Assembly (NCBI GenBank): GCA_963721805.1
Contig: CAVRJY010000004.1
Coordinates: forward strand, 160,001-224,000
Reading direction: 5' to 3'
Length of the DNA: 64,000 nucleotides
Origin: Nitrospirota bacterium
Lineage (GTDB): Bacteria; Nitrospirota; Thermodesulfovibrionia; Thermodesulfovibrionales; JdFR-86
The notes beneath the pieces are model-generated. The model searched no databases, was not told the DNA's origin, and worked only from the letters and a program-made list of their open reading frames with translations. The translations under genes and the position numbers were made by a program. Positions 1-64,000 of the stretch are shown here, piece after piece; position 1 is the first letter of the stretch; each line of letters opens with the position of its first letter.

Positions 1-1034
1 CAACGGCCTGAAGCTCAGCGTCGGGCGCGAGACGCTCTACGGCGACAAGATACAGGACATCCTCCGCCTGATCCAGAGCGGCCGCAAGATCGGCCGGCTC
101 GGGCACCTCGCGCCCCTATGACATCATCACCGACTACATAGCGTTCCAGGTAGATCAGTTCAAGCAGGGTTTCAAGGGCCTCAAGGTCGTGATCGACGCC
201 GGAAACGGCGTGGGCGGGATGGTCGGCGGCCCGATATTGAAGGCCCTCGGGGCCGAGGTCACGGAGCTTTTCTGCGAGCCCGACGGCAGGTTCCCCAACC
301 ACCACCCCGACCCGGTCGTGGCCGAGAACCTTCGCTTCCTGATACCGAAGGTCAAGGAGACCGGCGCGCACGTGGGGATCGGGTATGACGGCGACGCTGA
401 CCGCATCGGCGTCGTCGACGAGGACGGGGGCGTGATCTGGGGCGACAGCCTGATGATCATCTTCAGCCGCGACATTCTTAAAACCAACCCCGGCGCGAAG
501 GTGATCGGCGAGGTCAAGTGCTCGCAGAACCTCTATGACGACGTCGCGTTGCACGGAGGCGAGCCGATCATGTGGATGACCGGCCACTCGCTGATCAAAA
601 AGAAGATGAAGGACTCAGGCGCCCTGCTGGCCGGAGAGATGAGCGGACATATATTCTTCGCGGACCGCTACTTCGGGTATGACGACGCCATATACGCGAG
701 CCTGCGGCTCCTGGAGATCATGCGCAATGAAGGTCAGCCCTACTCCGTAAAGAAGCTCCTGGCCGACGTGCCGAAGCTCTACAGCACGCCCGAGATCCGG
801 TTCGATACGCCCGACGAGAAGAAGTTCCAGATCGTCGAGCGCGTGAAGGCCGCCTTTAAAGGCTACGACGTGATCGAGATCGACGGCGTGCGCGTGAAGT
901 TCCCTGACGGCTGGGGCCTGATCCGCGCCTCGAACACCCAGCCGGCGCTCGTGATGAGGTTCGAGGCCACGAGCCCGGAAGCCCTCGCGCGCATCCGCGC
1001 GTTCGTCGAGGGGGAGCTTAACAAGCTCCTATAG
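1..1034 (+). CDS. algC: Phosphomannomutase/phosphoglucomutase, 5' partial, with an apparent +1 frameshift near 92
   Basis: Motifs DGDADR, GEMSGH and RASNTQP. Frame 2 (NGLKLSVGRETLYG...) shifts to frame 3 near 92. Confidence 0.9.
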
Positions 1035-1063
1035 GAAAGCGCGCGAAACATGGAGGCAAATAC

Positions 1064-1477
1064 ATGAAGACGAAGGCTCTGCTATTGACGGTGCTGGCGT
1101 TGCTTTTTGCCGCGAGCGCGGCGTTCGCGGCCGATTCGTTCATGGTCATGAAGGACCCGAAGGGAGGCTCCTACCTGGCCGACTCACAGGGCCTGCCGCT
1201 TTATTCCCTGAACAACGACCTGCCGGGCATGAGCATATGCGCCGGTGAATGCGCGGCGAACTGGCCCCCCTTCTATGCGCCCAAGCCGGTCATCCCCAAG
1301 GGGCTCGACCCGAAGGACTTCGACTCGATCTTCCGCGATGACAACACCCTGCAGTCCACCTTCAGGGGCATGCCCCTGTATCACTACTCGGGCGACAAGA
1401 AAAAGGGCGACCTCAACGGCAGGGCGTTTCGGAAAAACTGGTCGACGATCGATCCTGCGACCTTCAGGAACAAGTAG
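1064..1477 (+). CDS. Secreted protein with Y-X4-D repeats (COG4315/Lipoprotein_15-like)
   Basis: Signal peptide; motifs GLPLYSLNND, CAGECAANWPP and GMPLYHYSGD; GGAGG RBS. Confidence 0.8.
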   Translation: MKTKALLLTVLALLFAASAAFAADSFMVMKDPKGGSYLADSQGLPLYSLNNDLPGMSICAGECAANWPPFYAPKPVIPKGLDPKDFDSIFRDDNTLQSTFRGMPLYHYSGDKKKGDLNGRAFRKNWSTIDPATFRNK

Positions 1478-1648
1478 GGGCAGCGGGCCATCGGCCCCTC
1501 GATCCGTGACCTGCAAGTGAGCGATGCCGCCCGGCACCGCGAATATGAAAAGGTGCCCGTGGCACCCCGGCTTAACATCCCCCGCGATCTGTGATAGGAT
1601 TTTTTTAGGCGCCTGCGTGCGCACACATCCAAAGGAGGTTTTTCAGAT

Positions 1649-2065
1649 ATGAGGATGAGGGTTCTGCTGGTGGCAGCTCTGGGATTGATGTTCGCCGCAA
1701 GCGCGGCGTTCGCGGCCGATTCCGTGACGGTCATGAAGGACATGAACGGGGCTTCTTACCTCGCCGACTCAAAGGGCATGGCGCTCTACACGTTTAAGAA
1801 CGACAAGCCGGGCACGAGCACGTGCACCGGCGGCTGCGCTGCGAACTGGCCGGCCTTCTACGCCGGGAAAGCCATGCTCCCCAAGGGGCTCGACGCCAAG
1901 GACTTCGGCTCGATCAAGCGCGAGGACGGCAAGATGCAGACCACGTTTCGTGGGATGCCGCTCTATTACTTCGTGGGTGACAAGAAAAAGGGCCAGCTTG
2001 ACGGACGCGGGGTAATGGACCTCTGGTTCACGGCCGATCCCACCAAGGGCGAGAAGGCGTGGTAG
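1649..2065 (+). CDS. Secreted Y-X4-D repeat protein, tandem paralog of 1064-1477
   Basis: Signal peptide; motifs GMALYTFKND, CTGGCAANWP and GMPLYYFVGD; AGGAGG RBS. Confidence 0.8.
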   Translation: MRMRVLLVAALGLMFAASAAFAADSVTVMKDMNGASYLADSKGMALYTFKNDKPGTSTCTGGCAANWPAFYAGKAMLPKGLDAKDFGSIKREDGKMQTTFRGMPLYYFVGDKKKGQLDGRGVMDLWFTADPTKGEKAW

Positions 2066-2138
2066 GGAGCAGCGCCCCCGCGCTCCTATTCGAGGGGTCA
2101 TGGACCCCTCTCACTATTCGCGCAATAGCGCTCATCTT
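2066..2138. repeat. Short intergenic palindromic repeat, family B
   Basis: gcagcgccccc...cctattcgaggggtcatggacccctctcactattcgc. Related copies at about 5471-5560 and 35490-35566. Confidence 0.65.
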
Positions 2139-2169
2139 TAAATCAATGCCCTTGCCATTGTGAATTATA

Positions 2170-2268
2170 AAGGGGGCCATCCGGCCCCCCTTATTTGTGT
2201 GTTTTTGTGAGAGGCGTCATGTGCGCCTCGAATATTGAAGGGGGCCAGTCGGCCCCCCTATTTTTTTA
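2170..2268. terminator. Two similar GC hairpins between convergent genes
   Basis: aagggggccatccggccccctt and aagggggccagtcggcccccct, each flanked by A/T tracts. Confidence 0.55.
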
Positions 2269-2533
2269 CCGCGTCCTTGAGTTCCTTGCCTGCCGTGAAC
2301 TTCGGGGCCTTGCGTGCGGCGATCTTGATGGCCTCGCCGGTCTTGGGATTGCGGCCTTTGCGGGCCTTCCTCTTCGTGACCGAGAACGTCCCGAACCCGA
2401 CGAGCGTGACCTTCTGGCCCTTCTTCAGAGACGCCTTCACCGCATCGACGACGGTGTCTATAACCGCGTTTGCGTCCTTGGCCGAAAGCCCCGCCCCGTC
2501 GGCCACCTTCTCGACAAGCTCTTTTTTGTTCAT
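2258..2533 (-). CDS. hup: DNA-binding protein HU
   Basis: MNKKELV...GFGTF...RKGRNPKTGE...PKFTAGKELK. Confidence 0.97.
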   Translation of the reverse strand: MNKKELVEKVADGAGLSAKDANAVIDTVVDAVKASLKKGQKVTLVGFGTFSVTKRKARKGRNPKTGEAIKIAARKAPKFTAGKELKDAVKK

Positions 2534-2628
2534 CCAAATCCCTCCCTCAGCGTTTTTATTTTATGCGCCTGCAAATTTTCCGTCTTATGCCGCCGCTAAT
2601 CCGAGCAATGCGGGAATTAGCGGCGAGC

Positions 2629-3180
2629 CTATTTTATGCGCCTTGAGATCGCCTTGAACTCCTCGGTCCCGGCGCGCCTCAAAAGCTGGAACAACGCGGC
2701 CTCTGTGGATGTTACCACCGCACCCGCATCGCGCGCAACCCCCAGGGCCGTCAGGTGGTCGTCTTTTTTCCTCGAACAGACCGCGTCGGCCACGACGTGC
2801 ACCGCGTAGCCGTCCTTCAAAAGCCCGACCACGCTCTGCAGCACGCAGACGTGCGTCTCCATCCCGGCCACGATAATGATCCGCCTGTCGAGCCCTGCTA
2901 TCAGGTCGTTGAACCCCGGCTCGTCGCAGCAGCCGAAGTGGACCTTCTCAAACGGCTTGTATTCAGGCAGCGCGGACTTTATCCCCTCTATTGTGGGGCC
3001 CAGCCCCTTTGGGTACTGCTCGGTCACGACGACCGGCAGGCCGAGGAGCCTGGCCGCCTCGATCAGGTGCAGCGTGTTTTCCACCACGCGCTCGCGCTTG
3101 GACATCACGGCAGCGAGCCGCTCCTGTATGTCCACGACGAGCAGCGCCGCGTCAGCCCTCTCGAGCAGGAATGCCCTCAC
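2629..3180 (-). CDS. Isochorismatase/cysteine hydrolase family protein
   Basis: Motifs LLVVDIQERL, TEQYPKGLG and GMETHVCV. Confidence 0.9.
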   Translation of the reverse strand: MRAFLLERADAALLVVDIQERLAAVMSKRERVVENTLHLIEAARLLGLPVVVTEQYPKGLGPTIEGIKSALPEYKPFEKVHFGCCDEPGFNDLIAGLDRRIIIVAGMETHVCVLQSVVGLLKDGYAVHVVADAVCSRKKDDHLTALGVARDAGAVVTSTEAALFQLLRRAGTEEFKAISRRIK

Positions 3181-3276
3181 GACTAACTTATCCCCGCCGA
3201 GCGGCGCGTTGCCGCTAAGACGCTGCGCATGACTGCCCGGCGCAAATACGAGCGCAGCGGGAATTTGCGCCGCATC

Positions 3277-5250
<1,974 letters not shown>

Positions 5251-5304
5251 CGCGCCTAGCCTCCTTCATGTATATATGATTGCTTAATTAGCCGGGTTAG
5301 GGCG

Positions 5305-5320
5305 TGCAAGTAAGGTGCCA
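5305..5320 (-). promoter_or_regulatory. Sigma-54 -24/-12 promoter of acs
   Basis: Minus strand TGGCAC-CTTAC-TTGCA matches TGGCAC-N5-TTGCW exactly, about 55 bp upstream of the ATG. Confidence 0.8.
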
Positions 5321-5470
5321 GTCAACTCCAATCCATGCCCCTCAGGCCCTGCGTGGCGCGGTTAAGCCACGCGCGGCCCAACAGCATACCCCATACAATA
5401 CCCGCATACAGTTTAGATGTTACAAAAAGTTACCGCAATGCGCAAGCTATTTCTAACATAATGTAACAGT

Positions 5471-5632
5471 GGGCAGCGCCCCCGTTCCTATTCGCGGGGT
5501 CATAGACCCCCTCACCTATTCGCTTCGCTCACATATTCACGGGGTGCCACGGACAGTCCTAATAAATACTGTTGGCCTTGTGAAGCGGGGTGCCCTGACG
5601 CCGCATCGAGCGATTTGGAGCGCTTTCAAACA
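5471..5632. repeat. Family B repeat followed by a terminal fragment of a family A repeat
   Basis: ggcagcgcccccgttcctattcgcggggtcatagacccc, ggggtgccacgg, then cgatttggagcgctttcaaa. Confidence 0.6.
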
Positions 5633-5677
5633 GCCCACTTAATTGAAATCTCTGCGCCAACTTTGGTATTTTATCCC

Positions 5678-6562
5678 ATGCCAGCGAAAACCAGGGTATT
5701 GAAATTCGGTCTCCCGAAGGGGAGCTTGCAGGAAGCCACGCTCAAGCTGTTTCGGAAGGCCGGCTACCAGATTGCGGTCTCGAGCCGCTCTTACTACCCC
5801 ACGTGGGACGACCCGGAGATCACCTCGATGCTCATCCGCGCGCAAGAGATGGCCGGGTACGTCGAAAACGGGATCATCGACTGCGGCCTGACCGGCCGCG
5901 ACTGGATACTGGAGCAGGGCGCGGAAGTACACGAGGTCGCGGAGCTGATATACGGCAAGGAGGGCCGCCGTCCGGTCCGCTGGGTGCTCGCGGTGCCGAA
6001 CGACTCGAAGATCAAGTCGGTCAAAGACCTGCAAGGCAAGCGCATCGCGACCGAGCTCGTCGGCTATACGAAGCGCTACCTCAAGGAGCACGGCGTGAAG
6101 GCGCAGGTCGATTTCTCCTGGGGCGCGACCGAGGTCAAGCCCCCCATGCTCTGCGACGCTATCGTCGAGCTGACCGAGACCGGAAACTCGCTGCGCGCCA
6201 ACAACCTGCGCATCGTCGAGACGCTGTTTGAGTCCACGACGCGCTTTATCGTGAACAAGCAGGCCTGGAAGGACAAGTGGAAGCGCCAGAAGATCGAGAA
6301 CCTCGTGATGCTGCTTCAGGGCGCGCTCGCGGCCGAGGACAAGGTCGGCCTGAAGATGAACGTCCCCAAGAAGACCCTAAAACACGTGCTCGGCATACTG
6401 CCTTCGCTGCACTCACCCACGATCTCGCCGCTTACGGACGAGGGCTGGGTGGACCTCGACGTCATATTGGACGAGCGCACGGTGCGCGACATGATCCCGC
6501 TGCTGAAGAAGGCCGGGGCCACGGGCATCGTCGAGTACCCGCTCAATAAAGTCATACCCTAG
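5678..6562 (+). CDS. hisG: ATP phosphoribosyltransferase, long form
   Basis: Motifs [21 protein letters not shown] and ETGNSLRAN, plus the C-terminal regulatory domain. Confidence 0.95.
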
Positions 6563-6649
6563 CCCCCAAAAGCCACTAGACGGCTCCCCTGAGGTGTGAT
6601 AGGATTTTCTTCAGATGCCCTTGATTGGGCCTGAAAGGAGATTCAAATC

Positions 6650-7024
6650 ATGCTAGAACTCAACGGAATCTACAAATGCGACGTATGCGGCAATATGGTC
6701 GAGGTCGTGCGCGCCAAGGACGGCGAGCTCGTATGCTGCGGCAAGCCTATGGTCCTACTCGTGGCCAACACCGTGGACGCATCGAAGGAAAAACACGTCC
6801 CGGTGATCGAGAAGACCGCCACGGGCGTGAAGATCAAGGTCGGCTCGGCCCCGCACCCGATGGAGGAGAAGCACTACATCGAGTGGATCGAGTGCATCGC
6901 GGACGGCGTGGTGCACAGGAAGTACCTCAAACCGGGCGACGCCCCGGAGGCGGAGTTCTGCGTCTCGGCCAAGCAGATCACGGCACGCGAGCACTGCAAT
7001 CTGCACGGGCTCTGGAAGGCCTGA
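6650..7024 (+). CDS. dfx: Desulfoferrodoxin (2Fe superoxide reductase)
   Basis: CxxC...CC desulforedoxin domain; motifs EKHVP, HPM, HYIEW and CNLHG. Confidence 0.95.
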
Positions 7025-7114
7025 CAGCCTCCTTTCCCTTTAAAGGCACGCGGTGGCCCGGATTATGCATTAGATTTCGTGTGCGGTTAAGGTTCTAAGA
7101 AAAGGAGAACAATC

Positions 7115-7267
7115 ATGGGTACCATACTGCTTGTCATCCTGATCCTCATGTTGATCGGAGCACTTCCGACATGGCCACACAGTAAGAGTTGGGGATACTA
7201 CCCCAGCGGCGGACTCGGATTGATCCTTCTGATCCTGCTCATCCTGCTGCTGCTTGGGCGGATATGA
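7115..7267 (+). CDS. Small membrane protein, DUF3309 family (50 aa; below the ORF track cutoff)
   Basis: MGTILLVILILMLIGALPTWPHSKSWGYYPSGGLGLILLILLILLLLGRI, preceded by an AGGAG RBS. Confidence 0.85.
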   Translation: MGTILLVILILMLIGALPTWPHSKSWGYYPSGGLGLILLILLILLLLGRI

Positions 7268-7292
7268 AGATGAAGTGAGACCGTATTTGCGG

Positions 7293-7490
7293 TGAAAGCG
7301 CTCCAAATCGCTTGATGCTGCGTTGGACTTCAAAGACTCGCCCTCTATGAACGCCCAAGTACACCATCGGGGTGCCACGGGCACCTCTTTCCAAGGAGAG
7401 GGGCCAACCGGCCCCCCTTGCCTGAAGACGATTTGGGCGCGCTTTCGGGGGGCACGGAAGAAGGTCGCCCCCAGCGCCCCGGTGGTCAAA
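7293..7490 (+). repeat. Family A long-hairpin repeat, copy 1
   Basis: aaagcgctccaaatcg...gtacaccatcggg...cgatttgggcgcgcttt...ggtcaaa. Confidence 0.85.
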
Positions 7491-7799
7491 AGCTTTGATA
7501 AGAATTGCCGCCATGCGTTCGCATCGGGGCTGGCACAGGCGATTACATTGCTTGCAGTGCTCAGTTTGGTAATATGCATTGGTGGACCTGTATTATTTGT
7601 CTGCGGTCATTAAGCAATTATTGATTGGTCTAATACTCTTACCGCCCTCCCCATGGATATATTCCTCAGGGCGTTTTTTTGCGCTCTAGCGGATTCTATT
7701 CTGTCTATCTATTGCGCTGACGATTACTTGAGAAATCCTAGCGCGCCATGCTTCCCTTCTTTGCGGGAACAAGTTACAATAGAGCATATGGAGGTGTGT

Positions 7800-8102
7800 A
7801 TGGCCGATTCGCTGACTGAAATACGCACAGAGCTCAAGAGACACAAACGGGAAATCATCAGGAAGTACAAGGTGCGGGAGATCGGCATCTTCGGCTCCTT
7901 TGTCCGCGGTGAGCAAAAAACGAGAAGCGATGTCGACGTGCTGGTTGAATTCGATGAGGAGGATATACCGAGCCTCCTTGAGTTCATTGCCTTTGAGCGG
8001 CACCTGGCTGACATCCTCCACAAGAAAGTGGATTTAGTCCGCAAAGAGGCAATCCGCCCTGAGTTACGGGAGGACATCATGCGGGAAGTTGTCTACATTT
8101 GA
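7800..8102 (+). CDS. mntA: Minimal nucleotidyltransferase (MNT) antitoxin
   Basis: Motifs IFGSFVRGE...SDVDVLVEF and KVDLV; GGAGG RBS; overlaps the HEPN gene. Confidence 0.88.
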   Translation: MADSLTEIRTELKRHKREIIRKYKVREIGIFGSFVRGEQKTRSDVDVLVEFDEEDIPSLLEFIAFERHLADILHKKVDLVRKEAIRPELREDIMREVVYI

Positions 8103-8437
8103 AGCGGGATTACAAGCTCTTTGTACAGGACATCCTCGATGCCATAAAGCGCATAGAGGAGTTTGTGGGCGAGATGAGCTTTGAGGAATTCATTGCCGAT
8201 GCTAAAACAGCGAGCGCCACAGTCTTACAGGTTCAGATTATCGGAGAAGCTACAAAGAATATTCCCGCAAAACTCAGGAACCGGTATGCCGGCATCCCCT
8301 GGAAAGATATGGCCGCCATGCGGGATAAGGTAACACATTTCTATTTCGGGGTTGACTATAAAATCGTCTGGCGGGTAATTAAAAAGGACTTGCCTGTTAT
8401 CAGGCCTCAGATAGAAAGAATTCTCGCTGAACTATAG
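8099..8437 (+). CDS. hepT: HEPN (DUF86) RNase toxin
   Basis: IIGEATKNI and an RX4HXY motif (MRDKVTHFYFGVD); TTG start overlaps the MNT stop. Confidence 0.88.
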   Translation: MKRDYKLFVQDILDAIKRIEEFVGEMSFEEFIADAKTASATVLQVQIIGEATKNIPAKLRNRYAGIPWKDMAAMRDKVTHFYFGVDYKIVWRVIKKDLPVIRPQIERILAEL

Positions 8438-8477
8438 TATCTGCTACTTAAACTGTTACTCCTGCGCGCCCCTACAT

Positions 8478-8830
8478 TAACTAAAGTTAGCCGTAAGTTA
8501 GTAGAAAACGCACAGGCATCAATTTTTCCTATCAACTTTGGTTTATATATAAACCAAAGTTTGGCGTCCTTTGGTGTATAGTGGTGCGATGAGCATGATA
8601 GGATCATATTTGATGGGCGGGGCAACAAAGGAAGCGGGCCTCAACGCGCGTTCGGAGGCAGGGTCTAAAACCGGGCGACATATCCGAACATCCGAACAGC
8701 GCCGGACTCGGAAAAGCAATGTTTTTCAGATGGTTATCCGCGTATTTGCCTCAAACATCCGAACACTTAAAATAAAACGCACGCGCGCGGAATGCGTAAC
8801 TATACCTAAGCGGGAACATCAGAACATGCC
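8478..8830 (+). repeat. Inner module attached to family A: 28-bp palindrome, -10 box, ATCCGAACA repeats, GC run
   Basis: Homologous to 29537-29945 in reverse orientation. Perfect palindrome aactttggtttatatataaaccaaagtt at 8534-8561. Confidence 0.8.
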
Positions 8831-9020
8831 TTTGACCACGTGGGGCGCGGGGGGCGTCCTTCTTCCGTGCCCCCCGAAAGCGCGCCCAAATCGTCTTCAG
8901 ACAAGGGGGCAGTGGCCTCTCCGGGAGAAGACCCGGCACCCCGATGGTGTACTTGGGCGTACATAGAGGGCGAGTCTTTGAAGCCCAACGCAGTATCAAG
9001 CGATTTGGTGCGCTTTGAAA
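8831..9020 (-). repeat. Family A long-hairpin repeat, copy 2 (inverted)
   Basis: tttgacc...aaagcgcgcccaaatcg...gatggtgtac...cgatttggtgcgctttgaaa. Confidence 0.85.
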
Positions 9021-9024
9021 GAAG

Positions 9025-10707
9025 CTACTTAATCAGCTTCATGCCTTGTACTGCGCGCAAATGGAGGGTTTGGAGTTTCAAGGCCCGCTCAAAGCTCACC
9101 TTCGCGCGAAGCGGCATGCCGAGCGCCACGTAAACGTGTCCGATCTCGGCCTGATAGTCGGGGTTTGCGGGGTCCAGCGCTATGGCCCTCTGCAACGCGC
9201 GCTCGGCCTCTTTGTGCCTGCCCAGCCGCGTGAGCGACAGGCCGTACGCATAATGGTATTTCACTACGGCATCGTTGAGCGCCACGGCCTCCTTAAAACA
9301 GTCCGCGGCCTCGGCCTGCCTGCCCTTTTTCCAGTTGGCCTCGCCTTCAACGAACTTCGCGTCGGCCTTGTACACGTCGCCGGAGCCGGCGGCGCTCGTG
9401 CTGCCGTCATATTCGCGCCTGGCCTCCTGGTCCATCAGGGTGGAGTAGGACTTGGTCAGGAAGTTAAAGACGCTTTCGAGTTTTTTCCTCGCATCAGGCG
9501 GAAGATAGAAGTGGCGGTCGGGGTGGAAGGCCTTGCCTTTAAGGTAGTACGCGCGTTCTATCTCGGCGGGCGTGGCATCGCGCTGCACGCCGAGCGCGCC
9601 GTAATAGCCCAGCGAGCCCAGGTTCGCGCACATGAACTCCAGCTCGGGCATGAAAGCGGAGGGGTCGACCTGGTATGGCTGGCCCACCACGATATCCTCT
9701 ATCGTCGGCGTATAGTGGCGATCGAACTGCTCGCCGGCCCCGATATGGTCGATCGTGCGGGTGCTGAGCAGGGCGTATACAGTCTGGTACGTGCGGAGTT
9801 CCCCAAGGGGAGAGGCCGCCATGACCTCCTGCATCGTGCGTCTGCCGTCTATCAGGGTGAGCAGCGCGCGTTCGTCGTCCCCAAGGACGACCGCCTGAAA
9901 GAGGTTCAGCGGCTCGGTCGAGATTATAAGGACCGAATCCGGGGGAGGGCAGAGCGAGGAAAGCCGCCCGGTGTCTGTAATCCGCCTGATGCCGACGCGG
10001 GTGATGTTGCCGATCTGGAGGCTCAGGCCCTCGGCCCTGCCCATCGGGACGTTGCCGTCGCGGTAGTTGAAGTCCGCCTCCTCGAGCCCGAAGAGCCCGG
10101 TGATTATCGACTCGATATTGGCCAGGACGACCGCGTCAGCCTCGGTGGAGTCCATCACCCTCATCTCGACGAGCACCGCCTGCGGCCGCTTCCTCATGTT
10201 GATGACCGCGTCGTTGGCCCTCATGTACCTGGGCCTGTCGATGCGGCCCCACTCCAGCAGCATGTCGAGGAGCCTGTCCTGCTGGGCGTTGGATGTCGCG
10301 TGCACGATGTCGGAGTTCTCGAAGAACACGGACTTCTGGATCGGGCCGGATGTCACGTTCAGCACCCCGGTCAGCCCCCGGCGCTGAAGGCCGAGCATGA
10401 CGTCCGCGAAATTATAGTACTTGAGGCTGCCCTGAAGCACGCCCTGCTTCCTGATGCCGGCAAGCAGCAGCCCGTCGGGCCCCCTGCGTATCCAGACGAC
10501 CTTGCCCGCGCCGCTGAGCTTCTTGTGCTCCGGCAGCTCAACCATGAGCGTATCGCCGAGCTTCAGAGGCGGCACGCCCCTGATCCCGAGCTTAATGCCG
10601 TCGAAGGCGTAGTCTAACAGCGTGGCGTGGAATGGCTTGCCCTGGATCGGGAGCTGGAAGTCGTACCTGAGTTCATGCCTCGTGAATGATCGCTTGTCCT
10701 TGAGCAT
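9025..10707 (-). CDS. PilZ + DUF4388-like + DnaJ + TPR multidomain protein
   Basis: N-terminal RxxxR...D...G and GKVVW (PilZ-like); GSL...LTGVL; YYGALGV...FHPD (J domain); C-terminal TPRs. Start codon inferred. Confidence 0.75.
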   Translation of the reverse strand: MLKDKRSFTRHELRYDFQLPIQGKPFHATLLDYAFDGIKLGIRGVPPLKLGDTLMVELPEHKKLSGAGKVVWIRRGPDGLLLAGIRKQGVLQGSLKYYNFADVMLGLQRRGLTGVLNVTSGPIQKSVFFENSDIVHATSNAQQDRLLDMLLEWGRIDRPRYMRANDAVINMRKRPQAVLVEMRVMDSTEADAVVLANIESIITGLFGLEEADFNYRDGNVPMGRAEGLSLQIGNITRVGIRRITDTGRLSSLCPPPDSVLIISTEPLNLFQAVVLGDDERALLTLIDGRRTMQEVMAASPLGELRTYQTVYALLSTRTIDHIGAGEQFDRHYTPTIEDIVVGQPYQVDPSAFMPELEFMCANLGSLGYYGALGVQRDATPAEIERAYYLKGKAFHPDRHFYLPPDARKKLESVFNFLTKSYSTLMDQEARREYDGSTSAAGSGDVYKADAKFVEGEANWKKGRQAEAADCFKEAVALNDAVVKYHYAYGLSLTRLGRHKEAERALQRAIALDPANPDYQAEIGHVYVALGMPLRAKVSFERALKLQTLHLRAVQGMKLIK

Positions 10708-10789
10708 GCCTATGTCATTATCGCATAAGGGCGCGCGGCTTTGCCAAGCCAAGTATGAAATCACAGCTTGAGCGGTGTTAGTATAAGCA

Positions 10790-11098
10790 ATGCAACGCTT
10801 CATACCCGAGGCCTCGGACGAGGAAATAAGGCGCGAGAAGGCCCGCGCCCGCGAGCTCCGGTCCACCCCCTGGTGGAAGCGCAAGTGCGCCTCGGGCCGG
10901 TGTCACTACTGCGGCGGAACGTTCAAGCCCTCGGAGCTGACGATGGACCACCTCGTGCCGGTCGTGCGCGGCGGCAAGTCCGTCAAGGCCAACCTGGTGC
11001 CATCGTGCAAGGACTGCAACAACAAAAAGAAATACCTGCTGCCGTCGGAGTGGGAAGAGTACCTCGAAAGGCTCAAGGACGAGGAGATACCGGACTAG
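10790..11098 (+). CDS. HNH endonuclease family protein
   Basis: CHYCG...TMDHLVPVVRGG...NLVPSCKDCNNKK. Confidence 0.9.
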   Translation: MQRFIPEASDEEIRREKARARELRSTPWWKRKCASGRCHYCGGTFKPSELTMDHLVPVVRGGKSVKANLVPSCKDCNNKKKYLLPSEWEEYLERLKDEEIPD

Positions 11099-11820
11099 GC
11101 CGTCCGCACTACGGATCCGCCCGGCACAAGGGCAATCAGCTTCGCCATCGCCTCGTCAACCACGGCCGCGTCGGTGCCCTCTATAGTGACGATCACCTTA
11201 TAGTCCGGCAGCCCGAGCTTGGGGTACGAGCCCACAGAGAGCATCGGATACCGGGCCGCGACCTCGGTGATGCTCGGGGCGAGCAAGCACTCCTCCTCGC
11301 TCAGATACACCTGCCTGAGCACGAACGGGCGCGAGCGGAACCGCTCGCGGAGCGCATGGAACTTGCGCCTGAGGTACTCCGGTATGCCGGGGAATATGTA
11401 GACGTTGCGCATCACCACGGGCGGAAACCGCGAGCCCTCGGCCTCGACTATCTCCGAGCCCTCCGGGACCTCGGCCATCTTGCGCACCGCCTCGTCGGCT
11501 GGTCCGTCGCACAGCCCGCAGAGCCGCTCGAGCAGCCCCGCGTCCGCCACCGTGGCCACGCCGAATGCCCTCGCCACTCCCTCCATCGTCACGTCGTCGT
11601 GCGTAGGGCCGACGCCGCCCGAGGTGAAGACGAAGTCGTACGCGCCGGAGCAGTCCGCGACCTCTGCCGCGATTACGTCGATCTCGTCCGGGATCACAGC
11701 GATGCGGCGCAGGTCGACGCCCAGCTCGCGCAGCTCCGAGGCGAGAAACGGCGAGTTGCAGTCCGCGACCTTCCCGGAGAGGACCTCGTTACCTATTATT
11801 ATGACCGCGGCTGTCTTCAT
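11095..11820 (-). CDS. CinA N-terminal / molybdopterin-binding domain protein
   Basis: Motifs IIGNEVLSGKVAD, TSGGVGPTHDD and IFPGIP. Confidence 0.88.
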   Translation of the reverse strand: MKTAAVIIIGNEVLSGKVADCNSPFLASELRELGVDLRRIAVIPDEIDVIAAEVADCSGAYDFVFTSGGVGPTHDDVTMEGVARAFGVATVADAGLLERLCGLCDGPADEAVRKMAEVPEGSEIVEAEGSRFPPVVMRNVYIFPGIPEYLRRKFHALRERFRSRPFVLRQVYLSEEECLLAPSITEVAARYPMLSVGSYPKLGLPDYKVIVTIEGTDAAVVDEAMAKLIALVPGGSVVRTA

Positions 11821-11856
11821 GGCGATGGGAAAAGTATACCACAGGTATGCGGCGTG

Positions 11857-12642
11857 CTAGACGGGGTTGATGAAGGCCGCGAAGATCCTGTTTTTAGGCA
11901 TGTGCGCGACCGGGTCTTTCTCCGCGACCACGCGCGCGTCGCGGCCGTTCGTCAGGACGTCGACGATGCGGTCGAGCGACTTCTGGTGCAGCGCGGCCAG
12001 CTTCTTCTTCCGCGCGCCCTGTGTGACCCATCCCAGCTCGACCATGTCCATCATGCGGCCCGTCGTATGGTGCAGGAACGAGAGCGCGACCGAACCCTTG
12101 TATATCGCGGCGTTGGTCGTGAAGGTGAATATCACAGGGTCGATCGAGCGGCCGAGGAACTCGTCACCCCGGCGCCGGACCTTGCGGCTGATGGCCATAG
12201 CGCTCAGCCAGAGCATCGGGTGCACCGCGCTGTCGGCCCTGATCTCCTTGATCGCATGGCCAAGCCCCCGGTCGCCCTCGGTGAACTTGCCGTGGGCCAC
12301 GGTGTCCGCGGCGAGGTGGCTCAGATACCCGTAGCAAAACGCGCGCTCCGCGTCCGTCCCGGCCGACTCCAGCAGCCGGAAGCCGGTCTCCCAGCTATGC
12401 GAGTGGACGTCGTCCTCCATGTACTTCTTGGCGAGGACGGTGTCGGCCATGAGGTTGCCGTAGAGGAAATCCTGGCGGAATTTCTTGATCAGGCGGTAGA
12501 CGCCCGCCGGAAGGAGCGAGCCGAGGTAGAAGACCTCGGTGCCCAGGTACATATGAGTTAGCGGGCCCCACGCGAAGGCTAAGGCTGGCAGAGCCACGAT
12601 CCAAAGCACAACGATGAAGATTAAACCTAGTTTGTTGCGCAT
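11857..12642 (-). CDS. Zinc-dependent phospholipase C / S1-P1-like family secreted protein
   Basis: Signal peptide followed by WGPLTH; FLYGNLMAD, HSHSW and GYLSHLAADTVAH. Confidence 0.8.
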   Translation of the reverse strand: MRNKLGLIFIVVLWIVALPALAFAWGPLTHMYLGTEVFYLGSLLPAGVYRLIKKFRQDFLYGNLMADTVLAKKYMEDDVHSHSWETGFRLLESAGTDAERAFCYGYLSHLAADTVAHGKFTEGDRGLGHAIKEIRADSAVHPMLWLSAMAISRKVRRRGDEFLGRSIDPVIFTFTTNAAIYKGSVALSFLHHTTGRMMDMVELGWVTQGARKKKLAALHQKSLDRIVDVLTNGRDARVVAEKDPVAHMPKNRIFAAFINPV

Positions 12643-12685
12643 GTTGTAGTTTAACAATTCGGCCCCCGCCAGTACAAACAGGGGG

Positions 12686-12955
12686 TGAAAGCGCTCCAAA
12701 TCGCTTGATACTGCGTTGGGCTGCGAAGACTCGCCCTCTATGTACGTCACATCAGTCCGCTTGGTCAAGCGTCCGGGGCTTTCTACAAAGCGCTCCAAAT
12801 CGCTTGATACGTCGTTGGGTTGCGAAGACTCGCCCTCTATGTACGCCCAAGTACACCATCGGGCGGTCTTCTCGCCCCGCCTTGTCTGAAGCCGATTTGG
12901 GCGCGCTTTCGGGGGGCACGGACGAAGGACGCCCCCCGCGCCCCACAAGGTCAAA
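12686..12955 (+). repeat. Family A repeat, copy 3, with an extra 99-bp tandem partial unit
   Basis: aaagcgctccaaatcg occurs at 12688 and 12787; ends in ggtcaaa. Confidence 0.88.
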
Positions 12956-13149
12956 GGTATTGATATATATACATACTTATCGCGTGCGCGTGCGCGCGCG
13001 CATATTTTAGAGCGTTCAAGTGAACGTGCCGGTCGCGCCTCTAACCCCTTGGAAAACATCGTTTATTCGGCCTCCCCCATGTTCATGCGTTCAGAAACGT
13101 TTTCCGCGCATGATAAGCCCTCCTGTAGTCGTATTTTATACGGAGAACT

Positions 13150-13463
13150 CTCTCTGCGCATGGCCTAGTTTTCAGGGGTAAGATCGACAGGAATCACTCT
13201 GTTCGACAAATCCGATAGAATCCTGTTTCTACTCGGTCGGCACTATCACGGGCAGGGTAAAGAGATGGCGCAATGGGGATATGGTGCAGCGATGGGCGGT
13301 TTCCGCATTGTTTTGGGCCGAGAGCAAGTTCAAGCGCATAAAGGGCTACACTCAAATACCATCGTTACTGGTTGCCCTTGCAAAGAAGAATATTGACAGA
13401 AAGTAGCTGGCGGCGTAAGCTAATGCAGTTGAGTCCTTAGAGCTTCAACGGAAGCAAGGGCAT
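13150..13463 (+). mobile_element. IS256-family transposase 3' remnant with its terminal end
   Basis: Translation SLCSTNPIESCFYSVGTITGRVKRWRNGDMVQRW...AESKFKRIKGY resembles the IS256/mutator C-terminus. In-frame stop; no 5' part. Confidence 0.75.
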
Positions 13464-13497
13464 GGGCTGCAGATATTATTCCAGAAAGGAGGTATTC

Positions 13498-13719
13498 ATG
13501 ACAAAGCTAATTCGTATTTTCACCATGAAAAAAGCTATATTCATTCTCGCGATAGCCAGCTTAACGGTCGGTTACTTACTGATCACGCACACGCATGCGT
13601 CGGCCGGTGGCCATGACCAACTTTGTCTAGACAACTATAATCAATGCATAAAAGGTTGTGATGGAGCGACATCATGCAGCAATCAATGCAAAACTAACTA
13701 CGACGCTTGTATGCGTTAA
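13498..13719 (+). CDS. Small secreted protein with six Cys
   Basis: AAGGAGGT RBS; hydrophobic signal; C-x6-C-x3-C-x5-C-x3-C-x6-C. Confidence 0.7.
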   Translation: MTKLIRIFTMKKAIFILAIASLTVGYLLITHTHASAGGHDQLCLDNYNQCIKGCDGATSCSNQCKTNYDACMR

Positions 13720-13749
13720 TGAATCAAATACTCAGTTTCCCCAAATCTA

Positions 13750-13792
13750 GGGGGTGGAGTCTCAAGCGAGACTTTGCCCCCTACCTTCTTTT
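13750..13792 (+). terminator. Probable intrinsic terminator
   Basis: ggggtggagtctc-aagc-gagactttgcccc followed by a pyrimidine tract. Confidence 0.45.
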
Positions 13793-13862
13793 GACAAGCC
13801 ATGTAGGTAAGTCTGGAATCTTGGATACGACGCAAAAAAAAGATAATGCCGTATAAATTAAA

Positions 13863-13950
13863 CTTGCAAATAAAACATTGACAGGAAGAAACTTGCGGTG
13901 TAATCTAATGGCGATTGAGTCCGAGGGATCTAAACGGAATCTGGGGCAAA
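13863..13950 (+). mobile_element. Second IS256 3' end fragment with sigma70 promoter
   Basis: cttgcaaataaaacaTTGACAggaagaaacttgcggtgTAATCT...gagtcc...aacggaa, homologous to 13377-13463. Confidence 0.7.
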
Positions 13951-13984
13951 GTCCATAAAGTCCATCTTGAAGGAAGAGGTTCAT

Positions 13985-14590
13985 GTGAAAAGATATTTGT
14001 TTGTTGCGATACTTATCCTGCTATCAGGGTGTGCATCAACCCCGATAAGCCTGACAGGAGATGATCACATAATTGTTCCAGGAGAACGTGTCGGCCCCAT
14101 TCGTCTTGGCATGTCCGAGCAAGATTTGCTTAAGCTTGGAACGTCAGAAGGACCTTTTCCGTCACCGTTATACATAACGTCCCTATATGGTGGTGGATCG
14201 TCCTCTGGGATTCCAGGCATTCTATATAAATTTGGCGGAAAAATGATCTGGGTTTATTTGGAGCGAAGTAGCCATCGAGTCGTTCAGATAGACCTTGGTT
14301 ATCATGGTGATTGCGGTGTTTATCATACAGCAGAGCGTGTCAGTTGTGGGTCTTCAGACTATTACAGCATAGTTGGTGCGTTAGGCGATCCGGATAAGCG
14401 GCGTAACTGGGATTTTGGGCACCATCAATTGATGCGGATTACGTACTTTAACAGTATTCATTCACCCAGTTCATTGACAGTTTTTAATTTTGACCCTGGA
14501 AGTGATATGAGCGTAGCTCCCGTCGATAATCTGCAAGATATAAGTATGTTTGAAGGCGAGTATGGTAATTATTTTCGCGCTGGTAATTAG
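13985..14590 (+). CDS. Lipoprotein of unknown function
   Basis: GTG start after an RBS; lipobox LSGC; DHIIVPGERVGPIRLGMS. Confidence 0.75.
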   Translation: MKRYLFVAILILLSGCASTPISLTGDDHIIVPGERVGPIRLGMSEQDLLKLGTSEGPFPSPLYITSLYGGGSSSGIPGILYKFGGKMIWVYLERSSHRVVQIDLGYHGDCGVYHTAERVSCGSSDYYSIVGALGDPDKRRNWDFGHHQLMRITYFNSIHSPSSLTVFNFDPGSDMSVAPVDNLQDISMFEGEYGNYFRAGN

Positions 14591-14775
14591 TAAATACTGC
14601 AAAGTTCCGCAACCCTCATGGCCAGATTTTGCACAAGCCCTACAAGGCTGCTGAGTGAAGAAAAACAATTCATCTCTAAAGTGGTATCAAGCATTACCTT
14701 AGGGATCCGGAAGTGGTGGTCAAAACAAGGCTCTTGATAAGCTCGTAATGATAAGATAATGCTTTGCAAATAAAA

Positions 14776-14862
14776 CTTGCAAATAAACATTGACAGGAAG
14801 AAACTTGCGGTGTAGTCTAATGGCGATTGAGTCCGAGGGACTTCAACGGAATACAGGAGAAA
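14776..14862 (+). mobile_element. Third IS256 3' end fragment with sigma70 promoter
   Basis: TTGACAggaagaaacttgcggtgTAGTCT...gagtccgagggacttcaacggaa, nearly identical to the second copy. Confidence 0.7.
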
Positions 14863-14972
14863 CCTTCAATTAACCAGCCAGAAATAGTACTTCCTGTTGA
14901 GTCAGGTATCGTACCTGTAGTCGTACCAGTTTCTGATTTTATTCAGGACTTAATAACTATGGAGGCTGCCCA

Positions 14973-15140
14973 ATGGCTAAAACTTATTTTGCACTCCTAT
15001 GTGTCTCGATAATAATGATATTGGCTGGATGTGCAAGCGTGACTAGCGTATCAGATGCTGATCTGCAAATGCGGCAACAAGCTGTGGCAAGAACGGATAG
15101 GCTTATCGTCCCCGGCGGGCAGGCGATGAGGATTTTGTAG
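14973..15140 (+). pseudogene. Truncated lipoprotein related to 13985-14590
   Basis: GGAGG RBS; MAKTYFALLCVSIIMILAGC...DRLIVPG, then an abrupt change and a stop. Confidence 0.55.
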
Positions 15141-15411
15141 ATGATGCGGAAGAGTTATTTGATCTCCTCCAGCCTAGGGTCGCAATCTATGAGGAAACTC
15201 TCGCAAAGCACGGTTTAGAACTGCCATATCCGGGGCCAGTGATCGAGAAGAGTTAGAGCCATATTATCGATGGTTCGGGGACGAAGGACTAAGGGTAATC
15301 CGATACCGCATATTCTGGTTAGGGCCATTACAAGGACAAGATTATTGCCTCTATTTTTTGGAGTGCTGTTGTTGGCGAACTGAGTGACACATTCAACTTA
15401 AGGAGCTAAGG

Positions 15412-15936
15412 ATGTTTAGTAGTGGCGAGAGTAGAATACCGGACGTAACTACGCATAAGGGGTTAGCGCAAGCTCTCCGATGGGCTGAGGAAGCTGCAAA
15501 AACTCCAAACACAGAGGTGCAGTTCTCGGGGGTGAGGGCATGCGTATTAACAAATGTACAGATAGATTTTAATCTTTTCTATCGGCTCCTTAAAATCAAA
15601 CCAGGGCTGCCCCACAGCAAGGGTAGCCATTACATAAGACGAACGGTAGAATTCTCAGAAATTCTGGCTGAAAGAGGTATTGAGGACACAGCTGAAAACC
15701 GTCAGAAACTTGAAAATGATATTCATAACCTTATGTGTAGTATATCGATGAAGTCTGACAAAGGAGCGGCTATGTTCACGTTAATAGACAGGTATATTCG
15801 ACAGACGCATATAGTCCAGTTTGCAGCCTTTACATGCATTGATGATGTTGCTGCAAAGCTCCAAGAAACTGGAATGGATGCCCGGGATTACTTCAAGGTG
15901 CTTTTGAGCGCTTCCAAAAACCAGCCACTCTTTTGA
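15412..15936 (+). CDS. Hypothetical protein
   Basis: 174-aa ORF in AT-rich DNA with an AAGGAG RBS; no motif recognised. Confidence 0.6.
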   Translation: MFSSGESRIPDVTTHKGLAQALRWAEEAAKTPNTEVQFSGVRACVLTNVQIDFNLFYRLLKIKPGLPHSKGSHYIRRTVEFSEILAERGIEDTAENRQKLENDIHNLMCSISMKSDKGAAMFTLIDRYIRQTHIVQFAAFTCIDDVAAKLQETGMDARDYFKVLLSASKNQPLF

Positions 15937-15998
15937 ACGCTAATACGGTTTAATCTTTTCACGCTGGATCATGCGCGACTCGGTGAAACCTCCTTTGT

Positions 15999-16565
15999 TT
16001 ATCTAAACAAAGCTCCCGACAGAAGTACAATGTCCACGACAATTAGCCCTGCCACCGCTAATCCTACCAGCGGATCAAGCATTGCCGCCAGCCATCCTAT
16101 GTATTGCAGCCCGAAGCCCGCGAGTATGCCTAACACATAACCAGCTGAAAGCCCCGCAACACCTGTCAGCAGGCCATGAAAGAGGGTATAGTGTTCAAGC
16201 GTACTGATGAAAATCCCGGCAGACAGCCCTGCGAATACGAAGAAAAAAAAGAAGCCTACAAGAAAACCGGCATAAGACGGAGATTCTCCCCATCTGGACG
16301 AGATGCTCATGACGAGCAGTGCCAGAATTCCCGCCATGCCAATGCCGCTGGCTATCCAGCCTACAATTGATCCTTGTGAGAGTCCTGCTGGGACACCTAT
16401 GGCTATAAGGATGGTACAAACTGCTAAGGCGATGTAGAATTCAGTAAACGAGCTGAAACCTGACTTCGACTCTTGATTAGGACGAATCCGGCTCCACAGG
16501 AATGCGGGAAAGAAGCGGGCATGGAATTCAACGGATAAGAACCTCGGAGGATTACTATCTACCAT
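15999..16565 (-). CDS. Hypothetical multi-pass membrane protein
   Basis: AAGGAG RBS before MVDSNPP; about five hydrophobic segments. Confidence 0.7.
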   Translation of the reverse strand: MVDSNPPRFLSVEFHARFFPAFLWSRIRPNQESKSGFSSFTEFYIALAVCTILIAIGVPAGLSQGSIVGWIASGIGMAGILALLVMSISSRWGESPSYAGFLVGFFFFFVFAGLSAGIFISTLEHYTLFHGLLTGVAGLSAGYVLGILAGFGLQYIGWLAAMLDPLVGLAVAGLIVVDIVLLSGALFR

Positions 16566-16820
16566 ATTGTCTCCTTTTACCGTTACCATGTGAACTTGAT
16601 AGAGTATGCCGCTACTCATAGTCCTAAAGCAACAATATACGGATATCGCGCCGTAGCCTCCCATCTTCTCTCAGATGGTATCTTGGCACTCTCGCCTGTG
16701 ACAGGGGCTAATTGCTAATTCTCACCCCTCCCACTTGGGGATGAGCCGCACTTATCAATGCCGTTTACCGCTCGCACGATTCCACATCAGCAACTTAAAG
16801 CGCGAGATCAATTTAATGCC

Positions 16821-16994
16821 GTTGACATTGGGGTGCGGGGTCCAGCGGCTGTGCCGCGTCTAACCCCGCAAAGCGCGCCCAAATTGTCTTCAGACAAGGC
16901 AGGGCGAGAAGACCGCCCGATGGTGTACTGTGACGTACATAGAGGGCGAGTCTTTGATGCCCAACGAAGTATCAAGCGATTTGGCGCGCTTTCA
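16821..16994 (-). repeat. Family A repeat, copy 4 (inverted)
   Basis: gttgac...aaagcgcgcccaaattg...gatggtgtactgtgacgtacat...cgatttggcgcgcttt. Confidence 0.85.
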
Positions 16995-16998
16995 TCTC

Positions 16999-17283
16999 TT
17001 AACTTTTGTATACCTCATCATGGCTGCCCACATCGAGAAGTATGATCTCACCGTCCCCGATCAAAACGGTAAGCGCAATCCTGTAGCTGCCGGTGATGCT
17101 GACCGCCTGTATCCCCTTCAGCTTTCCCCCCAATGGGTGAAGCGCCAGGCTGGGTGCGAATGGGTCTCGCTCCAGTTGGCGGAGCGTGGCGGCGAACCTG
17201 GCGTTCAGGTCGGGGTGCTTCTTCATGAACTTCCGGGCCGCGCGGACAAAGGACGCCGTCCATACGAGTTTAAACACCCTCAA
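16999..17283 (-). CDS. RelE/YafQ-like type II toxin
   Basis: FKLVWTASFVRAARK, LHPLGGKL, SITGSYRI and DVGSHDEVY. Confidence 0.88.
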   Translation of the reverse strand: MRVFKLVWTASFVRAARKFMKKHPDLNARFAATLRQLERDPFAPSLALHPLGGKLKGIQAVSITGSYRIALTVLIGDGEIILLDVGSHDEVYKS

Positions 17284-17536
17284 GCCCCAGCTCCTTGATT
17301 AAATCCTTTGCCGTCCCGCGCTTTACCCTCCCGGCCTTGACGTCCTTGAGCGATGCCGCAAGCCGCGCGGCATAGGCCTCGCCCTCGGCCTCGGTGAGTT
17401 CACGGTAACGCTCCTCGGTCAGGACGACGTACTGAAGCTGGTTGTTCTTTATGATGTGTACAGCGCCGTCCTTGATGATATCGTCAACGGCGGAGATGCC
17501 CCTCCTCTTTATGTCCTGCGCCGCCAGGGTATTCAT
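17270..17536 (-). CDS. Phd/YefM-like antitoxin
   Basis: AQDIKRRG...AVHIIKNN...YVVLTEERY; overlaps the toxin gene. Confidence 0.85.
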   Translation of the reverse strand: MNTLAAQDIKRRGISAVDDIIKDGAVHIIKNNQLQYVVLTEERYRELTEAEGEAYAARLAASLKDVKAGRVKRGTAKDLIKELGLEGV

Positions 17537-17630
17537 ATCGGTACTCCTTTCGATACTTTTAATAGTACCTTAAATATATCATTAGCGCAGCTAAATATCA
17601 AGCCTTGATAGAGCCCTGTATAATTGAAAT

Positions 17631-18224
17631 ATGAGCCCCTTATTAGCCTTCATCGTCAAATACGCCTACCTGGGCATCTTCGTTGCCTTGGGGTTGGGAA
17701 TCGTGGGCCTGCCCGTCCCCAACGAAACCGTCCAGGCGTTTGCAGGGTATCTCTGCTACAAGGGCGAGCTGAGCCTCGCCCCGGCGATCCTTGCCGGGTT
17801 CCTCGGCACCTCGTTTGGCATCACTGTGGGCTTCGCGGCAGGAAGGCTCTACGGCCGTTCGCTGCTCGAGAGACACCTGCGGCGGCTGCACATCAGCCCG
17901 GAGCGCCTCAGCAGGGCGCGGCAGTGGTATGCGCGCTACGGCGGGACGATGCTGTTTTTCGGGTACTTCGTCCCCGGCGTGAGGCACCTCGTCGCTATCG
18001 TCTCGGGGCTCTCGCTCACCCCGTTTCGCACCTTCGCCCTGATCGCATACACCGGGGGGATGCTCTGGACGCTGCTGTTTACCGGCCTCGGGTACTACCT
18101 CGGCGAGAATTGGCAGGGCATGGAGCATTACCTCTACGGCCATATAATCCCGATCGCGCTGGCCCTGCTGCTGGTCTCGCCCCTGATCGCGATGTGGCTC
18201 ACGAGGGCCCGCACAAGGCGCTGA
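17631..18224 (+). CDS. DedA family membrane protein
   Basis: Motifs GLPVPNE and FGYFVPGVRH. Confidence 0.9.
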   Translation: MSPLLAFIVKYAYLGIFVALGLGIVGLPVPNETVQAFAGYLCYKGELSLAPAILAGFLGTSFGITVGFAAGRLYGRSLLERHLRRLHISPERLSRARQWYARYGGTMLFFGYFVPGVRHLVAIVSGLSLTPFRTFALIAYTGGMLWTLLFTGLGYYLGENWQGMEHYLYGHIIPIALALLLVSPLIAMWLTRARTRR

Positions 18225-18272
18225 AAAACAAACCGGGCGCCGGCCCTCTCGGAACCGGCACCCAGTTTGCTT
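18225..18272. terminator. Probable bidirectional terminator
   Basis: aaacaaaccgggcgccgg...ccggcacccagtttgctt between convergent genes. Confidence 0.55.
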
Positions 18273-18302
18273 CTCACACGGGCGCGTTAGGGCGGTTAGC
18301 CC

Positions 18303-19448
18303 TTACTGCTGCCCGTGGCAGAGGGTGTTGTTGAAGCAGTCGTATTTCTTCCCCGCGGGGAGGGGTGAAACGCCGTGGCAGAGAGCGCACACCACGGCGT
18401 TCGCCCTTGAGGTATTGGTATGGGTATAGACGTCATCCCTCCAGGGCGACAGCGGATGAGGCGTGCCCAAGCCGCCGTGGCAGGAATAACAATCTTGTCC
18501 TGATTGTCCGCCGTTTAAGGTATCACCGTGGCAGCTCTGGCAGGTGATGAAGCTCTGTATCGCGTTGTCAGCGTTCGGAGCGGGCGCAAGCTTCGCGGCG
18601 ATGCCGTGCGGCTGCGGGTCGCCTTCGGCGGCGTTCCAGCCGTCCGGGTGCGGGTCGATGACGCTGTGGCAGAGCGTGTTGTTAAAACATTCAGAGGGCA
18701 CGTCGAGCGGCACCCCGGCCCCGGAATCGTCCCGGTGGCAAAATGCGCATACGGGCGCGTTAGCGGTATCGGTGGTTATGTGCCTAAGCACATTGGGCCC
18801 CGGGTCTTGATCGTCGACAGGCCCCCATGGCGGGGTATCCGAATGCGGGGCGTCGAGGCCGTGGCAGCCGAAGCATGATGGGGCGAAGGCCGTGCCCGTG
18901 ACCACGCCATCGAAGGCGACTCCGTGGCATGCCGGAGTATTGCACGAGGCGAACCCCAGAAACTCGCTGCCGTCGGGCCTGGCCTTCGCGGCCGCGCCGT
19001 GCTGGTCGCGGTCCAGCCAGTCTCTTGGGTGGACGTGGCAGAGCGTGGCGTTGAAGCACCCGATCTCGGTGCCATCAGGGGCCGGGGCCGGGTTATTGTT
19101 GTGATGGCAGAGGGCGCATACCGGGGCATTGCCCTCGTTCGTGTTAGTGTGCTCAGCGAGCCAGACCTCGGCCTCGGGATGAGGAGCCGGCACGCCGTGG
19201 CAGCCGAAGCAAGACACCTCAGAGCTGCCGCCGCTGAAATCCGAGCCGTGGCAGGCCTCGCATGCCGCGAAACCGTCGTTAGCGGTGGGCGCCTCTTTGG
19301 CTACCTTCCCGTGGTCGTCGAGCCAGTCGCCGACGTGTTTGCCGGTATCGGGGTTGTTGTGGGAGCTGCCGTTTTTGGTGCTGCAGGCCGTCAGCGCGGC
19401 TATCGCCAGGGCTACGAGCATTATCTTAAAGAGTGTCTTTATCATCAT
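18303..19448 (-). CDS. Multiheme c-type cytochrome lipoprotein with up to 12 hemes in three repeats
   Basis: Lipobox LTAC; 8 CxxCH, 1 CX4CH and 3 CX5CH motifs. Confidence 0.9.
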   Translation of the reverse strand: MMIKTLFKIMLVALAIAALTACSTKNGSSHNNPDTGKHVGDWLDDHGKVAKEAPTANDGFAACEACHGSDFSGGSSEVSCFGCHGVPAPHPEAEVWLAEHTNTNEGNAPVCALCHHNNNPAPAPDGTEIGCFNATLCHVHPRDWLDRDQHGAAAKARPDGSEFLGFASCNTPACHGVAFDGVVTGTAFAPSCFGCHGLDAPHSDTPPWGPVDDQDPGPNVLRHITTDTANAPVCAFCHRDDSGAGVPLDVPSECFNNTLCHSVIDPHPDGWNAAEGDPQPHGIAAKLAPAPNADNAIQSFITCQSCHGDTLNGGQSGQDCYSCHGGLGTPHPLSPWRDDVYTHTNTSRANAVVCALCHGVSPLPAGKKYDCFNNTLCHGQQ

Positions 19449-19885
19449 CTGTGGCACGCCTTGCACCGCGCGTTGTTGCCCCTGCCGTGGCACCTGAAGC
19501 AGGGCGCGGGGTCTATCTGCGCGTCTATCATGTGCCTGCTGACGTAGTCGCCCCTGTGCGGCATGTCCATGTCGGGCGAGTCCTTATGCTTGTCGCTGGG
19601 CTTGATCTCTTCCTTGGTGGCATGGCAGTCGGCGCAGAAGGCCTCGAGATGGCATGCGCCGCAGACGAGAGGGTTTTGGCGCGCGCGGAACTTGTGCATC
19701 GTCGACCAGTCCGAGGCGTGGTCCATCTCGGGCCACTTGTCCGGATGGCACGAGCTGCATATCGGCATCGTCGTCAGCTCTATCGGGTGCTTCTGGATCG
19801 CGAATGAGGTGCCGTAAAGCGCGGCGACCGCGACGAATGCAAGAGCCGAGATGAACAGAAACTTTATGCGGGCTGATTTATTCAC
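19445..19885 (-). CDS. Pentaheme c-type cytochrome, exported
   Basis: Signal peptide; CSSCH, CGACH, CADCH, CFRCH and CKACH. Confidence 0.92.
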   Translation of the reverse strand: MNKSARIKFLFISALAFVAVAALYGTSFAIQKHPIELTTMPICSSCHPDKWPEMDHASDWSTMHKFRARQNPLVCGACHLEAFCADCHATKEEIKPSDKHKDSPDMDMPHRGDYVSRHMIDAQIDPAPCFRCHGRGNNARCKACHR

Positions 19886-19888
19886 CCC

Positions 19889-21184
19889 TTACCCCTTTCC
19901 GAACTTGTATATGAATTTCAGCATGCCCCTGACGTCCTCATCGAAGTAGGGGCTCTTTTCAAACTCGACGTCGCCCGCCAGCCGGATATTTTTCGTGAAG
20001 TTATACCCGAGCGAGCCGACGATTGCATACGCGTCAGAGACGCGGTTTATCTTCCTGTCATAGTTCACGTCCAGGAGGTCGGCCGTGAGGTCGAAGTTGT
20101 ATAGCTTCCCGGTCGCGTACGTCCGGTACTGGTTGTACCTGAGCCCGTCCTCGTTGCCGTCCATCCTGTCTACCGAGACCCCGGCCGTGAAATTGTCACC
20201 CAGCATGTACTTTATCGTGCCGCCAAAGTTCTGGGCCGAGCCCGAGACCTTGTAATCGTAATTTTTATACCTGAACGTGAAGCTCAGCTCCTCGATCACG
20301 AAGAACTCGACGCTGCCGCCGCCCATGTCGTAAGTCTCCTTGGGGTTGAGGTTCAGGCGGTCAAACGCGCTCAGCGTCGTCGCGGCGAAGTAGTACCTGT
20401 AATCGACGTGCGAATAATCCCCGCCGAAGCGGACCTTGTCGAGCACCTTCACGCCGTCGATCTCGGGGACAGAGAACGGGCCGAGGGTCAGGTGGTAGGT
20501 GTGCTCCATCCAGCCCTCGTCCCTGACGTTGTAGTTGGAGTTGCCCTGGATGTCGAGGAATGAGATCGGGCGGACCCAGGAGTCGATCCCGGCCTCTTCC
20601 CTGAACGCATGGCTGTCACTCTGCTCCTGAAGGTAGGACGCCCCTATCTTGAAATACTTGTCCATCCCGTACGCGACCCTGCCGCCGTAAATGAAGTCGC
20701 CCCGGCGGCTGGTGGGGTCGGCGTAAAGGTTGACCGGCGAGCCGGTATACGCCGAGATGTCGAGGCCCTTGACCGGCTCGACCCTGGCGTAGGCGCCGTC
20801 AACCTGCTCGGCCGCGACGCCCTCGAACACGTATAGCCTGCCGAGCCTGAAGCGGGACTTGATGGCGTCGACCCCGAGGTCAAGGTAGGCGTAGTTGAGG
20901 TCGTCGTTAAACCTGTCCTCCGCCCTCCTGTCGCCGAGGTCCTCCCTGACCCAGCCGTTAATATGGAAGGACAGGTCCTGCCCGGCGATGTTGTCGACGT
21001 TGAAGGTCAGGTATTCATAAAACGGGACGAGGTGGTCGCCGTTGAACGCCTCGCGGGCCATCAGATACGAGCTGGATTCGCCCGAATAGTCCATGGCCCT
21101 GGCCATGCCGGGGACTAGCAAAAACAGCATGGCCGCTATAACCATACAGCTTTTCTGAACTTTTCGACTCTTTTGTGTCTCCAT
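19889..21184 (-). CDS. Outer-membrane beta-barrel, probably cytochrome-associated porin
   Basis: Signal peptide; amphipathic aromatic-rich beta strands; ends in FIYKF-GKG; co-oriented with two cytochrome genes. Confidence 0.75.
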   Translation of the reverse strand: METQKSRKVQKSCMVIAAMLFLLVPGMARAMDYSGESSSYLMAREAFNGDHLVPFYEYLTFNVDNIAGQDLSFHINGWVREDLGDRRAEDRFNDDLNYAYLDLGVDAIKSRFRLGRLYVFEGVAAEQVDGAYARVEPVKGLDISAYTGSPVNLYADPTSRRGDFIYGGRVAYGMDKYFKIGASYLQEQSDSHAFREEAGIDSWVRPISFLDIQGNSNYNVRDEGWMEHTYHLTLGPFSVPEIDGVKVLDKVRFGGDYSHVDYRYYFAATTLSAFDRLNLNPKETYDMGGGSVEFFVIEELSFTFRYKNYDYKVSGSAQNFGGTIKYMLGDNFTAGVSVDRMDGNEDGLRYNQYRTYATGKLYNFDLTADLLDVNYDRKINRVSDAYAIVGSLGYNFTKNIRLAGDVEFEKSPYFDEDVRGMLKFIYKFGKG

Positions 21185-21190
21185 TCACAG

Positions 21191-21219
21191 TTTATACATA
21201 ATTATGCCCGGCTTGTCAA
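21191..21219 (-). promoter_or_regulatory. Sigma70 promoter of the porin-cytochrome operon
   Basis: TTGACA-17 nt-TATAAA, 6 nt upstream of the ATG. Confidence 0.7.
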
Positions 21220-21367
21220 GAAAAAATATCCTCATGAAAATAAATTTTAGCGCAGCCCTATTATCGTTATAATCCGGCCATCCGCGGCAGCCCCGGCGCG
21301 TTCCCGGCGGATGGGGTTTTATCCCGATTAGTGCTGCCGCGCGGGCATGTGCTAAAATAGCAGCCCT

Positions 21368-22915
21368 ATGCCGAAATCTGATGGAATCGTATACCTGGTC
21401 GGGGCCGGTCCCGGCGACATCGGCCTCCTTACTATAAAAGGACTCCGCTGCCTGAGCCGCGCCGATGTCGTTGTCTACGACTTCCACCTCAACGCCCAGG
21501 TGCTCAACTACATCCGCCACGACGCCGAGTTCATCTACGCCGGCAAGCGCGGCGGCCACCACACGATGACCCAGGACGACATAAACGCCGTGCTCGTCGA
21601 GAAGGCCAAAGAGGGCAAGCGCGTATGCCGCCTCAAGGGCGGCGACCCGTTCGTCTTCGGCCGGGGGGGCGAGGAGGCCGAGGCGCTGGCGGCCGAGGGC
21701 CTCGCGTTCGAGGTCGTCCCCGGCGTGAGCTCGTCGGTCGCGGCCCCGGCGTATGCCGGAATCCCGCTTACGCACCGCCGCCTGAGCTCGTCCTTCGCGG
21801 TCGTGCCGGGCTATGAGGACATGACCCGTAAGGACGTCTCCGCGATAGACTGGTCGAAGCTCGCAACCGGCGTCGGCACGCTCGTATTTCTGATGGCCGT
21901 AAAAAACATAACCGAACTGATGAACAAGCTGATCGAGCACGGCCGCCCGATAGATACGCCAGTGGCGGTCATACGCTGGGGCACGCGCGCCGACCAGCGG
22001 ACGCTCGTAAGCACGCTCGGGCGCATAGCGGCCGAGGTCAAGGAAAACGACATCAGGCCCCCGGCCGTCATGGTCGTAGGCGAGGTCGTGCGGCTCAGAG
22101 AGACGCTCAACTGGTTCGAGAAAAAACCGATGTTCGGCCAGCGCGTGCTCGTAACCCGCGAACACTCAGGCGGCTTCGACCTGCTTGAAGACCTCGGCGC
22201 GGAGGTCATAGAGTTCCCGACCATCCGCATCGCCCCGCCTGAAAGCTGGGCCGAGGTGGACCGGGCCCTTGATAATATTGCCGCGGGCCGGGCCCCCTAC
22301 GGCTGGGCGGTATTCACGAGCGCAAACGGGGTGAAGTATTTCTTTAATCGCATGACCGAGACCGGCGGCGACATCCGCGACCTAAAGGGCGTCAAGCTCT
22401 GCGCGATCGGAGAGAAGACCGCCGAGCGGCTGCGCTCGATGGGGCTGCGCGTCGATATGGTCCCCGAGGAGTTCAACGCCGAGGGGCTCACCGAGGCTTT
22501 CCTTAAACTGACAAAGAACAATAACTTCGAGGGCATGCGCTTCCTGCTGCCGCGCGCCGAGGAGGCCCGCGAGAAATTCCCCGATGCGGTGCGCAAGCTC
22601 GGCGGACATATAGACACGGTCACGGCATACCGGGCCGCGCTCCCTGAGCGCCACCCCAGACGGCTTAAGCGCTTCCTCAAAGAGGGCCGCATCTCGATAG
22701 CCACGTTTACGAGCGCCGCGACGTTCAGGAACTTCATCACCCTGATGGATGAGGGGCTCGAGCCCCTAAAAGACGTAACCATCGCAGCGATCGGGCCGGT
22801 GACGAAGCGCGCGATAGAGCGCGAAGGTCTAAAGGTCACGATCATGCCGGAGAAGGCCACTGTCGATGCCATGGTCGAGGCGATCCGCGTCTGGGCCACA
22901 TCCCCCAAAAAATAA
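21368..22915 (+). CDS. cobA: Uroporphyrinogen-III C-methyltransferase / uroporphyrinogen-III synthase fusion (CobA-HemD)
   Basis: LVGAGPGD and RLKGGDPFVFGRGGEE; HemD part with FTSANGV and FTSAAT. Confidence 0.95.
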   Translation: MPKSDGIVYLVGAGPGDIGLLTIKGLRCLSRADVVVYDFHLNAQVLNYIRHDAEFIYAGKRGGHHTMTQDDINAVLVEKAKEGKRVCRLKGGDPFVFGRGGEEAEALAAEGLAFEVVPGVSSSVAAPAYAGIPLTHRRLSSSFAVVPGYEDMTRKDVSAIDWSKLATGVGTLVFLMAVKNITELMNKLIEHGRPIDTPVAVIRWGTRADQRTLVSTLGRIAAEVKENDIRPPAVMVVGEVVRLRETLNWFEKKPMFGQRVLVTREHSGGFDLLEDLGAEVIEFPTIRIAPPESWAEVDRALDNIAAGRAPYGWAVFTSANGVKYFFNRMTETGGDIRDLKGVKLCAIGEKTAERLRSMGLRVDMVPEEFNAEGLTEAFLKLTKNNNFEGMRFLLPRAEEAREKFPDAVRKLGGHIDTVTAYRAALPERHPRRLKRFLKEGRISIATFTSAATFRNFITLMDEGLEPLKDVTIAAIGPVTKRAIEREGLKVTIMPEKATVDAMVEAIRVWATSPKK

Positions 22916-22994
22916 CGCTTCACACCAAACCGTTTCCATACTATACTTTGCTATGGAAGGCCCCCTTTGTCCGTCCGGGATCAGGAGGCAACAC

Positions 22995-23258
22995 ATGGCA
23001 AGGCTCGATGTGGAAAAGTACAGGGAGATGTACCTCAAGGAAGTAGAGAAGCGCATAATGTCCCGCAAGGACAAGGTCCCGCACTTCTCACCACAGCTCC
23101 TCTCGGACGCGATCCGCGAGGAGATGAACCGGGCAAACCCCGACACCTGGGAGGTCGACGTCCCCGACGACAGGGAAAAGGCCATCGCCGAGGCCGAAAA
23201 GAGGATCCTCAGCATCATGGCGGTCAACAAGGACGTCGGCCTAGGCAAGTCCTTTTAG
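22995..23258 (+). CDS. Hypothetical protein
   Basis: AGGAGG RBS; codon usage typical of the backbone. Confidence 0.7.
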   Translation: MARLDVEKYREMYLKEVEKRIMSRKDKVPHFSPQLLSDAIREEMNRANPDTWEVDVPDDREKAIAEAEKRILSIMAVNKDVGLGKSF

Positions 23259-23472
23259 GGACCACCCAACACTCACTGACGGCGGCTCGGCCGTCACCAC
23301 CAGAACGGACGGACATCGGGGGCGCTTATTTATCCCGTGGCCTCGGCCACGCGTTCATCACGGGGCGCAGGATGGCGGGCGGATTAAATGCCGCTGCCAA
23401 TCCGGGCTCAGCGGGAATTTGTAGCGCTTTATATTGCAAAGCCCCGGCGCGAGCCGCTATAATCCGGGACGT

Positions 23473-23718
23473 ATGGTCCGCATAACCTTCTACAGCAAGG
23501 ACGGCTGCTGGCTCTGCGACGCGGCAAGAGAGATGCTCAACGGGCTTAAGGAGCGCCATGACATCAGGCTCACGGACGTCGACATCGCCTCCACGGAGGA
23601 GCTCTACGAACTCTACCGCTTCGACGTCCCGGTGCTGGAGTTCAAAGACGGCTCGACCCTCCACGGCCATATCAGGAAATCCCATCTCATGAGGAAGCTC
23701 GATGAACATAAGGAATGA
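23473..23718 (+). CDS. Glutaredoxin-like protein (DUF836-type)
   Basis: FYSKDGCWLC...DVPVL. Confidence 0.85.
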   Translation: MVRITFYSKDGCWLCDAAREMLNGLKERHDIRLTDVDIASTEELYELYRFDVPVLEFKDGSTLHGHIRKSHLMRKLDEHKE

Positions 23719-23992
23719 GGACGTACGCTCGATCACGGTCGAGATACCGGAGGGCCACCACCACCTGCGCAGCACCCTGCTGCTCAATGACGGCACGGAG
23801 CTGACATTGCAGGAGGCCACGGTTGCGAACCTCGTGCGCGCGTTTCTGGGCGTCAAGACCCATCCCACGCGGCGGCGTATGGCGCTCTCGGGCCGCGAGG
23901 TCGCCGAGGGCCTAAAACACGGCTTCGCCCAGTGGCAGCTGCTGGAGCCCGAAGAAGGAGGCGGCTTACATGCCAATACCAAGGCTGTTTAA
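23702..23992 (+). CDS. Hypothetical protein
   Basis: Overlapping operon arrangement; backbone codon usage. Confidence 0.7.
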   Translation: MNIRNEDVRSITVEIPEGHHHLRSTLLLNDGTELTLQEATVANLVRAFLGVKTHPTRRRMALSGREVAEGLKHGFAQWQLLEPEEGGGLHANTKAV

Positions 23993-24329
23993 CTTGCGGA
24001 CGCTCTCTATAGAGGCCGGCGGCGAGTACGTCCTCGGCCTCAGGGACCTCGACACGCACGCCTGCTACATGATCTACGGCACTGTCCTGCCTGGCGCGGC
24101 GCCGCGCCTCATCAAGCCAGGCGACGGGCACGAGGAGATCATCCTCTGCGTAAGCGGGGAGTTTACGGTCACCGGCCACTTCAGCGGAACGCTCAAGGAA
24201 GGCGAGGCCTTCCACATCAGGGAAGAGGCCGAGTGCTATCTCTCGAACCCGACCACCAACCCCGCGGTATATGTCGCCGCGGGCGGCCACTCAGAGACGG
24301 GCCACCACGGCCACAGCCACGCACACTGA
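23970..24329 (+). CDS. Cupin-like protein with His-rich tail
   Basis: GHEEIILCVSG...LKEGEAF; ends HHGHSHAH. Confidence 0.65.
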   Translation: MPIPRLFNLRTLSIEAGGEYVLGLRDLDTHACYMIYGTVLPGAAPRLIKPGDGHEEIILCVSGEFTVTGHFSGTLKEGEAFHIREEAECYLSNPTTNPAVYVAAGGHSETGHHGHSHAH

Positions 24330-24449
24330 GGGGCCGAATGGCCCCTATCCGCGCAGCTATCGCTCCGCTCACACGAACAGCGGTTGCGCTATCTGTGGCG
24401 CGTATGATTTATCCCGCATGACAGGCCGATTAACAGGATCGAGACATCC

Positions 24450-24947
24450 ATGACCGAAGAGCCCCCGGATAATGTGCTGCCCATCAGGGAAGCCTCTGCC
24501 GGCGACATCCCCGAACTGGCGAGGCACCACAGGGAGATGTTCGAGGAGGTATGGGAGGCGATGGGCAAGTCGGTCGAGAGCTCGCAGGCAGGTACGCTCG
24601 AAGAGGCTTACGCACGAAAGCTGCGCGCACAGCTCAATGGCGCGTGCAAGGCCTGGGTGATCGAGGCCGGGGGCAGAGCAATCGCAAGCGGCGCGATCTC
24701 GATCGTAAGCTACGTCCCCACCCCGCTTGACCCGCACAGTGACGTCGCGTACCTGCACAGCATGTTCACCGAGAAGCGCTACAGGGGCAGGCGCTGCGCG
24801 AGCAGGATAATCCAGGAGGCGTTAAATTATTGCAGGGCCAGAGGGATCAAGAGGGTCATGCTCTTTGCGAGCGAAGCGGGGAGGCCTCTATATGAGCAGA
24901 TAGGGTTCAGCCCGGTCCCGAACATGATGCGGCTGATACTTGAGTGA
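24450..24947 (+). CDS. GNAT family N-acetyltransferase
   Basis: MFTEKRYRGRRCA and GRPLYEQIGF. Confidence 0.88.
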   Translation: MTEEPPDNVLPIREASAGDIPELARHHREMFEEVWEAMGKSVESSQAGTLEEAYARKLRAQLNGACKAWVIEAGGRAIASGAISIVSYVPTPLDPHSDVAYLHSMFTEKRYRGRRCASRIIQEALNYCRARGIKRVMLFASEAGRPLYEQIGFSPVPNMMRLILE

Positions 24948-24964
24948 CTTTCTGATACCTGCCG

Positions 24965-26086
24965 CTAAGGCATCGTGATCGAGCCGAGCACAACGCGCTC
25001 GCGCGCCCCGGTGGCGGCCGGTACGTTGGAGGGCCGCCCAGAGAGGGTCTCGTTGGCGAGCACCGCAAAGCAGAGGGCTTCGCGCGCGGCCGAGGGTATG
25101 CCGTAGCGTTCGGTCGTCCCTATGACAACCGCGCCCATCGCATCCTGTATCAGCCCCATCAGATAGGCGTTCTCGGTGCCGCCACCCGCAAAGACTATCT
25201 CGGCGGGCCGCGTCACCGGGAAAACGAACCTCTCGTAGGCCTCGGCGATGCTCCGGGCGGTGAAGTGCGCGAGCGTGCAAAGCAGGTCCTCGGGCCTGAG
25301 CCTGCGCCCGCCGAGCATCGCATCGACCGCGCCCAGGTTGAACGTCTCGCGGCCAGTGGACTTCGGGGGGTGCGTCTTCAGGTACGGCATCGACATGAGC
25401 TTACGAAGCAGGGCCTCGTCCGGCCTGCCGCGCCGCGCAACAGCGCCGTTTCTATCGCATGGTTTCTTCAGGTATGCCGCTGAGGCCTCGTCCATCAGGC
25501 AGTTGCCAGCGCCGGTGTCAAACGCGATCATGTCTTCCAACTTCGGCGTGACCAGCGTGAGGTTCGATATCCCGCCTATGTTGTGCACGGCTATGGCGCG
25601 CTGGCCCCCGCCGAATATCACCCAGTCCGCAAAGGGCACGAGCGGCGCGCCCTGCCCCCCGGCCGCGATGTCCGCGCTGCGGAAGTTCGATACCACAGGC
25701 CGCAGGGTCCGCCTCGCGATCACCGCGGGCTCGCCTATCTGGAGCGTGGAGCCGGCCCTGCCCCGGGCGCGCGGGACATGGCATATGGTCTGGCCGTGCG
25801 ATGCGATGGCCGCGATATCGCGCATCGGCACCCTGGCCTCCGACGCGCACCTGATCGCGGCCTGGGCGAACGCCTCGCCCATGGCGAAGTTCAGCTCGCA
25901 TATCTGGCGCGTACTGCCGTCGAACGCGGCGGCGATCGAGCGCCTCAGCGCCGCAGGGTGGGGCATGTGGGCGTGGTGAAAGAGGCGGGGTGCACCGCCG
26001 TCACTGCCGAACCCGGCAATGACGGCGTCCGTACCGTCGTGCGACGTCCCTGACATGAGGCCGAGAATCAGCCTCGGCCCGGTCAC
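24965..26086 (-). CDS. anmK: Anhydro-N-acetylmuramic acid kinase
   Basis: Motifs GLMSGTSHDG, SHGQT, GGQGAPLVP, NIGGISN and PKSTGRE. Confidence 0.95.
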   Translation of the reverse strand: MTGPRLILGLMSGTSHDGTDAVIAGFGSDGGAPRLFHHAHMPHPAALRRSIAAAFDGSTRQICELNFAMGEAFAQAAIRCASEARVPMRDIAAIASHGQTICHVPRARGRAGSTLQIGEPAVIARRTLRPVVSNFRSADIAAGGQGAPLVPFADWVIFGGGQRAIAVHNIGGISNLTLVTPKLEDMIAFDTGAGNCLMDEASAAYLKKPCDRNGAVARRGRPDEALLRKLMSMPYLKTHPPKSTGRETFNLGAVDAMLGGRRLRPEDLLCTLAHFTARSIAEAYERFVFPVTRPAEIVFAGGGTENAYLMGLIQDAMGAVVIGTTERYGIPSAAREALCFAVLANETLSGRPSNVPAATGARERVVLGSITMP

Positions 26087-26766
26087 GAGATAAGTTCTTT
26101 GTTTACGGTGATCTTAAGCCCGCTCTTGAGCCCGTTGACATATGACTTGAGCGCGGCCTGGCGCTTCATGTCCAGCAGTTCCGTCAGGATCGTCTCCCTG
26201 AGCTTGGGGTCGGTGGCCGAGGCGGCCAGCGTGTCCTGCTCGTAGGGGCTCAGCTCGACCGAGTCCTCGACCGCGCGCCTGATCTTCTCCGCCAGCAGCT
26301 CGTTGCGCCGCGACTCCTCGAACCTCGCCGGGGTCAGGTGGTTGAGCTCCAGCGTGCGCAGGTAGACCTCTTTGTTGAAGGCGCCGTTGCGCACGAACGA
26401 CGGGTCTGAGGTGATCGCCTCCTGGAGCTCGTCGTCAGAGACCGTGAAGCCCTCGGCGCGGGCCGCGACGAGCAGGACGCGGTTGTCTATTATGCTGTCG
26501 AGGACCTGGGTCTTGAGTTCGTCGCGCATCTTCTGGTCGAACTTCTCCTTGTACGTCTCGCGGTAGACCTCGGTCATGCGGTCATAGGTGCGCCAGTAGT
26601 CCTCGACCGGCACCTTCTCGGCGCCGACCTCGGCGAGGTACTGCACCTGCTTCTTTCCGCCGTTTTGGCGGTCAACGCTGCCCACGCCCCAGAAGATGAA
26701 CGAAAGGATAACGACGATGAACAGAACGTAAAAATACCTGGCGTGTTTCCGCATTCCCTGAAGCAT
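26083..26766 (-). CDS. SurA/PpiD N-terminal domain chaperone
   Basis: MLQGMRKH followed by a TM segment; VSDDEL...NGAFNKEVY. Confidence 0.82.
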   Translation of the reverse strand: MLQGMRKHARYFYVLFIVVILSFIFWGVGSVDRQNGGKKQVQYLAEVGAEKVPVEDYWRTYDRMTEVYRETYKEKFDQKMRDELKTQVLDSIIDNRVLLVAARAEGFTVSDDELQEAITSDPSFVRNGAFNKEVYLRTLELNHLTPARFEESRRNELLAEKIRRAVEDSVELSPYEQDTLAASATDPKLRETILTELLDMKRQAALKSYVNGLKSGLKITVNKELIS

Positions 26767-26771
26767 ATGTC

Positions 26772-27167
26772 CTAATACCTCCCTGAAAAGTAGTCTTCGA
26801 GTATCCTCGCGTGGTCAAACGCGATATCCCCGGGCAGCGCGCCGCGCTGAAAAACCCCGGCATCCGCGGCATCGTCGCCGGCCCGGAGTTCGCCCGAACC
26901 CTCGGCCACGAACACGACCGATACGGTGTGTCCCCTCGGGTCACGCGCCGGATCGGAATACGCGTGCATCTGGCGGATGAGCCTGATCCGCAGTCCGGTC
27001 TCCTCGCGGGCCTCGCGCACCGCCGCATCCTCGAGCGTCTCGCCGGTCTCGACGAACCCGCCGGGGATCGCCCATCCGGGCGGAGGATACCTGCGCTTGA
27101 CCAGCACGATCCCGCCCCCGAACTCGATGATAGCGTCGACGGTGAGCCGTGGCCCCCTCGGTTCCAT
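26772..27167 (-). CDS. NUDIX hydrolase
   Basis: Nudix box [23 protein letters not shown]. Confidence 0.93.
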
Positions 27168-27225
27168 TGATTAATATTTTACAGCAATCGCATTGCAAAA
27201 GGGAACTTCTGAAAGCGCGCCATAA

Positions 27226-27909
27226 CTACAGCAACCCGCGTTCCCTGAAACTGTAGTGCCCCGCACTGCCGATAATGAGGTGGTCCAGCACGCGCAGGCT
27301 CATGCCCCTGGCCAGGCGCGCGAGTTCGGCGGTGAGCGCCTTGTCGTGCTCGGAGGGCTTGGCCGCGCCGCCCGGATGGTTATGGACGAAGATCACCCCG
27401 GTGGCGTTGTTGGCGAGCGCCCGCTCGATGATCTTGCGCGGGTATACCGCCGACTCGTCCACCGTGCCCTCGTGCACGACCTCGTCGGCGATGACCTCGT
27501 TGGCCGAGTTCAGGAACACGACCCTGAACTGCTCGTCGCGCAGGCCGGACATCTTAAGCGTGCAGTACTCGATCAGGGCCCCGGTGGAGGATACGGCCTT
27601 CCCCGCCCTGGCCGTGTCGCGCAGGTAGAGGGCTCCGCACTCCTTCACCGCCTTGATGAGCACGGCCGCGTTGCTGCCGATGCCCTTCACCGCGGTGAGC
27701 TCGTCCACGCTTGCGTCGATGACACCCCTGAAGCCGCCGAAGCGCTTCAGCAGGTCCTTCGCGAGGGGCTTTACGTCGCGCCTTGGGATGGCGTACATGA
27801 GCAGGAGCTCGATGGCCTCGTAGTCGTGCATGGCCTCCGCTCCGGCGCGGAGGAACCGGGCCCTGAGGCGTTGCCTGTGGCCGGCGTAATGGGGCTGCTG
27901 GTCGTCCAT
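27226..27909 (-). CDS. radC: RadC-like JAB domain protein
   Basis: Motifs GHRQRLR, HNHPGG, PSEHD and LDHLII. Confidence 0.93.
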   Translation of the reverse strand: MDDQQPHYAGHRQRLRARFLRAGAEAMHDYEAIELLLMYAIPRRDVKPLAKDLLKRFGGFRGVIDASVDELTAVKGIGSNAAVLIKAVKECGALYLRDTARAGKAVSSTGALIEYCTLKMSGLRDEQFRVVFLNSANEVIADEVVHEGTVDESAVYPRKIIERALANNATGVIFVHNHPGGAAKPSEHDKALTAELARLARGMSLRVLDHLIIGSAGHYSFRERGLL

Positions 27910-27936
27910 ACGCAGGGATTATAACACCGGGGGCGG

Positions 27937-29190
27937 TTAGGAGTCGGCTGGTATCTGCAGTCTCTGCCCCGGCTTGAGGCGCGTGGAGCGGTTAATGTCG
28001 TTGGCGTCGATGATGTCCTGCGTGTCGATGCCGTTTCGGCGCGCTATGCTCCAGAGGTTGTCGCCCTTCTTCACGACGTACCGCTTCGAGCCCGCGGCGC
28101 GCTTCGCGCCTGCCTGCTGCCTCGACGCGACGGCCTTTCTCTTGCGCGTGTGCCTGGCCGAGGCGTATTCGTCCTTGCCGGGGGCCGAGGCATGGTCCGG
28201 CATGTTTGCGATGAACGCCGCACGCGTGCCGACCGGGAGCTTCAGCACGTAATCGTCACCCGGCGGGGTGCGCTGCTTCTTGAGTTCGGGGTTCAGTTCC
28301 TTGATGGCCTCCGGCTCGACCCCAGCGGCCTGCCCGATGTCCGCAAGCGAGAGCTGATAGGGGATGTGCACTTCCTCGTACTGGAGGCCGTCCTCGTACT
28401 GGAGGTCCTCAAACCCGTAGGCCTCCGGGTCGTCCGCGATCAGCTTGGCCGCGATAAAGCGCGGGACGTACTCCTTGGTCTCGTTCTTGATCTGGCGCGT
28501 AGAGGCTATCGCCCAGAAGTCGTTGGAGTTCGTGTGGTCTATGGCGCGCGCGATCTTCATCTCCCCGGCGTTATAGGCCGCCATCGCAAGCTCCCACGAG
28601 TTGAACATCCCGTAGAGGTCCTTCATGTAGTGCGCCGCGGCGTGCGTGGACTTCACCGGGTCTCTGCGTTCGTCGACCCACTTGTCGATGCGCAGGCCGT
28701 AGCGCTTGCCGGTCTCGGGGATGAACTGCCAGGGCCCGGCCGCCTTCTTGGGCGAGAGCGCCTTGGTAGAGAAGCCGCTCTCGATCATCGACATGAAGAC
28801 GATGTCCGAGGGGATGCCCTCTTTTTTGAGGATGTCGGTCATGACCGTGATGTAGCGGCCCGAGCGCTGCAGGTAGAGCGCGAAGCGCTTCTTGATCGCC
28901 TCGGAAAACAGCTCGATGTTGCGCCTCACGGCAATCACGGCCATCGGGTTTTGCCGGAATTCGCTCATGCTCCGAAGGCCGATGTAGCCGGGTATGTCCA
29001 CGACGTCGCTCATCGGGTAGTTGTCGTCCGTCAGGCAGAGGCCGGGGTCGTGCGGCTCGCGCCCCAGCAGTATCGACGCCGAGGGGCTGGCCTGCACCCC
29101 GAACAGCTCGGCCGCGTTATTGGCGCTGGCAAGAGTCGCGGTGCCCAGAAGCAACACCCCGAGCGTCAGGGAAACCAGAACTTTTTGCAT
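27937..29190 (-). CDS. mltD: MltD-like lytic transglycosylase with LysM domain
   Basis: IESGF, AAGPWQF, AAYNAGE, ETKEYVP and a C-terminal LysM. Start at MQKVL inferred. Confidence 0.85.
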   Translation of the reverse strand: MQKVLVSLTLGVLLLGTATLASANNAAELFGVQASPSASILLGREPHDPGLCLTDDNYPMSDVVDIPGYIGLRSMSEFRQNPMAVIAVRRNIELFSEAIKKRFALYLQRSGRYITVMTDILKKEGIPSDIVFMSMIESGFSTKALSPKKAAGPWQFIPETGKRYGLRIDKWVDERRDPVKSTHAAAHYMKDLYGMFNSWELAMAAYNAGEMKIARAIDHTNSNDFWAIASTRQIKNETKEYVPRFIAAKLIADDPEAYGFEDLQYEDGLQYEEVHIPYQLSLADIGQAAGVEPEAIKELNPELKKQRTPPGDDYVLKLPVGTRAAFIANMPDHASAPGKDEYASARHTRKRKAVASRQQAGAKRAAGSKRYVVKKGDNLWSIARRNGIDTQDIIDANDINRSTRLKPGQRLQIPADS

Positions 29191-29265
29191 GGTAAGATAA
29201 TCGCCCATTCGCCCCAAAAAGTCAAGGGGGCGAGGGATACTTTTACCTATATCGGCGTCTCTTCC

Positions 29266-29536
29266 AAAGCGCTCCAAATCGCTTGATACTGCGTTGGGCT
29301 TCAAAGACTCGCCCTCTATGTACGTCACATCAGTCCGCTTGGTCAAGCGTCCGGGGCCTTTTTCAAAGCGCTCCAAATCGTTTGATACTGCGTTGGGCTT
29401 CAAAGACTCGCCCTCTATGTACGCCCAAGTACACCATCGGGCGGTCTTCTCGCCCTGCCTTGTCTGAAGACGATTTGGGCGCGCTTTCGGGGGGCACGGA
29501 CAAAGGCCGCCCCCCGCGCCCCACAAGGTCAACGGC
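29266..29536 (+). repeat. Family A repeat, copy 5, with an extra 99-bp tandem partial unit
   Basis: aaagcgctccaaatcg occurs at 29266 and 29365; highly similar to copy 3. Confidence 0.88.
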
Positions 29537-29945
29537 ATGATTTGAGGCATGTTCTGATGCTCGCGCTTAGGTATAGTTACGCATTCCGCGCGCGTGCGCG
29601 CGCGTTTTTGCGTCTTTTGTTCGGATGTTGGGCAAGAATATGGCGATAATATCTTGAAAACACTCATTTGTTTGTCAGCCCTCTGTTCGGATGTTCGGAT
29701 AAAAGACGCGTTTTCTGGCCCATCATCCGAACACGCGGCGCTTGTCGAACACGCAGAACACTTCGGCTCCGCGCTGAGTGCTTGATGGCCTCTTGTCTTC
29801 CCTTTCAAATACATACCTAACTTACTCATCGCACCACTATACACCAAAGAAGGCCAAACTTTGGTTTATATATAAACCGAAGATAATAGGAAAAATTTAG
29901 GTTCGTGCGTTTTCTATTAACTTACGATTAACTATGGTTAATAAG
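29537..29945 (-). repeat. Inner module homologous to 8478-8830
   Basis: Shared gcttaggtatagttacgcattccgcgcg, gttcggatgtt repeats and the ctttggtttatatataaacc palindrome. Confidence 0.8.
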
Positions 29946-30226
29946 CGCTCACCTACATCAGACACACGACACCGTCAAATTCAATGCACTGAACTTTGGA
30001 CACGCACGGACGCGGTTTGTTAATTTGGCTTCTAGCCTGGGTTTTCTCGCAACGAGTTGATTACATATAGAAAATAACCATTCTGTTATATTCAATCATT
30101 ACTGTATTTTCTGCCTTTTCATACCGCTTCTGCTACAATTTTGCTCCAGTCAGAAAGCCTCTAATATATAATTGCAAAGATTAATATTTTGGTGCTTCTG
30201 ATATAATTATTGCGGTAATAACTATC

Positions 30227-33200
30227 ATGACCACTCAGCCTGATTTACTCGCTAAGATAGTAACACCGCAACTGAAAAAACAGTTACGAGAGATTTGCGC
30301 GTTCGCTGAGAAGTTCTGGGAAAAGCCTTTTCTTTACTGGTTTACTAATCATGACGTAGAACATTCTAAGGAAATTATCCGGCGCATAGAACAAATAATC
30401 GTCCCGCTTGAGGGTACTGATAAGGCACTTAATGAGCACGAGACTTTCATACTCCTAGCCTCGGCTTATCTGCATGATATTGGCATGCAATATCTAAAAT
30501 ATGAGGGCAAATCTCCGGAAAACTTCACAGCTCAAGATTATAATGCAATACGGAAACTGCACGCTCAGTCAAGCTATGAACTTATCCGCAAGGGTATTAC
30601 AGCAAAGCTAGATAGAGACGATGTACACTTCCCGGATTTAAGCAAGCAATATATCCCCATTATTGCCCTAGTCTCGAAAGGCCACTCTGGCGACTTCTTT
30701 GAGGAGGTAGTAAATCACTTTGAAAAAACCCCCTATTCTCCAGACAACTGCGAAGTCAGAGGGGGACTTCTCACTGCGCTTCTACTCATAGCCGACGAGC
30801 TTGACCTTCATGCACGGCGCGCAAACTTCGATAATCTGAAGAACTATACCCCTTCCAGCTATACGTTTTCACACTGGTACAGACACCATTACGTGGAGCA
30901 CGTCGCTGTCGTTGAATCGTCTGTAAAGTTATTATTTGAGTTTCCGGACAATGCTGGTGATTACGCATCGCTGGTTATTTCTGCTATAGAGACGAAGATA
31001 GAGCAACAGATTTCATTCGTAGAGGATACGATCCGAAAAGCTACCGGAAGGATTCTGCTTAATCGCAAAGTTGAGATCAATCAGCGAGTAAATCCTGAAA
31101 CACATCGTCGTTCTATGCCAGAGGGTGTGCAGGCTGAGTTTCGCAAATTGCTTGACGATAAAGCAGTGCAAGCTAAATCTGCCTCCGGCTCTCCACCCAC
31201 TATAGCATCGTCTTCCTATACAATAGTTCCTCCCGAAAAACCTGTTAGTATATTTACCGGACGCAAGGAAGACTTGGAGCGGTTCAAATCTGCGCTTGCT
31301 GCCTCACCCATTATCTCCATAGAAGGTATCGGCGGCATTGGTAAAACCCAGTTCGCAGCTAAATGTATTGCAGATTTGTTCAATACGGAAAAGGTGGTTT
31401 GGTTTAAATGCACTACGGATACGCAGCTTGACTCACTAATCGAGGCATCAGGTTTTCCAGATGTCCTAAAGGGTGAGAATAAGACAGAGCTTGCAAGGTA
31501 TGCTGGGTTTCTGTCACTAATTGAGAAGCACGAAAAAATCATTTTTGTTGATGACTTTCAAGAAGTCACTGACAAATCGTTTGCCGAGTTTATCAGATTT
31601 GCACATGCGCGACTTGAAAAGGCCAAGATTGTTCTTATAGATCGAGAGCACCCGAATATCTCGGGTGTACACATTGCTCCTGTTCAGCTTGAGGGGCTTG
31701 GAAGCGCGGCATTAGAGTACGCGAAGAATTTCTGTAGCACATACTATCAAGGCATAACGATCGATAATGATACATTGCAAGGGCTTTGTGACAAGGCTGA
31801 CGGACACCCGCTCTCAATAGGGTTTGCAATTCAGCTGCTCAGTTACGGTGCGTTATCTGATGACATTATTGTGGCCATGATGGGAACTAAGCAGGGAGAC
31901 GAGTTGAGTAAGCGTCTACTTGCTATGGTATTCGATCATCCTCTAAGTACTGAGGCGGAGCGCGCATTCATGCTAACAATGTCGGTCTTGCGTGGATCGT
32001 TCGTCCCTGACGCAGAGGTACATATGCTTGGCTGTAACTACACGGCAGTCCGATACAGGCTGATTGAAAAGCATATGCTTACCCTTGATGATAAACAGAT
32101 AAGGATGCATCCTGTAGTTCGGGAGTTTTGCTATGCTCGTCTTAAGGACAAGATGGACTCACACAAATGCGCAGCCTCATATTTGGCCTTATCTAGAACA
32201 AATGTTTTTGATTCAAAAAGAGAGGAGGAGATCTTTCATCATCTTGCTCTCTCCTTGCAAACAGATGGAATGACCGAACTCTTAGTTGAATATGGAGAGG
32301 AATTTATCATTCGAGGCCAAACTAATACTCTCCTCAGAATGATCGAACAAGTCGAAAAGCAAAATATAGAACGCCATGAATTTGAACTCTTCAAGGGAGA
32401 CATCGCTCAAGTCCGTGGAGAATGGGATAAAGCGCTTAAGCATTTTGAAAAAGCTTCCTCCTCTTCTGAACTTTCGGTTTGTGTAGACTCTTATATCAAA
32501 TATGGAGAAATGTTATATAGGCGATGCCAAATTAATGATGCTCTAACTTATTTCGAGGGAGCATATAAGAGCTGTAAAGGACAATATCCGAAAGGCGAAG
32601 CACGGAGTCTTAATGATATTGGATTGGTCAATCGCACTTTCGGTGACCTCAAAGTCGCAATGCAATTCTTTTCAGATGCCCTTAAGATTCAACGATCCAT
32701 AGATCATAAAGAGGGTATTGCGAACACTGTTAGTAATACAGGGCACATCTTATATATGCAGGGCAAACTCAATGAGGCAATGAATATATACAATGAGGCC
32801 CTAGACATTTACGAAGAGATCGAGAACAAGAACGGTTTCGCAAACAGCCTTCTTGATATAGGGGGTATGTTATTTAAGCAGGGCAAACTCAATGAGGCAA
32901 TGAATAAATACAATGAGGCCCTAAAAATATGCGAGGAAATCGGGGACAGGCCCAGCATCGCAACCAGCCTCAATAATATAGGGCGTGTGTTGTGTGCTCA
33001 AGATAAACACAAGGAAGCTAAGGGAAAATTCAATACTGCACTAAAGATTAGCGAGGAAATCGGGAACCGTCGCGGTATATCATCAAGCCTTAATAACATA
33101 GCGGGCGTGTTACGTGATCAGAAAAAATTTAATGAGGCGTTGGACAAATACAATGAGGCCCTAATAATTTGCAATGAAATCGGGGACAGACGCGGTATAT

Positions 33201-33679
33201 CAATTTGTTTAAATAATATAGGGGTTGTGTTAAGTAATCAAGGCAAACTCAATAAGGCAATGGAGAAATACAACGAGGCCCTAAAGATTGACAAGGAAAT
33301 CGGGGATCAGGTATCGATGTCAACATGTTATCATAATATTGGTACTGCTTATTATGACGAAAAGAAATACGTACTGGCATTTAAGTATTTACTTGAGTCA
33401 TCTGCAATGGAAAAAGAGATGGGAATAATTCGGCCTGCGTCAGAGCAGTATATTTATGAACTAAAAAATGGGTTGGGCGGATTATTTATTAAGAAACATA
33501 GGGAACATATGTTAGAGGCTTTTGAGGCCATATCAGAAAGAATAAAACCTTATCTTGACATAAGCAAATTCTTCGTATGCGATACAATTAAACGAGAAGC
33601 ACCTAAAGTCGGTCGGAATGATCTTTGCCCATGTGGAAGCGGCAAGAAATTTAAGAGATGTTGTAGTCTTACTGCATAA
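30227..33679 (+). CDS. HD-domain + STAND (NB-ARC-like) NTPase + TPR array + SEC-C motif; NLR-like putative defence protein
   Basis: FTNHDVEH...YLHDIGM...ADELD; Walker A GIGGIGKT; Walker B IIFVDD; GHPL; MHPVVREF; 40-aa TPR repeats; GRNDLCPCGSGKKFKRCC. AT-rich. Confidence 0.85.
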   Translation: MTTQPDLLAKIVTPQLKKQLREICAFAEKFWEKPFLYWFTNHDVEHSKEIIRRIEQIIVPLEGTDKALNEHETFILLASAYLHDIGMQYLKYEGKSPENFTAQDYNAIRKLHAQSSYELIRKGITAKLDRDDVHFPDLSKQYIPIIALVSKGHSGDFFEEVVNHFEKTPYSPDNCEVRGGLLTALLLIADELDLHARRANFDNLKNYTPSSYTFSHWYRHHYVEHVAVVESSVKLLFEFPDNAGDYASLVISAIETKIEQQISFVEDTIRKATGRILLNRKVEINQRVNPETHRRSMPEGVQAEFRKLLDDKAVQAKSASGSPPTIASSSYTIVPPEKPVSIFTGRKEDLERFKSALAASPIISIEGIGGIGKTQFAAKCIADLFNTEKVVWFKCTTDTQLDSLIEASGFPDVLKGENKTELARYAGFLSLIEKHEKIIFVDDFQEVTDKSFAEFIRFAHARLEKAKIVLIDREHPNISGVHIAPVQLEGLGSAALEYAKNFCSTYYQGITIDNDTLQGLCDKADGHPLSIGFAIQLLSYGALSDDIIVAMMGTKQGDELSKRLLAMVFDHPLSTEAERAFMLTMSVLRGSFVPDAEVHMLGCNYTAVRYRLIEKHMLTLDDKQIRMHPVVREFCYARLKDKMDSHKCAASYLALSRTNVFDSKREEEIFHHLALSLQTDGMTELLVEYGEEFIIRGQTNTLLRMIEQVEKQNIERHEFELFKGDIAQVRGEWDKALKHFEKASSSSELSVCVDSYIKYGEMLYRRCQINDALTYFEGAYKSCKGQYPKGEARSLNDIGLVNRTFGDLKVAMQFFSDALKIQRSIDHKEGIANTVSNTGHILYMQGKLNEAMNIYNEALDIYEEIENKNGFANSLLDIGGMLFKQGKLNEAMNKYNEALKICEEIGDRPSIATSLNNIGRVLCAQDKHKEAKGKFNTALKISEEIGNRRGISSSLNNIAGVLRDQKKFNEALDKYNEALIICNEIGDRRGISICLNNIGVVLSNQGKLNKAMEKYNEALKIDKEIGDQVSMSTCYHNIGTAYYDEKKYVLAFKYLLESSAMEKEMGIIRPASEQYIYELKNGLGGLFIKKHREHMLEAFEAISERIKPYLDISKFFVCDTIKREAPKVGRNDLCPCGSGKKFKRCCSLTA

Positions 33680-33751
33680 GGGTTTAAATCGGGCGTGCAA
33701 TATTGGATTAATATCCATAATTAAATAGGGGCAAGCCCGTTTTATTTGCTC

Positions 33752-34260
33752 TCAAGTCTTTATAAAGGTAGGCGCATTTTTCTGAGTCTTCCCGCCCTTG
33801 ATCTGATGGTAATACTCATAGGTCATCGGGGCCACAGTCGCTCAATACCGCCGACTCGACGACCTTCCCGACGAACAGGCAGTGGGTGCCGAGATCGACT
33901 TCCTGCACGACCTCCGCCTCGAAATACGCTATGGCATAGTCGGTGACGATGTTCGCGCCCGTGACGCCTCGCTTAAAATTGACGCCCTCGAATTTCTGGA
34001 AGTCCCTGCCGGTGCGGAACCCGAACCTGCCTATGAACTGAAGCGGCGTCTCCACCGAAAGCACCATGACCGCGAAGACCCTGCTTTGAGCGCACGCATT
34101 CGCAGGTGAGGTTATCCTTGTTCAGGCTGACCGCTATCTGCGGCGGCTCGGCCGTGACCTGAAACACGGTGTTCGCGATCTGTCCGTCCGCCTGCTCCCC
34201 GTTAAAGGACGTGACTACATACATGCCATAGCTTATCTTCGCGAGCGCGTTAGGGTCCAT
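33752..34260 (-). pseudogene. Flavin reductase-like protein with two +1 frameshifts (near 34086 and 33829)
   Basis: ISYGMYVVTS, NTVFQVT, FGFRTGR, GTHCLFVG and PMTYEYYH lie across three frames. May be assembly errors. Confidence 0.8.
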
Positions 34261-34448
34261 CCCCAAAGATATGCCCGCCGCGGCCGAATGTCAAGTGCAG
34301 CCCTGGGCCATGGAGGAGAGCCTGCCTTGCATGCGCCGCTGATCGCGGCCCCTGGACGGAACTCTTGACATGGCGGCGGAAGGGGCCTAAGATGAGGATA
34401 AAACAAGCCCTTCGGCTTTTTTACTGAATCCGGGCAAGGAGGCCTTCA

Positions 34449-34637
34449 ATGAAATATCCGGTAGTGGACTATGAAACATGCATAGGGTGCGGCTCGTGTG
34501 TCGCGCTCTGCCCCGAGGTGTTTGAACTTCGCAACGACGAGAAGGCGTGGGTGATAGCTACGGATAAATGCGACACCTGCGATTGCCAGGAGGCGATTGA
34601 TGTCTGCCCTGTCCAGGCGATCAGCTGGAGCGAGTGA
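34449..34637 (+). CDS. Ferredoxin
   Basis: CIGCGSC...CP...CPVQAI. Confidence 0.92.
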
Positions 34638-34646
34638 GAGACCTAC

Positions 34647-35096
34647 ATGAAAATTACAATCCCGGCGTCGTTGAAATCGGAACATAGGGAGCTTCACGCG
34701 GAGCTTGCCAGGGCCGTCCGGACGCCCGGCCCTATTGGCAGGGCCGCCGAGGCGGTCGCGGAACTCCTGCACCCCCATTTCGTGAAAGAGGAACAGTACG
34801 CATTGCCGCCGATCGGCCTGTTGAAGGCCTTGGCTGAAGGCAAGGCCAATGAGGATATGCGGGAGGTCCTCGTGATGACCGACAGGCTCAAGAAAGACCT
34901 GCCCGATATGATTAAGGAACACAAGGCGGTCGTCGCGGCTCTCAAGGATCTGGTTGCCGCGGCAAAGATGGAAAAGAGGGATGATATCGTCCATTTTACC
35001 GAGAAGCTCATGCTCCATGCAAAGACGGAAGAGGACGTGCTGTACCCTGCCGCGATATTGGCGGGAGAATACGTGAAAGTCAGGCTGGGCAAATAG
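34647..35096 (+). CDS. Hemerythrin/HHE domain protein
   Basis: Motifs EH, HFVKEE, EH and HAKTEEDVLYP. Confidence 0.85.
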   Translation: MKITIPASLKSEHRELHAELARAVRTPGPIGRAAEAVAELLHPHFVKEEQYALPPIGLLKALAEGKANEDMREVLVMTDRLKKDLPDMIKEHKAVVAALKDLVAAAKMEKRDDIVHFTEKLMLHAKTEEDVLYPAAILAGEYVKVRLGK

Positions 35097-35194
35097 TTCC
35101 CGCACTCAGCCAGCCCCGAGCTGGAGCGCCATGGACCAAGAGTTCTCTTGCGTTAAAAGTATCTTTAGGCTAAACTGGAATCAGGAGGGCAGCC

Positions 35195-35491
35195 ATGGAT
35201 ACCAGCGGAATCGGCCTGTCGGGCGTCAACGCCTTCGAGACGAAGCTCAACGTCACCGCAAACAACATAGCCAACCAAAACACCGCCCAGTTCAAGCCCT
35301 CCGAGGCGAACACGCAGGACAATGCCGGCCAGGGCGTGTATGTCACGATCAGCCAGAGCAGCACCCCCGGTGTGGATCTTGCAAAAGAGATGGTCGACAT
35401 GATGACCTCGAAGATCGGCATAGAGGCCAACCTCAAGAGCATCGAGGCGGCCGACGAAACAACTCAGCACACCCTCGACATCATCGCCTAG
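35195..35491 (+). CDS. Short flagellar basal-body rod domain protein (orphan FlgC-like)
   Basis: ANNIAN motif and VDLAKEMVDMM. Confidence 0.8.
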   Translation: MDTSGIGLSGVNAFETKLNVTANNIANQNTAQFKPSEANTQDNAGQGVYVTISQSSTPGVDLAKEMVDMMTSKIGIEANLKSIEAADETTQHTLDIIA

Positions 35492-35566
35492 GTGCCACGG
35501 GCACCTCTCACTATTCGCGGGGGCGACTGCCCCTCTCTCTATTCGCGCGATAGCGCTCATCTCTTA
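35490..35566. repeat. Family B repeat
   Basis: ggtgccacgggcacctctcactattcgcggggg...ctattcgcgcgatagcgctcatc. Confidence 0.65.
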
Positions 35567-35571
35567 TCTAA

Positions 35572-35748
35572 GCCGTTGACCTTGGGGGGCCCGGGGGGCG
35601 TCTGTTGGCTGTGACACCCCCGAAAGCGCGAGAAATCGTGTCAGACTAGGAAGGGCGAGAAAACCGCCCGATGGTGTACTGAGACGTACATAGAGGGCGA
35701 GTTTTCGAGAACTGACGACGTATCACGCGAGTTTCGCGCGCTTTGAAA
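35572..35748 (-). repeat. Family A repeat, copy 6 (inverted, most divergent)
   Basis: gttgacc...aaagcgcgagaaatcg...gatggtgtactgagacgtacat...gcgcgctttgaaa. Confidence 0.8.
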
Positions 35749-35775
35749 AAAGCTGCTAATAGCGCCGGTCGGCAC

Positions 35776-37713
35776 TCACGATCCCAGCCCGAGTATATGC
35801 AGCGCTATCTTCACCGACAGATCATTGCTGCGCCTGTCGATGGATACCATTATGCCCCAGCACTGCGGGTGGTAGTCCACCTTGGCGATGAGCTCCCTAG
35901 GCCCCCGGCCGTTGCCCCTGTCGAAGGCGATCCCGCCGCCGATGTCGGTCGTGGGCGTCAGCTTGTACGTGACGTTGAACTTCTGCGTCGATATCTCCGC
36001 GGCCATATCGTAGGACTCCGAGGCGGATAGCGCGTATTTCGCGTAATCCAGCCTCGCCTCGGCCGCGAGCGCAGAGACCCTCTCGATGTAGTAGTCGTAC
36101 TTCACGCTCAGCCCGACGGTCTCGGTCTTCGGGTGGTCGCCGGTTGTGTTGTGGAGGTAGCGCAGGTCGAACTCCAGCGGCAGGAACTGCTCGCTGTCGA
36201 GCCTGAGGTCATAGGGCTGCTTTATGACCGCATCGAACTCGTGGTCAGGGAACCTCAGCCGGTTCATCAGCGACGCGGTGAGCACCGAGCGGTCCGAGGC
36301 CTTGTCCTCCGAGTCGAAAAACGGGATGCGGTCGCCGGTGCGTCCGGCGAGGTCATACTCGAGCGCGGGCTCGATGTAGTGCTTTACCCCGTCGGAGTAT
36401 GTCTTGCCGAAGGTCGAGGCGAGCGTGGCCTTGTAATGGCCTATCGCGGAATAGTCTTGGCCCGTCTGTCCGTCGCCGTCGTCCTGCAGGTCAAACGCAT
36501 AGCCCCTGGCCTCGGCCTCCTGCGAGAAGACCAGCCCCGTGCCTACAGAGTTAAACAGCCTGAGCCTGCCGTCATAGCGCTGTCCCTCCGAGCCTATCTG
36601 CCGCTCGAAGTTCACGGCCCCGGCCGAGGCGATGACCGTTATCGGCCCGAGGGACTGGGGCGAGAGGAAGGCCCCGAGTTCCGGCAGGCGGTTGACTATG
36701 ACCGCATCGCGCGCGCCTTGCTTGAGGTCCTGATAGACCGAGGACGCGGCGAAGAGCTTGACGGGCCCGGCCTCGTACGCGGCCTCGGCGTCGGACTCCA
36801 GGAACCGCGCGTCGCGCTGGTCGCTGCCCTCGGCGAACAGTCGGTAGAAGTTGTCGCGGCTGACCCGGTTTACGTGGATGAAGCCCTCGTCCCACTGGTG
36901 CCACGAGTCGGTGCGCATATAGGTCTCGCCGGTATGCCCGTCGGGGATGGCCGTGAACTCGAGCCTCCCGCTCAGGCCGCCGGGCTCGACGTACCTGTGC
37001 TCGATCTCCATACCGGTGCCGATCTTGCCGTAGACGTCGAGCGTGAACGTCATGTCGCGGTTGTCCGAGATCGCCCAGTAAAACGGCTCGCTGATGGTCA
37101 GGCCCAATTTGCTCGAGTACCCGAACACCGGCGTGAGCAGCCCGGTCTGCCGGTCCTTGAGCGCCGGGGCGACCAGAAACGGCGTATACATCGCCGAGGT
37201 GCCGCCCGCGGCCTTGAACGTCGCGTCGTGCGCGGTGAGCCATCCGTTTACGGTCACGTCGGCGTCGTTTGCGACCACGCACCACGCGGGCTTCGGGTCG
37301 GTGCAGGTCGTGATTACGGCCTTCTCGGCCATGTAGCCGTTCTCGGCGTATTTGTGGATCACCGCGCCGCGTATCGTAAGCGGCTTGTCGACATACCCCA
37401 CAACACCGTTATAGAACGTCCCGGTGCCCGAGGCCATGTCTATCTTCGCGCTCTCGGCCGTGATAGTCACGATGCCGTCGGAGTATGAGAAATCCCCCTC
37501 GGCGTCGATATGCTCGGGCTTTAAGGTATAGTGCATCTTCGCGGCCTTCATCGTGAGCCCGGCGCGGTGCATCACGACCGAGCCGGTGAAGTCGTACGCG
37601 CCCTCTGACTGCACCATCGCGTCTGAGGTGATGTCGGTCTGCCCGGGCTGCGCGGCCGCCGGGAGAGCGGACGCCAGGAGCATCGCGATAATGAGGAGGA
37701 GCATCCTTGTCAT
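35776..37713 (-). CDS. lptD: LPS-assembly protein LptD
   Basis: ITTC..PAW, RQTGLLTP, PFYWAIS and YHPQCWG; signal peptide. Confidence 0.85.
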   Translation of the reverse strand: MTRMLLLIIAMLLASALPAAAQPGQTDITSDAMVQSEGAYDFTGSVVMHRAGLTMKAAKMHYTLKPEHIDAEGDFSYSDGIVTITAESAKIDMASGTGTFYNGVVGYVDKPLTIRGAVIHKYAENGYMAEKAVITTCTDPKPAWCVVANDADVTVNGWLTAHDATFKAAGGTSAMYTPFLVAPALKDRQTGLLTPVFGYSSKLGLTISEPFYWAISDNRDMTFTLDVYGKIGTGMEIEHRYVEPGGLSGRLEFTAIPDGHTGETYMRTDSWHQWDEGFIHVNRVSRDNFYRLFAEGSDQRDARFLESDAEAAYEAGPVKLFAASSVYQDLKQGARDAVIVNRLPELGAFLSPQSLGPITVIASAGAVNFERQIGSEGQRYDGRLRLFNSVGTGLVFSQEAEARGYAFDLQDDGDGQTGQDYSAIGHYKATLASTFGKTYSDGVKHYIEPALEYDLAGRTGDRIPFFDSEDKASDRSVLTASLMNRLRFPDHEFDAVIKQPYDLRLDSEQFLPLEFDLRYLHNTTGDHPKTETVGLSVKYDYYIERVSALAAEARLDYAKYALSASESYDMAAEISTQKFNVTYKLTPTTDIGGGIAFDRGNGRGPRELIAKVDYHPQCWGIMVSIDRRSNDLSVKIALHILGLGS

Positions 37714-39008
37714 TCCCTGAGCCCCATGTGGTATGACTTTGCGCCCAGGGCCTCGCGCGCCTCGCCAAGCAGGTAGAACGACCCTGTGACGAGCACCGGC
37801 ATCCCAAGCCCGATCGCGGCCCCAAGCGCGAGCGACACGCTGCTGTACACGCGTATGCCGTCGACGCGCCCGAGCCTCCGGGCCGCCTCGACGAGTTGCG
37901 CGGACGACGCCGCCCTGCCGCCCTCGGGAGGCGCGAAGCAGACCTCGCTCGCAAGCGGCAGCAGCAGGCGGAGCATCCCGTCTATATCCTTGTCCGCCAT
38001 CGCCCCGAAGACGAGCGCAAGCGGCGCGCCCTCCAAGACGAAGTCCTCGCGCACCGCACGGGCGGTCGCGGCAGCGGCGGCCGGGTTGTGGCCGCCGTCC
38101 AATATCACGAGCGGGTCGCGGCGCATGACCTCGAGCCTTCCGGGCCACGAGACGGAGCGAAGCCCCTCGCGCACCGCGCGTTCGCCGCCTAATCCTATGA
38201 CCTCCATCGCCCGCACCGCGAGCGACATGTTGCCTGCCTGGTATGCTCCGGAGAGCGGGCATTCAAGAGCTTCGAGCTTAAGCCCCCTGTCTGAGATATA
38301 ATCGAACCTCACGCGGCCCGGCCCGTGCGATACCAGCACAGAGCGGAACTCGCGGCCTTCGAGGTGCAAAGCCGAGCCTGCCTCCGCAGCGGCCGCTGAC
38401 ACCGAGGCGAGCGCCTCAGCCTCCTGCGCCGCGCAGACGACCGGCACTCCCGGCTTTATGATCCCGGCCTTCTCCGCGGCGATCTCCCGAAGCGATCCGC
38501 CGAGGTACTGCATGTGGTCGTAGTCGATGCGGGTGATGGCAGAGACCTCAGGGCTCAGCAGGTTGGTCGCATCGAGGCGTCCGCCCATCCCGGTCTCGAC
38601 GACCGCCCAGTCGGCGCCCCGCTCCTTGAAGTACAAAAACGCCATCGCCGTGACCGCCTCGAAGAACGTCGGCGTAAGCCCGATCCCCTCGGCCGCCTCG
38701 CGCACTCGAGCGGTGTATGAGACTACCTCTTCGGGCGTGATCTCGACGCCGTCTATGCGGATGCGCTCTGTGAAGCTCACCATGTGTGGCGAGGTGAAAA
38801 GCCCGGTGCGCAGCCCCGAGGCGCGCAGCATCGAGGCCGCCGCTGCCGATGTCGAGCCCTTGCCGTTGGTGCCCGCAACGTGGACGGACCTGAATGCGCG
38901 GTGCGGCTCCCCGAGCGCGGCGAGGAGACGCGCCGGGTTTTGCAGTCCCAGCTTGATGCCGTGCAGCTGGAGCCTGTAGAGGTAATCTATGGAATCCTCG
39001 TACGCCAT
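37710..39008 (-). CDS. folC: Folylpolyglutamate/dihydrofolate synthase
   Basis: Motifs HVAGTNGKGS, FTSPH, ETGMGGRLDATN and DGGHN. Confidence 0.95.
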   Translation of the reverse strand: MAYEDSIDYLYRLQLHGIKLGLQNPARLLAALGEPHRAFRSVHVAGTNGKGSTSAAAASMLRASGLRTGLFTSPHMVSFTERIRIDGVEITPEEVVSYTARVREAAEGIGLTPTFFEAVTAMAFLYFKERGADWAVVETGMGGRLDATNLLSPEVSAITRIDYDHMQYLGGSLREIAAEKAGIIKPGVPVVCAAQEAEALASVSAAAAEAGSALHLEGREFRSVLVSHGPGRVRFDYISDRGLKLEALECPLSGAYQAGNMSLAVRAMEVIGLGGERAVREGLRSVSWPGRLEVMRRDPLVILDGGHNPAAAAATARAVREDFVLEGAPLALVFGAMADKDIDGMLRLLLPLASEVCFAPPEGGRAASSAQLVEAARRLGRVDGIRVYSSVSLALGAAIGLGMPVLVTGSFYLLGEAREALGAKSYHMGLRE

Positions 39009-39134
39009 GGTGGGAATTTTACCCTAAACGCATGGACTTTGGCATCCCGGCCGTTATATCATAGTCCTGCGCCGCGCCCGTCCGGGCCGCGCAGGACGCG
39101 ATTCAAAACTCTTTTAAAAGCCGGGGGACGCACG

Positions 39135-39476
39135 ATGTTCCGCAGAAGCGAAAGCGTCGAGACACTGCTCGGGCCGGGCACCCGGTTTTCGGGCACCATG
39201 TCCAGCAAGGGCACACTGAAGGTCTACGGCTCGGTCGAGGGCGATATCGAGGCCGACCTGCTTATAACGGCCGAGGGCTCATCGGTAAGCGGCACCGTCG
39301 CGGTTGGCGGGGTCATCGTCGGCGGCTCTATCGAGGGCAACATAACAGCGCGCGAGCGCGTCGAGGTCAAGCACAAAGGCGCGGTGCGCGGCGACATCTC
39401 AACCAAGCGCCTCTCTGTCGAGGACGGCGCGCGCCTCTGGGGCCGCCTCAGCATGTCAGAGCAGGACAAGCCCTAA
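39135..39476 (+). CDS. Bactofilin (polymer-forming cytoskeletal protein)
   Basis: TLLGPGT...GSVEGDI...GAVRGDI...LSVEDGA. Confidence 0.88.
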   Translation: MFRRSESVETLLGPGTRFSGTMSSKGTLKVYGSVEGDIEADLLITAEGSSVSGTVAVGGVIVGGSIEGNITARERVEVKHKGAVRGDISTKRLSVEDGARLWGRLSMSEQDKP

Positions 39477-39537
39477 GCCGCCCATAGCCGTTCGCCTGCC
39501 AATCCCTTACCCGCCCCCAAAGATACCGAACAGGCCG

Positions 39538-39828
39538 TTAAGGCTTCATTCTATAGACCTCAAAGGCCGCCGTCTCCTGCGGTGACGCGTTAAAGCCGCC
39601 TTTGATGCCTGCCTTCATCCGGGGCATGAGGATGGTGTCGCGGAACCGCTCCCAGCTCTCCTTCGAGTCGTGCACCGCCACGACCGTCCAGCCCCCTTCG
39701 GACGCGCCGGCAGCGTGGAAGATCTGACCGGCAGGCAGGGTGTCCCTGTCGGGATGCACAGCGCTTATTGAAGCCTCGTACTGCTCCTTCGTACCGCCCG
39801 GAAAGAAATGCATGATCGCGTATGCCAT
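39538..39828 (-). CDS. Hypothetical protein
   Basis: AAAGGAG RBS; 96 aa. Confidence 0.7.
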   Translation of the reverse strand: MAYAIMHFFPGGTKEQYEASISAVHPDRDTLPAGQIFHAAGASEGGWTVVAVHDSKESWERFRDTILMPRMKAGIKGGFNASPQETAAFEVYRMKP

Positions 39829-39971
39829 GTCCGTTCTCCTTTCAAGTTAATGGAACCGCCTCCCACAGCCCATTAATTGATTGTATCCCTGAAACCTCAG
39901 CATGGCAATGAATTATCCGCGGGACGGAGAATGAATAAGAACAAAGGTCTCGGATTTGGCGGTGTGTTATG

Positions 39972-40295
39972 TTAGCGCTTGCCGCTTAGGTAATCGCCGA
40001 GCAGGCCGCGCGAGTGCTCGTCGTCGTGGCAATATACGCAGAGGTTCTCCCAGTTCCCGCCGTCCGGGGGGTTGTTGCGCGGGTTTCCGTCTTTGTGGTG
40101 CACCGTGAGCAGGTGGCGGTCGGCGGTGCCGAACTCGCGGCCGCACTTGGCGCATATCAGGCCGTGGATGCGCAGCGACTGCTCGCGGTACGACGCGTTG
40201 CCGCCGGTCCTGGCCAGCTCATCTATGACCTCCCTGGCCGTCTTCTTCGGGGCCTCGGGCTGCTGCCCTATCGAATACCGCCTTGGCCTTTTCAT
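39972..40295 (-). CDS. yajD: YajD-family HNH nuclease
   Basis: YREQSL...CAKCGREF...LTVHHKD...NWENLCVYCHDDEH. Confidence 0.88.
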   Translation of the reverse strand: MKRPRRYSIGQQPEAPKKTAREVIDELARTGGNASYREQSLRIHGLICAKCGREFGTADRHLLTVHHKDGNPRNNPPDGGNWENLCVYCHDDEHSRGLLGDYLSGKR

Positions 40296-41044
40296 CCCGG
40301 CCTCATGTCGGCCAGAAACGGAAACTCCAGCCGCACCCTCGTGACCTCAAGCGGGTCGACCTCCGCGTAGACGACCTCGTCCACTCCGTGGGCGATGAGC
40401 TCCCCGGATGGGCCGAACGCGCACGAGTCGCCGGCGTATGCGATGCCGCCCCGGTCCGTCCCGGTGCGGTTGACCCCGAGCACGTAGCACTGGTTTTCTA
40501 TCGCCCGGGCCCGAAGCAGCGCGGCCCAATGGGCCGCCCTCGACGCGGGCCAGTTGGCGAGGAAAAACAGCGCGTCCACGCTGCCCGCCACCGGCCTGAC
40601 CGACTCCGGGAACCGCAAGTCATAGCATATGAAAGCGCTGGAGCGAAGCCCGTCGAGCTCGAAGACCGAGGGGGCTGTCCCGGCCTCGTAATGCCTGTGC
40701 TCTCCAAGCGGGCTGAAGGGGTGCATCTTGCTGTACAGGGAAACCCTCTTGCCCGTGCGGTCGTATGCAGCGGCGAGGTTGCGGCCCAGCGCGCCATCGG
40801 CGGCGGCCCCGGCATAGCCCGCGACTATCGCGATCCCGCACTCGGCGGCGATTGCAGAAAACGCCCGGTCAGAGGCGGCGCCCGATGGCGGGGGCTTCGG
40901 GAAAAATCCGGTCGTGGACATCTCCGGGAGCGCCGCGATTTGCGCACCCTCGTCCTTGGCGTGCCTGACGAGCGCGCCAATGCGGATGATGTTTTCTTCC
41001 TCGTCCCCCCACGTGGGGCTGAACTGCAAAAGCGCGATCCTCAT
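40292..41044 (-). CDS. Carbon-nitrogen hydrolase (nitrilase family)
   Basis: Catalytic triad motifs LPE, YSKMH and ICYDLRFPE; ARAIENQ. Confidence 0.92.
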   Translation of the reverse strand: MRIALLQFSPTWGDEEENIIRIGALVRHAKDEGAQIAALPEMSTTGFFPKPPPSGAASDRAFSAIAAECGIAIVAGYAGAAADGALGRNLAAAYDRTGKRVSLYSKMHPFSPLGEHRHYEAGTAPSVFELDGLRSSAFICYDLRFPESVRPVAGSVDALFFLANWPASRAAHWAALLRARAIENQCYVLGVNRTGTDRGGIAYAGDSCAFGPSGELIAHGVDEVVYAEVDPLEVTRVRLEFPFLADMRPG

Positions 41045-41053
41045 GCCGCCCGC

Positions 41054-42316
41054 CTATCCCGGATACCGCGCGGCTATGGCGCGTATCGCGTCTATGTTCT
41101 CAAAGAAAGCCTCGATCATCTCGGGGTCGAAATGCGTACCCGCGTCCGCGCGCATCGTCTCAAGCACCCTCTCGATATCCCACGGCTCCTTGTACGCGCG
41201 GCGCGAGCTCAGGGCGTCAAAGACGTCCGCTATCGTCACGACGCGGCCGAAGGGGTGTATTTCCTCGGCGCGCTTGCGGCGCGCCTTGCCGTCGGCGTCC
41301 GCATAGCCCTCCATGGGGCTCCCGTCGCCGATATTGACGTAACCCGGATACCCGGTCCCGTCCCATTTCTCGTGGTGCTCGAGGGCCACGATGATCGAGG
41401 CCTCGTCGTATTCCGAATACATCTCCCCGAACAGGCAAGCGCCCATGCGCGAGTGCTGCTGCATGACGGCCGTCTCCTCGGGGTCGAGGCGGCCGGGCTT
41501 TTTGAGCACTACGTCCGGGATTGCGATCTTGCCTACGTCGTGCAGCATCGCGGCCATGCGCAGCATGTCGCGGTGGTGCTGGATCTGGTCTTCGGGGATG
41601 CCGCGCCTGCGGGCCCAGGTCTCGTAGATCTCGACCGCGTAGGCGGCCACGCGGTTGACGTGCGCCCCGGTCTCCTTCGGGTCGCGGAGCGCCGACATGT
41701 TAATCATGCGCATTATCATCGCGCGGGTCATCTGCGCGCGCTCGATCGCGGTAGCCGCGAAATGAGCCATGTGCATGACCAGGGGCTCGTCCTCCGCCCT
41801 GAAGACCGTGTCCCTGCCTCCGGGGCCGGTGGCGTTAATCAGCTGCAGGACGCCGACGATCCCCCCGCGCGTGTTTTTCAGCGGCACCGTGAGCATCGAG
41901 CGCGTGCGGTATCCGGCGGCCACGTCATAGTGCCTGCGAAAGTGGTACGGCACGCCGGGCGGCAGTTCGTAGGCGTCCGGGATGTTGAGGATCTCCCCGG
42001 AGATCGCAACGTACCCGGCGATGCTCTGGTCGCTGATCTGGATCGTGAAGGTCGAGTACGGCAGCTTCCTGCCGGGGGGCAGCGCGGCCTGCAGCGTTGC
42101 GTTTTGCGTGTTGCTGAACTTTAGGGCGTTTTCCTCCCGGATGTAAATCGATCCGGCGTCGGCGCCCACGAAGGCCCGCGCCTCCGATAGCACGAGTTCG
42201 AGCAGCATGTCGAGGTCCTTTATCCGACCGAGCTCCTGCGAGAGCTCGATGAGCCTCTCGTAGCGCTCCTCCTGGATGGGGCCGTGCCCGGCCGCTGACG
42301 CGCACTCCGTTTGCAT
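41054..42316 (-). CDS. GAF + HD-GYP phosphodiesterase
   Basis: GAF domain (YRTRSML); LHDVGK and HHEKWDGTGYP. Confidence 0.92.
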   Translation of the reverse strand: MQTECASAAGHGPIQEERYERLIELSQELGRIKDLDMLLELVLSEARAFVGADAGSIYIREENALKFSNTQNATLQAALPPGRKLPYSTFTIQISDQSIAGYVAISGEILNIPDAYELPPGVPYHFRRHYDVAAGYRTRSMLTVPLKNTRGGIVGVLQLINATGPGGRDTVFRAEDEPLVMHMAHFAATAIERAQMTRAMIMRMINMSALRDPKETGAHVNRVAAYAVEIYETWARRRGIPEDQIQHHRDMLRMAAMLHDVGKIAIPDVVLKKPGRLDPEETAVMQQHSRMGACLFGEMYSEYDEASIIVALEHHEKWDGTGYPGYVNIGDGSPMEGYADADGKARRKRAEEIHPFGRVVTIADVFDALSSRRAYKEPWDIERVLETMRADAGTHFDPEMIEAFFENIDAIRAIAARYPG

Positions 42317-42328
42317 CTCATTAATCTA

Positions 42329-43189
42329 TCAGAGCTGCCGTGGAAGGTCAACCGCGGCCGCCGTTTGAGTGGCACAGGTCCACAGCCCCTCGCGGCCCGC
42401 AAACACGGCCTCGGCCGCGCGCGCGGCCGCCTCGGTGCCGAAGACTCCAAAGATGGTCGAGCCGCTGCCGCTCATGGCGCTGAACATGGCCCCTGCCTCG
42501 AGCAGCTCGGCCTTCAGGGCGCGCAGCTCGGGATGCAGGGCGAAGACCGGCGCTTCGAGGTCGTTGCGCAGGGCCCTGCGCATCTCGGCCGGGTCGTCGC
42601 CCTCTATCGCCTTGATCAGCTCGAGCGCGTCGTCGTGCGGCTCTGAGTAGCCCTTCACTCCCTTATATGCAATACCGCTGGAAACGCCTGTGTTTGGTTT
42701 TAGGAGCAGCAGGTGCCTTGCCCTCCAAAGCGGCATCGAGGTGAGCCTCTCGCCCCTGCCCTCGGCGAGAGCGCAGGGCGAGCCCAGGAAGAACGGGACG
42801 TCCGAGCCGAGCCGGGCCGCAAGCGGCGCAAGCCCGCCGCACGGCAGGTCCCATAGCTTTGCGAGCCCCGCAAGCGCGGCCGCGGCGTCCGCGCTCCCGC
42901 CCCCGAGCCCCGCGGCAAGCGGAATGCGCTTAAGCAGGGTGATCCGCGCGCCGCCCCTTACGCCGGCGTGCTCCCTCAGCAGCACGGCCGCGCGGTATAC
43001 GAGGTTCTCTTCCGTCGGGATCGGGGCTTTGGTTACCAGCTCGATATCTTGCGCGGCGCGCTCGATGCGCAGGTCGTCGTGGAGGTCTATGAGGCTCATG
43101 AGGCTCTGTATCTCGTGGAACCCGTCGTCGCGCAGCCCCAGCACCCGCAGCGACCAGTTGATCTTGGCGTTGGCGCGGAGCGTGATCAT
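42329..43189 (-). CDS. ispE: 4-diphosphocytidyl-2-C-methyl-D-erythritol kinase
   Basis: Motifs AKINW, GLGGGSAD, LGSDVPFF and MSGSG. Confidence 0.95.
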   Translation of the reverse strand: MITLRANAKINWSLRVLGLRDDGFHEIQSLMSLIDLHDDLRIERAAQDIELVTKAPIPTEENLVYRAAVLLREHAGVRGGARITLLKRIPLAAGLGGGSADAAAALAGLAKLWDLPCGGLAPLAARLGSDVPFFLGSPCALAEGRGERLTSMPLWRARHLLLLKPNTGVSSGIAYKGVKGYSEPHDDALELIKAIEGDDPAEMRRALRNDLEAPVFALHPELRALKAELLEAGAMFSAMSGSGSTIFGVFGTEAAARAAEAVFAGREGLWTCATQTAAAVDLPRQL

Positions 43190-43202
43190 CAGCGGGCCGT
43201 CA

Positions 43203-44915
43203 TCACTGCTTCGATTTCAGCAGGGCGTCGATCTTGCCCTGCACGCGCGCGGTCACGTTGCTTTCTTCGTCGTCGTATTTGATGGCCGATCTCCAGGCCG
43301 AGAGAGCGGCTTCGCGGTCGCCGAGGGCGTTCTCTATGTCGCCCAGGTGCTCGTACAGCACCGGGTCGTTGTTCGTGATCGCGACCGCGCGCTTGAGCTC
43401 GACGAGGGCCTCGTCGAGCCGCCCGAGCCTGAAATAGACCCAGCCCAGGCTGTCGATGAAATACGCGCTGTCGGGCCTCTGGGCAAGGGCGCGCTTGACG
43501 AGCGAGAGCGCCTCGTCGAGGTTGACCCCCTTGTCGGCGTATGAATAGCCTAGGTAGTTAAGCGCGTCCGCGTGGCCGGGCTCTATCGAGATGACCTTCC
43601 TGAGGTCCGCGACCATGTCGTCGAACCGCCCGGTCTTCTCGGCCACCACGGCGCGGCTGAAGTACAGGTCCGCGTCATCGGGCGCGAGCTTAAGCCCCTT
43701 CTCTATGACATCCGAGGCGGCCTTATAGTCCTTCTTCTGGATATAGACGCGCGCAAGGTTGTCGTACGTATCGGGCCGCGACGCGTCGCGCTTCAGCTCC
43801 GAGAGGAAGACCTCTACCGCCTTGTCGTAACGCTTGAGGTGCATATAAATGAAGCCGAGGTGGTCGTAAGGGACGAGGCTGTCCGGGCCGGTGTCTATCG
43901 CCTTTTGCAGCGACACTATCGCATCGTCGTATTTCTCGCGGCGCTCCAGCGTGACGCCCAGATAGGTAAGCGCGGTGGCGTCCTCGGGCTCCGAGGCGAG
44001 AATGCCCCGAAACTCGGCCTCGGCCTCGGCGAGCTTGCCGGTCTCCAGGTACACCAGCCCGAGCTTCTTGGATATGTTCAGGTTCGAGGGTACGCGGGCC
44101 GCGAGCTTCTTGAGCGCCGCTATCGCGGCATCGTAGGAGCCCTTCTTGATATAGAGCTGCGAGAGGCGGTCCAGCGCGGTGAGGTCGTCGTCCGTGGCCT
44201 CGATGATCTTGTTGTATATGGCCTCGGCGTCGCCGGTCTTGCCTTCGGTCTCGTCGAGCGCGGCGAGGTCGAGCATGGCCTGGTAGTTATCGGGCTTGAG
44301 CTCTATCGAGCGCTCGATATACTTGCGCGCTTCCTTGTAGTCCTTGGTGGTCATCGCGATCACGCCCAGGTAATAGACCGCGGTGGAGTTGTTCGGGTCG
44401 CGCCCAAGGAGCGTCCTTAAGGTGTCGGAGGCGTCCTTGAGGTCGCCGTCGGCCGCGAGCAGCACCGCGAGGTGTATGTATGCCGCGCTCTCGGCCGGGG
44501 CGGCCTTGATCGCGTCGCGGTAGCTCTGTACCGCGCTCTTGTGGTCGCCCTTCTGGACGTATATGCGCGCCATATCGAAGTAGGGCTCGGGGTCCGAGGG
44601 GTTAAGCGCGGCGGCCTTGCGCGCAGTGGAGATCGCATCGTCGGTGCGGCCCAGCTTATCGTAGACCCCGCTGAGCTCCATCATGAGGAAGGCGGAGTCC
44701 GGGTCGAGTGCGAGCGCTGCCTCGTAACCCTTGAGCGCGTCATCGAGGCGGCCGGTTATCTCGGCCTGATATCCCAGGATGTAGTCATAATATGCGCCGG
44801 GCGGCGGGAGCTGCGGCTCAGGCCTGCCGGCCTCGGTGATCTGGCCGCCGGTTGCGCAGGCGGTGAGGGCAAGGGGAATCAGAAGCGCGAAGAGCAGGTG
44901 GCGTATTATCTTCAT
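43203..44915 (-). CDS. TPR repeat lipoprotein
   Basis: Lipobox LTAC; many TPRs; ALNYLGY...DSLGW; lies upstream of ispE. Confidence 0.88.
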   Translation of the reverse strand: MKIIRHLLFALLIPLALTACATGGQITEAGRPEPQLPPPGAYYDYILGYQAEITGRLDDALKGYEAALALDPDSAFLMMELSGVYDKLGRTDDAISTARKAAALNPSDPEPYFDMARIYVQKGDHKSAVQSYRDAIKAAPAESAAYIHLAVLLAADGDLKDASDTLRTLLGRDPNNSTAVYYLGVIAMTTKDYKEARKYIERSIELKPDNYQAMLDLAALDETEGKTGDAEAIYNKIIEATDDDLTALDRLSQLYIKKGSYDAAIAALKKLAARVPSNLNISKKLGLVYLETGKLAEAEAEFRGILASEPEDATALTYLGVTLERREKYDDAIVSLQKAIDTGPDSLVPYDHLGFIYMHLKRYDKAVEVFLSELKRDASRPDTYDNLARVYIQKKDYKAASDVIEKGLKLAPDDADLYFSRAVVAEKTGRFDDMVADLRKVISIEPGHADALNYLGYSYADKGVNLDEALSLVKRALAQRPDSAYFIDSLGWVYFRLGRLDEALVELKRAVAITNNDPVLYEHLGDIENALGDREAALSAWRSAIKYDDEESNVTARVQGKIDALLKSKQ

Positions 44916-44950
44916 AATATCCCCATTATCGCACGAACTCCGAGAGGTGG

Positions 44951-45676
44951 TCAAACCGGCCTGGCCGGTCTCCTCGCGCCGGAGATCAGGTTGAGCGTCT
45001 CGACCAGCCCCGAGAAGCCCATCGCGAAATATATGTAGCCCTTGGGGATATGATACTGCATGCCCTCGGCCACCAGCGTCACGCCGACCATCATAAGGAA
45101 GCTCAGGGCCAGCATCTTGACCGACGGGTGGCGGTGGATGAAGCGGCTGATAGCCCCCGAGGCGGCGAGCATTATCAGGAGCGCTATGACCACTGCCGCG
45201 GCCATCACGCCGAGCATCTGCGCCATCCCGATGGCCGTTATCACCGAATCGAGCGAAAACACGATATCGAGGAGCACTATCTGGGCCACGACCGGGGCGA
45301 ACGCCGCGCGGCCCCGGGCAGCCGCGGCGCCAGGGCCGGAGGCCTCGTCCATCGCGGCGTGGACCTCGCGCGTGGACTTTACTATCAAAAACAGCCCGCC
45401 TGAGAGCATTATCAGATCGCGCGCCGAGACCCCGCGGCCCAGCGCGGTGAACAGCGGCGCGGTCAGCCCCGCAAGCCAGACGAGGGCGAACAGCAGCAGC
45501 AGGCGGGTCACGAGCGCGAGGGAGAGCCCCACCGTGCGCGCCCGGCCCTGCTCGCGCTCGTGGAGCCGCCCGCTCAGGATCGAGATGACGACTATGTTGT
45601 CGATGCCGAGTATGATCTCAAGCGCGGTGAGCGTTGCGAGGCTGATCCATATCTGCGCGTCTCCAACCCAGCCCAT
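44951..45676 (-). CDS. TerC family membrane protein
   Basis: Motifs LEIILGIDN and DIVFSLDSVITA. Confidence 0.92.
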   Translation of the reverse strand: MGWVGDAQIWISLATLTALEIILGIDNIVVISILSGRLHEREQGRARTVGLSLALVTRLLLLFALVWLAGLTAPLFTALGRGVSARDLIMLSGGLFLIVKSTREVHAAMDEASGPGAAAARGRAAFAPVVAQIVLLDIVFSLDSVITAIGMAQMLGVMAAAVVIALLIMLAASGAISRFIHRHPSVKMLALSFLMMVGVTLVAEGMQYHIPKGYIYFAMGFSGLVETLNLISGARRPARPV

Positions 45677-45736
45677 AACCGCCCTCCCTTAATGGCGCGA
45701 TCTCTCCGGCAAATCAGTATTGTAGATGTTTTCATA

Positions 45737-45786
45737 AAAAAACGCTGCGGCCGTACGCCCTCTCGGGGATATCGTGCCGCAGCGGT
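45737..45786 (-). terminator. Intrinsic terminator after the peptide gene
   Basis: Minus strand cgctgcggc...gccgcagcg followed by a T-tract. Confidence 0.65.
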
Positions 45787-45810
45787 TTGCGTTGATGCGG
45801 AGCCAGGCTT

Positions 45811-45873
45811 TTAGCAGGAGCCCTTGCACTTGCAAGTGGTCGAGCACTTCTTCTCGGATTTCTTGATTGTCAC
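45811..45873 (-). CDS. 20-aa Cys-rich peptide MTIKKSEKKCSTTCKCKGSC, candidate RiPP precursor
   Basis: Strong AAGGAGGTG RBS; GTG start overlaps the rSAM TGA stop (GTGA); terminator downstream. Confidence 0.75.
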   Translation of the reverse strand: MTIKKSEKKCSTTCKCKGSC

Positions 45874-47033
45874 AGCGCTACACCTCCTTCCGGCAAGTGG
45901 TCTTTCCTAATTTTATCATAGTATGCGCATTTGTAAAGGTCAGGCCCAAACGGCGTTGCGGCGCGGAATCTGCACCCTCCCCGGCAGTCCTCGAGGAACT
46001 CGCAGCCGCACTCAAGGGACTCCAGCCTGAGCTCCGGAAGCCGCGCCCATGCCGCGCCAAGCCCCTCGTCTATCCCGCCTAGCGGCTCGGAGGAATAAAA
46101 CAGGCACTTCGCGCACTTGCCCGAGGCCGAGACTGACATCAGGTGCCGTCCGCAGCCGTACCGGCCCTCGTCGCCCCCGCCGTGAAGACCCGCGCCAAAG
46201 CCGTATCCGAAATACGGCCCTGCCTCCTGCGGGCTCAGGCTGAGCTCCGGGTGCAGGGCGAGCGCGCCCCGGACGACCGGCACGTCCACGGTCCAGTCCC
46301 TTATGCCCATCGACACGAACAGCTTGTCCATCGCATCGAAGTCCCCGAGGTTGCCCCTGTGCACCATGGTCGAGACCGAGACCTGCATCCCCAGCTCGAG
46401 CGCCTCGCGTACGGCATGCATCGCCTTGTCGTACGAGCCCGCGCCGCGCAGCGAGTCGTGGGCCCTGCCCATCCCGTCTATGCTCACCTGGAGTCTCGTG
46501 CGCGTTAAGCAGGCTCAGGCGCTTGCGGTCACAGAGCGTGCCGTTCGTAAACAGCACGAAGCGCAGGCCGAACTCCGGCAGCATGCGGTTGATCTCGTCA
46601 AAGTGGGGGTGCATCAGGGGCTCTCCGCCGGTGAGCATCACGCGCAGGCCCTGCATCCGCTCGAACTCCGCGAGCACGCGGCGTATGCGCCCGGGCGCAA
46701 GGTCGGTCCGCCCCCCTGGCCCAGATAGCAATGTCCGCAGCGCAGGTTGCAGCGGTCCGTCAGCTGGAGTTCCAGATACCGCAGAGAGGGCGCTGGGGAC
46801 TGCGCTACCGGCGGGTGCGGGCCGCGCGGGCCGGCCGGGGTGAGGATGCCCTCCCCGACGCAGTACCGCGTGAACTCCTCGTCCGGGAACTCCGCCCCAT
46901 CGGGGCCGGCCGCGGCTATAAGCGCGCTTGCGCCCTCGTCGTCGAGTTCGAAGAGCTCGTCGGACTCGATGTGGTAGACCGACGGGGCCTCCAGCCTCTT
47001 TATCGCGGCCTCGCTCGAGAGATAGTGCCTCAT
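45870..47033 (-). CDS. Radical SAM/SPASM protein with RRE-like N-terminus; two compensating frameshifts (near 46713 and 46494)
   Basis: CNLRCGHC, LTGGEP, FTNG, SIDG and SPASM-like C...C...CxCxxxxxCxGGC...C. Split across three ORF-track entries. Confidence 0.85.
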
Positions 47034-47127
47034 CGCTTAATTATATCCCACTTTAGCCGCGGGTCAAGATGGACTGGCCGATGAATTGGTGGTAAGCTTA
47101 AACCGATACCCTTGCGCTGAGAAACCC

Positions 47128-49131
47128 ATGGATATGGATAAGGTTTTTTTTAAACAATGGATGCTTCTTGTCTCCGTGCTCGGGCTGTTCGGCGCGGGGC
47201 TCGGCATTGACCTCTATTCGGACCATAGCCGGCTCGACAGGGTCGAGCTCGACCGGCTCGGGGTTCAGGCCAGGGTGGTCGGAGAGAACCTCGACCGCCA
47301 GCTGGTCGCGACGTATGATTCGCTCAAGGATATAGTGCAGGACATCCCGGCGTGGAGGCAGCCTGACGGCAGCTATTCAGCCAGGGCCAACCGAAGGCTC
47401 GATGAGATAAACGACGCCATACCCGGCATCAGGTCGCTGCTCATACTCGACCGCGACGGCATAGTGCGCGCGTCGAACCGGCCCGAGCTGATAGGCCGGG
47501 ACTTCAGCCGGAGGGCTTACTTCAAGGTCCCGATGCGCGGAAATGCCCCCGGCATGCTCTATCTGACCCCGCCGTTTTATTCCGTGCTCGGGACATACGT
47601 GATGAACCTCTCCCGCGCGCTTCAGGACCCGGAGGGCGAATTCGACGGCGTGCTCACGGCCTCGCTCGACCCGGAGTACTTCACTACCCTGCTTCAGTCT
47701 GTGCGGTACGCGCTGGACATGCGGGTATATATCGCGCACAGCGAGGGCCAGCTCTTTACCATGGTGCCGGTGCAGGACGGGCAGGCCGGAAGGAACCTCA
47801 ACAGGCCGGGCTCGCTCTTTAACCGCCACATCGAAAGCGGGAGGCTGGAGAACATCCTCACAGGCAGGGCGCAGATCACCGGCGGGGTGAGGATCGCCGC
47901 GCTCCGGACGGTCAACCCCACGGCCGCGCATATGGACAAGGGCATGGTCGTCTCGGTCAGCCGCGACCCTCACGCCATATTCGAGGGCTGGCGGCTGGAC
48001 CTCGCCGTGCGCACCTTCGCCTATCTCGTGATCTCCTCTATCGCGGTGTTCTGGCTCAGGGTCTACCAGCGCGGCGTCCGCGTCACGGCAATCGAGGCCG
48101 CCGCCTCGCTCGATGCGCTCAAGGAGAGCGAGGCCCGCTTCAGGAGCCTGTTTGAGAGGGTCAACGTGATCTCGATGCTCATCGACCCCGAGGACGGCTG
48201 CATAGTCGACGCCAACCCCACGGCCGAGGCGTATTACGGCTGGCCGCGCGCCGAACTCGTCCGAAAGTCGATATTCGATCTCAGCTCGGTCCTGCCCGAG
48301 GAGGTACGCCAGAGGATGCAGCAGGTCCTAAACGGGCAGTTGAGCTACATCGTCTCGGGCCACAGGAGGGCCGACGGCAGCGTCCGCGACGTGGAGCTGT
48401 ATTCCGGGCCGGTACAGGTGCACGGAAAGACCCTGCTATATGCCATCGTCCACGACATCACCGAGCGCAGGCAGGCCGAGGAGGCGCTGAAGAAATCCCT
48501 CATGGAAAAGGAGATGCTCGTGCGAGAGAGCCACCACCGGGTCAAGAACAACCTGGTGGTCATACAGAGCCTCCTGAAGCTCCAGGCCGCCCAGACCGGG
48601 GACTCGGCGGCCAGGGCGGTCCTGACCGAGAGCCAGGACCGCGTCAGGGCGATGGGGATGATCCACGAACAGCTGTACCGGTCGCGGGACCTCTCGACGG
48701 TCAACTTCGCCGAATACCTCAGAAACCTCGTCAGCCAGATATACCAAAGCTTCAGGGCCGGGGGCTCAAGCGTCAAGCTCCGCATGGAGATCCCGGAGAT
48801 AACGCTCGACGTCGACACGGTGATCCCCTGCGGGCTCATCGTCAACGAGCTCGTGACGAACGCGCTTAAATACGCCTTCCCCGACGAACGCCCCGGAGAG
48901 CTTTACGTCGGCATCGAGGACGCGCCGGAAGGCGGCTACGTCCTGGTCGTCAGGGACAACGGCGTGGGGATGCCCGGCGGCATCGACATAAATAACACGA
49001 AGACCCTCGGGATGCGGATAGTCACGATGCTCTCGCAGCAGATCGGGCGCGAGGCCGGGCTCAGGACCGGCGGCGGCACCGAGTTCCGCATATACCTGCC
49101 TCCCAGGGGCGAGGGACAGCCTCCGGCATAA
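47128..49131 (+). CDS. Cache + PAS + HisKA_2-type sensor histidine kinase
   Basis: Two TM segments; DFSRRAYF; PAS ending in HDITER; ESHHRVKNNL, NELVTNA and DNGVG. Confidence 0.92.
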   Translation: MDMDKVFFKQWMLLVSVLGLFGAGLGIDLYSDHSRLDRVELDRLGVQARVVGENLDRQLVATYDSLKDIVQDIPAWRQPDGSYSARANRRLDEINDAIPGIRSLLILDRDGIVRASNRPELIGRDFSRRAYFKVPMRGNAPGMLYLTPPFYSVLGTYVMNLSRALQDPEGEFDGVLTASLDPEYFTTLLQSVRYALDMRVYIAHSEGQLFTMVPVQDGQAGRNLNRPGSLFNRHIESGRLENILTGRAQITGGVRIAALRTVNPTAAHMDKGMVVSVSRDPHAIFEGWRLDLAVRTFAYLVISSIAVFWLRVYQRGVRVTAIEAAASLDALKESEARFRSLFERVNVISMLIDPEDGCIVDANPTAEAYYGWPRAELVRKSIFDLSSVLPEEVRQRMQQVLNGQLSYIVSGHRRADGSVRDVELYSGPVQVHGKTLLYAIVHDITERRQAEEALKKSLMEKEMLVRESHHRVKNNLVVIQSLLKLQAAQTGDSAARAVLTESQDRVRAMGMIHEQLYRSRDLSTVNFAEYLRNLVSQIYQSFRAGGSSVKLRMEIPEITLDVDTVIPCGLIVNELVTNALKYAFPDERPGELYVGIEDAPEGGYVLVVRDNGVGMPGGIDINNTKTLGMRIVTMLSQQIGREAGLRTGGGTEFRIYLPPRGEGQPPA

Positions 49132-49180
49132 GGCCGCCCCCTTCACGTTTTCTTTACATTCCACCTGTAAAATATATGCC

Positions 49181-49462
49181 ATGCGAATAAGATTTTCCAC
49201 ATCCATGCCGCCAGAGGAGCTTCACTCGCTTATAAAGGCCGAGGCCGAGTGCCGCGGCCTAGCCTTCAGGGGAGACGCCTACGCCGGCACCCTTGACGTG
49301 ATGGGCGTGAGGCTGCGTTATTCATACAGGGAGAGGTCGGTTGAGGTGATAGTGCTCAAAAAACCGTTTTATGTCCCGGCCTCGGCCATCAAGCGAGAGA
49401 TGATAAAATTCTACTCTTACCTGCGGGCAAGGGGCGCGGCGCTCAGGGAGTTGAAGGCGTGA
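49181..49462 (+). CDS. Hypothetical protein
   Basis: 93-aa ORF overlapping the next gene (GTGA). Confidence 0.6.
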   Translation: MRIRFSTSMPPEELHSLIKAEAECRGLAFRGDAYAGTLDVMGVRLRYSYRERSVEVIVLKKPFYVPASAIKREMIKFYSYLRARGAALRELKA

Positions 49463-50187
49463 GGCGCCGCGCCGCGCTGCTCATGGCCGCGCTGTGCCTT
49501 GGCCTGTTATGCCCCGCGACGTCCCATGCCCAAGACGAGGCCGGCCGCGTCATCCAGCGGGCCCGCGCTGCATACGCAAATATCGGCGACTACACGTGCA
49601 GCTTCAGCAAGAAGGAGTCCGTAAAAGGGGAGTTCTCCGTGGAGGAGCGCAATATCTTCCTTAAATACAAAAAAGGCCCTAACATCTACATGATGTGGAC
49701 CGAGGGCGATATGCGCGGCACCGAGGCCATATACCCCGACATCGCAAATGCGAGCGACAAGGTCGTCGTACATGGCGGCGGGCTGCTGCCGGCCGTAACG
49801 CTGAGGCTCGACCCCTCCGGCGACATGGCGATGAACCGGAGCCGCCACCCGATAACCGAGGTCGGCATCGGGTATCTGATAGACCAGATAGACCGCAACT
49901 ACCGGCTCTCGAAGACCACTAAAGAAGGCAGCGTCACATGCCAGGGCACCGAGCTCGTAGAGGGCCGCAGGGCCACTCACCTGAAGGCTCGCTTCCCTGA
50001 AAATTCCTCGTTCTACGGCCCGGATATAGACGTCTACTTCGACGAGGCCAGCTCATTGCCCGTTTTGATGCAGCTCCGGGATGCCTCCGGCGAGATCGTA
50101 GAGGAATATGCATACAAAGACATCCGCATAAACGTTGGGCTTGCCAGGACGGACTTCGATCCCGGGAACCCTCAATACAGATACTGA
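49459..50187 (+). CDS. DUF1571 / LolA-like secreted protein
   Basis: Signal peptide; DYTCSFSKKE, RHPITEVG and EEYAYKDI. Confidence 0.75.
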   Translation: MRRRAALLMAALCLGLLCPATSHAQDEAGRVIQRARAAYANIGDYTCSFSKKESVKGEFSVEERNIFLKYKKGPNIYMMWTEGDMRGTEAIYPDIANASDKVVVHGGGLLPAVTLRLDPSGDMAMNRSRHPITEVGIGYLIDQIDRNYRLSKTTKEGSVTCQGTELVEGRRATHLKARFPENSSFYGPDIDVYFDEASSLPVLMQLRDASGEIVEEYAYKDIRINVGLARTDFDPGNPQYRY

Positions 50188-50212
50188 GCACCGCGGGCAT
50201 TTTGATTTTATT

Positions 50213-50269
50213 TGGTGCCGGTGGTGGGAGTCGAACCCACACATGGTTGCCCATAGCGGATTTTGAGTC
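50213..50269 (-). other. 3' fragment of tRNA-Leu(CAA), probable att site of an integrated island
   Basis: gactCAAaatccgct...gggttcgactcccaccaccggcaCCA; D arm and 5' acceptor strand are absent. Confidence 0.85.
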
Positions 50270-50621
50270 GCTTCAATAGAGTTTTTAGATGTACCGTGAA
50301 GCCCCTGATTATTAAAGATAATATCATTACCAATTATTATGCCAAGACTGACAGAGGGCCTAGGGGCTAACCATCAGTAGTTCCTGCTGGGCCAGAAACA
50401 TAGGCCGGCCCAGCGTTTGGACAGTTTTGGGGCCGAATTAGGTGCACAAAACAAGGAAGGGATCACCAGTTTTGGCGGACAGGGCGTCCTCCTTGCCGCA
50501 TATTCCACCCCTCTATTGAACCACTTTTTGTCTCACATGTTTCTGAACGAGTTCAGAGCCAAAAAGGAGGCCCTTAGCGAATGCCCATTCCCGTTGCCGC
50601 CTTGTCGTATCGTTTTTTGTT

Positions 50622-51860
50622 TCACATACATTGCCCCTCTCCTTCAGGCGTTGTTCCGACCGTAATCGTTGTGCTTTCAACGGCATTGGCGCTAGTGTTG
50701 ATAATCGACACCGAGTTGCTGCCGGCATTAGAAACATATGCGAAGCCCCCGGAAGGGCTTACCGATACACCGACAGGGGCGAGTCCGACAGAAAGCGGTA
50801 TGCTTATGGCGTAGCTGCTGGTATTGATAACGGATACCGTGCCGTCCCCGGAATTAGTCACGTAGACGTAGGTGCCAGCCGGATTAATCGCAATTCCCCT
50901 TGGACTGCTGAAGCCAACAAGCGTATGGAAGATGGTATTGGTGCTTGTGTCAATAACCGATACCGTGCCATTGTTGTAATTGCCCGTATAAAGATAAGTT
51001 CCGTCCGGATTTATGGCTATCCCGATAGGGCCTGCGCCGACAGAAATCGGAGAACCGGCAACCGTGTCAGTGCTGGTGTCTATTACAGATACCGTGGAGT
51101 CGTCGTAATTGCTTACATAGACTAGGGTGCCTGCCGGGTTAACCGTTACCCCACTGGGAGAGTTGCCGACCGTAACCGTGTTGATAACGGTGTAAGTGGC
51201 AGTGTCCACGACTGACAGCGTACCGTCGTCCACATTGGTGACATAGGCGCGGGTGCCTGCCGGATTTATGGCTACCGCCCTGGGAGAGTTGCCGACCTTA
51301 ACTGTGTTGACGACCTTGTCGGTGTTGGCGTTTATGACTGTCAGCTTGCCACCGTCGGCATAATGGGTGATATAGACAACATTTAGTGCAGGGTTAACCG
51401 CTACTCCCCAAGGCGAAGAACCGACATTAATCGTGTCGACAACAGTGCTGCTGATGGTATCTACAACAGACACCGTACCATCGTCCGCGTTTGGGATGTA
51501 CGCAAACGGGCCGGAGTCACAGTTGACGGCAATGTCTGTCACATTGGCGTTGCTTATCGTGCCTTTGCCGCCACTGACATAGCAATGCTGGCCTGACGGC
51601 TGAGTGCGGACTGAGACAGAGTATGCAGCACCGTTAGAATGCGTGTCTGCAAATGTGAAAGCGCCATTTGTCGTTATGTTGAGGTTGTCGCTCCCGTTGT
51701 CTTGAAGCACCAGTGTGCCACTAAGCCCGCTAACCGTGCCGCCAACTGTATGATTGCCACCAGAGCCGCCAGAGCTACTAGTGCCACAACCCACAAGGCA
51801 TAAAGAGAGTATCAGCCCCCACAGAAGCAATAACAAGCGCGCAAGGTTCTCCCTAGACAT
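50622..51860 (-). CDS. YVTN/YncE beta-propeller repeat lipoprotein
   Basis: Lipobox LVGC; repeated AYVTN..DGTVSVIDT...VG..P units. Confidence 0.88.
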   Translation of the reverse strand: MSRENLARLLLLLWGLILSLCLVGCGTSSSGGSGGNHTVGGTVSGLSGTLVLQDNGSDNLNITTNGAFTFADTHSNGAAYSVSVRTQPSGQHCYVSGGKGTISNANVTDIAVNCDSGPFAYIPNADDGTVSVVDTISSTVVDTINVGSSPWGVAVNPALNVVYITHYADGGKLTVINANTDKVVNTVKVGNSPRAVAINPAGTRAYVTNVDDGTLSVVDTATYTVINTVTVGNSPSGVTVNPAGTLVYVSNYDDSTVSVIDTSTDTVAGSPISVGAGPIGIAINPDGTYLYTGNYNNGTVSVIDTSTNTIFHTLVGFSSPRGIAINPAGTYVYVTNSGDGTVSVINTSSYAISIPLSVGLAPVGVSVSPSGGFAYVSNAGSNSVSIINTSANAVESTTITVGTTPEGEGQCM

Positions 51861-52114
51861 AGCCACCCCTTCAAAGATGCATAAAGGCCGCATCAGAAAT
51901 TCCGTTGAAGTCCTAAGGACTCCTTCTAGCATCATATTCTTTAGACTGTTTCTTTAAGTCAGGATTCCGTTAGAGCGCTTTTCCAAGATGGCGCCAGCTC
52001 TTTTGCCATCAGTATAGCCGGCACCTGGCCGATACCGTGCACGAATCTGTTCATGCACGGTATCGCAGCCTTGGTGCCATGCCGTTTGATGGTCCACTTA
52101 TCCTCTCGTGCGCC

Positions 52115-55100
52115 TCACCAGGTGATGCTCAACCCGCCCGTCCCGGAATAACTGTAACCGGCACTTGCGTAGTCGTAGTCGAAATTCCCGTACAGCGACA
52201 GGTGCTTGCCGAGCGCCAGGTTTATGCCGACGTTAGAGCGCAAGGAGTCAGCTGGCGGCCGGGCCCCCTGGATCACGAAATCGAACCCGGGCGCTGAAAT
52301 GAACGAACTCTTCATCGACCGGTCACGGTCGAATTCGTGTGCCCAATCGGCGCGCACTAAACCCGACAGGGCCATGCCATGAGGCAGGTCCGTTTTGGCC
52401 TTTAACTGAGCTCCGAGATGACTCTGCAAGGAATTGATCGTGCGGCTATCGTATGACAGGCCGAGCTCGCGAGCCCCTCCCGCCCCAGTCTCCGTGAAGT
52501 CATCGACGTTCAACGATGCGAACTGCAATCCGGCAAAGGGCGTTATCTCAAACGGCTTGATCTGTTCTTTATAACCCGTCTCGAAATTGCCGCTTACGGA
52601 ATAGCCGTTGAACTCCCCGTTCAGATTGTTACTGACGCCCGGGATCGATGCCTGACGACTCTCGTGATTGTCGAAATTATCGTATGCGAGGTCAGCGGTG
52701 GCGTAAAGGTGCTCATACCTTAAAGCTCCATATCCCCCAACGTGCCACGCATCCGCGCTGCCGCTCGTATCGCGGTCAGGCACACTGAAGGTGAAATGGC
52801 TGTTACCGCCGGCGATGCCGGCAATAATGCTCGGCGATACCTGGAAGTCAAGGCCCATATTGAAACCGCTGCCATGCTGACTGGTATCGGCCGCTCCAAC
52901 ATGCGAGTCCCCTTTATAGTCCGAACCGCCTTCGTATCCAGATGACCACATCCTCCAGTTGCGAGGAGATTGCTGCGGCACACTAGCTGAGTCGGTCGCG
53001 GAATCATTCGGGATGTATTGTGCGTACAGCAAATCTTTATCGCCCGACAAAGAATAACCGCTGGGATCTTTCGGATCGCCAGATACCCAGTAGTTAACCC
53101 GATGTGCGATCGAGGTGTGAAAATACTTGTCTGACAAAAAATCTGCCTGTTCAACCGCTGAAACTCCTTCGCCCGAAAGCGAATCGTAAACCAGCCTAAG
53201 CGTCTCCACGTTCGGGATATAGAACAGCTCGGTTGCGATGGGCCGGAAAGCGGGAGACGTCTGAGCGCGCTGAATCCGGTTGATCGCTGAACCGACCGAG
53301 CGCTCGTTTTCCGTCAGGCCCGCAGGCGAATAATCAATCACAGTATTCAGGTCGATGTCTCTCTCGCCCGGGTAGACCAGCGAATAGGTCGCAACCGCTG
53401 TATTCTGCGCCTGCAGAGTTAGTCCATCGTGAGTCTCGCCGCCCGCCGCCGACACCAGAATGTAGTTGTGAGTGCCAGGCAACGCATACCCCGGGGCGGT
53501 CGTCGGGTCGATCAGGTTAATGACTACCGAACCGGAAACATCGGCCGTACCTGTAGCGTTAATACGATCGGTAATCCGGTTTTTCAGGTCGAGATCGACG
53601 CCATATACGGCATTAGCTGTCTGGACGAGGTTCCCGTTAAGGCGGGTCCTGAGCACGCGCTGGAAAGCGCCCGGCGACAGCAACCCCTCGTTCGTCAGCG
53701 TATTGCCTTGGCCGAGATATACGGTGGCGCCTGAATCAAATATCGCGTTCGCATTGTTGTCGAAGGGGTTTGCACCAGTGCCCAGATCCACCGAGCCAAT
53801 GACCAGGCCGTTGTTGCTGATGTGATCGCTGCCGGTGGTGCCGAGGATGGCGAACCCGTCGATGCCCTGCACCGTCGTAATGATGCCGTCGTTGTTGAGC
53901 TGATTATCAGCGCCGCCCAGGATAGAGACGCCGGCGCCCTGTCCGCTGCCGCCATAGACAATGCTCTGCTGCAGCGATGACGCATTGCTGATGTCGACAG
54001 TTATGTCGCCGCCCCCATTGGAGCCGGACGACTGCGCAACGATTCCGATGCTGTCCGCGCCGGGTGCTATGATATTGCCCACGCTGTTGAGAAACACTGC
54101 CCCGCCCGTGCCCGCACCGCCAGCCGTGCCCATGAAGATGTTGTCAACGGCACCCCCTCCACCCCCGATGCTCTGGACGAGCACTCCGATAGAGCGGTCA
54201 CCGTAGACCGTTACATCGCCAGTCTGGTCGATATGGATGTCGCCACCGTTGCCGCTGTTGCCGGAATTGAGAGTCAAGGCGATCTGGCTGGGGTCCATGT
54301 CAGTGAACACCGCTCCACCACCGCCGCCGATGGATTGCACGACCATTCCGTAGGACAACGGACCATAAGTAGTGACATTGCCTATGTTGGAAAGAGTGAT
54401 GTTGCCGCCATTGCCGGAGGTGCCATTCGTGCCGCCAATAGCAATTTGAACGCTGTCAAGCCCCGTCAATGTCATACTTCCGCCGCCACCGCCGATGCTT
54501 TGAAGCATCAACCCCTGAGCCTGCGCGCCGGTTGTGCTCACGTCGCCCGCGTATGTCAAGTTCAGGTTGCCGCCATTGCTTGAGGTCCCATTGACCGCAC
54601 CCAGGCTCGCGGTGCTGGTGGCCAGCGCCGGAGTCATCGCGGTGAAGGAATGTACGGCCGGCGCAATCATCGGCTCTGGGCCGGTGGAAAGCACCGCAGC
54701 CGTCATGGTTGTAGGACTGACGCTCGGCGCAATCCTCGGTGCCGGGACGGTGGCTTGCTCCGCGGTCGTCACGGTGGTGGGATTGACACTCGGCGAAATC
54801 CTCGGTGCCGGAACGCTGGCTTGCTCCGCAGTCGTCGCGGTGGTAGGATTGACACTCGGCGAAATCCTCGGTACCGGAACGCTGGCTTGCTCCGCAGTCG
54901 TCGCGGTGGTAGGATTGACACTCGGCGAAATCCTCGGTGCCGGGACGGTGGCTTGCTCCGCAGGAGCCGGAACCCGGCTCACGTCGACCGTCAGGCTGCC
55001 TCCGCCTCCGCCAATCGATTGGACCGTGGACCCCGTAGACTGGTCGCCCGCGGTGCCGACATTGCCGGTGCGATTCTGAGTCACGCTGCCGCCGCTGCCG

Positions 55101-58100
55101 TTGGAGGAATTCGTCACGCCCAAGGCGAGTTCGAGGTTAACGTTAGCATTGCTATCCACTACGACATTCGATGTCGTGTTGCCGCCGCCGCCGCCGACAG
55201 ACTGCATCAGTGAACCCAGCGACTGCTTGCCACTGGTAAAGAGGTCACCGAGTTGTGTCGCGGAAATGGCGCTGCCGATCGCATTCTCCGCCGCGGTGGC
55301 GCCAAGTTTGATAAGAGAAGTCACCTTCGCCATCGTTGTCTCGCTGGTCCCGGGCAGTTCACTGCCATCGGGGGCGAACTGCGCAGCATGCTGGCTGAAA
55401 TCGAGGAAGAGATCCACGTTGCCGCCGCCGCCGTTTATCGACTGACCCAGCTGCGCCGTGCTGTTGTTGCCAAGCATTTGGATGGTGCCCGTGGAGTTGA
55501 TGATCACGGTTCCGGCCGTGCCCTTTGAGCCGCCACCCAACAGGGTTGAGATGCCTAGATCAGCCGCCATCCAGGCGGGGCTTGTAATGGAGTAGCCCAT
55601 TTTCCCGCCGCCGCCGCCCACGGACTGGGCGAAAATGCCGTAGGAGTCGTCGCCGTGGCTTATTATCGAGCCTGTATTATTGACCACCACGTTGCCGCTG
55701 TTGGCGCCGTCCCCGCCAAAGCCTCCCATCCCGATATTTAGCAGGGTCGACTGAAGGGCGGTCTGCGGATTGGCCAGGATATCGCGCGACAGCGCCATGG
55801 CCATCCCGCCGTCGCCGCCGCCGCCGCCGACGCTTTGCGCGTAGATGCCATACGCCTTCTGACCGTAGACCTCGATGGAACCGTTGTTCGTCACGGTAAC
55901 ATTGCCGGATGAGTTGCCATCGCCGCCGATACCGCCAACTGAGAATACACCGGTCTTGCCGCTTGCGGCTTGGGATGTCGTGGACCCAAGCGCCATAGAG
56001 CCCGAAATGCTCATGCCGCCGATGCCGCCACCCCCGCCGATAGATTCGGCCATGATGCCATGTGCCTTGTCGCCATATGTGGTTATCGAGCCGTCATTGG
56101 TAACTACGACATTACCGCCCGTCCCGCCGTCGCCGCCTGAGCCGCCCAAACTTAAATTGATCGAATTGGCGGTGGACGTGTCGGTTCCTATAGACTTCGT
56201 GTTGGACTTTGTTGTGCTGCCGACGCCGCCGCCCCCGCCTATACTCATCGCCAGAATGCCATAGGCATTCTCGCCCTCGGTGATTATCGTGCCGGAGCCT
56301 GCCGTGCTATTTGTCAGGTTGGAGACCGTGACGTTCCCGGCAGCGCCCCCGGTGCCGCCGGTGCCGCCGATAGCCACGGAAAAAGAATTGCCGCTACTGC
56401 TTCCTTGCACAGACTGATTAACAGATTCTACGTTACTCGCATTGCCGCCGCCGCCACCGACGGATTGAGCAAAGATCCCGACGGAATTAGCGAGTGCGGT
56501 GCCGATCCCGCCGTAATTGGTCACCGTTACGTCTCCGGCCACGGCACCACTGCCACCGGAACCTCCGACCGCGACGGCGATGGTTGTCCCTGAAGTGTCC
56601 GATTTAAAGCTATACAGATTTTCTGTAGCCACTCCGGATATGCCGCCACCGCCACCAATGCTCTGTGCCAGTATAGCGTACGAACTTACGCCATTCGTGA
56701 TGATTATGCCGGTGTTGTCGACCGTGACATCGCCACTCGTCATGCCGCTGCCCCCGTTGCCTCCGACACTGGCTGTAGCACTGAAGGCTGTCGAATCTTT
56801 GACTTTGCCTCCTGAGCTTGCCTCACCGCCGGTACCGCCGCCACCGCCAATGGACTGGGCCAGAATGCCCAGGGAACCATTCCCAGAGGTATGCACGTAC
56901 GCGCTGCTGGTCACATTGACAATGCCGCCAGTCCCGCCAAAGCCGCCGCTGCCGCCCAGGGAGACCGCGGCGGTTGGCGCCGTAAAGTAACCCAAGGTAC
57001 TGGCTGATCCACCATTGCCGCCGCCACCGCCGACGCTTTGCGCAAAGATCGCGTGAGCGCCGACACCATTTGTGATTACAGCGCCCGCCGCATCCAGCGT
57101 GACGTTTCCGGCGCTGCCGCCCTCGCCGCCTTGCAGTCCGACCGAAACGCTATATGACTGGGGCGGCGAATCCTCGCCTCCGTCCGGCGTACCCAGACTC
57201 ATGGAACTGGCAGAGCTGTTGCCGCCGCCATTGCCGAGCGATTGCGCCAGCATGCCGTAGGAACCATCTCCGTGGGTGATGACAATTCCGTCTGAGGAGA
57301 GCGTCACGTCCGAGCCGGAGCCGCCGGTGCCGCCCTCGCGGCCGAGCGAGATGCCAACCTTGCCACCATCATTGAAGGAAGTGGCCATGCTGGTCTGCGT
57401 ATTGCCGCCGCCGCCGCCGATAGACTGGGCCAGGATGCCGTAGGAGTTGCTGCCGAACGTCTCTATGTCGCCCACTTGATGCACATCGACTGCCGCGCCG
57501 TTTCCGCCATCGCCGGTGCCGCCGCCCACCGCCACGTTAAGCCCCATATTCTTCTTGTTTTTACCCTCGTAGGTGACAGCCATGTTCAGGTTGGCATTGC
57601 CGCCGCCGCCGCCGATCGACTGCGCCAATATGCCGTGGCTGCTGTCCTGATAGGTCACGATGTCACTGAAATTGGTCACGTTGGCCACGCCGGAATTGCC
57701 GCCGCTCGCGCCCGAACCTCCTATCGCTATTTGCGCCTCAAAGCCCGCGTCCGTGTTGTCGCTGCCGGCCAAGCTGACTCCGGCGATGAAATTCATACCT
57801 GCGTCGCCACCGCCGCCGCCAATGCTTGAGGCCTCGATCGCGTAGGCGCTGACACCATTCGTGATCACAGCGCCCGTCGCAAGCGATGAGGTGCCACGCG
57901 AGATCGTCGCAGATCCGCCATCGCCGCCGCCCGTACCCGAACCGCCTATCCCGAGGCTGATTGGCGAGCTCTGCTTGGCAAAAACTCCCGTCACGTTCAT
58001 GCCGCCGTTTCCGCCGCCGCCGCCGATGCTTTGCGCAGCCACGCCTCGGGCATCGTCGCCAGTGGTCATCACGGTACCATTTTGCGTTACCGAAACATTG

Positions 58101-61100
58101 CCCGCGTTTGCCCCCAGGCCGCCGTTTCCGCCAATACCGGCCACTATGGATAAATCGGTCTTGCCGCCAGAGTTTGACGAATCAGCCCAGTTGACCTCGC
58201 CGCTGACATTCATTCCGCCAGTGCCGCCGCCACCGGCGATGCTCTGGGCCATGATGCCGTGAACCCAGCTGCCTGAAGTGACTATATTTCCCGTATCGTT
58301 GACCGTGACATCGCCGCTGGCCGCGCCAGCTCCGCCAAAACCGCCGATGCCGACCGTGATCGAAGGCACGCTGCTATCCTTGTTGATGGCAAGTCCGCCG
58401 CTCACATTCAGGCCGCCGTTGCCGCCGCCGCCGCCCAGACTCTGGGCCATGATCCCGGCCGAGCTTTGTTCCTTTGAACTATCCCCTGAATCATACAGAT
58501 CGGCTGCGGCTGTCACCGTCACAGCCTTACCAATGCCGGCATTGGCGCCGAAGCCGCCGACCCCGACGATCAGAGGGGAATCGGTTACTATCCCGCCACT
58601 GACATTCATGCCGCCGTTTCCTCCGCCTCCTCCCGCGCTCTGCGCAAGAATCGCGGAATGCCCGGCTCCGGCGGCATTTATAAATCCACCGCCGGTGACG
58701 GTCACGTCGACCGTGTCGGCATTGCCGCCGCCACCGCCAAATCCGCCTACGCCCACCATGATTCCGTAGGCGTCGTTGGAAGAACTATTGAATGTAAGAG
58801 AAAGAGCTGAACTCACATCGATGCCGCCGTTGCCGCCGCCACCGCCTATCGACTGCGCTACGATGCCGTGCGAACCCGTTCCCCCCGGCACTGTGGGGTT
58901 GGCTTCGATTGAGCCATCGAATGTTACATTAACCTTTCCCGCCGTGCCGCCGCTCCCGCCAAAACCGCCCACGCCTATCGACGCCCCCACCGATTTCGAA
59001 CCTGAACCGGAACCAGCGGAAATATCCAACGAGCCGGTCACATTGGTTCCACCGTTGCCGCCGCCGCCGCCTATCGACTGCGCGAGAAGCCCGTTTGAAT
59101 CGTTGCCGAATGTCAAAACATCGCCGGTTACGTTCAAAGACACATCCCCGGCATTGCCGCCGCCGCCGCCGAAGCCGCCGAGGCCCACACCGATGGCCGC
59201 CCCGCTTTCTCCTGTCAGATTGACCGCTCCCGTAATATCCGTCCCGCCGTTGCCGCCGCCGCCGCCGATTGACTCAGCTACGACCGCAGAGGAATGGTCT
59301 CCTAACGTGACGATCATGTTGTCTGCCGAGGTCGTCACTGTGCTGCTGACATTCCCGGCATTGCCGCCGTCGCCGCCGAAGCCGCCGAGGCCCACGCCCA
59401 GCGTGCCGCCGCCGGTCTTGCTCAAGTTGAAAGCCCCGGTCACATTCAGGCCGCCGTTGCCGCCGCCGCCACCCAGACTCTGGGCGACTATCGCGTCCGA
59501 ATGCGTGCCATAGGTCACGACGCCTCCGGTCACCTGGCTCGCGACCGAATTGCCAGCACCGCCGTTGCCGCCGAAACCGCCTATACCTACGGCCAAGCTG
59601 CCGCTCATATCGGACGCGGTGAGCGCGCCCGTCACATTGAGGCCGCCGTTGCCGCCGCCGCCGCCGAGCGACTGCGCCAGGATGCCGGCCGAATAGTCGC
59701 CGGAAGTCTGCACAAGGCCCGTGAACGTGCTGTTCACCGCCCCGGCAGCGCCTCCTCCGCCTCCAAAGCCGCCGATTCCCACGCCGACCGCGCCAGATCC
59801 CTTGGTCGACAAGGAAACATCTCCGCTGACATTGATGCCGCCATTGCCGCCGCCGCCGCCCACACTTTGCGCCAGCAGGCCGACGGAGTTGCTGTAGCCG
59901 GTCATGATGTTTCCGTTGACGTTCGAAGTGACCGTATCCGCATTACCTCCGGTCCCTGCGCTTCCACCCAAACCGAAACCCAGCGCAGCGCTCCCTTTTT
60001 GCGCAGCGGATATCGCGGCCGAGACATTCATCCCGCCATCGCCGCCGCCGCCACCAAGCGACTGGGCCACGATGCCGGACGCATTCGTGCCGTTGGTCGT
60101 CACGTTGTTATTGACAGTCAGGTTCACCGTGGAGCCGTTGCCGCCTCCGCCGCCGCTTCCGCCAAGACCGACTGCCATTGAAACGCTGGCCGCACCCGCA
60201 CCGGAAAATCCCGCTGAGACATCAAAACCGCCGTTGCCGCCGCCGCCGCCAAGCGACTGGGCCAATATGCCTCCAGAGGAATTACCCGTCGTCGTAACGT
60301 CGTCGCTCGTGGAGGCGTGGACCGCACCGCCGTCGCCGCCGCCGTCGCCGCTTCCGCCGAGACCGACAGTCACAGTACCGCTGGCTGAAGGAGCACCGGA
60401 AAGTCCCGCGGAGACATTAAAGCCGCCATTGCCGCCGCCGCCACCGATCGACTGCGCGACAAAGCCGGTGGAATTGTCCCCAAACGTATTAATCGTACCA
60501 GTCGAAGAAGCATTGACTATGCCGCCGTTGCCACCGCCTGCGCCACTGCCACCGAGGCCAACGGAAATCGCGGCGCTGGCGCTTTCTGATCCCGAAAGTC
60601 CGGCAGATACATTGTAGCCGCCGTTGCCTCCGCCGCCACCGATCGACTGCGCGACAAAGCCGGTGGAATTGTCCCCAACCGTAACAATCGTACCAGTCGA
60701 GGCAGCGTTGACGATGCCACCGGCGCCTCCGCCTGCGCCACTGCCTCCCAGGCCAACAGTAACCGCGGCGCTGGCATCCCCTGCCGCCGAAAGTCCGGCA
60801 GATACATTGAAGCCACCGTTGCCGCCGCCACCCCCGACAGATTGCACAAGAATGCCGCTGGAGTACTGGCCGGACGTAATCACATCAGATTGAAGGTCAG
60901 CCGTGGCCGCTCCACCGTTGCCGCCACCGCCGCCACTGCCGCCAAGTCCAACGTTTACCGCCCCTCCTGCATCACCGGAAATGGCGATCCCGGCTACGAT
61001 GGAGTAGCCACCGTTGCCGCCGCCGCCGCCAAGCGACTGCACCAGGATTCCCGTGGAACTGTCGCCCGATGTGCGGATGGTTCCCGCACGCGTAGTGGCC

Positions 61101-64000
61101 GCCACCTGGCCGCCCTGACCGCCGCCTGCGCCGCTTCCGCCAAGACCGACCGCCACCGAACCGCTGGCCGTACCCGAACCGGCAAGTCCCGCGGAGACAT
61201 CAAAGCCGCCGTTGCCGCCGCCGCCGCCCACTGACTGGGCCAATATGCCTCCAGAGGAATTACCCGTCGTCGTAACGTCGCCACTCTTAAACGCGTAGAC
61301 CGCACCGCCGTTGCCGCCGCCTGCGCCGCTTCCGCCAAAACCAACGGCAAGCGAACCGCTGGCTTCACCCGCGCCGGAAAGTGCCGCGGAGACATTATAG
61401 CCGCCATTGCCGCCGCCGCCACCTATTGACTGCGCGACGAAACCGGTGGAATTGTCCCCCATCGTAACAATCGTACCGATCGAAGAAGCGTTGACGCCGC
61501 CGCCTGCGCCGCCGCCTGCGCCCTTGCCTCCCAAGCCGACGGATACCGCGGCGCTGCCGACTCCTGATCCATCAAGTCCGGCAGCTACATCGTAGCCGCC
61601 GTTGCCGCCGCCGCCACCGACAGATTGCACAAGAATGCCGCTGGAGTTCTGGCCGGTCGTCATAACATTAGATTGGAGGTCAGCCGTGACCGCTCCACCT
61701 GCTCCGCCACCGTCACCTTTGCCGCCAAGTCCAACGTCAACCGATCCTGCCGACCCTCCGCCAATGGCGCCCCCGGCCGCGATGGAGTAACCACCGTTGC
61801 CGCCGCCGCCGCCGACCGACTGCACCAGGATCCCCGTGGAACTGTCGCCCGATGTGCTGATGGTTCCCGCACGCGTAGCAGCCGTCACCTGGCCGCCCTG
61901 GCCGCCATTGCCGCCTTCTCCCCCGATAGACACCCCAATCGTGCCGGCGGCATCACCAGAGAGGGCAAGTTCAGCGGCTATCGATCCGCCGCCGTTGCCA
62001 CCGCCGCCGCCCACTGATTGAACCAGCAGGCCGGTGGACTGCTCCCCCTCTGTCATAATATTCCCCTGCATGCCCACCTGAACCGTTCCACCATCGCCGC
62101 CGCTGCCACCTTTGCCACCGAGGCCGACAGAGATGGAGCCGCTGAAAAACTCTGAACCGCTTCCGCTGGCTGAAACTGCCAGCCCGCCGTTGCCGCCGCC
62201 GCCGCCGACGCTCTCCGCCAGAAAACCAGTGGACCGGTCGCCAGTGGTCTCAATGTTTCCGTCAAATCCTGTGCTAGTTAAAATGCCCGAGCCATTGAAA
62301 GCGCCTACAGTGACATTGCCGCCCTTGCCACCGCTGCCGCCACTGCCGCCAACCGTCACAGAGAGCCCTGCCGCAACCGGCCCCGCAGCAACGGCCGCGG
62401 CTACCGCGTAGCCGCCGTTGCCACCGCCACCGCCCACGCTCTGCAGCATAACACCTGTCGCATCCTGCCCGGCCGTATCGATAATGCTGGATCCCGCGCC
62501 TTTCGTCATCGTGACCACTCCGCCGTCACCACCACTACCACCCTGTCCGCCCACCGCGATGGAAGCATCACCGCCGAAGCCTACCGACGCCGATATGGTG
62601 CCGCCACCGGCGCCACCACCGCCTCCCACGGACTGCGCGAAGAGACCGATCGAACGGTCGCCTGAGGTACTGATAAGCGAGGCGGGACCGGCAGCCTGAC
62701 CCTGTAAGGTCACGTTGACATCGCCTCCGGCGCCGCCGCCACCACCCTCCCCGCCCACCGCGACGCTCGCAAAGGCCCCCGCTGCAATCGCGGTGCCGCC
62801 ACTGCCGCCTCCGCCACCGATGGACTGCGCCAGGATGCCGGTCGCGTCTGAGCCTTGCGTCTCGATGACACCACCCTGAGTAATGCTGACCAATGCGCCA
62901 GTGCCGCCGCCAGCCCCGCTTCCGCCGATATCGATCATACCGCCCGAGGAGCCGCCGTCGCCGCCGCCACCGCCGATGCTCTGGGCCACTATGCCGCGTG
63001 CACCGTTGCCGTTGGTGAAGATGGATCCGTAATTTTCTACAATGACCGCCCCGCCATTGCCTGCAACAGCTCCGCTGCCGCCTATCGCGACCAGACCGCC
63101 GGCCTCGGAACCGCCGCCGCCGCTGCCCCCGATGCTCTGGGCAAGTATGCCGTCGGACGATACTCCATTGGTGAATATCACACCAGTACTGTTATTCGTG
63201 ACATGCACGGCGCTGGAAAAGCCGCCGCTGGAGCCGGACCCGCCAAGCGCAATAAGCCCTCCGCTGGTGCCGCCGATGCCGCCGCCGCCGCCGATGCTCT
63301 GTGCCACGATACCGTCAGCATGAGCTCCCATTGTGGTTATATGGCCATTGTTGGTTACGGTGACAATACCGCCATTACCGCCGTTGTCAGCGCTGCCCAC
63401 CAGGGCCAGCAGTAAATTGCCTGACGTGCCGGACGAGCCTCCCGAGCCCCCGATGCTTTGAGCCACAATGCCGTGCGCATAATCTCCGCTGGTGTAGATG
63501 ACACCGGTGGCTTCGTTGGTGACGCTGACTGTCCCTCCGCTGCCTCCATAACCGCCAGAGCCGCTTTCACCTACAAGACCCCAGGTGTCGCCACCGCTGC
63601 CGCCATTATTGCTCTCGCTCAGGGCATAAATACCATAGGCGCCGGCACCCGAGGTGGTAATGGTGCCATAGTTGTCCACCGTGACAGCGCCGCCGTCACT
63701 GGAATGTCCACCTGTACCCCCTCCCGGTGCGACATACCCGCTGCCGCCGTTGCCTGCCTGTCCGCCTATGCTGTAGGCATAGATGCCATACATGTTGTCA
63801 CCGGTAGTGGCGACCGTTATGTTGGGATTATTCGTATTCGTTACAGTAACAGTTCCTCCAGCACCGCCGTTGCCGCCAGCCGCGCCGGGCCAGAACGATA
63901 AATAGCTATTCCCGCCATTTCCTCCGGAGCCGCCGATGCTTCCGGCCTCGATGCCGATTTGGTCAATTGTCGAAATATTGGTATAGTTGGAGTAATTTAC
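52115..64000 (-). CDS. Giant Gly-rich autotransporter (type Va), 5' partial, >3960 aa
   Basis: Frame is open to the window edge; dozens of AQSIGGGGGNGG repeats; C-terminal beta-barrel ending LSITW. Confidence 0.92.
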   Translation of the reverse strand, partial: VNYSNYTNISTIDQIGIEAGSIGGSGGNGGNSYLSFWPGAAGGNGGAGGTVTVTNTNNPNITVATTGDNMYGIYAYSIGGQAGNGGSGYVAPGGGTGGHSSDGGAVTVDNYGTITTSGAGAYGIYALSESNNGGSGGDTWGLVGESGSGGYGGSGGTVSVTNEATGVIYTSGDYAHGIVAQSIGGSGGSSGTSGNLLLALVGSADNGGNGGIVTVTNNGHITTMGAHADGIVAQSIGGGGGIGGTSGGLIALGGSGSSGGFSSAVHVTNNSTGVIFTNGVSSDGILAQSIGGSGGGGSEAGGLVAIGGSGAVAGNGGAVIVENYGSIFTNGNGARGIVAQSIGGGGGDGGSSGGMIDIGGSGAGGGTGALVSITQGGVIETQGSDATGILAQSIGGGGGSGGTAIAAGAFASVAVGGEGGGGGAGGDVNVTLQGQAAGPASLISTSGDRSIGLFAQSVGGGGGAGGGTISASVGFGGDASIAVGGQGGSGGDGGVVTMTKGAGSSIIDTAGQDATGVMLQSVGGGGGNGGYAVAAAVAAGPVAAGLSVTVGGSGGSGGKGGNVTVGAFNGSGILTSTGFDGNIETTGDRSTGFLAESVGGGGGNGGLAVSASGSGSEFFSGSISVGLGGKGGSGGDGGTVQVGMQGNIMTEGEQSTGLLVQSVGGGGGNGGGSIAAELALSGDAAGTIGVSIGGEGGNGGQGGQVTAATRAGTISTSGDSSTGILVQSVGGGGGNGGYSIAAGGAIGGGSAGSVDVGLGGKGDGGGAGGAVTADLQSNVMTTGQNSSGILVQSVGGGGGNGGYDVAAGLDGSGVGSAAVSVGLGGKGAGGGAGGGVNASSIGTIVTMGDNSTGFVAQSIGGGGGNGGYNVSAALSGAGEASGSLAVGFGGSGAGGGNGGAVYAFKSGDVTTTGNSSGGILAQSVGGGGGNGGFDVSAGLAGSGTASGSVAVGLGGSGAGGGQGGQVAATTRAGTIRTSGDSSTGILVQSLGGGGGNGGYSIVAGIAISGDAGGAVNVGLGGSGGGGGNGGAATADLQSDVITSGQYSSGILVQSVGGGGGNGGFNVSAGLSAAGDASAAVTVGLGGSGAGGGAGGIVNAASTGTIVTVGDNSTGFVAQSIGGGGGNGGYNVSAGLSGSESASAAISVGLGGSGAGGGNGGIVNASSTGTINTFGDNSTGFVAQSIGGGGGNGGFNVSAGLSGAPSASGTVTVGLGGSGDGGGDGGAVHASTSDDVTTTGNSSGGILAQSLGGGGGNGGFDVSAGFSGAGAASVSMAVGLGGSGGGGGNGSTVNLTVNNNVTTNGTNASGIVAQSLGGGGGDGGMNVSAAISAAQKGSAALGFGLGGSAGTGGNADTVTSNVNGNIMTGYSNSVGLLAQSVGGGGGNGGINVSGDVSLSTKGSGAVGVGIGGFGGGGGAAGAVNSTFTGLVQTSGDYSAGILAQSLGGGGGNGGLNVTGALTASDMSGSLAVGIGGFGGNGGAGNSVASQVTGGVVTYGTHSDAIVAQSLGGGGGNGGLNVTGAFNLSKTGGGTLGVGLGGFGGDGGNAGNVSSTVTTSADNMIVTLGDHSSAVVAESIGGGGGNGGTDITGAVNLTGESGAAIGVGLGGFGGGGGNAGDVSLNVTGDVLTFGNDSNGLLAQSIGGGGGNGGTNVTGSLDISAGSGSGSKSVGASIGVGGFGGSGGTAGKVNVTFDGSIEANPTVPGGTGSHGIVAQSIGGGGGNGGIDVSSALSLTFNSSSNDAYGIMVGVGGFGGGGGNADTVDVTVTGGGFINAAGAGHSAILAQSAGGGGGNGGMNVSGGIVTDSPLIVGVGGFGANAGIGKAVTVTAAADLYDSGDSSKEQSSAGIMAQSLGGGGGNGGLNVSGGLAINKDSSVPSITVGIGGFGGAGAASGDVTVNDTGNIVTSGSWVHGIMAQSIAGGGGTGGMNVSGEVNWADSSNSGGKTDLSIVAGIGGNGGLGANAGNVSVTQNGTVMTTGDDARGVAAQSIGGGGGNGGMNVTGVFAKQSSPISLGIGGSGTGGGDGGSATISRGTSSLATGAVITNGVSAYAIEASSIGGGGGDAGMNFIAGVSLAGSDNTDAGFEAQIAIGGSGASGGNSGVANVTNFSDIVTYQDSSHGILAQSIGGGGGNANLNMAVTYEGKNKKNMGLNVAVGGGTGDGGNGAAVDVHQVGDIETFGSNSYGILAQSIGGGGGNTQTSMATSFNDGGKVGISLGREGGTGGSGSDVTLSSDGIVITHGDGSYGMLAQSLGNGGGNSSASSMSLGTPDGGEDSPPQSYSVSVGLQGGEGGSAGNVTLDAAGAVITNGVGAHAIFAQSVGGGGGNGGSASTLGYFTAPTAAVSLGGSGGFGGTGGIVNVTSSAYVHTSGNGSLGILAQSIGGGGGTGGEASSGGKVKDSTAFSATASVGGNGGSGMTSGDVTVDNTGIIITNGVSSYAILAQSIGGGGGISGVATENLYSFKSDTSGTTIAVAVGGSGGSGAVAGDVTVTNYGGIGTALANSVGIFAQSVGGGGGNASNVESVNQSVQGSSSGNSFSVAIGGTGGTGGAAGNVTVSNLTNSTAGSGTIITEGENAYGILAMSIGGGGGVGSTTKSNTKSIGTDTSTANSINLSLGGSGGDGGTGGNVVVTNDGSITTYGDKAHGIMAESIGGGGGIGGMSISGSMALGSTTSQAASGKTGVFSVGGIGGDGNSSGNVTVTNNGSIEVYGQKAYGIYAQSVGGGGGDGGMAMALSRDILANPQTALQSTLLNIGMGGFGGDGANSGNVVVNNTGSIISHGDDSYGIFAQSVGGGGGKMGYSITSPAWMAADLGISTLLGGGSKGTAGTVIINSTGTIQMLGNNSTAQLGQSINGGGGNVDLFLDFSQHAAQFAPDGSELPGTSETTMAKVTSLIKLGATAAENAIGSAISATQLGDLFTSGKQSLGSLMQSVGGGGGNTTSNVVVDSNANVNLELALGVTNSSNGSGGSVTQNRTGNVGTAGDQSTGSTVQSIGGGGGSLTVDVSRVPAPAEQATVPAPRISPSVNPTTATTAEQASVPVPRISPSVNPTTATTAEQASVPAPRISPSVNPTTVTTAEQATVPAPRIAPSVSPTTMTAAVLSTGPEPMIAPAVHSFTAMTPALATSTASLGAVNGTSSNGGNLNLTYAGDVSTTGAQAQGLMLQSIGGGGGSMTLTGLDSVQIAIGGTNGTSGNGGNITLSNIGNVTTYGPLSYGMVVQSIGGGGGAVFTDMDPSQIALTLNSGNSGNGGDIHIDQTGDVTVYGDRSIGVLVQSIGGGGGAVDNIFMGTAGGAGTGGAVFLNSVGNIIAPGADSIGIVAQSSGSNGGGDITVDISNASSLQQSIVYGGSGQGAGVSILGGADNQLNNDGIITTVQGIDGFAILGTTGSDHISNNGLVIGSVDLGTGANPFDNNANAIFDSGATVYLGQGNTLTNEGLLSPGAFQRVLRTRLNGNLVQTANAVYGVDLDLKNRITDRINATGTADVSGSVVINLIDPTTAPGYALPGTHNYILVSAAGGETHDGLTLQAQNTAVATYSLVYPGERDIDLNTVIDYSPAGLTENERSVGSAINRIQRAQTSPAFRPIATELFYIPNVETLRLVYDSLSGEGVSAVEQADFLSDKYFHTSIAHRVNYWVSGDPKDPSGYSLSGDKDLLYAQYIPNDSATDSASVPQQSPRNWRMWSSGYEGGSDYKGDSHVGAADTSQHGSGFNMGLDFQVSPSIIAGIAGGNSHFTFSVPDRDTSGSADAWHVGGYGALRYEHLYATADLAYDNFDNHESRQASIPGVSNNLNGEFNGYSVSGNFETGYKEQIKPFEITPFAGLQFASLNVDDFTETGAGGARELGLSYDSRTINSLQSHLGAQLKAKTDLPHGMALSGLVRADWAHEFDRDRSMKSSFISAPGFDFVIQGARPPADSLRSNVGINLALGKHLSLYGNFDYDYASAGYSYSGTGGLSITW
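54700..54962 (-). repeat. Four tandem 66-bp repeats encoding a Pro/Thr-rich 22-aa unit within the autotransporter
   Basis: AEQA(T/S)VPAPRISPSVNPTTATT; gattgacact recurs at 54781, 54847 and 54913. Confidence 0.9.

Follow-up and report, generated by a model that had tools for sequence, protein, structure and literature searches.

Throughout this Nitrospirota genome, copies of an intergenic hairpin repeat that we call family A form the ends of accessory islets, with a polarity that hardly varies. Where the border of a low-GC islet carried a copy, the repeat's tail, with its GGTCAA end, was directed toward the islet in 94 of 95 cases, and its head in 1. The copies pair inward, lie behind stop codons and share a conserved fold, and no bracket formed by two copies contains more than one unit of an additional module, B. 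This extends to the whole genome what an earlier note had proposed from three pairs of repeats in the window (the 64,000-nt stretch analyzed here). We tentatively favor the view that family A belongs with the REP/ERIC-like repeats and that its tail, which is specific to this lineage, may serve as a junction at which foreign DNA is attached or exchanged.

Inward pairing and polarity across the genome

The assembly (2.78 Mb in 9 contigs, 94% complete) gave 231 matches to family A, 172 of them full length, and these ∼230 copies make up roughly 1.5% of the genome. Inward pairing was far above chance: neighboring full copies lay less than 3 kb apart in 39 of 57 cases when arranged +/-, compared with 4 of 55 for -/+, 8 of 30 for +/+ and 8 of 24 for -/-. 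Copies genome-wide were neither randomly oriented nor mostly joined to core genes, the outcome that the earlier note had set against its own proposal. Among 98 low-GC islets, 30 had tail-in copies on both sides, 34 had one on a single side and 34 had no repeat, while roughly 78 full copies had no islet on their tail side, and eight tail-to-tail doublets were free of cargo. The outer boundaries of the brackets, set by the heads, were sharp, and the inner boundaries were fuzzy. The unstable side of the repeat is the tail side, with 48 truncated copies retaining the head and 7 the tail, and tails were also found as tandem units without a core. The two arms of a bracket were barely more alike than randomly chosen arms (median identity 0.79 vs. 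0.77, P = 0.047).

Three brackets in the window

All six copies described earlier in the window were recovered at their positions and in their orientations (Table 1), and all three pairs face inward, every tail with its GGTCAA-type 12-mer pointing into the bracket. The ends of each pair also proved asymmetric, as had been noticed, with an extra inner module B, or a variant of it, on one arm only. The heads of right-hand copies lay close behind genes read toward them: the PilZ-DnaJ-TPR gene ended, with TAG, 8 nt before the A2 head, a YafQ-like gene ended, with TAA, 7 nt before the AAAGCG of A4, and lptD ended, with TGA, 32 nt before the A6 head. The A3 and A5 heads faced the 5' ends of minus-strand genes, phospholipase-C-like and SLT/LysM, respectively. 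In A4, the long tail was followed by a second tail unit that lacked a core.

Table 1. Family A repeats, associated modules and cargo in the window (positions count from the first nucleotide of the window)
Feature	Position	Strand	Remarks
A1, left arm of pair 1	7293-7495	+	apical insert in core
A1 head, AAAGCGC	7295	+	
A1 tail 12-mer	7484-7495	+	
MNT nucleotidyltransferase	7653-8102	+	cargo of pair 1
HepT RNase	8099-8437	+	cargo of pair 1
Module B	8830-8476	-	on A2 tail; TGTTCGGAT iterons and AT-rich palindrome
A2, right arm of pair 1	9018-8826	-	
PilZ-DnaJ-TPR gene	9025-10884	-	outside pair 1
A3, left arm of pair 2	12786-12960 (full copy)	+	5' half-copy ahead at 12686-12751
Pair 2 interior	12961-16807		B-like variant at left, then islet of small ORFs
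B-like variant	from 12961		inner side of A3
Core-less tail unit	16808-16757		after the A4 tail
A4, right arm of pair 2	16994-16816	-	feature 16757-16994 with extra tail
A5, left arm of pair 3	29363-29538 (full copy)	+	half-copy ahead at 29265-29329
Module B	29546-29950	+	next to A5; five TGTTCGGAT-like iterons, two palindromes
CG hairpin plus T-run	29587-29604		part of module B of pair 3
Pair 3 cargo	30227-35553		also flavin-reductase fragment, hemerythrin gene, one unknown ORF
HD-CE/STAND/TPR/SEC-C gene	30227-33679	+	cargo of pair 3
Module C	35569 to ∼35490		beyond A6 tail
A6, right arm of pair 3	35746-35570	-	feature 35560-35746
lptD	35776-38262	-	outside pair 3

Cargo inside the brackets

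Pairs 1, 2, and 3 had interior GC contents of 0.48, 0.46, and 0.47, compared with 0.58-0.62 for the contigs. The claim that accessory genes lie inside the brackets and conserved genes outside was borne out for the interiors, and for the exterior only in the main. Genes outside included HisG, acetyl-CoA synthetase, the PilZ-DnaJ-TPR protein, the phospholipase-C-like protein, the SLT/LysM transglycosylase and LptD, but a weak YafQ-like toxin pair adjoins pair 2. The small ORFs of pair 2 had no matches to Pfam or PADLOC.

Genome-wide, GC content was below 0.55 in 46 of 54 bracket interiors, against 0.60 for the genome, and Pfam matches were obtained for 71 of the 181 ORFs inside brackets. The cargo comprised toxin-antitoxin (TA) pairs, Abi, a methylase-Mrr fusion, a KAP NTPase, HNH, PLD, and three IS families. 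In the remaining eight brackets GC content was core-like, those that could be annotated carried core-type genes (znuA/fur, ruvBC), and their arms are probably chance neighbors. No cargo other than IS elements was found in duplicate between any two brackets.

Fold of the repeat and its position behind genes

The core of family A is a 123-nt rod hairpin whose stem ends in AAAGCGC/GCGCTTT, followed on the 3' side only by the lineage-specific tail, which terminates in GGTCAAYGGCWT and in which TCAA is conserved. Mismatches (T.C and G.G) within the TTGATAC/GTCTGAA stem are themselves conserved. Among the copies in the genome, 90% of cells were paired, compared with 35-48% in slid controls, and compensatory changes were seen at 24 of 40 pairs; among copies across phyla the corresponding values were 86%, 33-44%, and 33 of 40. 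Rfam gave no match at the gathering score in the window, and a search with three loci from three genomes gave just two matches at E ≤ 1, both at the level of chance. The stem sequence CTTGATA resembles the nick site of pC194/phiX174, a likeness that we dropped on finding CATAC at that position in relatives. A loose scan for the 12-mer outside the repeats returned mostly chance matches in coding sequence (GTC-AAG-GGC).

The longest words shared between flanks, of 172 single copies and of 60 pairs, were the same as in controls, in a comparison that would detect target duplications of about 8 bp or more. The mrdA/rodA copy does have a genuine 16-bp duplication in its flanks, but, as the only case among 172 copies, it does not characterize the family.

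With gene positions taken from a simple, crude gene caller, the nearest gene on the head side was co-oriented with the repeat for 115 of 172 full copies. These heads generally began 0-26 nt past the stop codon (median 13 nt, with 92 within 30 nt), and about 5% of all genes have a copy behind their stop. At least one head lay at a stop in 51 of 60 pairs, both heads in 12, and one head only in 39.

Module B, ∼400 bp long, adjoined a co-oriented tail in 48 of its 60 matches. Exactly one B was present in 32 of 54 brackets, and two in none. Arms with B faced gene starts in 26 of 45 cases, and arms without it faced stops in 85 of 127. Terminator-like hairpins with T-runs followed many tails, including at the start of module B. 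A consensus scan gave no consistent site for an outward promoter in B, and module C was rejected as a regular partner of B, the two occurring together in just 2 of 48 classed brackets.

Distribution in relatives and other phyla

The hairpin family was patchily distributed within the class, in 10 of 151 genomes, and its core was common to assemblies of Nitrospirae, Desulfarculaceae, other Thermodesulfobacteriota, Rokubacteria/Methylomirabilota and Terriglobia. In relatives from other genera and phyla the hairpin was mostly solo, without the tail, and in surroundings of normal GC content; close pairs were direct in 4 of 6 cases, and copies had outer inverted arms resembling MITE ends. BLAST with the repeat matched none of 40 relatives, and the nearest genomes compared had an LptD identity of 30-36%. 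The 2140 ORFs that flank copies in relatives and in other phyla included no recurrent protein, and their large clusters consisted of spurious ORFs that span the repeat itself. Searches of metagenome contigs gave no relative of the PilZ-DnaJ-TPR protein and no exact hit with a 28-nt segment of the repeat. In DNA run X1, 13% of sampled words were present, and its Logan contigs (150-300 bp, depth 2-3) were identical to core and cargo and spanned no bracket junction; runs X2 and X3 gave conserved-gene fragments of other organisms only.

A tail that may act as a docking junction, and competing explanations

Under the interpretation that we tentatively favor, family A would be an expanded local branch of a widespread kind of ∼120-nt rod-hairpin intergenic repeat (the REP/ERIC/MITE kind), whose copies lodge immediately 3' of stop codons. 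The one-sided 3' tail would have been gained in this lineage and would be the junction for attaching or exchanging foreign, low-GC DNA. Two such junctions directed toward one another would then make up an inward-facing pair: one arm would typically be a copy already resident 3' of a stop codon, and the other, in many cases with module B, would delimit the far side of the cargo. We infer three elements of this account, namely recombination within or beside the tail, a trans-acting enzyme that recognizes the folded strand, and the sequence in which the events took place. Because copies in relatives are mostly solo, tail-less and in normal-GC surroundings, a docking role would be specific to this lineage. 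A bolder form of the idea, possible in our judgment but somewhat unlikely, is a chromosome-wide cassette system in which folded-strand hairpin sites behind the stops of core genes, with their lineage-specific tail, would be points of attachment and exchange for accessory and defense genes, worked by a recombinase that is either host-borne or of an unrecognized kind.

The repeat might instead act as RNA, with transcription of the preceding gene running on into it as a 3' untranslated end, with the hairpin protecting, processing or ending that transcript as in REP and ERIC, and with copies at islet borders selected because they insulate core genes from foreign DNA. Both parts taken together, we regard this as unlikely. 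The co-oriented stops just ahead of most heads suit it, as do the terminator-like hairpins and T-runs after many tails, and the combination of unpaired conserved motifs with covarying stems is typical of structured RNAs. Of 82 copies from other genomes, 38 likewise had a co-oriented stop no more than 70 nt from their 5' end. On the head-to-tail strand, G-U pairs outnumbered A-C (156 vs. 98) across phyla, which favors an RNA role, but not within the genome (87 vs. 100). Moreover, the nearest head-side gene was on the opposite strand for 57 of 172 copies, and therefore no upstream gene reads into these. The patchiness of the family also speaks against an RNA role, and insulation leaves unexplained the tandem core-less tails, the truncations that keep the head and the limit of one B.

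Two explanations have a lower probability again. The earlier note had suggested that the pairs are cassette ends mobilized in trans, or insertion hotspots. A hotspot fits the data, but the proposed mobilization, in which an HUH enzyme (IS200/IS605 TnpA, RAYT or IS91) acts on a hairpin with TCAA and cuts and moves the bracket as a unit, fared poorly. Sharp heads with fuzzy inner boundaries are consistent with it, as are the conserved TCAA, the single head at a stop in most pairs, which one insertion event would predict, and the lack of a target duplication at singles and pairs, which is what HUH enzymes would leave. The only Y1 enzyme (PF01797) in the genome belongs to six identical IS200 copies, four inside brackets and two beside A or B copies. 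However, the end hairpins of this element are unrelated to core or tail, and no TnpB, RAYT or IS110 enzyme was found in the genome; the control for the IS91 search gave no match anywhere. Co-occurrence of enzyme and hairpin was scored over 151 genomes for Y1_Tnp only. Y1 was present in 114 of them, but not in three that are 96-100% complete and carry the hairpin (G002, G003, and G035, with 17, 22, and 7 copies, respectively). IS200/IS605 ends, furthermore, both lie on one strand as direct ends, whereas the arms here are inverted. The operating enzyme is probably not a Y1 HUH transposase. In a more general form, some transposase might use the two heads as ends, as in a mobile insertion cassette, but the heads bear no resemblance to the termini of the IS481-like or IS30-like elements, the two arms of a bracket are hardly closer to each other than random arms are, and no moved cargo was found. 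In either form, a cassette moved as a unit appears doubtful.

Of comparably low probability is a site-specific recombination site resembling attC or a dif module, at which a tyrosine recombinase, perhaps the host Xer pair or one of the seven that the genome encodes, would read the folded hairpin or the tail and exchange modules between sites. In its favor are a hairpin of ∼123 nt with conserved mismatched bases behind a co-oriented stop, as in attC, and, as reported for dif modules, inverted flanking sites around TA-rich cargo and the targeting of the hairpin by an IS, similar to that of pdif: five of seven IS30-like copies were inserted at one position, in the apical stem. An apparent 36-nt duplication around the IS30-like element reflected overlapping local alignments of a single insertion point. 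Several features argue against such a site. No integron integrase (TIGR02249) exceeded the 265-bit cut-off, the best match in the genome scoring 68.8 bits; the stem ends are not of the RYYYAAC/GTTRRRY type; the sites lie scattered and in inverse orientation, not in a one-directional array; and recombination between inverted sites would invert the DNA between them, not excise it. No 11-6-11 palindrome of the Xer type was apparent in the tail on inspection by eye.

Least probable, and in our judgment very unlikely, is a by-product, in which repeats insert independently behind stops, foreign DNA survives best in the same gene-free gaps and brackets have no mechanistic meaning: unlike arms, the lack of target duplications and moved cargo, the eight core-GC brackets and the pairs with both heads at convergent stops accord with this, but, given the fraction of genes with a copy behind their stop, our own arithmetic yields one or two convergent double occupancies by chance against 50-60 pairs, and neither the polarity at islet borders nor the absence of B from both arms of any bracket would follow.

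Comparison with known repeats

The REP/BIME repeats of Proteobacteria, and REPINs with their RAYT, are high-copy extragenic hairpins of 20-40 nt, often in inverted doublets, and REP-type repeats occupy 3' untranslated positions near stop codons and are hotspots for specific IS elements. Family A is likewise a high-copy, IS-targeted hairpin near stops, with some cargo-free doublets, but its hairpin is longer, its tail is one-sided, there is no RAYT and most doublets enclose foreign genes spanning 1-6 kb. ERIC/IRU (∼127 bp) and Correia/NEMIS are MITE-like intergenic repeats. Like family A, they are imperfect palindromes of ∼120-130 nt at gene ends, variable in copy number among relatives and without a known mobilizing enzyme. 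Family A differs in having no sequence or Rfam match, in spanning several phyla and in that no short target duplication could be defined, and we know of no polar association with islets in ERIC- or Correia-type families. Mobile insertion cassettes have IS-derived inverted ends around passenger genes and lack a transposase. Family A pairs share this plan, but their arms are heterogeneous, target duplications of about 8 bp or more were not found, and none of the IS elements has matching ends that would make it the parent.

Three other assignments were not supported: a retroelement (SINE-like or retron), with no PF00078 reverse transcriptase match in the genome and with truncated copies that retain the 5' end; an IS200/IS605-derived PATE, with end hairpins that do not match and an enzyme that fails to co-occur in the three relatives named above; and a DDE-transposon MITE or mobile insertion cassette, with no target duplication of about 8 bp or more and with IS200, IS30-like and IS481-like ends that differ from the heads. 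A PATE should also have both ends on one strand and a conserved tetranucleotide at the cleavage site, and on this the observations were divided, TCAA being conserved in the tail and the arms being inverted.

The attC sites of integrons are imperfect hairpins in which structure is conserved over sequence, and the Vibrio cholerae repeats are 123-126 bp long. Family A resembles them in the size and imperfect pairing of its hairpin, in its conserved unpaired bases, in its place immediately 3' of a co-oriented stop, and in numbering about a hundred or more copies. In contrast to attC, it has no IntI and no AAC/GTT core sites, is dispersed and inverted instead of forming a single array, and follows a core gene, not a cassette gene. 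In Acinetobacter plasmids, dif modules are reported to be accessory segments, often TA, bounded by inverted short sites and shuffled without a transposase of their own (PMC13141974, PMC6449649, PMC10132070), and IS elements target pdif (PMC10132070). Family A also bounds accessory and TA cargo with inverted sites, but these are structured chromosomal repeats of 185 nt behind stops rather than 28-bp XerC/XerD sites, and exchange between them is proposed, not observed.

Implications

Quite apart from any role in docking, the conserved core of the hairpin stands as a structured element with clear covariation and no Rfam entry. If the tail is a docking or exchange point, about two-thirds of the small foreign islets in this genome (64 of 98) would occupy slots set by one structured repeat, and this would represent a third organization of acquired genes, besides integron arrays and plasmid dif modules. 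A chromosome-wide cassette system, if there is one, would parallel attC and dif modules in function, but its sites would be dispersed, inverted and polar, with one B per slot, and it would be built on a hairpin family common to several phyla.

Family A copies and the genes between them in the window

Family A, returned by the repeat finder as direct family D14/D15 and inverted pairs I1-I23, showed one shared architecture at all six sites in the window, in which a sharp head (AAAGCGC) is followed by a core of ∼123 nt and a tail closing with a GGTCAA-type 12-mer. Reading the six sites confirmed the places and orientations described in the earlier note, with the tail pointing inward in all six copies, and exactly one arm of each of the three pairs carried module B, an extra tail-side module, or a B-like one. 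GC content was 0.46-0.48 in the pair interiors versus 0.58-0.62 in the contigs, and Pfam annotation placed an MNT/HepT pair in pair 1, small ORFs in pair 2, none of them with a Pfam match, and an HD-CE/STAND/TPR gene, a flavin-reductase fragment, a hemerythrin gene and one unknown ORF in pair 3. Genes outside the pairs were mostly core (HisG, acetyl-CoA synthetase, a PilZ-DnaJ-TPR protein, a phospholipase-C-like gene, cytochromes, an SLT/LysM transglycosylase and LptD). The idea that accessory cargo lies inside and housekeeping genes outside thus stood for the interiors, by Pfam and low GC, and mostly for the flanks. A weak YafQ-like toxin with a small upstream ORF lies immediately beyond the right arm of pair 2, so confinement of accessory genes to the brackets is not strict.

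Two PilZ-DUF4388-DnaJ-TPR paralogues each adjoin a repeat bracket, and a Lipoprotein_15-repeat small gene is present as tandem paralogues with 75% identical DNA. A very long run of glycine-codon-rich repeats (195-nt period, at least 38 units) suggests that a gene for a giant, repetitive surface protein extends past the window end.

Positions of repeats, modules, insertion elements and neighboring genes (G000, source genome; C1-C5, its contigs; L, loci in it)
Feature	Position	Strand	Detail
Left arm, pair 1	window 7293	+	
Right arm, pair 1	window 9018	-	
Left arm, pair 2	window 12786	+	5' half-copy ahead at 12686
Right arm, pair 2	window 16994	-	
Left arm, pair 3	window 29363	+	half-copy at 29265
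Right arm, pair 3	window 35746	-	
YafQ-like toxin and ORF	window 17002-17536	-	
PilZ-DUF4388-DnaJ-TPR paralogues	window 9025-10884; L036:5478-7175		
Lipoprotein_15-repeat genes	window 1064-1477; 1649-2065		
195-nt-period repeat run	window 54000-64000	-	
Module C (among 29)	window 35569-35490; G000 C1:382896, C4:110308		
Tandem core-less tail units or bare 12-mers	window 16808-16757; G000 C1:1056547, C1:1057250-1057310, C4:310826, C1:387148		∼10 nt past a tail
Repeat between mrdA and rodA	L049:4960-5240		G000 C5
IS200	G000 C1:42213-42814, C1:366468-367069, C1:1251879-1252484, C1:1452027-1452629, C4:138455-139055, C4:146417-147020		
IS30-like, in hairpin	G000 C1:387240-388391, C1:649272-650423, C1:759585-760736, C2:367096-368246, C2:397044-398195		L008, L020, L038
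IS481-like (examples)	C2:405829-407028, C1:963112-964311		

Genome-wide pairing and low-GC interiors

The source genome (2,775,341 bp in 9 contigs, 94% complete, with the window on contig 4) was scanned with a profile built from 58 full copies, giving 231 family A matches, which comprised 172 full copies (89 plus, 83 minus), 48 with the head part only, 7 with the tail part only, and 4 internal. Among consecutive full copies, 39 of 57 +/- pairs were separated by less than 3 kb (median gap 1,871 bp) versus 4 of 55 -/+ pairs (median gap 10,696 bp), and 8 of 30 +/+ and 8 of 24 -/- pairs also fell under the 3-kb limit. Defining a bracket by a gap of 300-9,000 bp yielded 54 brackets, and interior GC was below 0.55 in 46 of them; both the orientation pairing and the accessory cargo proposed from the window were thus borne out across the genome. 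The eight brackets with core-like GC are probably chance neighbors, and those annotated hold core-type genes (e.g., znuA/fur, ruvBC). Pfam matches were obtained for 71 of 181 interior ORFs (51 brackets) and included toxin-antitoxin and HTH types (MazE/PemK, ParE/Phd, HicA, MNT/HepT, Gp49/HTH), DUF4160/DUF2442, Abi_C, a methylase-Mrr fusion, KAP NTPase, HNH, PLD, a Ser/Thr kinase, and three IS families. Comparison between brackets revealed no cargo common to two, except IS and inner modules, and median core identity between arms was 0.79 within a bracket versus 0.77 across brackets (P=0.047).

Islets, defined as stretches of at least 700 bp with GC below 0.48, numbered 98, and tail-in copies occupied both borders of 30, one border of 34, and neither border of 34. 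A head faced the islet at only 1 of 95 repeat-occupied borders.

The core is a conserved hairpin, often positioned behind stop codons

The core folds into a single long, imperfectly paired hairpin (eight copies folded, -37 to -57 kcal/mol). In 84 copies from the source genome, 90.2% of cells were paired (slid controls, 35-48%), with compensatory change at 24 of 40 pairs, and 74 copies from other genomes gave 86% (slid controls, 33-44%) and 33 of 40. Three unpaired motifs (CATAC...GYG-TY; CCTCNACGTA...TACGCCTNCGG; CCTTGTCTG) were conserved throughout. Of 151 genomes of the class searched with a covariance model of the core, 10 contained the family; the model matched 17 and 22 copies in the relatives G002 and G003. 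Scanning 185,579 species genomes with a degenerate pattern returned at least 80 loci, and the model matched 70 of the 80 listed; sources among the matches listed were Nitrospirae, Desulfarculaceae, other Thermodesulfobacteriota, Rokubacteria/Methylomirabilota, Terriglobia, and unclassified proteobacterial assemblies. The repeat had no Rfam match, and none of the papers listed by our search on MITE and hairpin repeats in Nitrospirae was relevant. We class the hairpin as a new family among REP/ERIC/MITE-type repeats.

Genes were mapped with our own codon-usage gene caller (2,435 genes, 83% coding). The nearest head-side gene was co-oriented in 115 of the 172 full copies, with the head a median of 13 nt past the stop (30 nt or less in 92 copies). 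This offset was variable (0-26 nt), the stop TGA at times overlapping the first A of the head, and the ∼12 nt 5' of the head were semi-conserved and pyrimidine-rich. The head lay at a stop on at least one side in 51 of 60 pairs, and on both sides in 12. For copies in other genomes, a co-oriented stop lay within 70 nt of the 5' end in 38 of 82 and a convergent stop near the 3' end in 24 of 82, both figures being inflated by spurious ORFs in GC-rich DNA. Between mrdA and rodA, both intact, is a repeat copy whose flanks are a 16-bp exact duplication of the genes' former overlap.

REP sequences close to stop codons reportedly regulate translation (Liang, Rudd and Deutscher 2015). The family A repeat might act as RNA at the ends of genes, with selection acting where it borders islets. 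Wobble pairs were balanced in the source genome (87 G-U versus 100 A-C), and G-U was ahead across phyla (156 versus 98). We consider such a role unlikely.

Modules on the tail side

Module B (∼400 bp) contains a CG hairpin with a T-run, five TGTTCGGAT-like iterons and two palindromes, and 48 of its 60 matches in the genome adjoined a co-oriented tail. The asymmetry of bracket ends noticed in the window was upheld, since 32 of the 54 brackets had exactly one module B and none had two; 21 had none, and one had a match away from both tails. Arms with module B faced gene starts in 26 of 45 cases, and arms lacking it faced stops in 85 of 127. Module C, consisting of tandem units of GCGAATAGTGAGAGG plus a GC hairpin, lay 3' of 29 tails, mostly of solo copies. 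Tails varied: one form is short, and others include a GC hairpin. Core-less tail units also occurred in tandem, as at the right arm of pair 2, and these units or bare 12-mers may be scars of repeated tail events.

Enzymes and insertion elements

The only PF01797 matches were six identical IS200 copies (602 bp, 143-aa Y1 transposase), four in brackets and two beside family A or module B copies, and their end hairpins had no likeness to the repeat. Y1_Tnp was present in 114 of the 151 genomes of the class, and was not found in the hairpin-bearing G002, G003, and G035. These findings spoke against mobilization by HUH enzymes, which the earlier note had suggested. TnpB, reverse transcriptase and an IS110 enzyme were not found in the source genome; the search for IS91 gave no information, since its control matched nowhere. 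No target duplication was detected at the 172 single full copies, save the 16 bp at mrdA/rodA, or at the 60 pairs. Transposition as a unit, by HUH or another enzyme, is in our judgment improbable.

Site-specific recombination of the attC or dif kind, which overlaps in spirit with a junction at the tail, seems equally improbable. The brackets have several traits in common with integron attC sites but lack their defining features; they would function much like Acinetobacter dif modules, but apparently lack the defining features of those as well. The source genome encodes seven tyrosine recombinases, and no integron integrase scored above cut-off. That the arrangement is purely a by-product is the least probable reading.

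Five of seven aligned copies of an IS30-like element (326-aa transposase) occupied an identical position in the repeat, within the apical stem of its hairpin; the repeat is therefore the element's preferred target. All ten copies of an IS481-like element (1200 bp, 344-aa rve transposase, ends TGTAAAGG...) lay beside or within arrays of GGAACNNGTTCC palindromes, a further repeat family.

The tail as a candidate junction for foreign DNA

In other genera, the hairpin has an additional outer inverted repeat of 20-30 nt and no tail, copies are mostly solo in normal-GC surroundings, and close pairs outside the source genus were direct in 4 of 6. The tail and brackets are therefore traits of the source lineage. 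No acting enzyme, empty site, read across a junction, or relocated cargo was observed. A junction at the tail fits best because of the polarity rule, the instability on the tail side, and the presence of at most one module B per bracket, and the common one-sided islets are also consistent with it. We offer this tentatively, as a possibility somewhat short of an even chance, with an inferred mechanism: the family A repeat itself would lodge behind stop codons, and the tail adjoining it would be the junction for attachment or exchange of foreign DNA.
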